A stretch of DNA of 57,077 nt, filler included, from Asterionella formosa (GCA_002256025.1; 6 parts of 6 records of this genome joined end to end with filler, not necessarily neighbours in it); one strand, 5' to 3'. Shown: positions 1 to 57,077, counted from the first letter of the whole stretch. Notes: generated from the letters alone by a model not told the origin. Translations and numbers: made by a program.

Positions 1-463
1 GTTTTAGTTCATTCTTCACTTGGTTAACAGATATCCAAGGGAAAATGCATTGCTTAGCTGATACTGTCCTAGAAATAGCACCATAAGGCATTTTTCCACC
101 ATTGTTAGCCTTCTTAGCTTCTAGCTCCCTAATCACATTGTTAAGACAAATCTGAACACTGACCAACTCTTCAGGAGACAATTTCTTTCGAGGCAAGACA
201 TTGCCTTGTCGAGGCGCTTTCGAGGTCATGATGTTGGTATTGTGATGGGTGATGGGTGACTGTTGTGTGTTTGCATTTAATTTTTGTATTCATAATTCGG
301 GCGCGCCAGGAATTCCTAATTGACGTTTTCCATTAGTGAATTTATCTCTTTATTAATAGCGTGTCTTGTAAAATAAGTTCAAACCGTGCGTTTACTCCGT
401 TTAGCGGTGGCTTACAGTTCAAAAGTGGCCGTAGCGGTGGCTTACAGTTTTTAAGTGGTACTG
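1..463 (-). mobile_element. 5' end of a Tc1/mariner (pogo-like) DNA transposon, truncated at the contig edge
   Basis: On the minus strand TA (465-464) is followed by CAGTACCACTTAAAAACTGTAAGCCACCGCTA, a pogo-style TA|CAG terminus. A 30-bp-period subterminal repeat lies at 402-428 and 432-458, followed by an ORF running off the contig. Confidence 0.55.
2..229 (-). CDS. Putative pogo-like transposase N-terminus (partial, open to contig end)
   Basis: ATG at 229, 76 codons without a stop: MTSKAPRQ...KKANNGGKMPYGAISRTVSAKQCIFPWISVNQVKNELK. The NGG-x-PYG...FPW pattern recalls diatom DDE transposase N-termini; the catalytic domain is not visible. Confidence 0.5.
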   Translation of the reverse strand, partial: MTSKAPRQGNVLPRKKLSPEELVSVQICLNNVIRELEAKKANNGGKMPYGAISRTVSAKQCIFPWISVNQVKNELK

Positions 464-1580
464 TAAAACCTGCAAGTTGCGGTAATTTTGTTTCTTCGTG
501 TAGGTTGTGTACACATATACACATACATCCCCAAAACCGACAACTATGCGAAAAAAAATTATGAAACTTCTAGTGTTTCGTGTCCGCCGGCCATATTATG
601 ACAATTGGACAAAATTTGATTAATGCAGATAAATAAGGGCGTACAAAGTCGAGTATATGATGGATGGAGACGTGTGTGCACATCAGTTTTGAAGGCATTT
701 CGGAATTAATTTATATAAAACGCGCATTTGCACTATTATGGCCTTCGTTTTGGACCATTTTGGACTCCACACAGACTGTTTGGAAGGCATTTTGTGTCAA
801 GCACATTGACTTCATGGTGGGCGAGGCCAGGTCAATGATGAAAATGGCTCTGGGCTTCTAGCTAGAGAAATGTCAAACCATGCCAGGAAATCTTATAATG
901 CCCCTGCGCAATGACCCCCAAGAATGCATCAAACTGGGATTTTTGGAATGCAAGAAGGGTAAATTGTCACCAAATGAATGGAGGATGTTGAGTAAAACAT
1001 GCATAAATAAAATAGACAACAGGACTTCTTTACACCCTCGGTACATGTTACACTGTTTATGGAACATATTTTACATTTTGTATGGTGCAGCATAGTACCT
1101 GGTACATTTGGATGGTATATATTAAATTTTGATGGTGTATTGTTCATACTGCCATACCTGCACATGCTCTTTTTGGCCCAAAATCCCCGTCAATCAATCA
1201 TACAATCAACTTAGTGTGCCCTAATAGGGACAAAACAGGTTCTGATGGGTTAAGATCTTAGGGAAAATGTTAGTTCAAGCAAATCATGGACTCTACTTTA
1301 AGCAAAACTATCTTAAGCGAATCTACTTTAAGAAATTTCTTGCCTAAATTTGCCGCCCCACAGTTACACATTGCAAGGTCTGTATTTTCCCAAAATATTT
1401 TTATGATGTACTACCTAAATCAACAACACATTTACATAGAAGTAGGTAAAATAGTTAAAAGACAACTAAATAAAATAGTTCAAAGTAAAATTAGCTTCAA
1501 CCAATACAACCACTTATATGCTTAGATACAGAAATGCATTGGTCGACTTAAGCAGGGTATGTTCTATCTTCAGATGATAT

Positions 1581-1727
1581 CGTAAGGACATCATTTCTGG
1601 AGAGAAAGTACAGTCATGTATCGTAGATTCATAAATATCGCAAAAATACTCAAAAAGGGGGCTATCAAGATTTAAAAGAATCTACAATACATAACTGCAC
1701 TTTCTCTCCAGAAGTCAACTCCTGAAG
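1581..1727. mobile_element. MITE-like foldback element, about 145 bp
   Basis: Left arm taaggacatcatttctggagagaaagtacagtcatgtatcgtagattc; reverse complement of right arm tcaggagttgacttctggagagaaagtgcagttatgtattgtagattc. A related terminus occurs at 21709-21756. Confidence 0.75.
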
Positions 1728-2039
1728 TTATAGGTTACATGGCTATATATTATAATCTTCATGAAACCCTACAGATGCAGAGCAATTTTCCTTCAAAAAG
1801 TCAAACCGATAGGCTTTTTCAACTGTCGCCAAAATATTGGCATCGGAAATTGTACATGCAAAAACTTTCTTTGTAGACATCATAGGATTCTTGCGTTGGT
1901 ATGTTTACCTGCATTGCTGTTCACTATCCAAAAAGACTCCATGGTAAGTTCCCGCATCACTACACATATTCTGATTGGTTGAATTGAATTTACTCACCTG
2001 CTCCAGATTGATGGCTGGAGTATCCTGGTCTTGTAAAAT

Positions 2040-4610
2040 CACGCCAGTCACACTTGAACCACATGTATTAGATGCATCAGTAAGCTTTCATGTGTAATAG
2101 AAGGCATCCATGCATGGTTTGTCTTTTTTCGCCGTTGTTGTTTTTGGGCAATTCAATCAATGGATTTTGTAGTGGTAAACAATCCTTATAAGACCATTTA
2201 TAGTTAAGCTCTTATAGTTGAATTGTCATCAAAAACCATGGTAGTGTAGAAGACTTGATAGTTATCCACTGCCTTGATCACCATTTTAACCCTGCTGGCA
2301 TCAGATCCGATTGACTTGGAATTACCCAATTGGTGATTCTTAGGGCATACACGAGGCTCGGCTGACGCAAGCGGCCGTGCAGCATAGTCACAAGTGTTGC
2401 ATACCTTTGATTTTATGCAGTAGTCCAATATATTTTTTGAATAGCCCTTGATACAAAAAGTATTCCCGCTATTCGATTTATATTTATTAACACCGGAGCA
2501 TTGCTGCCAGCCCATATCAAAACTGACAGTAACAAGCCTTGGCACGTTTTCCGGGGTCACACGCCGTGCTTCTTCGCTATGGTTTGTCCACCAAGAATAT
2601 TCTTTCCCAATATTGGACCAAACATGACGTTCATGTACATGCAGAGTAAGATGTGCCTCCTCATTCATCGCCTTTCTCATTGAATGTTCTGTTACATTAA
2701 TTTTTACAACAACCAGCTGGAAAAGCTGGTCATTTGCTAGGAACAAAAACAATATGAGGCCTTCTTCATGGAGAAACACAACATAGGATTCCCATACAAC
2801 ATGATCGATTGGGTTGCTTTTTCCCAGGCATCTCAGACGAAAAGGGGATCCAAATGTGTGATGTTGTCGAAGTTCGTCTATGGATGGCTTCCAATGGGCT
2901 CGTGAAGAGCTCTCACCACCAAGTGGAGCTATGTGTGTCCCCAATGTCAAGTAGCATATGAGACAACAAACGAACAGATGCTAAAATGCCTTGCTCCAAA
3001 AATCAGCTACAACTGGGAGGTGAGGATAAATTTCTTCGAATCACAACTGAGGAAACTGAAATATGGCAACAACATCACGCCAATCTCGGCCCAATATATG
3101 ACGCACGTAATGAACACTCCTATGGATGATTTTCCGGAACATTATGTTCCAGGCACCACTCCTGGAGAAAAGTTTCAAATTAGAGCGGCTCTTCAACAGC
3201 AACGTCAAAGAGGTAGGATAACAATTACGGAGTACCTATCCAATCGATGGGGTTCAGCAATTCTCGAGGAATGGGAGGATACAATGGTCTGGATGGCACA
3301 CCATTTTGGTCCATTACACTTTTTGCACAAAGTTTCCGAAATGCACAATGAGTTAGTCCGGGGAATGCGTGATTGCTTCTTCAGACTAAATATCTATCAA
3401 AACAATCAATATTCATGTCAATTTTCTTTGCAAATTTGTAATGTCTATTTCTGACAGCATTGTTCATACAGTTTTTTGAGAACATTATGGATCTATTAAC
3501 AGCCTTTAAAGCCAAGGCAACAGTCCTGTTTATTTGCCTTCATTGGAGACCATGATGTACGATTTTAATAGTCATTGGGTGAGTTTGTACAAAAATAGGG
3601 ACAGATGGAAAAGAATTTGCTACTTTCGTCATGTTTGTTCTTATGTATCATGTTACACAATCAAATCAAATCGCTATTGAAGTAACAATATAATAGAAAT
3701 ATCACGCTAACAATCTATTTAATACAACTTCATAGAAGTGATTATAACTCTAGCTGTTGTTGGCTCTTGGCAGTGAGATCTTCTGGTGCCACTGCCATCA
3801 TGGCGCTTGCATGCTTGTCGGTTATTGTTTGTTGTTTGTAGCAGGCGCTTTGTGAAAGAAGTCTTTTCCTTGATTTCGTAGATGGCAGGAATGGCGCTTG
3901 TTTTATAATGGCATTGGATGCTTTAGGTGACACTTGTTGGTTGTTGGACAATGTGGTGCTTGCCACCTGTTAATTGGCAATTTTCGTCGATTTTGAATAG
4001 CTTCATTTTATTATAGACAACCCCTTGATTTCTTACAGGAAGCAAAATAGTTACATTCTTGGCATGAGATTTATGCACTTTGAGGTCAACAGCACTGTGG
4101 AAAAGTGTAGCAAAAGATCTCTGTTAGCAGTAGAATAATTGTCACTTGAATCAGGCTCATCATGTTGATGAAAATACCTTGTGGCTGTAATATAGTAGCT
4201 TCATCTTGATGAAATGACTTGTAAATGATGTATCTACTAGATCTAAAAGTCAGAAAAAATATGTTATTGTTTCTTCGCAATTTTCAACTTCCTCATCTCT
4301 CAGCCAATCCTGGTCACATTTCAGACTTAAGCTCGCTGTGCATACAATAGCTTTAGTCTAAAATGTGACTAGGATTGGCAAGCAAATGAAGCAAATCGTT
4401 TTCCGATCAACCCCTTATTTTTCCTTGCGTGCTCTTGATGGCTGTTGAAATTGCATCCCGAAGCCCTCTATTGCTTTCTTGTATCCTGTAAGGATACGTC
4501 AGGGACCAAATAGGCTGTAGATATGAACAACAATATTGCAGTAATCGATTGTTATCATTTCTCATAATTGTTTACAGCTACATAAAGTAATAACGTTTCG
4601 TCGCTGCCAT
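2040..4610 (-). mobile_element. Decayed Phantom/Mutator-like DDE transposase, interrupted by a LINE fragment
   Basis: 2204-2700 encodes VTEHSMRKAMNEE...LVTVSFDMGWQQCSG...YKSNSG...ILDYCIKSKVCNTC...CPKNHQLGNSKSIGSDA...YTTMVFDDNSTIRA. The upstream motif INRTVALAL lies near 3500-3535. Many stops and frameshifts; outer limits approximate. Confidence 0.75.
2703..3365 (+). mobile_element. Non-LTR retrotransposon (LINE) C-terminal fragment
   Basis: One frame reads MIDWVAFSQA...KFVYGWLPMGS*R...CPQCQVAYETTNEQMLKC...AALQQQRQ...YLSNRW...HNELVRG, matching the post-RT IDW / GWLP / CxxC-ET-H-LxC region of LINEs. One in-frame stop and loss of the knuckle His. Confidence 0.7.
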
Positions 4611-4884
4611 TGTTAGAGAAATTATTTTAGGAAAGAAAAAACCAGTCTACTAACTCGTACCCTGGTCCCGCTACCCTGGTACTAACTACCTGGTACTTCA
4701 CAATGATTATAACGTGTGTGCCAGTCGTATCATCAAATTAAACACGGCCTCCGCATTACAGACATCTTGCTTACAATGGTGCTCAAACCTGCAGTACTCC
4801 ATACTGCCGAAAATAGAACATAAAAACGGTAATAGAGTGCAAAAGACGTTCGACACACTCACAGCCCCCACCATTGCTTGAAGC

Positions 4885-5802
4885 ATGGTCAGAATAAATA
4901 GACAATCAAAAGCAGCAAGAAACAATCAAGAGATGGTTTTTGGAAGCATTTATGTTGTAGTCCTTATTCTTGTTGGATACGTTGCGCTTCGAGGAGATCC
5001 CGATGACGCGGCCCTTCGTCAACAAGCAGACGGTCGTAAGAAGCCTCAAATGGTGTCCCTGGTAGATCCTAATGAGAAACCAGCCGAAACTCAAGTGTTG
5101 TCTCAACGGATGACGCAATGTCCCTACACGACAATGGCCGATTTGTCAAACTTGGAACGCTACCCAGAGGCGGGAAGTCGACACATGATAGACCCGCCGA
5201 AAGGTGGTACAGTGACTCTTGTTTGCTGTCAATCAACAGCAGGAAATATGAATATTGCAGTTCATCACAAATGGGCTCCAAAAGGGGCTGATGGCTTCGT
5301 CACAATGGTCAAGGAAGGATACTTCTCTTCGCAGGTCCCGCTCATGCGATGTATTGCAGGTTTTCTTTGTCAATTCGGTTTATCAGGAAGCCATGAATTG
5401 AACAAAATATATGAAAATAGGAATCTGATGGATGATCCCAACTGGCTACCAGAGGGACCAACCCACAAGCAAAATAGCGCGGGAGTTAAGCGATTCGCGA
5501 AGGGATATATGGCCTATGCCGGCAGTGGGCCAAACTCGAGAGGGACGCAGCTCATAGTCAGCTTGGCAGACGTAGGACCATTGGCAGGAGGGAGTCCCTG
5601 GGAGGTCCCTTGGGGTGAATTGGTGGGTGCCCATTCTTTTAAAACTCTTGCTACGTTCTTTACCGGATACGGGGAAGATGGCCCGCCTCAAGCATTGCTA
5701 ATTAAGGAAGGCGCATCAGAGACTGTGCGAGCCAAGTGGCCACTCTTGGATTATATTACGGCATGTGAAGTCTTGGACCAAGAAATTCAAGTTGAAAAGT
5801 AA
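4885..5802 (+). CDS. Cyclophilin-type peptidyl-prolyl isomerase with N-terminal membrane anchor (copy 1)
   Basis: 305 aa, intronless. TM VFGSIYVVVLILVGYVAL; WAPKGADGFVTMV..GYF, LMRCIAGFLCQFG (catalytic R/F/Q), GYMAYAGSGPNSRGTQLIV. Confidence 0.9.
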   Translation: MVRINRQSKAARNNQEMVFGSIYVVVLILVGYVALRGDPDDAALRQQADGRKKPQMVSLVDPNEKPAETQVLSQRMTQCPYTTMADLSNLERYPEAGSRHMIDPPKGGTVTLVCCQSTAGNMNIAVHHKWAPKGADGFVTMVKEGYFSSQVPLMRCIAGFLCQFGLSGSHELNKIYENRNLMDDPNWLPEGPTHKQNSAGVKRFAKGYMAYAGSGPNSRGTQLIVSLADVGPLAGGSPWEVPWGELVGAHSFKTLATFFTGYGEDGPPQALLIKEGASETVRAKWPLLDYITACEVLDQEIQVEK

Positions 5803-6569
5803 AAAGTATACTCTATATATCAAAGTCTACAACTCCTCTCATAATGAAGTCACATTATATAGTTTCTTGACCAAGGTTCAAGCCAGACTACTCTACTCTA
5901 TTTATAGGCAAATTTCCTTTTTGACAAGCAGTACACAACGTGCTAAGTGCACCGACACTGGTGAGTTTACTCGCATGGTGAGGCGGAAGCAATCTCAATC
6001 TTGTGTCCGTGACGGCATGTTCCACAGATAACAGCACTAAGTAATGACGAGCGCGATATGTGCTGATGATTCTTCTTCTGTGTGAGAAATCCCGCATGAT
6101 AATAAGTGCATTGAGATTAAATCAAGCTTTGGGTGTCGAGTTCTATTTATCAGAACTCAATACCGGTATGCTACGGTGCAAATGCATCTATGGAGTTCGT
6201 GGTTCCACTAAATATCAAAGGGTTGGGGATATGGACTACCTGTATAGCTACGATTCATTACTGTATACTCATACTTAAGCAAAATAACAACTTCCAGCTT
6301 AGTACCCCAGGTAGTCTAGAACTCATTAGGTGCGTAAATACTGGTTCCTGGTTATTACAGGACGGTGCTTTGAAGGCAGAAAACATGAACCTTCTAGTAA
6401 AGCAAATTATGGGTCAATGGCCAGAAGCAATGTCAAATGATTCTTGGGCATCGGGACTTGAAAGTATGTTGGGATTGAAAAAACCCATTAGCGTACCAGG
6501 TAGGTAGCGGCATCCTTGGTAATGAATGAATGATGAGAACCGTCAAAACACCAACCAATATTACAAAAG

Positions 6570-7439
6570 TCATCTTGGAGGAATCATAGCTTCGTCGATC
6601 ACTTGGCATGATGTTATGTAGTCCAGTAGTGGCCATTTCTGCATCACGCTCTCGGATGATCCTTCTTTACTAAGTAGGCCTTGGGGCGGTCCACCTTCGC
6701 CGTACCCAGTATATATCTTGCCTAGGGTTTCAAAGGAATGAACTCCAACAAGCTCACCCCATGGCACCTCCCATGGACTTCCTCCTGCCAAAAATGGCTC
6801 GTCAACCAAGCTAACAATGAATTGGTTGGATCGACTATTCTTCCCCCCACCGGCATATGCCAAGTATCCCTTGGCAAATCGCTTCACCCCTTTTTCATTC
6901 ATTCGATGACTTGGTCCTTCTGGTAGCCAATTGGGATCATCGTCCAGGCGTTGGTTTTGATATCTCTTATTCAACTCTGGAGTTCCTGCAAGACCGAACT
7001 GGCATATAAAGTCCTTCAAGCATCTCATCAGCGCAACCTTCGAGGAGAAATATCCTTCCTGAACCAATTCCAGGAAATGAGCGGCTCCCACTGGAGCCCA
7101 GATGTGATGTACCGCCATGGTCATAGGACCCACTGTAGTTTGGCAGCATACGAGGGTGACTTTCCCTCCTCGAGGTGGATCCACCATGTGACGAATCCCC
7201 GCGGCTGGGTAGCGTTCTGCATCTGTCAAGTCGGAAAGGCTGGAGTATCTACAGGATGGCGCAGCTTCCTTGGTTGCTACTAGTATAGGTGCACGCTGTT
7301 TCGTAAGGCCGGATGAAGAAACACATGTTGTAACATAGGCAATAAATCCAAAGAGGAGCAAAGCAATGAAAGAAGCATAACGGCTGCTTCTGTCCTCCTT
7401 GTCGGCCCTACTTGCCGATTGCAATTGTATTTGCACCAT
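6570..7439 (-). CDS. Cyclophilin-type peptidyl-prolyl isomerase with N-terminal membrane anchor (copy 2)
   Basis: ATG at 7439 (MVQIQLQS, parallel to MVRINRQS of copy 1). TM YASFIALLLFGFIAYV; LMRCLKDFICQFG, GYLAYAGGGKNSRSNQFIV, SPWEVPWG. Confidence 0.9.
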   Translation of the reverse strand: MVQIQLQSASRADKEDRSSRYASFIALLLFGFIAYVTTCVSSSGLTKQRAPILVATKEAAPSCRYSSLSDLTDAERYPAAGIRHMVDPPRGGKVTLVCCQTTVGPMTMAVHHIWAPVGAAHFLELVQEGYFSSKVALMRCLKDFICQFGLAGTPELNKRYQNQRLDDDPNWLPEGPSHRMNEKGVKRFAKGYLAYAGGGKNSRSNQFIVSLVDEPFLAGGSPWEVPWGELVGVHSFETLGKIYTGYGEGGPPQGLLSKEGSSESVMQKWPLLDYITSCQVIDEAMIPPR

Positions 7440-7933
7440 GATTGGCACAAAGTAGATCACGGCAAGTGTGAAGTTCGAATACACCGTACCCCGTGCCACA
7501 GGCTACCGGTACTGGTGCTCCTTCCTGCGAGGTACCCCTGGTACCTGATGGCGATGACTAAGAAAGCAGCGTATAAATAACACGAATAATACCGGTACAA
7601 TCCATAGTGTCACATGTACGTAACCTCATAAACATACCGGATACCGGTGTGTGCAAGTCCCCTCGCTCAGGTAGAATAAAATTCTGTGTGAGGTTATATG
7701 CTCTGCCTGTGCGGAGCATCATATAACCGGTAGTGTGCGTTCGTGAAAGAATTCTGTGTTTCAAGTCAGGCAACAGGCACAGATGCGGGGGTAAGTATAA
7801 ACGAAAGGGTCATTCTGGCACACGAATCTATAATTAACAGGGTCAAAGATAACAAAGACTGTTTTTCACATTTCCCTATCGCAGCGAAACACATCACATC
7901 GCACCCTTCGATAACCCACCCATAACGAACAGA

Positions 7934-8536
7934 ATGCGCTCATTCCTCGTTTTCCTCGTTCTCTTGTTCGCCACTGTTTTTTCTCAGGAAGATGATGGTG
8001 CTGCTCCTTGCAATTGTGACGCCGCTGTCGCAGAAGCCGCGTCCCTCTCCAATCAGGCCAAGGCAACACTTGAGCACCAAGTTAGTGAACTTTCCAACAA
8101 GATCACTGCGACTGTTGAAGAGTTAACGCGCTGCCACAGCGACTCCGCCTCTAAATCGGTAATTCTAGTGACAGAACAAGAGGAACTGCAGACCAAGATT
8201 GCGAGTCTCCAAGCGGAAAAGGCTACTCTTGAGGCTACTGCTAACAAGGTACCGACACTTGAGGGGGAGCTGGCAACATTGAATAAGGAGTTGGAGGGAA
8301 AGAAGGCCGAGTTGGAATCTGCCAAGGTAAGCGCAGCAATGAGCGCGAAAGAAAATAAGGTCATGTTGGAAAAGGCGCAGACAATGGTGAAGGAAGCCGT
8401 AGAAACCCTGGCGTCTACTAAGGCAGAGCTGGCTGAACTTCAAGTCAAGTCAAGTGGATACTTCAACTTTGGAAAGGTCAAGGATGATATCATATCTTTC
8501 ATCAACAAGCTGACTGGAAAGTCTCCAGAACTCTAA
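7934..8536 (+). CDS. Secretory-pathway coiled-coil protein with a C-terminal xxEL ER-retention-like signal
   Basis: Signal peptide MRSFLVFLVLLFATVFS, CxC motif, long heptad-rich helix, ends KSPEL. Confidence 0.8.
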   Translation: MRSFLVFLVLLFATVFSQEDDGAAPCNCDAAVAEAASLSNQAKATLEHQVSELSNKITATVEELTRCHSDSASKSVILVTEQEELQTKIASLQAEKATLEATANKVPTLEGELATLNKELEGKKAELESAKVSAAMSAKENKVMLEKAQTMVKEAVETLASTKAELAELQVKSSGYFNFGKVKDDIISFINKLTGKSPEL

Positions 8537-8959
8537 ACGTCTTTTCGTCATGTGGATGTGTGCTGGTTTAACTTGTTCATGAATTTATAATATTCATTTT
8601 CAATAGTAGCAACACAAGTAGGACGTAAATCAGAAAGTCAGCATCAGTATTTTCTTCGTCGCACTCATATAAAACAAATTACGTGGTGTCTACTCATAGA
8701 CAATGGGCCGTCGTCCATTTAATCTTCGTCAAATGAGATCAATGGAAATGTGCACCTGCGTAATTGTCGAGGATGAGACCATTCGAAGGGGAGAAAATAA
8801 GATCGGCCCGACTAAGTAAGAGCAGCTGTATTGTGTGTAGCAAACAATGTGAAACTCATGCATATTTGGCCCGATCAGAGAGGAATGAATAAGCGAAGAA
8901 CGCTTTCGGACCTCACGTTTTGATTGCATTTCTGTTTAGTGCTGGGCTGTATACGAATT

Positions 8960-9319
8960 TCAAGTACGCCCTGTGTCACTCCACGTAATATGAAAGACGC
9001 CATCCGTCACGAGCTGGTCGTTACGGACTAAACCCAAATAAAAGTAGATCCAAGCTAAATTTCCTTTTTTTGTTTCTCGCTGTTCTCGTTTGTACAAAGT
9101 GCCTTCTCCTTCCACCTGATCCATGAGCTTTAAGATTCTGTCATCGATTTCGTAGACTTGCCCCGTCACCTCCAAGAAACCAGATTTCACCGCTGGATAC
9201 CAATCTAGCATATACAAATTGCAATTTGAAATGGTATCATCGCAAACAAATGTTGCTCCCTCCAGATGGTAATGCAATCTGCCACCACGTTTGAGGGTTC
9301 CATAGACGAACAACAGCAT
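8960..9319 (-). CDS. Gamma-glutamylcyclotransferase (AIG2/YtfP-like) family protein
   Basis: LFVYGTLKRG signature, YPA, VTGQVYEID...MDQVEG...Y, AWIYFY. Confidence 0.9.
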   Translation of the reverse strand: MLLFVYGTLKRGGRLHYHLEGATFVCDDTISNCNLYMLDWYPAVKSGFLEVTGQVYEIDDRILKLMDQVEGEGTLYKREQRETKKGNLAWIYFYLGLVRNDQLVTDGVFHITWSDTGRT

Positions 9320-9443
9320 GTCGGGTCGGATCTTCGAGGAAAATGATGTTGTTATAAAACTAAATACCTGTCGGAAGTCCCGGTACTGGTTGGTACTCCG
9401 TACCTGGTTCTGGTATAATTATCAAGGTGGAGGACTGATGTCT

Positions 9444-9543
9444 NNNNNNNNNNNNNNNNNNNNNNNNNNNNNNNNNNNNNNNNNNNNTTAATTAATTAAN
9501 NNNNNNNNNNNNNNNNNNNNNNNNNNNNNNNNNNNNNNNNNNN
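9444..9543. other. Artificial contig linker
   Basis: N44-TTAATTAATTAA-N44, giving stops in all six frames. Confidence 0.98.
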
Positions 9544-11481
9544 CCGTCTTTGTCAACCGTTTGTCAACCAACTCGTTTTTGGGACTTACGTATGCTCAGT
9601 TGCCATCAATTCTGCAGCTCAACTATGAAGCGTTGGCAGAGAATTCGAGTGGAATTGGAGTTGCAGGATCCAAACCTTTTCAAACGCCTTCACAGGATGA
9701 ATTAGCGCACCTCCAGATTATTTGTCAAAAATCTTATGATGCAGTTGATCTTGCTCTCAGTTCCAAACCAAAGGATTCAAATACATCTACACCTGTGACT
9801 TTTCCCATATCTCATGCTCCAGTTACCACAGCTCCAATTATCTCAGCACCAGTTACAGCAAAGCCAACTTCTGTCACAGCTCCAATTAGCATAGCACCAG
9901 TTACAGCCAAGCCAACTTCAGTCCCTGGCACTAACCAGACTGACTGTATTGATGACATGGACATGATCGTAACTTCACAGTTTATAAATGGTTCTGACAT
10001 TGGCATACCTACTGACAAACATCAAGTCTTCATCTTGTGTCCTAACACTGAGTTCCAGGTGGGATTCTATGATCAAACCACCGGTTATGTCATTCAAGGA
10101 CAGCAACCCCTGGCCATTCGTTCAAATATGACTATTCAGTGTGGTGAAGATGGAAAGAGTATCAACAACTGCAGCATCACCACTGGAGATATTGCCTTCT
10201 TTCTCGCCCCAGGTTTATTTAGGGATGATGTGGTGACAATTGAAAATGCTGTCCTTATGGGCATAACATTCTCTGAATCAATTAGGGAAATATACTTTAC
10301 AATCCAAGGCATGGGTGGTGACATCAATGTTATTGATTGCCGATTTTATGTAAGACAAGTGTTCAGTGTTGAGATTATTGCAGGATTTTTGTTGTCTAAC
10401 CATCCTTTGTATTTTTAGGGAGGGAATGTGAATACTTTTGTATCCCTATTTTCTTATTATCAAGACTTGAATGCTACTGTGCCTCCCTCTCGGCGACATT
10501 TGTACATTTCGACTGACAATCCTGGCAGAGGGTTGATCAGACGTATGAGAAATTTGGAACCAATAAGACCTAGATTAAGTACAGGTGGCACTTTTTTGAC
10601 AAACAGACATCTCCAACAGGACAGCTTTATTGTTCATCCATTGAATGTCACATTCACTGATTGTGTATTCGAGGTAAGACCCTGTTCTCAAATGCGAAAG
10701 ATGTTTGTTGCAATCATAACTAATGTCTTCGAAAACCAGAACAACTCAAACGTCCCACTCGACTTGAGCTCAGGTGACGACAGCAAGTTCATGGTGTATC
10801 TTGGTCTTGGTTTTGAAACAGTCATTTTTAAAAATACCACATTTCGAAATAATAGCTACGCTTTGGGTCTCACGGTAAGTTCGATGTATCCAATGTCGTT
10901 TTGCATCCATCTCCACACATTTTTCCTAACAAAATGATTATAAGGAAGGGAATGGTTTGATAACAGCACTGGCTGCATCATTGTCAGGGGGCAATATTGA
11001 ATTTTATAGTTGCAGTTTCATCAATAACAAGGTCATTGGCCCAGGTTATGCCATAACCACCAATGCAGAGTATCCGGCCAATGCTCGTCCTATTCTGGCT
11101 GTCGACACTTGTGCTCCTAAAAATTATGGTCAGGAATGTGAGTTTGCTTGGTATCCAGACGCTTTCTGGAATTCAACAACCGAAGTTTTCTTTTTTGGAA
11201 ATGTCACATGTATAAATGGAAGTAGTACCAAATCTTGTGAAGCATTGAGTTCCTCTCCCCCTACTGTGACCAGCAGTGCCGCACCATCGCCTGCTGCTCC
11301 GGTCACTTTGCCCCCTGATAAAACGCCAGCTCCAATTGACCCAAATTATTCGTCTGCACGTACCTTAAGCCCGACAATCTCTCGGACACAAGTGCCTGCA
11401 CCTCGCACATCTGCAGTAGCAACCATGATGCCAACAGCGACAGCTTTCCTTGCCATAGTGATTTTTGCTGTCTTTGTCTAA
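9544..11481 (+). CDS. 5'-partial multi-exon cell-surface/secreted protein with Pro/Thr linkers and hydrophobic C-terminus; exons <9544-10349, 10419-10673, 10740-10874, 10945-11481
   Basis: Three phase-0 GT-AG introns join the ORF-track pieces in frame. Contains a diatom-type ILCPNT...TIQCGEDGKSINNC module, CxF repeats, and a C-terminal FLAIVIFAVFV (TM or GPI signal). Confidence 0.75.
9828..9923 (+). repeat. Coding tandem repeat, 2 x 48 bp (TAPIxxAPVTAKPTSV)
   Basis: Units start at 9828 and 9876. Confidence 0.85.
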
Positions 11482-14400
11482 GTTGTTGGATTGATTGATG
11501 GAGGAGTATGGTTTTGTCCATCATCTGTGCTGAAATTCTCAATTGTTGAGATGGTAGTTATCTGATATGTTCTTGATCCTTCAGAATGGCAGGCTGCGCA
11601 GTGGTACATCCAAATTGGTCAGCTGAGGATTTTGGTCAGGATTCATGTTCCTTTTTTTCAATTATTAACCCAATTTTGCCCATTGTGCAGTGTCAGTACT
11701 GCACAGTTGTTTGGACATTCTATTCATAAGCTGTTTGTCAATCTTGCTATGATCAAGAAGTCAAATGTTCAGTTTTTCCTCTTCCTACAAATGGGATAAA
11801 TGACTATCCAAAATCATCAAGAAAATTAATCCATCTAGTTGATCAGTAGATGAAAGTCATGAGTAAAAGTGCTAAACAACAGTTTGTAGAATCAGTGAAG
11901 TAAAGGTCATCAGAATTTGATCATGTATGGAACTCAGAATGAAAACAAGTCGTAATAAATGTCAACCAATGAATGTCACACACAACAAGTAATAATTGCT
12001 TATGTATTGAGATGCTTCAAATAAGTTTTAGCCTTATTCCCTGGCCTTCCAGCACCCAGAGTCACCACATTTGTTGGTGGGATGATACTGGTATAGGTTA
12101 AGTATTTACAAAGAAATTGTCATGTGGACGCCAGGGAGCGCGATGCGGGCCTCTCTTCTAGCCATTGAGTTGTTTTGGGGCTCATAAATTAGGTAATATT
12201 ATTTTAGCCTTGTTTGACTTTTCAAGCATGAACAAGTAAGGATATGCAGTAATATTCACGCAATTACCGGTATGTATGCATCACCTATCCTAGAATCAAT
12301 GATGTATGCTGGTGGTATGCCATGCAATGCTCTGATAAAATACCACCTATCACCACTCATGAAGAAATCATTCCAACAGTGCTTAATTGGTGGCTTGCTT
12401 TGTACCTTGTGTTGATTCCACAATTCAATTCTTTCAATGAAAATTTAGTATGTTTTATAGCCCATTCGTACTCCCCTATTTCTAGTAGGCAAGTTTGTCA
12501 TTGTGCTACTTGCCAACAAGACCTGTGCTTCCCTAGTTTTATTAGCGTAGGTGAGTCTCCAACCATCTTTCGCGAAAGGTGCTGATCGTCTTAGCCACAG
12601 CGTCAGGGGAAACTCGTCCGACCGACTAGAAAGGCGGCACAAGCTGCTTGTAGGGGGGCAACCCACTATTTCTTGCACACCAGCAGACAAGACCGTGCGG
12701 GACAGTAAGGAGTGTGGGCATCGAACCCAACAATTGCTTCTCAAAAACATTGCCCACCTTGAATAAAGCATCCAACATCTTGCTTAATCGAGTGAGTTGT
12801 CGTTTCAGTGCGTTCTTCAATGCTTCGGTAACATAGATTCCCTTAGCCTTCGCATCAGCGATGTATCATGCAGGTTTCATCATCAATTAATTTGGCGAAG
12901 TAATCGAGATTGTCTGGTAGTAGTATTTGTTATCACATCACTCAAACAAATCCAGGTTTGACATGATTGTGACCATTATTTTTTATGCACCAATTTCAAT
13001 AGTTTTCCAAAAAATTGTATTGAACAGCTCCCGATTTACTGGAATGCCCAAAAGTACATCCCTTTTTCGTAACTTGGATGCCACCTCTCAGATATGGGCG
13101 GTTTTTCGGTAACCATGAGAGACACTTGCCACCTCCGAATTCTTGTTTCACCAACATACTGCAAAGATCATGAAGTAACATGGCAGAATTTCAACCTTCT
13201 TCCACTTAACTCTTTCGATCTAAATGAAACTAGTTCTCAAATGAATGTCCATCCCAGACATAGCTATCATATCCTAGGGAAAAACCAATCCCCAAGATAG
13301 GCATGTGTAATTGATATCTAGTTTTTCGTGTTGATATTCAAATTTTGGCTCTTGCATACCATTTGATTCATGAGATGTGTGAAGTAATGTATAGGTATGA
13401 GGCATAAAAATCCTGACATCAGTTTCAGCATTCACAACTGGTTGCAAGACAGCACCTGGAATACACATTGACAACAGTTGCCAAAGCATGTTAATGTTGC
13501 TTGTTGTGTGATGTAGTAGCCAAGAACACCATTTTTTGTCGGTAAATCCACCATATGCAATAAATGACTTTGCCTTGCCAGTAATTTTTTATAGTAGTCT
13601 CTGAGCTCATTCTTGAATCCAAAATTTTTCTTGATAAATTCCTTACTCTTGCCCTCTATTCCTACTTGTCGCAAAATCCGGGAAGTGCTGACGTCCAGAC
13701 AGGACAATAATTTGTCCCAAAGAAAGTATCAGGAAGAAATGACAAATTCAAGAATAACATTTGGATGAAACTAGCACCTTCGATTTGAGTGATTGTGTCG
13801 TCTCCAACAATAGATATAACCAGCTTCATGGGCGCGGCTAGCTACTTTCGCAAGAAAACTTTGTATCGCGTGAACTCGTTGACACTTTGTCAATGGCCAA
13901 ACCTAATTGCTTGACAAAACCTCAAACTAACTTCATGTTGGTATAAGTAACAGGAAGTAGATGTCATCCAACCTTCTTGCCTCCCTTTTTAAATTAGTGG
14001 AAATGAACTTACAGTATCCAATCTTTGGATCATGATGTCCTAAAAAATATCCAGGTCCACATTCCTGGGGTACTTGTCGAGGAGGTGACCTTTTAGAAAT
14101 AAAAAAGCAACTAACAATGGTCAGTGTTGTCCCTGGTGTGCTGGTCAAGCAACACTCAAAGTCCACACTTCATGACAACACGATATCTGTGTTCATGAAG
14201 TGATATGGTGGCCATCACCCTCCCAAGTCGGCCAATTCCAATACATTGAAATATTTCAAAATATTTCCATGTATTTATTATACCTGTAACCGTTATAAAG
14301 CTTCAAACTGAAAAGCGCTGCCACCTTTCACAGTACAATCGTTAACTACCGACTTCAACTTGCTGACTGCGGACTTAATTTTGCTAAGCAATGCCTAACT

Positions 14401-15942
14401 GCAGACTTGATTTGCTGAAAATTTGAAATATTCTCTGAGTGCTGACTTCATTTTTCTGCCTACTGACATGAAATCGCTGACTGATAACTTCAACTAGATG
14501 ACTTCCAGCAACCTGCTGGCTGGGTAGGAAAAAACCAGCCATATCACGAATTGTGTTTACTTTTCATATTTCATGGACTTCATATCTTGTGGAATAAAAG
14601 TTAATATTTTTTTTATGGGGTACCTGGTAACGTGCTGGGGAATAGCTCCTCTGTTTATAATTTTTTATTCTATTGCGCTGGTGAGAGCTTGCTTTGCTAT
14701 TAATACTGGAACATGATAGGAAAATTCATGATGTCGAGTCATGAACACGTCAGAATTTACACGGTATTGTTGTTGATGCCATCCACTACCGGTAACTTGG
14801 TTTACCTGGTAAACAGACGAGCCTTGCTTCCTACCTTGATAGAATCTTAATTGCACACTTTGCTATCAGTTATTGTGAATCACTGTTACATAATAAAAGT
14901 TTTCGCATTCAGCTCATCCTGCTGTCGAGAAGTCTGAATTAGAATACTAGCTAGCAACATTGTTAGCAAGGCAGAAGGGGCCGATACTAGTAGTCCATCT
15001 TTAGCAAAGCAATCCTTTTAAAAACTAAATTAAAAAATGGTTCGTGAATTTTAGAGCGCATTATCGACGTTATATTTTTTTTATTAGAAACCATTTCATG
15101 ATTAAGACAGGGAAGTACTATCGGTCTCAATAGAATGGCTTGAGGTGTTGGGATGTGATGATTTGTGCAGCATGCTAGTAGCTAGTCATCATGACTATTC
15201 AAACTCGACGTGAGATGAATGATTTCATTATATACCGGTAACAAAAAAGCTGTACTGACAGAAGAGATAACTGAAACAGAAAACACAGAGATGTGGTTGA
15301 AAGACAGCATTGTTTGTTGTACCAATCTACAGAGGAGCTCACAGGCAGGGCAGCAGACCAAAGTTTTGATAAGAACAATATTGAGGAGAAATAGGGACAG
15401 ATTCAATCCTATTGGGGATCGTTGTTTTGTATTAAAGCTAAATATATATAGGAACAACAAGACAGTTGGGTTGGGTTATTAAACGGATATCAAGAAGGGA
15501 CACATGTATCAATTTGGAATTGGAATCACAGTACTTGAACTTCAATAATTATATACCGGTATATGCACCGATAGCACGAACCCCCCACTCCTCTGTGTGG
15601 AAGGGAGAAGGTGAACGCTACGGAGTATCGAACTTCCGGTTGTTCTCTCTGGCGGCTGCCTTAACCTTGTCGTTTTGTATTATTATGTACGTACAACTTA
15701 TCAGCACAGTGCAAAAGAAAGTAAAACCCAACAGCTATTTGCACGCATCGTTGTGTTTCCTTCTCCTTGCTCCGTCCCTAGTGCTCTTGTTACTTGTTAC
15801 AAGTGTTATATTTCAGGGAAGATCAAGCCACGGATAGGATATAGATCAAATTTCATTCTGAGCGACTCCCAAATCTGAGTTGCCCCACTAAAAGGTGATA
15901 CCGTCTTCATTGTCCTCGTAGATTCACTGCACAACGATAAAC

Positions 15943-16983
15943 ATGTCTTGGCTCAGTAGTTTTTCGAAGGCTGCTAGTGATTTAACCCAAAGAGCTGGTG
16001 ATTTGACATCCAGTTTAGCCGAAAAAGCCAAGAAGGCAATTCCGATTGATGCCGCAACACTTGAAAAATTGACTCTGACTACACCGGAATTGAAGGCTGA
16101 GCGTGAGCGAATTGATGCAGAAGAAAAGCACAAGATCGCCGTGATGGAGAGTCTAAGTGGTATGTATCCATGGGAAACCAAGGATGAAGAACGCGAAATT
16201 TTAGTGGACGAGTGCAAGGAAGCCATTTTAGCCTTGAGTGACGACGACGCAACGTTTTTCGGGCCTTATCTCATGCCGGCTCCTACAGTAAATGTAGAGG
16301 ATGAAACAAGGCAAGAACAAATGATGTTGGAAGTAGAGGAAGAAAGTAATACCATGGTGGTCAAAGAACGGAAGCCGACGGCGGAGCAGCTTGAGCAGCT
16401 GTCAAAGCTTGAGCCCTTGCCTCCCTTGTTGAGAGACTTTGATTTAGACGCCCATGTGGGTTTGATTCAAAAGCTACTTAGTGTAGATACTAAATTGGTC
16501 GTGCGTCAGTCGACTCTATCTGGTACGTACGGAAGCCTTATTAGTTAAAAGTGCTTGCTCGTGGGTTGCTAACATTTCGAATCCCATTTAGGTGGCGGCG
16601 AGCGAGAACGAATCTTTTGGCAAAATTACTTTTTCCACTGCGCTTTTACCCGATACGAAGCTGGCTTGAGCGTTGACGAAATTTGGTCTGATGAACATAG
16701 TCCGGTTGAGTCCAAAATAGCTATTGTTGCTGAGGAGGAGATCACCTTTGATGATGCCCCCCACTCCAAAGGAGTTCATCCTCCTTCTGTATCAACCCAA
16801 ACGGAAGGAACAGCTGTCAAGTCTAGCCCACTATTCTCACAAATGTTTCCATCTGTGGAAGCAGACGATGATGTTTTACGGGACTTGTCTTCGACACCTC
16901 CTGATTATGAACTTGTTGATGAATCTAGCGACCCAGAGTTGGATGAGTTGGAAGCCGAGATTGCAAGAGAACTAGAGAACTGA
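15943..16983 (+). CDS. BSD-domain protein; exons 15943-16522 and 16592-16983
   Basis: Phase-1 intron G|gtacgt...tttag|GT gives TLSGGGERERIFWQNYFFHC, the BSD FW-x-NYF motif. Acidic tail ELDELEAEIARELEN. Confidence 0.85.
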
Positions 16984-17085
16984 ACAGCAACACTGACCAT
17001 GCCATTCTGATGATTGTATTGCATGCCTACATTATAATTTCACCTGACTTTTTTTGTAGTTGGCGTTTTCGTCTGCATTCTAGGT

Positions 17086-17645
17086 TGTTCACTTCTGCAG
17101 TCTCCTTGCTATGCACCACACGAGCAAATTCGACTCTGTGCTCTAGAGTATGCTCAGTAGTATAAATGCAATGAAGGAGGGGACAAGGGAGATTGACAAG
17201 GTCAATGAACAAGGAGATGAGGGAGGAGGGGAGTCCAATAACTAACCTGACAAGCTCAAAAGGATATTGGAAGGTGTGTTTGCCAAAAGAGTGATTAGAT
17301 TAAGTTGATATAGAAGAATGATAATTAGATAGGATGATAGGTACTGTCAGACAAAGAGACACAGACATATATTGACACGTCATGTAAAGAGGTGATTCAT
17401 AACATCCCCCCCATCTCATAACGAAATGAGATAAAATGAGTAGAATCAATAATTGTCAAAGAACTGATATGGCAGGGCATGCGAGCATGGCGACCACACA
17501 ATGACCTGCATTGATAAATTGATATCCCATCATAGTCATGCAATGTGCACGTAGAATAGAATACGGGAGTGCCTTGGTAAAATGGTTGGCTAAATTGTGA
17601 GCAGATGAGACCCGGGTAAAATGGACTCTGCCATAAAGAATAGTA
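17086..17645 (-). mobile_element. Ty1/copia 3' remnant: RNase H end, polypurine tract and 3' LTR (17086-17404)
   Basis: GRVHFTRVSSAHNLANHFTKALP resembles the copia RNase H NLADxFTKAL motif. Minus-strand PPT gagatggggggga directly precedes a 319-bp segment bounded by TGTT...AACA. Confidence 0.8.
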
Positions 17646-17648
17646 AAC

Positions 17649-17871
17649 AAACCGAAGTTCCTTTCTGCAGTCTTTCGCCAGATCCTATATCCTGACGATA
17701 TATAGGGTTGACCTGCCATACCCCTACTTTTGTCAATGACTGTATTTAAGCATATGGAAAGTGTGTGTATTGGTGAATGCTCCGTTTAGCGACATACATT
17801 TATGTTTTACTCGTAGAAGTGTGCATTTGAGTACTCTGACTCAATATTATATATTTAACCCTACCTCTAAA
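17649..17871 (+). repeat. About 220-bp diverged direct repeat, copy 1 (copy 2 at 18682-18899)
   Basis: Shared blocks ttcctttctgcagt, gccagatcctatatcctgacgatatatag, aagcatatggaaag, gctccgtttagcga, tacatttatgttttactcgta, aaccctacctctaaa. Confidence 0.9.
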
Positions 17872-18923
17872 AGGTTCCTGCATTTCAACCCTTTTTTGCT
17901 TAGGGTTGCCGAAATTCCCTGGAACTAAGAATTTATATGAGCTATTTTTGAATAACAAGATTCCATTTGAAATATTCAAATCAGTGGAAATTTGCGTGTA
18001 CGTGCATAGATTCCTTTTCGAATCCGCTAAATACCAGGGTATATAGTTATTGATTGTACATCTGTATGTATATACCGGTATACATCCACTCTATACACTG
18101 ATTGACGGTTGACGTGTCATACGACCCGGCGGCTTGGCAAATATTTTAAGTTCTTTCTAGGAGTGGTACACATGTGTCAAATGATAGTCATCTACCCGTA
18201 GTGGACATGGTATCGGCGTACCGGCGATCACACAAGAAAATTTTAAATGTGTATCCAGTGTGGCCGGTTTGGGTTTGCAAGACCTCGCAAGCCGGGCAAA
18301 TCAAATATCGGTAAGTAATTGAACTTGACCAATAAAAATATTTATAGTGAAGCGGACACTTACAATGGAACTTTTTGTACAGAAGATTTTAGGACGAAAA
18401 ATTGAATCACAAGACTTCAGTTCCGATGATGACGTTTTGGCGATTATTGATTCTGATTCCAAAATTTTGGAGACCGTTGAAAAGGCAAATATTGTCGAGT
18501 TTTTGAACAACGATAGCTCAACGTTGGCAGGGTTTAAAGAAGAGTTAAGCATATACGTAATCTTCGTATAGCCCCAGAAGTTAACTTTCGGCGAGAAAGT
18601 GCAGAAAGGAACTTCGGTTTTTAAATTAGGCCGAATAAACAAGTTGGCCTGGTAAAATCCACTATTTTCAGCATAATTAAAAAACCTAAATTCCTTTCTG
18701 CAGTTTCTCGCCAGATCCTATATCCTGACGATATATAGCGGTGACCTATACCCCTACTTTGACAGAAGCCTGTATCTAAGCATATGGAAAGGGTGCATAT
18801 TGATGAAAGCTCCGTTTAGCGATATACATTTATGTTTTACTCGTAAGAAGTCTCTGTTTGAGTACTTTGACTCAATAGTTTTTAAACCCTACCTCTAAAC
18901 TAGGGTTGAAATGCAGGAACCTT
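17871..18923. mobile_element. About 1.05-kb non-autonomous TIR element with perfect 22-bp inverted repeats and an internal foldback (18590-18712)
   Basis: aaggttcctgcatttcaaccct (17871-17892) is the exact reverse complement of agggttgaaatgcaggaacctt (18902-18923). A related terminus occurs at 26494-26526. Confidence 0.7.
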
Positions 18924-18983
18924 AAGGGTGGGGTCCTGCAGTTACATTGCGAGATGTGTCTTTTCTCAAAATATCTTTATGAT

Positions 18984-19083
18984 NNNNNNNNNNNNNNNNN
19001 NNNNNNNNNNNNNNNNNNNNNNNNNNNTTAATTAATTAANNNNNNNNNNNNNNNNNNNNNNNNNNNNNNNNNNNNNNNNNNNN
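18984..19083. other. Artificial contig linker
   Basis: N44-TTAATTAATTAA-N44. Confidence 0.98.
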
Positions 19084-19556
19084 GTCAGAGACACAATTCT
19101 CCTTGAAATTACTAGTGAATATTTATATAAATATTTATCATATTATGTATATACTATACAAAGCAAGTAACTGGTACACAAGAGGTGTAGCCAGAGATGT
19201 TCTAGTTAAAAGCAAGTGAGAAGTACAGCAGAGTTTCAGCAGGCACTACTGGCTGGCTGATGGGTTTTTTTAAAGGCTTTTTATGGATTACAAAACACAC
19301 CACTGTTGCCTCTCCTCAGCCAGTTGAGCTGCTTGCTTTCGAGGTCAGCAGTGTGCAAACCACCAGTCAGCAAATTTAACAATGCAATGGTGAGTTTCTT
19401 CTCTTCAATTGCTGGGATGTATATTAGATTATCTAGGTGCAGATGGGTTAGGTGTGTATTATGTATCTGGCTGGATACCCATACTTTTCTACACATTTGC
19501 GAGACTAAACAATACTGGTTGCTCTGTCTCATATCCTACAGTCGTAAGTGTATTCG

Positions 19557-19870
19557 TACCAGGTACCAGGTACTCCGAGTACCTGGTATTTCATTTTACA
19601 TGGTGCGTGTATATGATGCTGTGTATCATAGGATGCAAATTGCCGTAGCACCACAGCAGTGGAATATTCTCACCAGCATAATACCCGGTAGATACTAAGA
19701 TTATAAAATGAATACCTGGTACCTGGTACCGGTACATATGATGGCTCGACAGCTGCATATGACGGACTGACGTACGGACATTCTACAGCAAGTGTAGACT
19801 TTTAGAGGGCACTTATACGGAGTAGGAATACCGAGTACCGGGTAGACCTACCGGTACCTGGTACCAGGTA
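19557..19870. repeat. Cluster of palindromic GGTACC(W) micro-arrays upstream of the GT23-like gene
   Basis: taccaggtaccaggtac, tacctggtacctggtaccggtac, taccggtacctggtaccaggta. Confidence 0.85.
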
Positions 19871-20184
19871 GCTGATCATCATTGGTCATAGTACGAGGTA
19901 GTGCACGCTTACCAGTACGTTACTACCGTTAGTATGCACATTCAAATATTTTTCGGAGCCGCTGGGTCGTGAATGTGAAACATATTTGTTGATACGAGTA
20001 GGTGTTAGTTACTATCGGTAGAAAAGCATTATAAAACATCCAGCGATGGAGAATCTATCTATACATATTTAATGCATTTGAAATGGAATCTATACACGTA
20101 CGCGCAAATTTTCACTCATTTGAATATTTCAAACTGAATCATTGATATTCAAATTAGCACATAAAAGTTCTTAGTTCTCAAACA

Positions 20185-21411
20185 ATGCTGAAAAGTGTCA
20201 GACTCTTCCGCACACCTCTCTATTTGAATGGCGTCATTGCACTCGTTTTGTTAGTTTGTACTCTGTTTCTTTTCTTGGGCAGTCAGAAAAGCTTGAATCT
20301 GTCACTATCAAATACAATCAGCAAGAAGGAAGGATCTGTGCAAAGTGCCTTGGACAGGTGCAATCTGTCACTATCAAATACAATCAGCAAGAAGGAAGGA
20401 TCTGTGCAAAGTGCCTTGGACAGGTGCCGCAATCATGACATGGATGAATTATGTGCGCCATGGGATGTCGAAATGGATTCGTGGTGGACGCATCATCCAG
20501 AATGGGAGGTGGGTTTTGAAAATGACTTTTGCTTCTGCTTCAAGCAGATGGCAAATCATACCCCTCAATTCAAGTTCCTTCGTGAGGTTTACAATCTACA
20601 GTTCTCAGAATCTACGAATTGTTCCAACGTCCGCAATCAACCTATGCCTCAACAGGGGTATGGCGCAGACACAGCCGCATTGGCCGGTGGGCTACGTACT
20701 GGCTACCAGAAGGGCCAGCCATTCCAACTGGTAGGTACTTGGAAATATGCGGTTTCTCCTGACAGGAGCAAACAAGTCTGTCCTAGCGCATCCGCATTTT
20801 GTTACTTCTTACCTCTGGGAAGGTGCAAAAATATGGTGACTCCTGAGAAAAATTCAGCAAGAACATTGCAGGCCAACAAGAAAACACCGGCAATGGCATT
20901 GTCATGGCTGCGCATACATGCCACCCGACCTCAGCAGTGGTTGCGCAAGCGAATTTATGACTACATGAAAGAGCGGGTCTCTTGGGAAAGGATAAATACT
21001 CCATGTGTAGCTATGCATGTGCGGCGATCCGATCTTGCCAATGCATTTCGACCCCGAAAGATCTTTCCAATTTCCAAATACATTGAAAAAGTACCAGACC
21101 TAAAGTCAAAACAAATTCTTAATGTCATGCTCTTCACAGATGATGCTGACGCTATCGATGAGGCTCTCAAGTTTCACCCTGAATATAATTGGATATTTCT
21201 GAATAGGACTAGGTACCGGGGAAGTTCAGCAGCATGGGGAGTGCACATGCCAACAAATGATCCTGTGTTGGAAGTTGTGGCAATTTATGCCACCTTTCAA
21301 CTTGCCTCGCATTGCGACACTCTGGTTCATAGTGCTGGTACATTCTCTCTAGCAATTTATGATAACATGTTGTCAACCAGACGAAACATCACAAGGATCC
21401 AGATTCAATAA
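20185..21411 (+). CDS. Type II membrane glycosyltransferase, alpha-1,6-fucosyltransferase (GT23)-like
   Basis: 408 aa. N-terminal TM; PCVAMHVRRSD (compare FUT8 HVRRTD), LFTDDADAI, LASHCDTLVHSAGTFS. Confidence 0.75.
   Translation: MLKSVRLFRTPLYLNGVIALVLLVCTLFLFLGSQKSLNLSLSNTISKKEGSVQSALDRCNLSLSNTISKKEGSVQSALDRCRNHDMDELCAPWDVEMDSWWTHHPEWEVGFENDFCFCFKQMANHTPQFKFLREVYNLQFSESTNCSNVRNQPMPQQGYGADTAALAGGLRTGYQKGQPFQLVGTWKYAVSPDRSKQVCPSASAFCYFLPLGRCKNMVTPEKNSARTLQANKKTPAMALSWLRIHATRPQQWLRKRIYDYMKERVSWERINTPCVAMHVRRSDLANAFRPRKIFPISKYIEKVPDLKSKQILNVMLFTDDADAIDEALKFHPEYNWIFLNRTRYRGSSAAWGVHMPTNDPVLEVVAIYATFQLASHCDTLVHSAGTFSLAIYDNMLSTRRNITRIQIQ
20296..20427 (+). repeat. Perfect 66-bp in-frame tandem duplication
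   Basis: NLSLSNTISKKEGSVQSALDRC x2, identical at DNA level; units start at 20296 and 20362. Confidence 0.95.
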
Positions 21412-22131
21412 TAAATGGAGGGTAATGATTAGAGTAATTTTTGTCCATGTGAAATGTACAGTAAATAGAAAGAACCCAAAAGTAATTTTAAGATCAGCTC
21501 TTTCAGGTTGCGGCTCTGCATTTGTGTAGTTTGAGGTCTAAATTTTACAAATTTTTTTGTTGATACACCTCAAACCATACATTACTTGCAACATGAACCA
21601 AAACTATTTGTAGAAAAAATTTGCATTCACTATTACTTGTCATCAATTTACATTTGCCTAGATACAGTTACAGGACAGATTATGGCTATGTTCAATTTTT
21701 GGTATGGTCGTAAGGACCTCTTTTCTGGAGAGTAGTGGCAGTTATTTCCCTTAGGATTTTCATGTTTAATCACTTCAATTATTTCTTCACAATTGTAAGA
21801 ATTTGTGGGAAATCGATGCAAAGTTGATTTCTAACTCACGTGATGTGATCATGTACCGCTTCATACTTATTACAATGTTCTCTTTTTCATGTGATATTTC
21901 ATTACAGCCGCCACGTGCAAGTTGAGGTAAAAGAGAATTTTAGCTTTGTTTCCTAAATAGTAAGAACTTTCACAGGTATACCTGGTACGATACTGTACTG
22001 CACCAGCTTTACCAGCTATACCGGTACATCACCGCGCCCAAATTATACAGTATACTACCGGTATGTATCGTTTTTGAATCATTTGCTCCATATTACATCT
22101 TATTTTAATTTATACGAAGCCAGCCATCATC

Positions 22132-23255
22132 ATGTCGAAGGATTCGCCGCAACCAGCGCATGCCATTGTTGTCCTCCCAGAAACAGAACTATTGTTTCTG
22201 TTGTCTCGATCCCCTAATGATCCTGCAAGATGCACTCTAACGTTGCGTCATCCGGGAAGAACCGATGAGCATTTGGCATTCAAAGTGAGTCTGCTGATGG
22301 TGTTGTTATTTGTGTAGACTGCGGTATTGATTGTACGTGCCGTGGGTTGCTGTAGGCAAACGTGCAAATCTAACACTAGGATGATTTTCCATCAACATTT
22401 GTTTCTATAATTGATTTTTCCTAGGTCAAAACAACCCAGCCTCGTCGATATTTGGTTCGACCAAATCAAGGCCTTCTCGCTCCAAACGGTTCTGAGACCA
22501 TCTCCATCCTGTTGGTGGACAAGGATAAGCAGCTGTTGCTACAATCGTACGATCGCCTGGGCCAGTCTGCGCTGGACAATTCCAAGGACAAGTTCTTGGT
22601 CCAAAGTTGTGTCGTTAGTCCGGAGTTTGCTAAAAAGTACTACGAAGAAAAAGCTAAAGCCAGGACGGATCCGGTCCTGCAAAAGGAATTGGCAGACGCC
22701 CTAACTAGTATGTGGAATGCCATGTCATCCTCCGCGACGACGGCTGTCTACAACAAGAAACTTCATGTCAAGCATGTTGCCACTGCGAGCATGGAGGGAG
22801 ACGTGGTAGTCACGAGCTCTGCGGCTGCTGCTGAAAATAGCAAAAACTCCTTGGCTGCCATTGAAGCCATGTCTCCGGAACAAATGTTTTTAGAGTTGGC
22901 GTCGTTGCGAAGGAAATATGATGAATTGGTTAGCTTTAGTGTCAACCTCACAGCAGAGCGAGATATTCTCAACAATACACTCGAACAGACCAGACGAGAT
23001 TTGAACAGAGAAGTCAGTTCCAGAGCTGCGTTGGAAAATAGTGGTGGAAAAGGATCTGGCAGGGTTTTGGTGCAGAAATCATCCTCGTCGTCATTGCTGA
23101 CCATGGCGATTCAATTCCTTGTTGTCACGACCATTGCATTTTTAACTGGTGTCAAGCTTACGCAACAAGGCAAAGTGGGATCTTTTATTTTGTCCCTTTT
23201 GAATGCCAATGCCAGTTCCGTGGAGGATGCAAGTCAAGATGCACCTGACTTGTAG
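22132..23255 (+). CDS. VAMP-associated protein (VAP/Scs2-like; MSP domain, coiled coil, C-terminal TM); exons 22132-22284 and 22425-23255
   Basis: Splicing restores the VAP signature AFK|VKTTQPRRYLVRPN; DKFLVQS; TM MAIQFLVVTTIAFLTGV. Confidence 0.92.
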
Positions 23256-25302
23256 TCGTCCTTGTTGGGGTAGGAGGGTATGCCTCTGATTGTCTCGTGT
23301 TTTTCTGTGTGTGGCAGATGGAGATACTATACTTGAACATGTTTCTTGTAGTTGTTTCTTGGAATGGCCTTGTTTAATTATATTGGAGGATTATAATTGA
23401 TAGCCAAATAAGAAATAGGCAAGGTTTTGATAAATATGACAACTCGTGGCTACCAGCAAATAGTGGTTGGTCAAGATCTTGGTCTAGATTGATGTGATGG
23501 ATTCCATTTAGAGCAAACCGCAGCTAGTAAGTGGTATATATCATTTCAGTCAATCATGAGACCCACCAATCAAGTCATATTGGTTAGAAAAAGTTATGAT
23601 GAATTTAAAGAAACTTCATTTCGCTCTAGCTAGCAGTAGCTTTCTAGTATGATAAGTGAATAAGTCGCTCTTCCAATATATACCAAGACTAATACAGTCG
23701 TAGAAGCCTACTTGTATTTAGTCAGCTGGCAGGAGCAGCAGGAGTGCTGATCTTACTGCTAGCAGTACCGGTACTTGCCAATAATCTCATGTATAAGTTC
23801 TATTTGTGGACTTGGCTGAGACTCTACTTTGGTGAGATTTGACAGTTTTAACTCATCTTTTATTGTTGCAGGGCCAAAACCCCAAAATGTATTCCTCTGC
23901 TGTTGGTCAGTCAGCACCACTGCTATCTGGTAATTTATTGACATCATAGTGTGGCAAGTCGACATGAATCTACAAAGCTCATCCTGATTGGCTTGCATCT
24001 CACCATCGTATTGGTTCACACCATGCTGGAACCACATGAAATTGTTTCATGAGTATGGTACCTTTGCCCAGCAAGTCACTAAATACTCCCAACTCGAACT
24101 CTATTTTTGTTCCCCATCATTGGCAGCAGCTCCGCCACCAGCATCAACCTTTGTTTACTTCAGTGTATGGTTCTATGAACTCCACTGCTACCTCATTGTA
24201 GTGCAAAAATAGCCAGAGCCACGAACAAAAGCGCTGCTTTCGTGCTTTGCTTGCCAACGCAATGAAACGCAACTTGATGGTTCCCCTTCTTGTTCAAAAA
24301 TCTCAATTCTCAGCTCTTATGCAGCCATCATTGGAGCTCATTTGAAACTGCCAATGCACATTTGGGTCAGGGAAGTGTATGGATGACAGGGAAACCATGG
24401 TATGGTCTGCACATTGGTCCTCCAGTTGCTGTCAATCGTCGATTTCATGGCTGATTGGAAGGTTGGTTAATTCAGCACGTCATGGTACCGGTATATTTAT
24501 TTTATGCTTACTAACTAAGATATACGATATTCGTACATTACTTTTACCGTTATATATCGGTTCCGCCATGACCACAGTTGTTACTTCCGGGTAAAGTTCG
24601 ACGACCTACCGGGTACACCAATACCGCATAGCAAGTAGAAGTACATACTCAATAAACAGCTAAATATCTCATTTACCGTATGACCGCAACTTGAATTTGA
24701 TGGCAGGAACCACACCTCGACAAAAAATGATGGATCGTTCGTTCCTTTGTCGTGTCATCGTCACAACGGAGACTACCTGCTTCCGTACTGTTATCATGCA
24801 GGATGGGCTATTTCTTTTTCAGAACCTCGTTATTCAAATTACATACAACAGGGTCTTTTTACAAATATGGAACAACACGAATTTTTTTCCAACACTTTCA
24901 CACCGCTCGTTTTGTTATAAGGATTCCATGACACGTTTCACTGTCGAATGTAGTATGACTTTTCAATGTTACTCCTTGTTGCCCACAGGTGATTTTAAAA
25001 AGATTGCAAAATAAATCGCAGATTAAATGACTCAGCCTCTGAAAGGGGCCATCTGACGTTGCACATTCTAGGCATCACCACCACATCACATTTTAGCTGG
25101 ACCACACACCTAAAACAGACCTATACTTGAAAATACTAGTCTAACAATATATATCATAGCTTACATTGATGAAAAATGACTTAATGAGAGCCATGTATTA
25201 GCAAATCCTTCACTAAATGAAAGCAAGCAGTCCCCGAGCAACAATAATCAGGAGAAGAATACCGATACGCTCATCCCTCGCCTTTAGTAACTCCTCTTCA
25301 TT

Positions 25303-25986
25303 ATGAAGAAGGGCAGCTCACTGACTGCGTCGGAGGCTTCGATACTATCACATCATATTTCCAAGAAACGAAAGTGCCAGCACAATCCAAAAACACCTGT
25401 CCAACAGAATTTGGACGACATTACGTCCCCCATTGAGTACGTATTGACTGCCTTTTCCACAGGTGCTGTCAAATCCACTGAGTCCCCTTTGTTCCAGCAC
25501 CGGCCCAGTGACGACGACGTTGCCGGATACAGCCTCGAACTTGTCATGGCACTCAGAGAAGGGAACTTGGCCAAGATACAGGAATTTCACACTGCTAATG
25601 CTCGATCTCTGGCCCGTTGCAACCGGTTTGGGGAATCTCTACTACACATGGCATGTCGGCGTGGCTATACGGATATTTGTCGCTTCATGGTGCAAGATGC
25701 TGGAGTATCCTTGTGGGTACATGATGACTTTGGACGGACGCCCATGCACTACAGTTGCTGGACGCCAGAACCCAATTTGGAACTACTGGACTTTCTTGTC
25801 ACGATGGAACCGACTCTACTGCTTATGAGTGACGTGAGAGGGCATATGCCAATGCATTATGTTCGGGAGGAGGATTGGAGTAGATGGATTGACTTTCTCA
25901 AAGCGAGAACTCACTTGTTGGTGAATAACAAGCAAGCACCCACTACTACCACAACTACCCTAGCTACCACTAATGAGAATCCTTGA
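25303..25986 (+). CDS. Ankyrin-repeat protein (diatom-expanded type)
   Basis: CNRFGESLLHMACRRG, DDFGRTPMHYSCW, DVRGHMPMHY. Start codon uncertain. Confidence 0.85.
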   Translation: MKKGSSLTASEASILSHHISKKRKCQHNPKTPVQQNLDDITSPIEYVLTAFSTGAVKSTESPLFQHRPSDDDVAGYSLELVMALREGNLAKIQEFHTANARSLARCNRFGESLLHMACRRGYTDICRFMVQDAGVSLWVHDDFGRTPMHYSCWTPEPNLELLDFLVTMEPTLLLMSDVRGHMPMHYVREEDWSRWIDFLKARTHLLVNNKQAPTTTTTTLATTNENP

Positions 25987-27266
25987 GAATCGTCATGATG
26001 CTTACTTGGCTATTGGTGTGCAGTGTACAACATGTCGTGTAAATTGAACTAGCATCCTTACTTGATCAAATTGTATATAGTAATAGTTGTTGTATTGTAC
26101 ATGTAACGTTTTCTTGGACACAAAGCAAACCACACCCTGCGGTGATGGAAAGCAATTTTTTTAATCTCTTGGAATCACATGTTGAGACCGAACTCATGAT
26201 TGCCAGTTATTTGTGTAAAATAGACACTGACCTGCTATTATGTCGCATGGGCATCCATTTGGCTATCGTTTGTTGTGGAGAGCTATAGCATACAATTACA
26301 TATCTTGGTATATACCTACCGATCACTTTTTTCACAACCAAAAATACCAGTAGTTTAGCTTGCCCTCGTCTGTGCTGTTGGATCCTGTCCTCTCATTCAC
26401 CTTATGTTACGTGCAGTAAACATTTTTATGTTTTAGTCGTATAAAGTGTACCGGTATGCGTTGACTATCTGGTACCGGTACTCTCCCTCGAGCAAATGCA
26501 GGAACCTTAAAGGGGGCGACCTGTAGTACACAAGTACTTGTACTTCTACAGCACTCTTTCATCCCACACCAGTTGTTACTTGGTACCCTGGTACTCAGAA
26601 ACAACAACGTCATTGATTGGCTGCTGCTTTGTTGGTATAAAATGTTGCTCAAACATACTGTGCTTACCGGTACACTCCTTTATTTGCATGGACGTACTGG
26701 GCATGTACTGCTTCACCAAACAGAAGCTGTTCTTTGTTGCGGTGTAGCAGAACATGAGGATGGTTTGCTTACACCATAGCTACATAGAGTCTGAGTGAAC
26801 CACGGTACCGGTAGACATTATTTTTATTTAGCCAGAATTTCACCACACAGCACCAGCCACGAGGCTCCTTGCCAAGGAGCAACAACATCACATCGACAAG
26901 CAATTCTGGTTCTTTTAAACGCCGAGAAGAAGAACATGACCACAATATATATAATTCTACAAACAATAATCCAATTGCCTTTCAGTATCTGTATGCGTCC
27001 GTTCCATGTCGTATCCCTCACTATGTAATGCGATCAAAACCTTTTGGTAAAGCAAAACGATGAATAAAAAATTGTCGTATGCACCCGGTATTCATGTACA
27101 AATATATACGGTCGAGCATGTTCGATTATAAATTCGAAACGAATACCGGTAACTGCATGCCTGGGTTTTACCAGCTAATACGGTTCAAGTATGGTCCCTG
27201 GTACTAGGTACCGCCTGGCACTCTCAGGAGTAACCTGGTACCAGGTACCAGGTAGCAGGTACCATC

Positions 27267-27461
27267 TGAAGTATCTAACTAGAAGTAGTAGTATTTGTTG
27301 AATATATGAGCTTATTAATTAATCCTTATGTATAACTCATTTCCTGAACTGACATCAAAGTATAGAATGGGTGTTAGTCGAGTTCTCTCATTATTGAATT
27401 CCGATATATTTGACATAACCCCAACTCTATATATATCTGTATCGATGTGCAGGATTGCTCA
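27267..27461 (-). mobile_element. Putative 3' LTR of the gypsy element (195 bp)
   Basis: Begins TGAGCA right after the purine tract gtgggagag on the minus strand and ends TTCA (TGA...TCA termini). Distal end inferred. Confidence 0.6.
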
Positions 27462-27487
27462 CTCTCCCACACTTGAGGGAAAACCTT

Positions 27488-28513
27488 TTACCTATGAAAA
27501 GGTTTGATACGACGAATATTAATTCGTTCGGTAATATGCATAGTGCGTTGAAAAGTAACTGTACCATTGGCATGTACTTGAATAATAGTATAAGGACCTC
27601 GTCCACGATCATCCAAAGTAGTAGGATTATCCAATAATATTAAAATCTCGTCACCCACTTTGTAATCATAAGATCGACGACGGAAATTTGCACGACGTAA
27701 ACGTTCGTCAATTATCACCTGTCGACGTTGATGTATTAATTGTAAATCTGTAATCAAAGGAATATTTAATATCATATCACGTTGGAAAACCCATGCTCCT
27801 GGTGAAATACGTAATATACTATGAATAGTAGCTCGAGCTGCATATGACGCAGCTGCAAAACATGTATCCACAATATTTTGGGCTTGAAATTCATTGATTG
27901 GAGGATGAGCCTTTAACATAACTCGTAGACTATTGCTGATAGATTGATGGAAACGTTCACAGATAGCATTTGCTTGTGGATTCTTTACTGTGGTAGTCAC
28001 ATCTTTGATTCCATTCAATACTAACATGTGTAAGAAAGGAGCACCAGTAAATTCACCTCCATTGTCATGTATACAACGTTCTGGACGGGGATATCTGGCT
28101 AACCAATCATTTTCAAATTTCATTGCAATATATTCTGATGTTTTATTGATGATACGTGAAATTTCTGCTAAATTGGTGACTGTGTCAATACAAGTTAGAG
28201 CACGAAATTCAATCGTTTGAGCAGCCACTGTTATCTTCCATGGACCAATTAGATCTACTGCGACTTCTGACCATGGTAATAATAATGCATTCCTGGGTGG
28301 AAGTTCACCAAAACCAGTACCAGGTAATTTTGTACGTTGACATGCTTCACATACTCTTACAATATGTTCCACTCTTGTTTTTAATATAGGGTGATAAAAA
28401 TGTGTAGCAATTGTAGCATTTAATCTTGTCATACCCACATGAGCTAACATCTGATGATACCAATTAATAATAGGATCCAATAATGATGTAGGAATAGCAA
28501 TACGCCAAGTATC
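27488..28513 (-). mobile_element. Ty3/gypsy pol C-terminus: uninterrupted integrase, 5'-truncated by the contig end
   Basis: HHCC zinc domain (WYHQMLAHVG...CEACQ); DDE triad VAVDLIGPW / IHDNGGEF / NAICERFH; GPY motif; no stops over more than 330 codons. Confidence 0.95.
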
Positions 28514-28613
28514 NNNNNNNNNNNNNNNNNNNNNNNNNNNNNNNNNNNNNNNNNNNNTTAATTAATTAANNNNNNNNNNNNNNNNNNNNNNNNNNNNNNN
28601 NNNNNNNNNNNNN
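28514..28613. other. Artificial contig linker
   Basis: N44-TTAATTAATTAA-N44. Confidence 0.98.
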
Positions 28614-29047
28614 ACCTACTAGCCGTTGCGATTGCCATCTTCAATTGGGGGAAAGTGTTCAATGGAGTACCGAACTACCGGTATATCTAAACCCATACAA
28701 CTAGGATGCCACAACGACATACTCAAGAAGGCATGGCTGATGGCAGATACCGGTTGTTGCATTATTAGTTGCGGCTTGTCACTGCAACAAGTTGCGGTAA
28801 TGATGCTCAATAAAAGATTTAGCTCTCTTTATCGTAAATTAAATTGCCTACCGGTATTGAGGAACAACAACTACAGTGGTACCAGGCACTCTGTATAACC
28901 TGTACTCGCTCACCGCCAGGTATTGTTTCGATAGCACACTCCTCGGCCGTCAGACCACCCCTCCTCAGCCGGAGGAAAGAATTTTTTCACATTCGCTCAT
29001 GACGATGGAACCGACCATGGAAACGACACCATCGCCTTATACTGTGC

Positions 29048-29872
29048 ATGTCATTAACCATCATGACACTCCAATCCGCTCCACTAGATGTCGAAGATGT
29101 TGATGAATATTTATGTCAGCTACTCTTGCCACGAATTCTTGCGAGTGTCGAGTATTTCCCCCAAGTGGAACTGAACGATAAGAAAGACTTGCTCTCGTCC
29201 ATACTTCAGGCGCTCTTATTGTATGCAAGCCTTGGTCAAACTCCAGCTACAAGGGCATTGGGTCTAACGATGGAAAATAGCAACAAACGAAAGATTACAA
29301 TACTTATTTTCTGTTCAGTGATTCTTCCAGCCATCTATCGGCGTATCAATGGTTGGTATCGATCGACATTACAAGGGGTTGGTTCATCCACCAATAGCAT
29401 GAATCAACTTTACTACATTGGATTCCAACGACGGCAGCAAGTAACGAAACGAATTGTCCAATTGGTCGAACCCTCTCTACCGTTGATGAATCTTCTATTC
29501 CTATTATCGTGGTGGAGTAACAAATCCAAATCACATACTTTGCCACTCTTCCTTTCTGGCCTTTCCTATACATCCACCACGGATCCGAAGCACTTGAATG
29601 TGGGCTACGCCCACCGGAGGTGGGGCTATGAGGAAATGGTAAAATGCTTTCGTGTGCTATCGCCCGTCACCGGGTGGGCGGATGTGCCTCGCATTCGCAG
29701 AACGACCCATGGCGAAGACGGATCTTGTCCCATTTGCAAGACTGCGTCCATCGTCATTCCCTTCACTTCCAACTGTTGTCAGCGCACGTACTGCTATACA
29801 TGTTTGTGGCAGATAAAAAGCGGCAACTGCAGAGTGTGTCGGCAGCCAGTGATGGAAATTACAAGGGTATGA
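29048..29872 (+). CDS. PEX2: RING-finger peroxin, Pex2-like
   Basis: N-terminal LDVEDVDEYL, GQTPATRALGL, LNVGYAHRRWGY, and C-terminal RING CPIC...CC..TYCYTC...CRVC, in the Pex2/10/12 arrangement. The His-less RING fits Pex2. Confidence 0.65.
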   Translation: MSLTIMTLQSAPLDVEDVDEYLCQLLLPRILASVEYFPQVELNDKKDLLSSILQALLLYASLGQTPATRALGLTMENSNKRKITILIFCSVILPAIYRRINGWYRSTLQGVGSSTNSMNQLYYIGFQRRQQVTKRIVQLVEPSLPLMNLLFLLSWWSNKSKSHTLPLFLSGLSYTSTTDPKHLNVGYAHRRWGYEEMVKCFRVLSPVTGWADVPRIRRTTHGEDGSCPICKTASIVIPFTSNCCQRTYCYTCLWQIKSGNCRVCRQPVMEITRV

Positions 29873-30379
29873 GATTGGGAAAGGATGGTATGATTTTGGA
29901 TTATATTTATTTGGGTCTCTCAAAAACTTCATAAAAGTTTCAACGAAGGGAACAGAAGAATCCATGAAAAAATATCGCCGCTGTTGTACCTGGAGGTGTT
30001 TTGACTGGGACTGTGTGTAATCGTACTCGAGGAAGAGAAAAATATACGGTGTTGTTTTCCCGGCCCTAGGAGACTAATACTATCTGGATTTCATGCTGGC
30101 ACAAGAGGACGATACGGCTAATCGGGAGTAAGACCTACCATGATTGAGAAGACAATGCCATCCGTGCTATTCGTGGTGAATGTATTTTCATAAGAGTGCC
30201 TACAGACTTCACAGTGTTGATTGTCATTGACATGATCCTTGTTATTCTTCACAAGTAAGTCGGAAACTCTCACGAAAGACATTTTTCCTCCTTGATAGTA
30301 ATGGTACGATCCCCAATCTTGTGAATGAAATGCTGATCTCCTCGTGCATTCGTGTGACATTTTCCAAACGAATCATATT

Positions 30380-31365
30380 TACTGGTAAATACCAGTACCG
30401 GTTGGCAGAGTACACTCATGCTTGTTATCTACATTACCGGTATGCCTACCGGTAGATACCAGACATTTTTGCGTAGTTGAAGAAAAGACTTCTATAGAAA
30501 ACCGGAACACTGCCTGGAGTACCGGTATACCAATGGTATGTACTGGTGTGATGCTCCAGAGAACATACCGGTACAACAATACTAACTCGGAGTGAATCGT
30601 ATCATCTTCCTATCATCGCTCCATCATACCGGTAAAACATATAGATACGATAAGTGGTACGTACATGATGACAGCATAGTTCTCTTTGAAGTAGTTAGTC
30701 ACTGCTGCGCACGAAACTAATAATGCTTTCTTGGAGAACACACAGTACCAGGTACTACCGGCAGTAAAGCTGTCTTCTTCGGCTTCCACGTTTTCCTTGA
30801 GGGGCCGAACTTCGAGACGTGCAGTGCTACTAAATACAGAATATTTTCCGTATGAATACCAGTACCCTGGTACCTGGTACCGGTATGTGGGCGACACTAG
30901 ACGTCACAAGTGAAACACCGTACCAATATCTTACAGAAGCAAGGAGTAATCCAAAACGCAACTTCCAGTACCGGTATATCTCCGACTAAGGAATACAGTA
31001 CCTGGTACTGCTGCGTCACACCAGACACGCACAACCATCTGGACGATGTAGAAGGTGAGTACCTGGTACTCCTAGCACTGGCACCTGGTCCCAGGGTACC
31101 AGTACCTGGTACCATGATGGCTGACTGTCGCGTCGATGATGGATACCTGTATTCGTCGTACATACTACCTGGTACCGGTAGATTAGAATTCCGGTACCGG
31201 TACTGGAACCCCGGTACCTGGTACCAACGTATACCTGTACCACTACACAGTAGTTTATCACCGCTGTGGAGTCCTGCCAAGGAGTAACAGTGTCAAAAAT
31301 CTAGAAGATTAATGATGCATGCATGATCAGTTTCTTGTACCAGGTACCAGGTACTGGTACGGTAC
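30380..31365. repeat. Largest cluster (about 1 kb) of GGTACC(W) / TACCGGTA palindromic micro-arrays, ending 110 bp before ATG 31475
   Basis: For example taccctggtacctggtaccggta (~30863), tacctggtaccggta (~31166), ccggtacctggtacc (~31210), gtaccaggtaccaggtactggtacggtac (~31337). Confidence 0.9.
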
Positions 31366-31474
31366 ACATACGGCAAAGAAAATGTTGAGACCTGCATCCT
31401 CAGAAACGAGGTTCGGTTTGTGACGATTTATCTCACAACGTACAAATTTTATAACACCGAAAGAATCGATCAGA

Positions 31475-33455
31475 ATGCAAGGAAATACCACAAGCGATGA
31501 CAAGTCCAAGAAAACAACCGACAATGATGGGACCCTGAGTAGACCAACTGGCTTGCCGCCCGCAAGTCAAATTCGAGGCGTACAATCGCCAATGGGCCCG
31601 ACAGCTGAATTTCGGTAAGTCATCCTGTCTCATGTGTTCATTTGGCTGTCTTTGAATCATGCATTAGAGGAAAAATATGATACTCCGTCATTTTATGTAC
31701 CAGGAAACTAGTAAAGTGTACGCAGCGCGGTACTTCGTGTTTTTTTAAAACATCCATTCTGCTGCCTGTTTGAGGGACACTTGTTCTCACACTCTAGCTC
31801 CATCTGGATTTTGCAGAAGTTTGACAGTCAATGCTGGATTTGGAGTCGTTGAATCTATCACTAGAAACATTGGGAACAGTGCCTTTTCGATGCGAACACC
31901 TTCCGTGGCTGAAACAAGCACGTTGGTTGCTGATAAAGAGGCAGAGAAGCAAGAGACAGAATTTAGAAGTGTGTCAGTCAATGCTGGATTACGAATCATC
32001 GAAAGTGGGAATCTTGGGAAGAGTTCCTTTGCCATGCGACCTCCTTCCATGGAGGAAGTTGACATGTTGGTTGCCGCTAAAGAGACGATGAAGCAACAGA
32101 CAGAAGCGCCCAAAACTGAGCGAATGGAAGCTTTCAACATGGGACGCCAATTCCCAGTCACGCAAGGCCCCAGGTCTTTGGAAAGTCACCTGAACATGGA
32201 TAGAGTTTCCTTGAACTCCCCTTGCTATCCTATGCCAGGAGGACCCGTTGTCGAAGGTCCTGTTGGTTCCTATAACGCAACAACCTGGTCACACCCCGAG
32301 CTCCGCCCAGTTCCTAAATATTATCCCATGGAGCGTAGTAACTGCATCCTCAGCTTATCAGAGCACTCCGTTGAGGAAATCACCCGTAACATTTCTGAGT
32401 GCCTTCGTCTGTTGTCTGTCCATGCCAAGTACTTCAACAAGCCCGCAGCGGCTGCGTTGTTGACACCGGAACACGTGGAAATCTACCTTACATTATGGAA
32501 GGCAAGTCGCAATGAGGTTCAAGTCGAAGTCCAGCGTCGCAGGGGTGATAGTGTTACCTTCCACAGGTATTGTCGACATATTCTCGATGCAGCGAGCGGG
32601 GATTTTGATAAAAGCGAAGTTCCTGCCGCAGCTGGATCGCTGCAGTACTTGAAAGCGGCGGAAAAACTGTTGCGATCGGAACTTTCCAAGGCGTCTGGTG
32701 ATGAAGAGAGTAAGCTGGCCATGGAACTGACGCACTCGCTTCTCAAGAAAGAACGCCTGGATGCAAGGAGATTAGGCATGGAATCCCTTTGCATTATTAC
32801 AGATCCCACCAAGACACACTTACCGACCACAGTTATGGCTAGCCGTGCCGTCGTGCTCGGGGGCGAAGATTCTGTGAGCAACGACATTCACGCAATGATC
32901 ATCAATCTTGTCCAGAATAGATGTATGGGCGACGAGGATGATTTGCTGGAAGGGATGCCTGTTGAGTATGATTCGGACGATGAAGATTTCTTCCCTTCTG
33001 ACGACGAACGAGATAATAATCATCCTCCAGAATACAATGATAGTTTGAGTATCATGATTAATCATGCCTTCACTGTCTTATCCAATGCCTTGCAAGTCCT
33101 CTCCACGTTTGAGCCCTTTGATACCACCCCAGAGACGACACCTCCACTCCCATCTATGGAATTCTTGGTGGATCATTTTCTCCTCGATGCGTACGAGGTG
33201 TCCAACACCGATATGATATTTTCACTGCTCAAACAGATTCAACGCGCTCCCATTAAGCCTCACAATGCATGTTTAGCCAGCAAGTCATTGTTCCTTTTGG
33301 TTTCGCATTCAAGTGAAGCAAGGGAACGTGCCATCAAGTTGGGAGCCCTCTCTATTGTGGAGAGGGCTCTTGATGTGGGCATTACCTCGCATTCCAAGCT
33401 GGAACAGGAGTGCCGGTTTCTTCTTGAAGTTTTGAACAGCATAATCAAGCATTAG
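31475..33455 (+). CDS. Conserved-looking hypothetical protein; exons 31475-31614 and 31817-33455
   Basis: Phase-2 intron CG|gtaagt...ttgcag|A gives EFRSLTVNAG, which matches the downstream internal repeat EFRSVSVNAG. Long ORF with VEVQRRRGD...F motif and a helical ARM-like C-terminus. Confidence 0.8.
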
Positions 33456-33877
33456 GAGGAAAGGAAGAGACTTTGTGGTGGCATCAATTGTGTACAATAT
33501 CATTCTTGGAACTTCACAAGAGCAAGAAGCATACCGACAAGTCAGAGCCTGAATGGGGTACCGAATGGCTCCAAATTTGTATGATTAATGATATTATGTA
33601 CTATTAAATAAGCATCACAAATCAAGAACTCTGGAGTATAATTAGACTTGTTTGGCATAGTTTTGAATGATTACAGTGCTCGAGCTCGTAATCGGGAGAG
33701 TGCAAGAATCGCCTCAACTTCATGCGTTCATACACTCATTTGCCCATGCTAGCTACCGCGATCTCGATGACATGGAATCAAAAGATGAGTTCCATTGACT
33801 TCTTGCTTTGAGGCTTCGGCAAAAATCTGACACCTGACTGAAGAACTAGACTGCAAACATAATTTTATGGCGCCTCC

Positions 33878-35422
33878 TTAAGTCAAAGCATCAATAAATT
33901 TGTCTAGCTCGTCTGTATGCCCTCCAGTCGCAGTTCCCAAGGGTAAATGTCCTGGCCTAGCCAAGTCCAAAATCAACACTAACCTCTCACCAGTGGCAGC
34001 GTAGTTGAACGCCCGATGCACTTTCGAGTCATCAAAGGCCATTGGCCGTCCTTCCTTGTGAGTCTCGACACATCCATCAACCCACGCACCACACAGGCCA
34101 TCGCCTTCCGGAACAACCAAAGGCAGGTGCAATCTATACACATGATTCGCCAAGTCCTCCCATCCCGTGTGGGGCTCGAGAGTGGTTTCAGGTTCTAACC
34201 TGGAAAAAAGGGCTGTCCGGAGCGTGTCTCCTAAATGCTCTTTCAGAAGGGCTACCGTTCTCGGGACAAAGTTGCATGTCACGTCAATCCACTTGCGATT
34301 CTCGACATGATTGGCTGGAAAACAGTGACACAATGGAAAAACAGTCCAAGTCGGTTCATCTGAGTTGCCTTTTGAGGAATAGTGTTGTTTTTCTGGCCAA
34401 GCAGTCCATTGAGGAATATTGATGGCTTCCTTTCGAATTGTCTCAAAGTTTTCGGGTTCTAGGATCGGTTCCAACAAATTATTATAGTCTTGTTTGACCG
34501 AAATAAAGGGCGGGGCAACTGGTCTGAAAATTTCTTGAAACTCATTTTCGTCACTATCCTCGTCGTCAACAACATGTTCTTGTTGTATGATGTAGGACTC
34601 CACGAGACACCCATCTGGAACAAAATGTCCAATTGGATGCTGCACCATGAGCGCGTCCCTCGGGGGCAATCGTCGATACACCAACAGGCGGGCCTCTGAT
34701 ACATCACCGAACAAGAAGTTGTTTCCTGGCAATCCATTTTTCCACCATTCTTGATTCCGAGTCGGAATGGCTAGTCGAGAAATGGAATGCAAAAAGTAGG
34801 ACGGACACGCATCCGTCGTTCGAAAGGATATCAATGCATCTAGTGATTCCATCGGCAACACCAGACAAACTACGGGATACTCCTTGTCATCAAAATCACC
34901 CCAAGGGTGTGCATGATGTGAGATGCCAAGAAGTGATCTTAGAAAGTGGCAACACTGACCTGGTCGATGAAGAAGTGTCGGACCACGAGACCGTAGGTCT
35001 ACCCACATAACGTCAACAGGTTGGTTTGAGTCTACACGGAATGCTTGTTCCTTCAGTGGTCGTCTGGTCCATTCACTGTGCGGAGCAAGTGAAGGGGCAG
35101 TTTGCTTCGACGTCGTAACTTGATAATTATGAACCTGCACTGGCGGGTCAATCATGTCATCTTCGCCATCGTCTTCCATAAGAGCGTCTTCAAGAATACC
35201 CAAAGCAGAAGAAATCAGTGTACGTGGTTTTTGACACCCTATCAAGTGTGCGTCGTGGCGTGGCGATACTTGAGTCCGGGAAGATAGATCTCCGTCCTTA
35301 GTAGTAAGGAAGGACTCAATGGCATTTTCTAATTCCAACGTGTGCATGAGTGTAGTGCTACTATGGGAGAGTTGCAAGGTATTGTCATTGTAAATTACTT
35401 GTCGAGTAGAGGGAACAATCAT
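33878..35422 (-). CDS. Aspartyl/asparaginyl beta-hydroxylase-domain (2OG/Fe dioxygenase) protein
   Basis: 514 aa. C-terminal WTVFPL, ALFSRLEPETTLEPHTG, YRLHLPLVVP, EGRPMAFDDSKVHRAFN, RLVLILD. Confidence 0.9.
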   Translation of the reverse strand: MIVPSTRQVIYNDNTLQLSHSSTTLMHTLELENAIESFLTTKDGDLSSRTQVSPRHDAHLIGCQKPRTLISSALGILEDALMEDDGEDDMIDPPVQVHNYQVTTSKQTAPSLAPHSEWTRRPLKEQAFRVDSNQPVDVMWVDLRSRGPTLLHRPGQCCHFLRSLLGISHHAHPWGDFDDKEYPVVCLVLPMESLDALISFRTTDACPSYFLHSISRLAIPTRNQEWWKNGLPGNNFLFGDVSEARLLVYRRLPPRDALMVQHPIGHFVPDGCLVESYIIQQEHVVDDEDSDENEFQEIFRPVAPPFISVKQDYNNLLEPILEPENFETIRKEAINIPQWTAWPEKQHYSSKGNSDEPTWTVFPLCHCFPANHVENRKWIDVTCNFVPRTVALLKEHLGDTLRTALFSRLEPETTLEPHTGWEDLANHVYRLHLPLVVPEGDGLCGAWVDGCVETHKEGRPMAFDDSKVHRAFNYAATGERLVLILDLARPGHLPLGTATGGHTDELDKFIDALT

Positions 35423-35753
35423 TTCTTGTTACGGGGTTCAACGTTTGCAATCTATTCTTGTTGTGAGCTTCCCTAGTCTCGTCGCGATCACTGAGAACGA
35501 AGACTTTGAGGATACGGCTACTCGCTTTACTGGAATTCGCTTCACGTTAACTGATATCCGTCGAAGGCTGTGAATGAGGAGCAAAAGCAAAGCTAAGCAA
35601 AATATGTTCAGGAAACAAGCACCAGGAACAGTTCCTGGCAATTTTTATTGGAGGGATTGCTATTGCCTACATATGATAATTGCTTCTTACCGTAATGCAT
35701 TAACGATGACATAAAAATACGCGCTCGTCCTTGAATTGTCCTGTCCGTGGTAT

Positions 35754-35901
35754 GGTACCGGTACATGACCTGGAGACCTTAGTACAGCACCAGGTAACAG
35801 GTACCTGGTAACATACCAGTACATCATGGATTGTTTGAACAAGGTGACCGTGCAAGTGCTGCCTGGCACTCTACCAGGTATCAGGTACGGAGTACCTGGT
35901 A
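35754..35901. repeat. GGTACC(W) micro-array cluster upstream of the minus-strand hydroxylase gene
   Basis: ggtaccggtac, caggtacctggta, taccaggtatcaggtacggagtacctggta. Confidence 0.8.
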
Positions 35902-36657
35902 ATTGTAGTATGATAGACATGACTAATAGTCAAATGAATCAACTTTGGGTTTGCCAAGCTCCCATCAACCACATGTTTTATTCTGGGATAATGAGCTGGA
36001 CCATGTAAACTATTCAGGAGACCAATAGTTTGAATCTAATGATCAATGTTTATAAACCCATGATCGATGAATGTGAGATAGACATGGGTCTATTAGTGAA
36101 TGTTTGATCTAACAAATGCAAAGGACATTTGGAGATTGGTTCATTTGATTATTCAAACCAAACAAACCTAGAAGCCAGCTCAGTAACTCACAATCTGTCC
36201 ATAGTCTTCTTTGTCTAATGATAGAACTATTTAGAAAAGGGTAATGCTTTAACATCGTATTACCTACTCCCATTACCCCATGTATCCCCCAATACCAGGT
36301 ATCTGGTATCTACTCCTATCACAATACTGGTGTTCTTTCCCTCACTGAGGATGTTGGTCAATATCATTTCATTTTTGATCTTGGGATTCGTCGGGCTTTA
36401 ATGTCAATTTAATTAAGGAGCTAACCAAAACAACGTAGCATTCTAACAGCAGATTACTTGTTAAATCTAGGAGAAAGGATGCAGTTACGAACTAGCTTTT
36501 GAATGTTGTTTAAACCATTTCAACTGGATTCCACGACTTACTTCGTGCGCTCAACGATTGCTTTCTCTCATCGGTTCTTGGCTCTAGATAGCCCCAATCT
36601 GTAAAAATTGACGTCTGGGGTGGGGAAAGGTCGCTGATGCATTAGCGCTAGCATTTC

Positions 36658-37005
36658 TTAACGCTCCCAAAACTTGAAGCCGAAATAATAGAAAGTTGCG
36701 AGGAAGGGCGCCACCACGCCACCGCCCCAGAACCAAAGGTTGAAATTTCTCTTCTTTTCAGCGATCTCTTCAGCAGTTGGTGCGCGTCGTTCAACCAGAG
36801 AGAGTGTTTGGGATGACGAGAGGTAGTTTTTGGTACCTTCGGAGAGGGGATTCGAGTGCGGGATCGCACTGACGGCAGGTATCTCGGAAGAAACGTGAAC
36901 GGGAACCAATTTCAGCTGATTTTCTCGCGAAAACACATTGCGAGGTGCAAATGCCGCTACTTGGAAGAGAAAGCAGAGAGATAGTACGAATACCGAGCGC
37001 AACAT
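36658..37005 (-). CDS. Small nucleus-encoded plastid-targeted single-TM protein
   Basis: ATG 37005; signal MLRSVFVLSLCFLFQVAA|FAP (ASAFAP-type); C-terminal KKRNFNLWFWGGGVVAPFLATFYYFGFKFWER. Confidence 0.85.
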   Translation of the reverse strand: MLRSVFVLSLCFLFQVAAFAPRNVFSRENQLKLVPVHVSSEIPAVSAIPHSNPLSEGTKNYLSSSQTLSLVERRAPTAEEIAEKKRNFNLWFWGGGVVAPFLATFYYFGFKFWER

Positions 37006-38042
37006 GATGAATCGAGTCAATATTGGATAACTGACTGGGACTTGTCGGATGCGAAGCAAAAATCTTTTCATTGAGTCATCAGCTGGTGTCAACCTAGAGT
37101 ACGTAAAGAAGCACTGACGTCGTCAAAGCACTCACCCAAAACCACAACCAAGAACTACCGGTACCTGGTACGGTAGGTTGATAGCATGTATAACGATACA
37201 TATTATTACAACGCGTATACCGGTACATTCACCTACATGATGCATACGCACTACTAAACCCGACTCAACGTATGTACAGATATATACTACGGTAGAGGAC
37301 ACATTTATTACACCCACACGAACAATACACATTCAACGGTCTATCATGACATGTGCATAGCTATGGTCCATGATGTGTATGGAGATTAGCGGTAGCAGTT
37401 TGTGAAAAGAATACCGGTACATACGGTCAGCAAAATAATTTACGCCATTAGTAGAATGTGGCACCAAAATTTCGGTTACCCTTTCTGTTGATTTCTGATA
37501 GCCTTTCCGGAAAATTACTTCTCTAGATTTTATATGTAGTGATAAATAAAGGAAAAAGATATTTCGTCCCCCTACATCGATATTTTGTCCCCCTCTTTTT
37601 TAAACCCTTAAACCCTAGCCTACATAGCCTTCATATAAACCACCAATTATTTTTTGCTAGTACACGGAAATCAGTTGGCTTGATGACACTGCCGTGACAG
37701 CTGCTACTCATACTACACATGCACATCATTGTGTTCAAATTGACCCTGATGGCCTCAACTAAAGCAGTCAGAGCCTATTGAGGACAATACAGAGGAGGGA
37801 CTGGACGGCCCTGTACAGGCGTTCTACGGCGCTGTAATTCGAAGATACAGAGCGCAGTTGTGCACTTGAATGATCAGCCCTCGACCCTCAGTCTACATGA
37901 TGTCAAGGCGAGATAATTGTGGAGTTCATCATCTTTGCTGGCTTCCATTAAAAGATCAACAGAGGGAAAGCGACGGTACCTTGTCCACCGAAAATTCAAT
38001 TGAGCAGAAACCAGACCAACGAATCTTGGAAGTTGCATCTTG

Positions 38043-38142
38043 NNNNNNNNNNNNNNNNNNNNNNNNNNNNNNNNNNNNNNNNNNNNTTAATTAATTAANN
38101 NNNNNNNNNNNNNNNNNNNNNNNNNNNNNNNNNNNNNNNNNN
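38043..38142. other. Artificial contig linker
   Basis: N44-TTAATTAATTAA-N44. Confidence 0.98.
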
Positions 38143-38166
38143 CATCATCATCATCATCATCATCAT
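38143..38166 (+). repeat. (CAT)8 microsatellite at contig start
   Basis: Read directly; probable cause of the contig break. Confidence 0.9.
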
Positions 38167-38830
38167 GCAGGATCAAAGAAGATGATGGATTTTGTTTACA
38201 TTCCTTAAATTTTAGTACCGGAGTCCGAACTAACCACAGCCAAGTCCCTGCATGCCGCGCGCGGCTGGGCTGTTGTTTGTACTTCTACACGTTATATCAA
38301 ACTCGTGAACTATGCTGGGAAGTTCTGGTACCGGTACCAACAAAGGACAAATTCTTAGCAGTATATTATACCGGTAGCAGACTATGAGAGGAAACGAAGC
38401 TAAATTTCTCATTCAAAAGATCATTAAGTTAGCTACAGCAACTTGCTCTGGTGGGTATGTGATACTTTACCTCTCCTCTCCTGTGCGTGGTAGGAGTATG
38501 TACAGTGTACAGTGTACAGTATATACCGGTCCTGGTACCGTAAGACGGTACCGGTAATTTGTAGTCGCGGCGAAGGTGTAACAAAAAGTCTGCCAAAAGC
38601 AAGAGTTTATAAAATGGAGCCGAACAACAAATAGAAACTTTGTTGACCTGCTCCATTTCGATTACTATTTCGGGTATTCCAGATTAACTTGTTGGAACTG
38701 CTTCCTATCGATAACTGACTTTTGTATTTTATTGAATTGAATCGAATCGAATGGAATCAAACCGCTTCATTTACCATTAACTTTAGCCTTTATACGAATT
38801 CGTGTCAGTACACACAGAAACAGAAACAGG

Positions 38831-40252
38831 ATGGATCAATACAACGCCTACGGAGTACAATTCGACTCAGGAACAGCCAATCCTTACTTGATGCAGCATC
38901 AGATCCAACAAATGAATGATTCTATTCAGGAACAGCAGCATCGACAGATGCAACATGGATTTGGATACCCTTCGAGTGGCATTGATTATCCCGGAATGAA
39001 TGATGTCATGTGGTACGAGTTGTTGCCTATGTTGTGTGCTCTCTGCACGCCCAAACAATTATGGGTAGACTATTCTTATATACACGAGTGATTCTAACAT
39101 TCAAATATCTCTCTTTCTCTCTCTCTCGCTTTTACTCTTTCTCTCTCCCTCTCTCCAAATCAAAGTGGTAGAGGAGGAGGGACAAATAACCACATTGGCA
39201 ATATTCGATTCCGCCAACTTGTCAATGATCACAAACTCAGATATTTGGCCGCACCCAAGGTTGACAAGCCAAGGGTCGCCATGGAAGTTGTTGTGATGTG
39301 GAGAGGACTCGACCCTCCTGGAAGATTCTTAACCAAGACAGATGCAACTCAGGGCGATGACAGTCTTTGGCACGATGTCGGGGACAAGAAGGCGAGAGAA
39401 AAGGCATCGCAGTGTTTGCGAGAAAGGACACCAGAAGTCATTCCTTTTGTGAAGCAAGTCCAAGAAGGAGAAAAGAGGAAAAAGGAGGACGGAAATCATG
39501 TCAACGAAGGAGAAAATTCATTATCGGATGGTATCGTCATGGAGGCAGTAGCACATGTCCCCGACTCCATCGCGTCGTCCGGTGTACGCACCCCTGATGC
39601 TACCCCGTCCATCAGTGATGCCACTAGAAAAATGTTGCTCCCTGCGTCAAATCAGCCTTCGACTCCAATAATTGGAAACAAGGACAAAAAGCGCCTCACT
39701 CGAGAAGATTTTGCAGAGGCTGTTCCGACCGCCAACACCTTTGAAGATGTATTTGACGATGATTTTGAGGATGACAATGATGATGATGGCCTCACACTGG
39801 AGGCATACCAAAATCAAATTCAAGAATTCTTGGAAAAAGCACCCAAGGGAGATGAATGTGATGAGTATTCTGTGGGTGAGCGTTCTCTCCTAATGATGGA
39901 GACATTATCCTCGAATTCATGGGTCAAGTCCTTCCAATCCCTTGGATCCGTGATGGGACAAGGGAGTACAATGATGATGTCGATGAATGCATCAATGAAG
40001 GACATTGAAGAGACGGACGATCTTCCTGCACAAGAGATCAAACAGGAAAAATCAACTCGATCACAAAAGTTTTCTGCCATTGGGGGTCAGAATTCAATCA
40101 GTATGTTGTCGGACATGACGGACTTTAAATCGACAAGGTCTTCCAAATTGGGTGCCAGTATGGCACCGTCCAATTTGTCAATGATGTCAGAACTCACTGA
40201 TCTTAGTGAAGGTATTAGGAATATGGATATGGATAGGCGAAGGGATTTGTGA
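38831..40252 (+). CDS. DUF6824-domain protein; exons 38831-39012 and 39166-40252
   Basis: Phase-2 splice gives PGMNDVMCGRGGGTNNHIGNIRFRQLV...PPGRFL...WHDVGDKKAREKASQCLRE. The intron has a CT-rich tract. Confidence 0.9.
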
Positions 40253-40561
40253 AATTACATTTTCAAACGTAATTCGAACCGAGCGTATTCCACGCTCCTG
40301 CAGGCGAGACAGATGGTTTGTGATTGTTAGGAATGTTCAAGTTAATGAATTTACGTTGTTAAGTAGAATTTGTCGTGAGCGGGTTCACCAAGGTTTCGTC
40401 TTCGCCAGAAGCGACTATCGGCAGCTAGAGTTAGAAGTGGAACCGGGCAGATCCTAATCGGAACAGCAAAAACGATTATTGCAGTGTCAGACTCGATCTG
40501 CAACAGGATAAACATACTTTCTCATTAAAACTAATTGTGCAGTATTCCACTAATATGGCTC

Positions 40562-42114
40562 CTAATTTCCCCCGGCAGCACTCCTTGCCATGGATTCGAT
40601 GCGTTCCCAATCTTTCTCCAGATGATTCGTTGCTTCGCCTGTCCGGCCCAGGGACTTGCCTGATTTCCACCCTAATTTTTGGAGCATCTGGTTCCCGATA
40701 TTTTCTTCACCAAGAATATCTTGTGGTCGAATTTCAGCAGCTACCACACTCGGTTCTAGAAATGGCAATGAAACGGGTGCCACTTCTGGTTCATGAAGAC
40801 GACGGCGTTCCCACGCACGGTCTCTATATTCCTTTTTGATGCGTTGTTGCTCTTTCCATTTGGCAACATTCACCTTGTGTCGTTCTGATTGGTCTTGGTG
40901 ACGCTGAAGATGAGATACATCCTTAAATTTGCGCCGACACCACGGACAGATCGGTTTACCAGCCTTGGTAAGTAGTAATGTGTCCCGAGACAGCCACCGC
41001 TCCATGTTTGCAGAGTAAGCCTTGTGAACGACGGGAAGACTTTTCTTGGGGACGACCTTCTTCTCTGAGGGAGGGGAAGTCTCCATGGCAGCTGCCTTGT
41101 TGCTTCCCGGAAGATTTTTGGTTTTCAACGTAATGGCAATGGCTGGTGCCTTGACAATGAGGGATGCTGCCACGATTTCCTCTTTCGTTGCTTGTTGTTC
41201 GACTGGTTGAAAGGGAGAATCTTCCTCCGGCGTGTGGCGGTAATATTTTTGTTCCTTGGTACTAAAGTACAGTTTAGTCATTGGGTCAAAGAAGAACTGA
41301 CTAATGGCATGATAAAACATGCCAGATCTGGCATCGAATACGTATGTAGCACTTCGTTTGTCAAAGGGAGGTGGCCACTGCACAGTATTTACTGTATCTC
41401 GTTTCTTCGGCCGTTTTTTGGGTCGACCAAATTCGTCGCAGTCTTCTGGAATGTCCGACTGATGTTCGGAAAACGAGCCCCTTGGTCGATCTTGATGCTT
41501 AGGTTGACCTTCACACCGATAGCAGACATCATCACTCTCTGTATTCCAAGATTGGCACTAGTTTGTATCATGCGAGAGGTGTGATGTGCGTGTAATTAAA
41601 CAAGGAAATAGGATTCAGTCAGGGTCAGTACAATGAATAGAATTAAAAAACGAACGTTGGTACTATCGCTTATGTCTGTACCTCCATGCACTTCCACTCG
41701 CGGTAGCGATCCCATTTCGAACTATGCACTCGAGAAGTGGAATCTCGGTTGCCATCTTGGATCAAAAACAAGGAAGATGTGTCAAGGCAAGTGTGAGCCA
41801 AAGGTTGCGATTATGAACCAAAACTAGTAACTTCCGCCACCACATGGACTAAGAATTAGCCTCATAGATTCATAGCATTGACAAGATATGGACAGCAGGA
41901 CAGTACTCCTTTCCTAGTGCTGAATGCTCGATGTTAAATCACAGTCATGAAATTCATCGTCGGTCACAAAAAAGGAATAATACGTATTTTTGTTTCACAG
42001 TAAAAGGCATTCACCTCCTCGACTTTCTTGCTTGTAGCCTCGACTTTCCTCGCGCCGAAGATGACTGGAAGGAACATCCTCACTGCGTTTTGGACCAGAG
42101 CCATTGGATGACAT
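40562..42114 (-). CDS. RBM5/RBM10/SUA-like splicing-associated protein (RanBP2 ZnF, OCRE, C2H2, G-patch); exons 42114-42015, 41755-41682, 41557-40562
   Basis: Splicing yields WKCME|CQSWNTESDDVCYRC. OCRE YVFDARSGMFYH...FFFDP...LYF...YY; CPWCRRKF...H...H; ENIGNQMLQKLGWKSGKSLG. First intron less certain. Confidence 0.85.
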
Positions 42115-42576
42115 GATGAGGCTGGCAAGAAAATAAATTAGCGGTTTGTCGGATTAACAAAATATGTGTCAATGGAATCATCAATAATCGGAACAAACCG
42201 CTGCTCCATTACGTGTTGTTTCTCTATATATTTTATATGAAAGACTATAATTATTATTACTACTGACAAATTCATTTATTTCTACTATTTATCGATATAT
42301 TATGTAGATTCAGTCACTATCATCATGCAATGGCTGATCATGCATACATACCTGGCATCATGACAAAACGCAGAAAAATTACCTTAATTGGAGCTTGCAG
42401 TTTGGGGTACCAAGTAACCCCTAATTTGCTAAATGCCATTACCTATTTGCGGTCAAAATAAAATTTTGGGTTAGTACAAAATAGGTGTCACACTGGTCAT
42501 GATTCACTGCAATCACGATGCTGGGAACCAGCATTATGGATAGAAAACAGGCTGCGTTGCAAATAAAATTACCTAG

Positions 42577-43686
42577 CTAGCATAGGAGCCGCTCTTTGGA
42601 AAGGATGGCAACACCAGAATCCCTTGAACTACTCCCAACACAAGAATGATTGGACTTATTTTTGTAAATCATAAGCTTGATTTGGCAATGGTACAGTTGA
42701 GACTCTTCTGCATCATCACACATGGAGTCTAGAATGTCCTGCATGCGACGACGACGACTTTTTGTTCGATTTACAGCACTGACGATGCTATTCATGGATG
42801 AGACGCCAGTGTCACTCTGGGTGGTGCAAGTAGTAGCCGCTGTTGTTGTATCTGTTGTATCAGGAGGAAGTGAGGATGATGATGACTTGAAGCAGGCAAT
42901 TTCTTGTTGCATTTCAACATGGCCAGATTTGATTGGTTCATTATCGTTGACCAAGTTATTTGAAGAACAGATACGGGATGAAGGGGAGGAACACAACAAA
43001 GGAAGATGGTCTTGGACCTCTACACAAGAGGTATTTGTTTCCCAACAAGGAAAGACTGGTTCAGAGATGCTCTTTGTTTCTACGGAACCAATTCCATGAG
43101 CATCGAGTTTATTGACAATTATACATGATGGTTCAGAGCAAGCTGGTATTTGCGGTGGAGGCAGGCTAGCTGTGGTTTTCAGCGCCAGCGAAGCTTGAAC
43201 CAGAACAGGCACCAAGGAGTTCGTCCACCGCACTCTTGTCAAATCAGGGTTATTGGGAATATCAAAACGTGCAAGATGCTGATACGAGACTGCCAATGAG
43301 TGATTCGCAATCTGTCCTTGATGATTATACTTGCACACAACTTTGATTTCATCTGGATTTTCATGAGGAAACATCAATCCATGTTCATTGCCTTCGAAAT
43401 CCGTTTGAGTTGACCCTCGACGAAGAATCGGTCGAGCTTTGGTCAAAAAATAGCAGGAACTTGGGTGCGCTGTATGACGCGTATGATGAAACTTTGAAAA
43501 AAGCGAACAAAGAGAGCCGCGGCGTGGACGTCGGGATGCAATTTTGATATTTTCGCAACAGTTTTCATTCATCGTTTGAATTGTTGCTCGCCATGATTTA
43601 TGAATTGTGTAATACTGACCAAGAAAAACATCTTGTGAATTTAAATTGTGATCTCGTTTATACGAAAAATTGTTTGTGAGCGCCAT
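42577..43686 (-). CDS. Hypothetical Ser/Thr-rich protein
   Basis: Open frame of about 370 codons from ATG 43686; no recognisable domain; GGTACC array 170 bp upstream. Confidence 0.5.
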   Translation of the reverse strand: MALTNNFSYKRDHNLNSQDVFLGQYYTIHKSWRATIQTMNENCCENIKIASRRPRRGSLCSLFSKFHHTRHTAHPSSCYFLTKARPILRRGSTQTDFEGNEHGLMFPHENPDEIKVVCKYNHQGQIANHSLAVSYQHLARFDIPNNPDLTRVRWTNSLVPVLVQASLALKTTASLPPPQIPACSEPSCIIVNKLDAHGIGSVETKSISEPVFPCWETNTSCVEVQDHLPLLCSSPSSRICSSNNLVNDNEPIKSGHVEMQQEIACFKSSSSSLPPDTTDTTTAATTCTTQSDTGVSSMNSIVSAVNRTKSRRRRMQDILDSMCDDAEESQLYHCQIKLMIYKNKSNHSCVGSSSRDSGVAILSKERLLC

Positions 43687-43853
43687 CCGATGAACAAACG
43701 AGAAGCGATTGTTCAGAAAAATGTGAGACCGCCAGATATTTGCACATCTTGTGATTCGTGTTTTTGTTTCGTGTTGTTTTTCATACAATGTTACATGTTC
43801 GTGCATACCGGTATATAAAAATGAAATTATTAACTCGAGTAATGAGATACTAT

Positions 43854-43880
43854 GGTACCTGGTACCAGGTACCTGGTACC
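43854..43880. repeat. Four GGTACC units at 7-bp period
   Basis: ggtacc-t-ggtacc-a-ggtacc-t-ggtacc; contains the perfect 20-bp palindrome ggtacctggtaccaggtacc. Confidence 0.95.
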
Positions 43881-43975
43881 GTTATGTTGAGAATGGGTGG
43901 TTCGAAGAAAAATGGGTCCTCCGCCCTCAGTCCATGCACCTCCATTTTGCTCGAGATAGAGGCATATACGGTAGT

Positions 43976-44401
43976 NNNNNNNNNNNNNNNNNNNNNNNNN
44001 NNNNNNNNNNNNNNNNNNNNNNNNNNNNNNNNNNNNNNNNNNNNNNNNNNNNNNNNNNNNNNNNNNNNNNNNNNNNNNNNNNNNNNNNNNNNNNNNNNNN
44101 NNNNNNNNNNNNNNNNNNNNNNNNNNNNNNNNNNNNNNNNNNNNNNNNNNNNNNNNNNNNNNNNNNNNNNNNNNNNNNNNNNNNNNNNNNNNNNNNNNNN
44201 NNNNNNNNNNNNNNNNNNNNNNNNNNNNNNNNNNNNNNNNNNNNNNNNNNNNNNNNNNNNNNNNNNNNNNNNNNNNNNNNNNNNNNNNNNNNNNNNNNNN
44301 NNNNNNNNNNNNNNNNNNNNNNNNNNNNNNNNNNNNNNNNNNNNNNNNNNNNNNNNNNNNNNNNNNNNNNNNNNNNNNNNNNNNNNNNNNNNNNNNNNNN
44401 N
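43976..44401. other. Intra-scaffold gap (426 N, no linker)
   Basis: Plain N run lacking TTAATTAATTAA. Confidence 0.9.
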
Positions 44402-44562
44402 AATCACATCAACAAGAAAACTCGTTGATTGGAGCAACAAGTTGAACTTCCGACAAACAAAGAGTCTCACACTTATAAATCACTATTATTCCCTTTGGCA
44501 ACGACGCAGCCATCCGAGGAAACTTAAAGAAGGGCGACAAACAAATCAATCTATCATATCAT

Positions 44563-45094
44563 ATGAAAGCGATCGCATATCTTGTCGCTCTCGTGGCGAT
44601 CGTTCCTTTGGTTCTTGGCTTCGTTGTAGTATCTCCTCCTGCTCGACAGAGACAACAACGACGAACTTGCACAAGACTCTTTGCAAAAGTCCAAAAACAA
44701 AAAGCAAATCATGAAAAAACATGGCAATCTAATTTTGACAAATTACAAGGCATTATCAATGTTGATGGACCAGGGTCATCAGCAATTAATGGAGATGAAG
44801 ATTTGTATCAATGGCTTCAAGAACAACGACGACAACATCAACTATTAGCAGAAGGAAAAAAGTGGTACGTTTGATTTGCTTGTTTGTTAGTTGATACATT
44901 TGCAACCTACTACTATAATACCATTGGTTGTTGTACTGTACTGTAATCGGAAGAACCTTTTTTCTAACAATATGAACTTCGCGTTATTATTTGTCCATGA
45001 CAGTAGACTCACCAAGACAAGGGCAACTGCATTAGAGCGCATGGGAGTTATTGGTGATTCTGATAGTAATTCATCGAAACATTCGAGTTCTTAG
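44563..45094 (+). CDS. Small helicase-associated (HA) domain protein with a plastid-type presequence; exons 44563-44864 and 45004-45094
   Basis: MKAIAYLVALVAIVPLVLG|FVV...TRLFA; WQSNFDKL...LYQWLQEQRRQ...KK-C-RLTKTRATALERMG after a phase-2 splice. Confidence 0.75.
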
Positions 45095-46252
45095 TTGGAG
45101 GATCTCTGCCTTTGATTGGCTATACTAAGTAACAAAACTAGCTGATGTTCTGGAAAGAAGGGAATTAAATTCCATAGTTGTGCAGTACTGTCTACATAAA
45201 CCAACAGCCCTTCACCTAGTTTGTTTGCTGTAAGGAATGTTGTGATTGCTTGAACCTTGTATAATTGTTGAGCATTTTGTAAAGGAGCAATGGAAGATTT
45301 TTATATTTTCATGCAGGTATTAGAGGTTTTGACAATCACTGGCTGAGCATCTTCTTGTGAGTATAACTCAGTACCATGTTACTTTGTAGGATGATTTGTG
45401 TGACAATGGATCAGGAGAGGTTTTGTGTCTCCACTGCATAATGTGAAACTACACTTTAGGTGCCATTAGTGCATATTCATGAATAATTAATTGGAGTAAT
45501 GTACCAGTATATGTGATAACAGCTATCTCAATGGATGAGAAAAAATGAAAGGCTGAAGATAGTAATGTAAACAGCATATGCACTTCGAAAGTAAGTTCTA
45601 GATTATTGTAAGAAAGTTATTTTTGAACTAAAAACAGCTACAAGTGTGAAAGAGTAACGGAAAGGAATAAAAGCAAGCACCCACCAAGTGCACCACTGTA
45701 CAAGAGGGATGGTCAGCAATGCTGCAGCGGAAAAAAGGGACAGTCATTAGTTGGTGACATCATGATAACATGAAAACTAGACATGAAATTATAATCTCGT
45801 CTAGTACACTTACTACCGGTATACCACCAGTAGACTATAAAAATGGAATAGCCTAGAAAAGTCTAGACTACCGGTAATGGTAGTGGATTTGCTTACAGTA
45901 AGTTTTAAAAATATATATTTTCCATATACCTGTATACCGTGGTCGTGGCTACACCGCCTGCTCTAAGCATGAGTACTGGTGTGTGTTGCTCGATCGTCAT
46001 GCATACAAACGCGTGCTGGTATTTAGCACCAGGTACCGGTGTACACAGCTGTATATTCTTAGCATTATGCTCATACAATATACTGATTGATGGCTGTGGT
46101 CCTGATTTGTAATTTTGTCTCTGGCTGGAGCCCAATTGCTGATACTCATGCTAACGATAAACACACACCAAACTCTTGAATAAATCTACATTATATCATC
46201 ACTCTTATCCTATTAAAGACATACCCCATCCACCCATCCAATCATTGACAAC

Positions 46253-47562
46253 ATGTCCGATCATTGCGAAGAACAAGAAATGGAAGCGGAGGCTCTGCAA
46301 GCCATATTCGATACTGCCTTTGAAGCAATTTCATCGTCGTTTCCCGGCATTGAATGGTCCATCAAGTTGCTCCCAGTGGATTGTGGACGAGATGAAAGTG
46401 ACGATGAAGAAGAAGACCAAAACTTTGTTGCCATTAAATTATTTGCGAAGCTTCCAATGGATTATCCAGAATTGAGTTTGCCGGAATTAAATATACAAAT
46501 TATCAAGGCACGTGCACTACTTACTTTTTGCTATCCAATGAATGTGAAACCAACCAACTACCTATACTCCGGTGCTGACAATAACTAACTAACCCTATTG
46601 TATTTTTTATTGAACCCGCACTCATATTTTCAGGGTCTTACGGAAGAACATCGAATTCAATTATTAGAAATGGCCAATGAGGAAGCAAAGAACAATGAAG
46701 GGATGCCTGCTATCTATGCCATTGCTGAAGTCTTACGTGAATGGTTGGCGGATAATAATCAACCTGGATTAGATGATGCATCCATGCATGCACAAATGAT
46801 TCGAAAGCAAAAAGATCAAGCCAAACAAAAGGAGGTACGTTTTATGATTGGTATTGATATCACACATTATATGATGTGTTTGAGTTTGTTGGTTTGAGTG
46901 ACTTGTCATCCGGCAAAGCAAATGAAACATACCGACGAAACAGCAAGAACTAAAAGTGTTGTGAACCAAATTTGTCATATCCATCATTGGTTCGCGTCAA
47001 GTCCTTGCAAGAATAGATACACTATACAGTGTATGGCGTAGATTCAAGATCCAATCAAGGGTTATCATTGGAAAATCATTTGTGCCGCCAAGGCACAAAT
47101 GAAATCCAAACTGTCTTGAGGGGATAATATCTACTGGCTACATTTCTTTGTGTTTCTGAACTAACCATCATTTTTTTTACTAAATTGGGGGGGGGGGGGG
47201 GGGGGCGCGGGGCGGCGACGTGAAGAAGGGACACCATGTAACAAGGAAAACTTTGAAAGATGGAGAGATGCCTTTGCAAAAGAAATGGAGGAAAAAATTA
47301 TTCTGGACGAGGCAGCCGCCTTGGGTGATGCCACAAAAAAGAAGAAAGTATTGATGGAAAAGAAGGAGGACAAGGCCGGTCGTATTACTGGATTTGCTCA
47401 CTTTAGTGGCAAGACACTCAATTTGGAAGCACTTGAACGTGCAGCGGAAGAGGCAGAAGCACAGGAAGTGACGGAATCAGAATTTGGTGAAGTTGATGAA
47501 GAACTCTTTGACAATGATGAGGACTTAGATGACTTGGATTTTGACAGTAATGATGACGACGA
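46253..47562 (+). CDS. RWD-domain protein (RWDD1/Gir2-like), 3'-partial; exons 46253-46507, 46634-46834, and about 47190->47562
   Basis: EEQEMEAEALQAIF, LPMDYPE, NEGMPAIYAIAEVLREWL, GTPCNKENFERW, RITG...F, VDEELF. The third exon boundary lies in low-quality sequence. Confidence 0.88.
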
Positions 47563-47662
47563 NNNNNNNNNNNNNNNNNNNNNNNNNNNNNNNNNNNNNN
47601 NNNNNNTTAATTAATTAANNNNNNNNNNNNNNNNNNNNNNNNNNNNNNNNNNNNNNNNNNNN
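47563..47662. other. Artificial contig linker
   Basis: N44-TTAATTAATTAA-N44. Confidence 0.98.
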
Positions 47663-47767
47663 TAACAGTACCGGGACTGTCGAGCACACCTTTTATTTAT
47701 ATTGTTACGTATCATTTGGTATGTTTCCCGGACTTTCTTTCACTCATGAAATAAAAAGGAAAGAAGG

Positions 47768-50700
47768 ATGGAAAACGACAACAGCAATAATAGGCCATCC
47801 AAGTGGCCAAGACAAACAGGATGGAACGATGGAAGGGGAAGGAGCAATAGTGGAAGAGGCAACCACAATCATTCCCGAGGATCTGGAAGACAAGGCGCAA
47901 CATCATGGGCAGGGACTCATCAGCAGCAGGAGCGTCGACATGACCAATCAAGATACAGCAACAATGATCCACGCGAACGAGCTGCAACTGCAATAAATCG
48001 CAGTGATGCCACGTATCAGAATCATCAAAGGGAACCAATCAGGCAAGATGGTATTGAGACTCGTCTCAATAATGCCATTCCTAGGCGCCAAATGCATCAT
48101 CAACCACAATCACAATCATCATCAGGCAACAATCAATTCCATGGAAGCAGACCATTTCAACCTAGTCCGTTCACGCCACTAGTTTTGAATTCTACTACTA
48201 ATACTGCTGCTGCTACTATGAATCATACAGTGGCTCCTGTACCAATTATTCAACAACCACTTACAGGAGAACAATGGAAAGTGTTGCCGTGGATTGATAG
48301 ACTCAAGTCACAGGTACGATTGTTATTTATATCCCTACTATGCTTTCTACTGATCATGTTCAGAACGTACAGTCATGTCTAACAAGAAATATCACCTTCA
48401 TTTCAGATCCCACAAACTAACCCGGAATTGTTTGAATGTATACCCGATGAATACAAACTAAATCCAGACGAGAATGCCATTCCTGCCTTACTTGTCGATG
48501 AACCGTTAATGCCGCGAAAGATTGTGGCTGCCGAGGCAACATTTTCAAACATGAAAAATGAGTTTGACAAAAATGCTAAAACACCAGCATCACATGACAA
48601 CGACAGTGACTATGACAGTACTGCAGATTCAGATGATAGTTCTCACCACATGATGCCTGATGGAGCTGGTCCACCTTCAGAACCACAATGGGGTGGTGTC
48701 ACCAAATCTCAGCTGTCAACATTTATCGAGGCACTTCCTCATTTTCTTTTATTTAATATTGACTTTCATTTGACATTACCAAAACGACTTTGTCATTGTC
48801 CATTGTCTAAAGTTGCATACAATTGGAGAGAGCAGTTTGGTATCTCACATGAAATTGGCATGTGTCACGAAAATAAAAAATTTGAACCATATCCTTTGTT
48901 GTCACATTTATCCTCGGGTTCGCATTCTGGAAGCGACAATGTGCTCGCTATTGCAGCGTGCCGGTACTTGAAAGAACTTTATGAAGATTATTACAAAGGG
49001 GAGCATAGATCTTTTGACCATGAAGGGTTGTCTCAAGGTGGAAAATACAGAGACGAGGTCATTGCATTTAAAGAAAAGAGGAAGAAAAGGTAAGCATTGT
49101 ATTACTTACGTTATTGACATGTATTGTTTTATCGTTCATCAATCAAATAACTAATTTCTTTTGTATTAGATACCTAAAAGAAGCTCAAGATGCAGCAGAA
49201 GCAGAACGAATTCGAGCATTGCAAGCAGAGTCAGAGGTAATTGTACTTCGAGAAAAGACGGGAGTTCTTCTCAAGGTAAAGTTTTTGATTTTCCATCAAT
49301 ACAGTTTCGTGTGATTTTCTCTTCTAATGAAAAAATGGGTCTTCAATAGGAAAACAAAAGACTCAAAGAGATTGGCAAGAGGCTTGGACTTACAGGTGAA
49401 ATTGGGCAACTCGAAATTAATCCCAAAATGATGCAAGAGTACAAGATAATGTGGATGAATATATTTTTCCACCTCAAAGGAATACTTCTCATGACGGAAG
49501 AAAACAGTAATAAATTGGGAAAACCCATTTTGAGTTTTTTTCTCAAATACGAGCACAAGAGAATTGTTTTGAATATATCCCAAGATTTCAACCTGCAAAA
49601 ATGTTTTCAAGCCAAATCATTTACCAGGGTCTTTTTTGCTGATCTTGTTTCTTTTTCGCAAAATCCTTCATTTTTGATGCCACTGAACGTAAAATACAAG
49701 GGTAAGTGCTTCCAAGGGTGTGTGTCATTTTCATTGCAACTTCATTACGCTGATTTGCACATGAATTGCTAAAGTGGACAAAGATTCCAAAAAGGCACTG
49801 CGCTGGACGGACGATATTAAAGCCGTAGGTAAGCTTTCAAAATTGCTCATCCAGTTAAGCAGTCAAAGCACTTGCTTTCTCATTGAATTTGCGATACAGA
49901 TGAGGGTGGGCCGTCCAGGGTCTTTTACGAGCAAGTATGGACACAATTAGGTACATTGTCAGTTTCATTTGTGATCGTTGATGATACCGTCAAAAGAGTA
50001 ATGCTATTTGAACCTAGCGCTGCTGGCTTTGTCCCCATGACGGACGAGATGCTCTGCCACACCGTTGCTAGCGGACTTGGAATTGAAAACTTGGGTGAGT
50101 ATGAATTCGCTGACTTGAAATGTATTGTAGAAAGCGACGAGAAAGGCAACAAAGTGCTTGAAGAAGCCAGATTGATTTACCGTGCCATTGGACGCATCAT
50201 GGCCAATTGCCTTGCAACCGGAAATGTTATTTCACCAACAGCACTCCCAAAACTTTTCAGAAATGGTGCGTCTCATTTTTTATGTGATACGTTCATTCCT
50301 CTTTTGCGAAAACTGTGCCTTGCTGACTTTTGGATTCATTTTTAGCCCTTCTTCGAAACATCATGCCCAGCAACATTCTGTATTCAGAACTCGAGCTTCC
50401 ACATCACCTACTCGAGCTCAATCTCAACCAACAAACAATGGATCATTTGACTGAAACGTATGAAGGTGTCGAAAGTGACCCGGTCCAAAAATTTAAATGT
50501 GCAGTTGAGAAGTACTTCTTAGATAGCAGAAGCATTGCACTTGAGAGCCTTCGAGAGGGCTTGACCCTGAATGGTGAGTCCAGTATTCATTTTACTTTGG
50601 TTGGTGTTCATGTTGCGTGTTCTAATCCGTTTCTGTCAAATTAGGGCTCATTAATTTTGACGTTACACGAAACATGCCACTTGAAGCTGTAAACCGACTC

Positions 50701-51196
50701 ACCATTGGTAGACTAAAGGTAGACCCCGAAGAAGTGATTAGTTCATTCAAAATAGATGACGAGTTTGAGGGTTCACTTACTGACAACCAGGAGTTTCTGT
50801 TCAAGGAAATAATTCCTCAAGTAATTCGAGAGAAACACAAAGACGATGAAAATTTTCTCACAGATTTTCTACAGTGGTGTACAGGTCAAAAGGTATGTTT
50901 TATGAAAAAAATAGTATTAATGCATCCGGTCCTGTACTAAGATTATTTTGCTGCTTATTCAGTACATGCCATACAGAGACTTGGAGCCTCATTACACAAT
51001 TGACTTTAATTTCTTCAATGGTAGCAACGATGACGAGGATGAATACAGGAGCGACTCGACCTTTCTTCCAACGGTCAAAACTTGTGCAAATTACATAGTT
51101 CTCCCTGTTGGTGCCTACAATGCCGACAAGGAATTATTCCAAGAACGTCTTGAGACTGCAATACGATTGTGCAAAGATCATTTTGATGCATCTTGA
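47768..51196 (+). CDS. Divergent HECT-type E3 ubiquitin ligase, 9 exons: 47768-48313, 48407-49089, 49170-49275, 49350-49701, 49775-49828, 49900-50265, 50346-50573, 50645-50892, 50963-51196
   Basis: All eight GT-AG introns are phase-compatible. VKYK...DEGGPSRVFY, YRAIGRIMA, LESLREG, FLQWCTG, LPTVKTCANYIVLP (catalytic Cys), LFQERLETAI, and a -4 Phe (HFDAS*). Confidence 0.8.
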
Positions 51197-51571
51197 TTGG
51201 AATTTACGTGCAACATGGTTTGTCAGTTTCCTTTAGCATTTTGTGTAATAAACTGAACGAAGATAGATATACAGCAAGTAGTGCACCGTAATTAAAAGAA
51301 TCATATTTTACCGCTACATACCAGTGTACCTGGTACCGGTTGTCGTATAACTAAATGATGATCGAAAAAATATTACTATGTAAGCTTTATTTAATTAGTA
51401 CCAAATAAACATATAATATATATGGCAATAGAGTACATGATAAAAAGAAGGGAAAATTAATCTGCATTCTCCTTTCACATAAAATAGAAACTGCTTCAAT
51501 AGATAATGATCGAATAATAACAATAGTAGTTCGTCGCTGCTGTCCCCACGGCTCCTCACCACTACACACAA

Positions 51572-52534
51572 ATGTCAGAAACCATTGTACCAGAAACGCT
51601 TCTCGCTTTGGCGAAAGATGATCGCTATCTACGAAAATGTAGTGAACTATTGTCACGCGTGTTAAACAGTGTTGGCCTGGAGCATCATGGTTCTGTTTCT
51701 GGTTGGGCACTGCTCCTGTACTCTCTGTTGGTTGTCAAGCGCACCAATCAAACGCTTGGAATGGAATTCATGGGATTAAAGAGCATTGCAAGTAATCATG
51801 CGTTGTGGAGGACCATGGCAATTGTCGGATTGCTGAAGGTTGCCTTGAACTATAGTCAAAACAATGGGCTCCGAGGACAGGAACGGATACGGTTTCACCA
51901 AGAGCAGCGGTGCGCCATGCTAGCCAGATCCAGTGGTGTTGATGTACAATCAACAACAAGTTATTGGAAAAGAATCACGGAGTTTCTGCAAAAGACCATG
52001 GTGGAATTGTCCAATATTGATGAAAGCCCCGGTCCGCATGCAGTACTTTCTAGTTCCACAACCTCCATTGCAAGTTGGATTGTGAAGCTCCACCTTGCTC
52101 ACTATTGTTGGACTGGAAAATGGCCCTCATTTTGGTTCACTGGTCTCTCGAAACTATCCTCAACTCGATCCAACACTATTGCCAATAAGCCCGACACGCA
52201 TAAATGGGTTGCTGTCATGATTGGTCTGCAAGCTGCTGGGGGTGCACTCGCCTGGATTACCAATCACATCCCTCATCAAGATCAAGCAAACACATTAGTT
52301 TCACCCACAGACATTGAACCATCCTCATCTTCGTCATCAAGCCTCTGTTTCATATGTCGATTGCCCCGAATATCACCAGCAGCTTCATCATCTTGTGGAC
52401 ATGTCTTTTGTTGGAATTGTTTGTATCAGTGGACCACTAAAAAGCAAGAATGCCCATTATGCCGTTCACCATGTAGGCCACAAGATATTATTGCTCTGTA
52501 TAACTATGAACCATCTGTTGTAACTCATGAGTAG
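51572..52534 (+). CDS. PEX10: RING-finger peroxin Pex10
   Basis: LLALAKDDRY, QTLGMEF (compare TLGEEY), C3HC4 RING CFIC...CGHVFCWNCLYQW...ECPLCR..C.PQ. Confidence 0.85.
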   Translation: MSETIVPETLLALAKDDRYLRKCSELLSRVLNSVGLEHHGSVSGWALLLYSLLVVKRTNQTLGMEFMGLKSIASNHALWRTMAIVGLLKVALNYSQNNGLRGQERIRFHQEQRCAMLARSSGVDVQSTTSYWKRITEFLQKTMVELSNIDESPGPHAVLSSSTTSIASWIVKLHLAHYCWTGKWPSFWFTGLSKLSSTRSNTIANKPDTHKWVAVMIGLQAAGGALAWITNHIPHQDQANTLVSPTDIEPSSSSSSSLCFICRLPRISPAASSSCGHVFCWNCLYQWTTKKQECPLCRSPCRPQDIIALYNYEPSVVTHE

Positions 52535-53212
52535 ATGATGATTTATATTGAAAAAGTCATGATTTTGTCATCACAAGAAAATGTTGGGTGGTCGCAAATG
52601 CCCACAATTCAACCAAGGAGAATCATCAAATCTAAGTTAGCCGTGTGTAACACAACTCTGTGCTTCTGGATATCCAAGCAACAAGCAAAATGACCCTTGC
52701 AGCCTATCATGAATCTTTATATATGGCATATTAAAATACAGTGGTTCAACTTTTTGAATTTCACAACTTTGGTGCCAATTTTCATGTGGTTCATCAACAA
52801 ATGCCAATTCACGAAGGTAAGGAAACATGCCACAGTTCTAAAGTCGAAAGTTTAGCTTTTGAAAGGAAGTATATCAAAGAACAGGACGTAACTAAAATGC
52901 TCACTGCTCAAGGATATTAAAATGCAATCTAATGCTTACTACAGTCATATCTGGATGAATGATATCATTGTGATCCAAGTCAATAGTCAAGTCAAGCTAC
53001 ATGTAGCTTGATGGTCATGCAGTGTATAATAGTAAGTACATCATTTAGAATCCAGCAGCTATCTATAGGTAGGCCTGGTCAAAGGCAGGTTGCACTACCG
53101 GTATACCAATACTTTTTCAGGTAATCAAACGACATTCTATACACTCTATCCCATCATCAGGTAATGATGGATAGATAGACAGACTGTCACAAAGAAATTA
53201 TTGTTGGCATCC

Positions 53213-53286
53213 TACCGGTACCTGGTACCAGCACTACTGACTCCTAGTAAGTACAATACGAGTATATACCTGGTACCAGGTACCGG
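53213..53286. repeat. GGTACC(W) micro-array cluster upstream of the SEP-like gene
   Basis: taccggtacctggtacca and tacctggtaccaggtaccgg. Confidence 0.85.
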
Positions 53287-53635
53287 CAGGCAGATGCAAC
53301 ATATCATACAGCAGGTGTGCTGATCCCACACCGGGAAACGAACAAGAGTAATCGAAGGAATCATGAATATATCATACATTAGAACGTCAGGACACCACGT
53401 ACGCGAGAGATCATTCCATGCTCGCACCATCATCAGCCAGCATGATAGTACGCACAGCATCGCGATGATTGGATCTCCGCCACCACGATGTGAAAAACAA
53501 ACGAGCAAAGCAAGTTGATTAAATCATCCACTGACTGACTTCTGCCGGAATTGTATTATCTCTATCCCTTCATTGTCAATCACTGTTTTGATTGCTTGCC
53601 TCCCATCAACGTTTCCTATAACATCAACTACAACA

Positions 53636-54098
53636 ATGCTTGGCCGCAGCACTACTATCATTGTTGCACTCCTTTGTCTGTTTTCGTCTTCGTTTTGTCA
53701 TGGCTTTTTACCTCTTGGTCTGACAAAAACCGTTGTGCCGGGCATTACACCAACACAATTGAAGGAACGACGTTGGAATTTTAATGAAGGAAGATCTCCT
53801 TGGGGTCTTAAAAATAATGCTGAAATCTGGAATGGTCGTGTTGCTCAGGTATGTCACTGTTGCTTTCATTTCATGACATTTGACTGTAATCATGAACTGA
53901 TTGATTCGTTTTACTTCTCAGGTTGGTTTTACCATTGTATTCCTTCAAGAATTGATTCAAGGTCATGGTGTCATTGAGGGCATTCAAAATGGAGATGTGA
54001 TTAATTACGGATTTTTAGGATTGACAGCGTTTGGTATGATTGGTTTGACTGTGTGGCTTGCTATCAAGGGAGAAGATGATTTTGTGGATTCCATTTAA
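53636..54098 (+). CDS. LHC-like two-helix protein (SEP/HLIP-type), plastid-targeted; exons 53636-53848 and 53922-54098
   Basis: Signal ...FCHG|FLP; chlorophyll-binding motif AEIWNGRVAQ|VGF...QELIQG; second hydrophobic helix. Confidence 0.88.
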
Positions 54099-54649
54099 TT
54101 CATTTTGAAATAAAAGGAAACAACATGAAATGAAATGCTGTATACAAAATCTATATTTCTCTTGCTCTCTCAAGTATAATGACATTTATTAATGTATGCA
54201 TCCTTGCTATCGACCCATAACAAGCACAACAAGGGAGAGGTAATCAGGAGCAATTGGGGTAGAACTTATTAGATGGAGAGAAGCTATATCGTATGATCCT
54301 ATGGGCTAGTCTTCTTTTAATCATCACTTACTATGATAATATTTTTCCTCATTTTTTTGCTCGGTGTTGACTTTCATATCCTCTCCTCTAAACAGTGAAT
54401 GTCGTTCTGTTATGTGTAATTTTACTAGATTCCCATGAATAGTAGCCAGTACCTAGTTATAGTAATAGCTGATGTTGAAAGAATGAATGAATGAGCAGGT
54501 TTATGAGTATACTTACCTATCAACATGCAGTAACAATCCAAGCTATATGGCTGAAGGTAGCACATTTTTCATCACAACAACAGCAGCAGCAACAACATCT
54601 TTTCATATTTGCGAGACTTCTGTTCAAGTGGGTAGGACTATGCATCCAT

Positions 54650-55292
54650 TAAAAACATGCTTAGCCATAAAACCACTACTAGGGATGGGGTGAAAACTGT
54701 CAAATTCCAAGTAAAGTACCAGTCAGGAGAAGCGATCAAATGCAACCTTGATGACCTGAAGATTGATGCGCCATTCATACTGGCAATGTATCTCAGACCG
54801 AAAAAGCCCTTTTCTCCTACCCTTAAGGAATGGTCTCAGAGGGCGCTGGTGACCCTAGATAAATCATTGTATAGGACCAGGCTGATAGAACCAAAGACTT
54901 GCTTCAATCTGGTGGAGACCAGCACTAGCACATGATGTTAGTGCCACCACAGTTGTGGTGGTAACCCTTACCCAAAGCAGCTCAACCCTTTTACAGCTTG
55001 TGACAAGTGAAAGCAAAAACTAAGCCAGGCAGGAACAAATATGGGGTGAAAATCCCGAGGATGGTAGGAGAAGGTATCATTGCGCTGCTGGATAAGATGA
55101 ATTGTGATGACGTGTTGTGGCACCAGGCAATAAAGAAGGAAATTGATGCACTCATGGAGATGCATACCTTCAACATTCTCGGACCAGACAAATCTAATTT
55201 CAGTATGCTCAACTAATGATGTTATATGACATCGAGCAAGATAAATGGAGAAAGGCCCAACTGGTCCTAGGGGGTCACATGATAGATGCTTC
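54650..55292 (+). mobile_element. Decayed CoDi-type Ty1/copia fragment (region before RT plus RT start)
   Basis: FQVKYQSGE...LDDLKIDAP..LAMY; KYGVKIPR...LDKMN...LWHQAIKKEIDAL...TF; frameshifted YDIEQDKWRKAQLVLGGHM (compare FDVKxDLRRKARLVAGGH). Confidence 0.8.
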
Positions 55293-55703
55293 ATGTAGGG
55301 CATCAACAGAGGGGCTCTAGATATCAGTAATAAAGTTCCCTTAAATAAACGGCAGTCGATTTAAGGAATAAAATCTAGGGGCTATTGAAAATATTTTGAA
55401 GCTAGGCACCAGTAGTTCGGCAGTCAGAAAACGGAGCTTATAAAATATCGAATGTATGTTGTATGTGAAGGGCAATTGCAGGATTGAGCATCCGGAAATC
55501 AAAAACAGTACATATTAAAAATCTAATATATGTTTAATTAGAAGGGCAATTAGCTAGTTTCTGACTTTCCCTTGACATGCTGGATCAATAGTAATGGAGC
55601 CCTAACAGCAGATCAACTGATCATTGTGAGCTTTGTCAAATTCTTTTTGGTCACAATCTTTGTGAATGTTGGGGTGCTTATGATTAGCTCAACAAAAGAA
55701 GAA

Positions 55704-56055
55704 AATGATGAACATGAAGTTGATGTTAATGATGAACATGAAGTTGATGTTAATGATGAACATGAAGTTGATGTTAATGATGAACATAAAGTTATAGCAA
55801 GTGCAGAGGCTGATGTTAATGATGAACATAAAGTTACAGCAAGTGCAGAGGCTGATGTTAATGATGAACATAAAGTTATAGCAAGTGCAGAGGCTGATGC
55901 TAATGATAAACATAAAGTTATGGCAAGTGCAGAGGCTGATGTTAATGATGAACAGAAAGTTAAAACAAGTGCCTAAGCTGATGATAATGATGAACATAAA
56001 GTTATAGCAAGTGCAGAGGCTGATGTTAATGATGAACATAAAGTTACAGAAAGTG
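55704..56055 (+). repeat. Compound minisatellite: 24-bp unit x3 then 42-bp unit about x6
   Basis: gatgttaatgatgaacatgaagtt (DVNDEHEV), then the same core plus atagcaagtgcagaggct (DVNDEHKVIASAEA). Confidence 0.92.
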
Positions 56056-56570
56056 CCCTCACTCTACATGCTAATGTTCAAGATGAGGAAAAAGAAGAAG
56101 AGTAATTGAGCAACACCAAGATTCATGTAACCTTCAAATGCTTTTAAGCTTTGGAGGGCAAAAAGAATCGAACACACACCCCCATCAACAAAGTGTTTTG
56201 TACTGTATTATGCAGGTATTGAAATCTCTATAAATAATATTTTCTGGAAGTCACTTCATGTAGCATCTGGAGATTCCATCACTCGAATAGTGAATACCGG
56301 TAAGTTAATCTAATAAATACCAGAGTATAACAGGTATATACCGCTTTACTGACTATTACACACTGGCCACTATACCACCTTGCAAATCTTGGTTAATTTT
56401 TGTGTAAGTGATGAGTTGCATGACCATTTTACCAGACACTGAGGTCAGTGTGTTCCTTTTGTACCAGGCAGCTACATACAACATATTCTACACACGAGTA
56501 TATGGAGAAATGGAATCCAGAATCTTGATGTCAAATTCAAGCATCACATCATCAGCATATCACACTGGTA

Positions 56571-56741
56571 TATATTGCAGCTGGTATGATTAGCGATGCA
56601 TGTCTCAACAGTGTAATAATGTACTGTGCTTGGATTAAATATATTGCAGCTGGTATGATGATGCATGTCTCACCAGTGTACATATGGTAATAGGTATATT
56701 TTGTGAGGGAGTATATGATAATGTACTGTGGTTGGATTAAA
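56571..56741 (+). repeat. Imperfect tandem duplication of about 69 bp; copy 2 has an insertion
   Basis: tatattgcagctggtatgat...gatgcatgtctca.cagtgta...ataatgtactgtg.ttggattaaa at 56571 and 56640. Confidence 0.85.
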
Positions 56742-57077
56742 AATGGAACAGCAATAATTCATTTGCACATTGTAACTGTATAAAATCATACATTTTTCCT
56801 CTTAACTATAACCAGTACTCTGGAATTCCCATGGATAAATGCTTTTCTTCCTTGCAAAGGAGCAACACCAGCAATGTCTGCAGTCTAAAGAGGATGGCAG
56901 CCTATATAATGCTGATTGTTACCATCGTCATGCTCAACCATTTTGTCTACTACTACTGCAGAGTGCATTCTTGCCATCCAAAAAGATCAAGAAGCTATCA
57001 TCATGGCTCCCCAAAACCTGTTTTTAAAAGTGACCAATCTCTTGCTGTCTTGGTGATGGCCTGGAAACAATTAATAT

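What the first reader, a model, noticed from the sequence alone, without database searches (positions are those of the whole stretch)
4657..53286. Palindromic (GGTACC+W)n micro-arrays cluster upstream of host genes on all six independent contigs
Seen: short arrays built from the palindrome GGTACC joined by A, T or nothing (giving TACCWGGTA and TACCGGTA) lie roughly 60-800 bp upstream of the start codon of most host genes, whichever strand the gene is on. Examples: 4657-4696 (ATG 4885); 7503-7650 (divergent pair 7439/7934); 9380-9415 (9319); 19557-19870 (20185); 21979-22063 (22132); 24484-24615 (25303); 28677-28887 (29048); 30380-31365 (31475); 35754-35901 (35422); 37156-37175 (37005); 38326-38556 (38831); 43854-43880 (43686); 46027-46040 (46253); 51326-51340 (51572); 53213-53286 (53636). 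Arrays are missing from exons and from the convergent spacers 8537-8959 and 40253-40561; only isolated copies lie in 5803-6569 and 33456-33877. Flanks are not homologous, so this does not look like one transposon. Inference: a genome-wide, strand-symmetric promoter mark that expands by slippage. It could be a site for a dimeric DNA-binding protein, a nucleosome-excluding or cruciform element, or a methylation substrate, since each array overlaps GTAC, CCWGG and CCGG. I do not recall such an element being described, but cannot search the literature.
Basis: partly seen in the sequence, partly recalled or inferred. Interest (0 to 1): 0.85.

Follow-up and report, generated by a model that had tools for sequence, protein, structure and literature searches.

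The report
TA-bounded palindrome units flooding diatom intergenic DNA
A freshwater diatom's non-coding DNA, mostly on the upstream side of genes, is peppered with one exact 8- or 9-letter palindrome that is gained and lost as a whole unit, so it looks like either a transposon repair scar or a very abundant protein-binding site, and no paper found describes it in diatoms.

Summary
TACCGGTA occurs 43 times and TACCWGGTA 37 times in 57 kb, against about 0.25 expected for each. TACCGGTA is the most over-represented 8-mer. The real unit is TA-CC(W)GG-TA, not (GGTACC+W)n: only 25 of 80 copies share a TA with a neighbour. Copies avoid ORFs (2 of 80) and sit in unrelated unique DNA. The tilt towards gene 5' sides is moderate. 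It is significant per gene (21/35 upstream vs 6/32 downstream) but not in length-aware cluster tests. Similar arrays occur in other diatom contigs from metagenomes. New here: the motif is razor-sharp (72x, against at most 4x for one-mismatch variants). The central base is A/T in 37 of 40 copies. Whole units are present or absent at bare TA sites between strains and paralogues. This matches the form of Tc1/mariner excision footprints. Best reading (0.4): scars of a TA-targeting insertion process that pile up in accessible 5' DNA. Close rival (0.35): sites for a dimeric DNA-binding protein; the 8-mer is already a predicted promoter motif in oomycetes. Simple slippage is poorly supported.

The parts
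1096..1104 (.). single TACCTGGTA
4687..4695 (.). single TACCTGGTA inside a degenerate run 4657-4696, about 190 bp upstream of ATG 4885 (+, cyclophilin-like)
6161..6168 (.). single TACCGGTA in convergent spacer 5803-6569
6494..6502 (.). single TACCAGGTA in convergent spacer 5803-6569
7504..7597 (.). 2 TACCGGTA plus 2 GGTACC in divergent spacer 7440-7933
12265..12272 (.). single TACCGGTA
14621..14811 (.).
15233..15561 (.). 2 solitary TACCGGTA (15233, 15554), 390-710 bp upstream of ORF 15943 (+)
18073..18080 (.). single TACCGGTA. Nearby, 18032-18041 TACCAGGGTA is an 8-letter insertion at a TA relative to the paralogous repeat copy 20066-20177.
19557..19870 (.). 9 copies in three micro-arrays, 315-630 bp upstream of ATG 20185 (+)
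21979..22063 (.). 3 copies between stop 21411 and ATG 22132/22710 (+)
23766..23773 (.). single TACCGGTA
24486..24493 (.). single TACCGGTA, 810 bp upstream of ATG 25303 (+, ankyrin)
26449..27254 (.). 7 copies in the convergent spacer between ankyrin gene end 25986 and integrase ORF end 27488. This counts against a strict promoter location.
28318..28326 (.). single TACCAGGTA inside the integrase ORF (one of 2 copies inside ORFs)
28676..28856 (.). 2 TACCGGTA, 190-370 bp upstream of ATG 29048 (+, Pex2/Pex12-like)
30435..31353 (.). Largest cluster, 18 copies (9 + 9), upstream of ATG 31475 (+). Copies at 30746-31007 lie in an exon-like piece and those at 31060-31353 in a GT..AG intron of a spliced polyA-RNA contig. 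Unit polymorphisms at 30435 (TACCGG absent in X14) and 31143 (TACCGG added in X11).
35756..35901 (.). 4 copies, 330-480 bp upstream of ATG 35422 (-, Asp/Asn hydroxylase). Held unchanged in an independent DNA contig 35521-36083.
36293..36301 (.). single TACCAGGTA
37156..37419 (.). 4 copies upstream of ORF 36658-37071 (-). A low-depth variant adds TACCGG at the bare TA after 37325.
38329..38556 (.). 3 TACCGGTA plus 4 GGTACC, 275-500 bp upstream of ATG 38831 (+, DUF6824 gene)
43806..43878 (.). 4 copies, including the 27-letter perfect array 43854-43880, at or upstream of the start of ORF 42577-43806 (-)
45814..45876 (.). 2 TACCGGTA, about 380-440 bp upstream of ATG 46253 (+)
51327..51335 (.). single TACCTGGTA, 240 bp upstream of ATG 51572 (+, RING finger)
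53096..53282 (.). 5 copies. Two arrays (53213-53229, 53267-53286) form a 17-bp inverted repeat around 38 nt. They lie 350-540 bp upstream of ATG 53636 (+).
56295..56302 (.). single TACCGGTA

Best explanation
The element is a short perfect palindrome bounded by TA on both sides: TA-CCGG-TA or TA-CC(A/T)GG-TA. Rarer forms have CCAGGG or CCCGG between the TAs. Units stand alone in unique DNA or abut by sharing a TA, which produces the GGTACC 'arrays'. I read them as products of a mutational process that adds a complete unit at a TA dinucleotide. The most likely process is the repair scar (excision footprint) left when a TA-targeting cut-and-paste transposon leaves. The duplicated TA then frames a few terminal transposon letters, and an A/A mismatch at the centre is resolved to A or T. 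Each scar creates two new TAs in a GG|TA|CC context. If that context is a favoured target, scars would seed further scars and grow into arrays and clusters. Accumulation in accessible 5' intergenic DNA and removal from coding DNA would give the observed distribution. SHOWN: the exact grammar, the sharpness of the motif, the A/T-only centre, whole-unit presence or absence at TA, the unrelated flanks, the ORF depletion, a moderate 5' tilt, and occurrence in other diatoms. INFERRED: that a transposon is the agent, that its scars are preferred targets, and that open chromatin explains the tilt. This reading is about origin. It does not exclude that the host also uses the units as protein-binding sites.
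For: (1) Grammar. Among all words between consecutive TAs, the most enriched are CCGG (43 vs 0.6), CCWGG (37 vs 0.62), CCAGGG/CCCTGG (4 vs 0.11) and CCCGG (3 vs 0.21). This is the same form as the canonical Sleeping Beauty footprints TACAGTA/TACTGTA, described as terminal transposon letters between TA dinucleotides (passages of PMC6943129). (2) The central letter is A or T in 37 of 40 one-letter spacers and C or G in 3. Resolution of a central mismatch would give this. (3) Sharpness. The exact 8-mer is 72x over expectation. All 12 classes of one-mismatch variant are 0.7-3.9x (37 copies in all vs about 15 expected), and changes in the outer T and A also drop to that level. This looks like a stamp rather than a graded affinity landscape. 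(4) Whole-unit polymorphism. Of 10 indels between the window and four public runs over 9.4 kb, 3 are exactly TACCGG at a TA. These are 30435 (absent in X14), 31143 (added in X11) and 37325 (added in X11, depth 3 only). At 30435 and 37325 the other allele is a bare TA in unrelated sequence. One of two paralogous copies of a 113-nt repeat carries TACCAGGG inserted at a TA. (5) Neighbouring units differ in their central letter in 77 of 196 pairs, close to independence. (6) Enrichment is not confined to promoters. Density is 0.62 per kb in the first 500 bp after stops, and 7 copies lie in one 5' intron. (7) The two forms are uncoupled between species. In 30 motif-rich metagenome loci the W-form occurs 128 times vs 2.4 expected. 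There TACCGGTA is rare (0-4 copies per locus) and absent from the top-18 8-mers, while TACTAGTA is enriched (78 vs 6.75). (8) In P. infestans, TACCGGTA and its sister TACATGTA are over-represented at RXLR, elicitin and PcF toxin genes, and TACATGTA also at crinkler genes. From memory, these genes lie in transposon-rich regions.
Against: No transposon with matching ends was found. A scan for TA-CC...GG-TA-bounded inverted repeats found only the arrays themselves, both in the window and in 132 metagenome loci. None of 14 + 64 ORFs beside arrays in the metagenome loci matches a transposase, integrase or reverse transcriptase. The only transposase fragment in the window is Mutator-like, which from memory does not target TA. 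A five-letter inner part (CCWGG) is longer than the 2-4 letters quoted for Tc1/mariner footprints. The form expected from untrimmed three-letter ends, TACCATGGTA, occurs 0 times. One family of ends does not easily give both CCGG and CCWGG. About 1.4 copies per kb with no parent element in 57 kb needs a very high scar-to-element ratio, and I know of no such case. Arrays of three units need repeated hits at adjacent TAs. One of the three polymorphisms has depth 3. The one at 31143 could also be a 6-nt slippage between two TACC. A fourth palindromic indel (GTAC added after 28781) is not at a TA. The 5' tilt and the oomycete reports fit a binding site at least as well.
Confidence: 0.4

Rival explanations
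1. The units are a cis-regulatory binding site. A homodimeric sequence-specific protein recognises inverted GGTA half-sites with 0 or 1 bp between them. The sites are kept by selection as homotypic clusters upstream of most genes, like a general promoter or chromatin-opening factor, and arrays offer overlapping sites.
For: Per-gene 5' bias within 500 bp is 8/13 vs 3/17 in the window, 13/22 vs 3/15 in metagenome loci and 21/35 vs 6/32 combined, p=0.001. Within 800 bp, 11/13 ORFs have a copy upstream. Nine of 11 clusters with 3 or more copies lie on the 5' side of an ORF. ORFs flanking metagenome arrays point away 32 times and toward 15 times. ORF depletion is 18-fold. The same 8-mer is a 'high-confidence' predicted binding site, M94, in Phytophthora infestans promoters (passages of PMC3597505). 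ATACCGGTAT (streme-5) lies upstream of 206 co-expressed Plasmopara genes and is equated there with GTACCGGTA (motif-9) of an earlier study (passage of PMC10031896). The motif recurs in at least one other diatom.
Against: A binding site does not explain whole-unit gain or loss at bare TA. It also does not explain the A/T-only centre or the 20-fold drop at every position, the outermost included. Cluster-level tests that allow for spacer length are not significant. Copies remain more than 25x above chance in 3' flanks and in an intron. Seven copies lie in a convergent spacer. There is no helical phasing between copies beyond the 6.5/7-bp shared-TA spacing. The spacer-0 and spacer-1 forms are uncoupled between species. 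In the text of a protein-binding-array survey of P. infestans factors, no binder has CCGG, GGTA, TACC or GTAC in its motif. I searched passages only and did not see figures or supplements. M94 is not named in any passage I read. I did not see which six motifs were tested.
Confidence: 0.35
2. The units are neutral, self-complementary low-complexity DNA. They spread locally by replication slippage or by templated repair synthesis that copies nearby units. They are tolerated only outside coding sequence and have no function.
For: Runs of 2-3 units with periods of 6 and 7 occur 11 times in the window. Same-letter neighbours show a small excess, 119/196, p=0.003. The indel at 31143 lies next to a TACC repeat, and every polymorphic unit has another copy within about 100 bp. 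In the related diatom loci the arrays are mixed with plain (TAG)n/(TAC)n runs. Copies occur across all non-coding classes. Ordinary tandem-duplication indels occur in the same stretch: 30084, 35698 and 30066.
Against: 55 of 80 copies are solitary in unique DNA. Slippage cannot create a unit at a bare TA (30435, 37325). Neutral decay should leave many one-mismatch relics, but exact copies outnumber all 24 single variants together, 43 vs 37. 39% of neighbouring units differ at the centre. Neutrality does not explain the 4.8-fold higher density in the first 500 bp upstream than downstream.
Confidence: 0.12
3. The units are a DNA-structure or methylation element. The arrays act as cruciform-forming or nucleosome-excluding DNA, or as targets of a CCGG/CCWGG/GTAC-specific cytosine methyltransferase that marks promoters.
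For: Every unit contains CCGG or CCWGG and is flanked by GTAC when in arrays. The longest arrays fold better than shuffles: -10 kcal/mol with z -3.4 for 43848-43886, and -21.6 kcal/mol with z -5.6 for 53208-53290. CpG is depleted (observed/expected 0.68 outside ORFs). The commonest one-mismatch variant is the CpG-transition product TACTGGTA/TACCAGTA, 10 copies.
Against: Most copies are single 8-9-mers, too short to extrude. Hairpins of typical arrays are weak, -5.5 to -6.8 kcal/mol. The requirement for the outer TA is not explained by a CCGG or CCWGG methylation site. No modification data were available. There is no 10-bp periodicity.
Confidence: 0.06
4. The arrays are pieces of one transposon, MITE or satellite family, or an assembly artefact.
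For: Arrays can pair as inverted repeats, for example 53213-53229 with 53267-53286. DNA contigs of an independent run break at the arrays.
Against: No BLAST match links any two array regions in the window at E<1e-5. The 33 inter-motif intervals are no more alike than their shuffles: best 24.3 bits vs 22.3-26.3 in three shuffle sets, none reaching 30 bits. The arrays are present in contigs of independent DNA and RNA runs from other studies, for example 35521-36083 with 0 differences. In 2.9 million viral contigs the double unit occurs only 10 times and never in clusters.
Confidence: 0.02

Closest known systems
Oomycete promoter motif TACCGGTA (M94 in Phytophthora infestans, Roy et al. 2013; ATACCGGTAT 'streme-5' in Plasmopara halstedii; GTACCGGTA 'motif-9' of Seidl et al. 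as cited there)
   Same: It is the identical 8-letter palindrome, found in another stramenopile lineage. It is over-represented within about 500 nt upstream of start codons and has no known binding protein.
   Different: In oomycetes it is one of about 100 stage-associated motifs and occurs as single sites. The passages I read report no W-spaced form, no shared-TA arrays, no unit polymorphism and no comparable density. M94 is not named in any passage I read. I did not see which six motifs were tested. I read passages only. Supplementary tables (Table S1, S2) were not opened.
Tc1/mariner excision footprints (canonical Sleeping Beauty footprints TACAGTA / TACTGTA)
   Same: A duplicated TA frames a few terminal letters, the result is palindromic with an A/T ambiguity at the centre, and alleles differ as bare TA versus TA-x-TA (passages of PMC6943129).
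   Different: The inner part is 4-5 letters (CCGG, CCWGG) against 3. No parent element or TA-targeting transposase was found. Density of about 1.4 per kb and shared-TA arrays are not, to my knowledge, reported for footprints (recalled; one search was a general footprint search and found no such report).
Microsatellite-like homotypic promoter elements bound by a factor, such as GAGA-factor (GA)n tracts or the palindromic DRE bound by DREF in Drosophila
   Same: A short word, sometimes in tandem, is enriched near many promoters irrespective of strand, and would work through a sequence-specific protein that opens or marks chromatin.
   Different: No binder is known here. The units are perfect palindromes with a strict TA frame, most are solitary, and the enrichment extends into 3' flanks and an intron.
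Simple tandem repeats (micro- or minisatellites) in non-coding DNA
   Same: Period-6/7 runs of 2-3 units occur, some length polymorphism is in unit steps, and the units are excluded from ORFs.
   Different: 55 of 80 copies are not tandem. Neighbouring units are nearly independent at the centre. Units appear at bare TA sites.

Membership tests
Oomycete TACCGGTA promoter motif (M94 / motif-9 / streme-5) | Sequence: the 8-bp palindrome TACCGGTA | tested here: met
   43 exact copies vs 0.25 expected. The motif letters were taken from passages.
Oomycete TACCGGTA promoter motif (M94 / motif-9 / streme-5) | Over-representation within about 500 nt upstream of start codons | tested here: inconclusive
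   The per-gene test is positive (8/13 vs 3/17 and 13/22 vs 3/15). Cluster-level tests with a length-aware null are not significant.
Oomycete TACCGGTA promoter motif (M94 / motif-9 / streme-5) | Association with a co-expressed or stage-specific gene set | not testable with these tools
   No expression series is available for this organism. The RNA runs are kept as contigs only.
Transposon excision footprint (Tc1/mariner type) | TA on both sides (duplicated TA target) | tested here: met
   All positions including the outer T and A are required: AACCGGTA is 3.3x against 72x for the exact word. The inter-TA word scan agrees.
Transposon excision footprint (Tc1/mariner type) | Allelic states: empty TA versus TA-x-TA (and, for proof, a filled site holding the element) | tested here: inconclusive
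   Empty versus unit states were seen at 30435, 31143 and 37325 (3 of 10 indels) and between paralogues. No filled site was seen.
Transposon excision footprint (Tc1/mariner type) | Inner letters equal the terminal letters of an element present in the genome | tested here: not met
   No TA-bounded inverted-repeat element with CC...GG ends was found in the window or in 132 loci. No transposase was found beside the arrays. The whole genome was not available, so this is absence in about 0.3 Mb only.
Transposon excision footprint (Tc1/mariner type) | Inner part of 2-4 letters with a central A/T ambiguity where the ends overlap | tested here: inconclusive
   A/T at the centre in 37 of 40 copies. CCGG has 4 letters, but CCWGG has 5, outside the 2-4 quoted.
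Microsatellite expanded by slippage | Head-to-tail identical units whose number varies | tested here: not met
   Only 25 of 80 copies abut another copy. Neighbours have the same centre in 61% of pairs vs 50% by chance. Two of 3 unit polymorphisms are at a bare TA.
Dispersed repeat family (TE / MITE / satellite) | Homologous sequence beyond the short motif | tested here: not met
   No matches between array regions. Inter-motif intervals are no more alike than their shuffles.
Homotypic cluster of transcription-factor sites | A specific binding protein, and dependence of transcription on the sites | not testable with these tools
   This needs EMSA, DAP-seq and reporter assays. The literature search gave no binder.

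The most novel reading that the evidence does not exclude
Stramenopile 'promoter palindromes' would be self-propagating transposon scars. A TA-targeting element leaves TA-CC(W)GG-TA footprints that recreate its preferred target, so scars breed scars in open promoter DNA until they dominate the intergenic k-mer spectrum. The host has since come to read them as a general promoter or chromatin signal. If so, the oomycete motifs TACCGGTA and TACATGTA, published as transcription-factor sites, would be footprints of the same kind.
Probability: 0.13. Interest if true: 0.85.

Novelty: new variant of a known kind. Interest (0 to 1): 0.62.

Why it matters
Little is known about diatom promoters. A single exact word occurring about twice per kb of non-coding DNA, mostly on the upstream side of genes and shared by several diatoms, would be a major element of promoter architecture if a protein reads it. 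That would be directly useful for engineering expression. If instead the units are transposon or repair scars, this would be the first case I know of in which such scars dominate a genome's intergenic word spectrum. It would also call for a second look at palindromic 'binding sites' inferred from over-representation alone in oomycete pathogens. Either way, whole-unit presence or absence between strains gives a convenient population marker and a mutational process to measure.

Tried and rejected
1. Whole genome: none is held. The metagenome records behind my loci cannot be searched as genomes. So there is no genome-wide metaplot and no search for a parent transposon.
I then laid one piece, which used the only call.
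3. RNA cover as a guide to transcription starts cannot be used. All runs are contigs. The polyA contigs for gene 33878-35422 end at 35527 (X14) and 35633 (X11), and X14 has no cover over 35859-36488 and 37119-37433.
4. Search for TA-bounded inverted-repeat elements: only array-to-array pairs came up.
5. Allelic and paralogous indels among metagenome loci: only 2 near-identical pairs had gaps, and none was at a unit. The low-stringency HSPs were array-on-array alignments and uninformative.
6. Helical phasing: none beyond 6.5/7 bp.
7. Hairpin folding: modest for single arrays.
8. Length-aware tests of 5' bias were not significant: window p=0.047, 0.20 and 0.18 for ORF cut-offs 100, 150 and 200 aa; loci p=0.17-0.28. 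The null for the loci shares the ascertainment and has little power.
9. Viral contigs: 10 isolated hits, used only as a baseline.
10. Earlier notes of this scan: nothing on this genome, and only prokaryotic or phage GGTACC operators elsewhere.
11. Binder in the P. infestans protein-binding-array paper: no motif with these letters in the text.
12. The 200-bp replacement at 30536-30735 in the X14 contig was inspected for terminal repeats by eye. I saw none.

Full report
WHAT THE WINDOW IS. The 57,077 bases are six pieces joined by runs of N around TTAATTAATTAA. GC content is 41%. ORFs of at least 120 aa include cyclophilin-like, ankyrin, Pex2/12, Asp/Asn hydroxylase, DUF6824, OCRE/G-patch and RING proteins. 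There is also a Mutator-like transposase fragment and a retroelement integrase. Named homologues of the hydroxylase are all diatoms: Seminavis, Fistulifera, Cylindrotheca, Skeletonema and Nitzschia, at 37-48% identity. Unnamed relatives reach 64-67%. Public runs that hold piece 4 are freshwater or lake metagenomes from 13 studies. No whole genome is held.

THE OBSERVATION. TACCWGGTA occurs 37 times (0.22 expected), TACCGGTA 43 times (0.25 expected) and GGTACC 50 times (6.25 expected). In an unbiased scan TACCGGTA has the highest z-score of all 8-mers, and most of the next-ranked words are its sub-words or those of the W-form. All six pieces carry copies. The two 'empty' convergent spacers are empty. 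Two of 80 copies lie in 17.7 kb of ORFs and 78 lie in 38.5 kb of other DNA. An independent DNA run holds 35521-36083, with its array, unchanged. The contigs of that run break and rise 4-7-fold in depth at the arrays. This shows that the array words recur at many places in the genome.

ANATOMY. The unit is TA-CCGG-TA or TA-CC(A/T)GG-TA. Spacer counts between TACC and GGTA are 43 for no letter and 40 for one letter (A 14, T 23, C 1, G 2). There are 4 with two letters, then 3, 0 and 1 for three to five letters. Among all words between consecutive TAs, the most enriched are CCGG, CCWGG, CCAGGG/CCCTGG, CGGAG and CCCGG. The 'GGTACC arrays' are simply units that share a TA. Only 25 of 80 copies do so, and 14 of 28 clusters are single copies. 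Exact TACCGGTA is 72x over a second-order expectation. The 12 classes of one-mismatch variant are 0.7-3.9x. The commonest is the CpG-transition product, and CpG observed/expected is 0.68. Array regions share no homology. The 33 intervals between copies are no more alike than their shuffles. So this is not a transposon, MITE or satellite family.

POSITION. In the first 500 bp the window has 22 copies in 7.4 kb upstream of ORF starts and 5 in 8.1 kb downstream of stops. Per gene the figures are 8/13 vs 3/17 (p=0.023). Nine of 11 clusters with 3 or more copies lie 5' of an ORF. The other two (26449-27254) lie in a convergent spacer beside the integrase ORF. When whole clusters are compared with random non-ORF positions the tilt is weak: 16-18 of 27 clusters are nearest a start, against 45-56% expected, p=0.05-0.2. 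Density just downstream of stops, 0.62 per kb, is still more than 25x chance. A polyA-RNA contig splices 31051 to 31461 (GT..AG) and 31613 to 31816. That puts copies at 30746-31007 in an exon-like piece and seven copies in an intron. The element is therefore spread through non-coding DNA with a moderate 5' lean. It is not strictly a promoter feature.

ELSEWHERE. Of 56 non-redundant loci of at least 2 kb, 30 have GC 0.38-0.48 and at least 3 copies. At least one of these, L073, looks bacterial. After I masked the ascertaining match, TACCWGGTA still occurs 128 times vs 2.4 expected. There TACCGGTA is rare, 0-4 per locus, and does not rank among the top 8-mers. (TAG)n/(TAC)n runs and TACTAGTA are enriched instead. 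Flanking ORFs are ordinary genes: peroxiredoxin, cytochrome b5 reductase, endonuclease V, MCM, ribosomal protein L34, glutamate synthase, HSF and DUF6824. None of 14 + 64 matches a transposase, integrase or reverse transcriptase. Named homologues of one of these proteins are again diatoms. Flanking ORFs point away from the array 32 times and toward it 15 times. Per gene the figures are 13/22 vs 3/15. A length-aware test is not significant, but its null shares the ascertainment. In 2.9 million viral contigs the double unit occurs 10 times and never in clusters.

HOW UNITS CHANGE. Over piece 4, four runs show 10 indels against the window. Three are exactly TACCGG at a TA: absent at 30435 in X14, added after 31143 in X11, and added after 37325 in X11 (depth 3). 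At 30435 and 37325 the alternative allele is a bare TA in unrelated sequence. Three of the other indels are plain tandem duplications. A 113-nt repeat present on two pieces differs by TACCAGGG inserted at a TA in one copy. In double units the two central letters agree in 119 of 196 cases, 61% against 50% if independent. Simple slippage therefore explains little. Units behave as if they are stamped in one at a time at TA.

INTERPRETATION. This grammar is a duplicated TA framing a short palindrome whose centre is A or T, with bare TA as the alternative allele. It matches Tc1/mariner excision footprints, for which the canonical Sleeping Beauty scars are TACAGTA/TACTGTA (passages of PMC6943129). 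I therefore rank a footprint-type insertion process first (0.4). Several points count against it. No parent element or TA-targeting transposase was seen in about 0.3 Mb. The five-letter inner part is longer than the 2-4 letters quoted. TACCATGGTA is absent. The density is extreme. The close rival (0.35) is a binding site for a dimeric protein. It is supported by the 5' lean and by the literature. TACCGGTA is predicted site M94 in P. infestans, paired there with TACATGTA. Plasmopara halstedii has an equivalent motif upstream of 206 co-expressed genes. That rival does not explain the unit polymorphisms, the A/T centre or the all-or-none specificity, and no binder is reported in the text I searched. 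The two readings can both be true, one for origin and one for later use. Neutral slippage or templated repair (0.12), structure or methylation (0.06) and repeat family or artefact (0.02) follow.

NOVELTY. No paper in the library holds TACCWGGTA, GTACCWGGTAC, TACCTGGTACC or GGTACCAGGTACC. ACCWGGT occurs in one listed paper, on rhinoviruses. The 12 papers holding both ACCGGTA and 'diatom' do not describe a diatom motif (listing only). A keyword search on diatom cis-regulatory palindromes gave nothing relevant (listing only). The core 8-mer is known from oomycetes. The W-form, the shared-TA arrays, the density, the whole-unit polymorphism and the footprint reading are new as far as these searches reach. 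Supplementary tables of the oomycete papers were not opened and may hold more on M94.

Noticed in passing
window 3226, 9394(-), 15619, 19816, 35886, 38849: A second TA-bounded word, TACGGAGTA, occurs 6 times vs 0.28 expected, mostly inside or beside the palindrome clusters. It is not a palindrome and is unexplained.
   Followed up: partly
window 17922-18033 and 20066-20177 (inverted): A 113-nt repeat, 84% identical, is present on two pieces. One copy ends 8 bp before ATG 20185. It may be a small mobile element, and its copies differ by the TACCAGGG insertion.
   Followed up: partly
window 17637-17871 and 18670-18899; 1695-1848 and 18451-18604: Further dispersed repeats, 84% and 70% identical, lie within and between pieces.
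   Followed up: no
window 20296-20427: A perfect 66-bp tandem duplication lies inside ORF 20185-21411, an in-frame 22-aa repeat.
   Followed up: no
window 4885-5802 (+) and 6570-7439 (-): Two cyclophilin-like genes face each other tail to tail and are 69% identical at DNA level over 633 bp, an inverted gene duplication.
   Followed up: no
window 2204-2680 (-) and 27488-28450 (-): A Mutator-like transposase fragment and a retroelement integrase ORF, the latter running to the end of its piece. The integrase ORF holds one of the two copies that lie inside ORFs.
   Followed up: partly
window, not located: Runs of eight or more C or G occur 12 times vs 0.08 expected.
   Followed up: no
window 30536-30735: In the polyA-RNA contig of run X14, these 200 bases are replaced by 11 other letters. 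This is a haplotype or strain difference inside the largest cluster.
   Followed up: partly
window 28781: Run X6 has the palindrome GTAC inserted between CA and CT, away from any TA. No reading here covers it.
   Followed up: partly
L047 2001-2960 and other motif-rich metagenome loci: In the other diatom contigs the TACCWGGTA units are interleaved with (TAG)n/(TAC)n runs, TACTAGTA and TAGCTAGTA. These are TA-punctuated low-complexity DNA with a different species-specific mix.
   Followed up: partly
window 55698-56056: Tandem repeats with a unit of about 170-280 bp, 76-85% identical.
   Followed up: no
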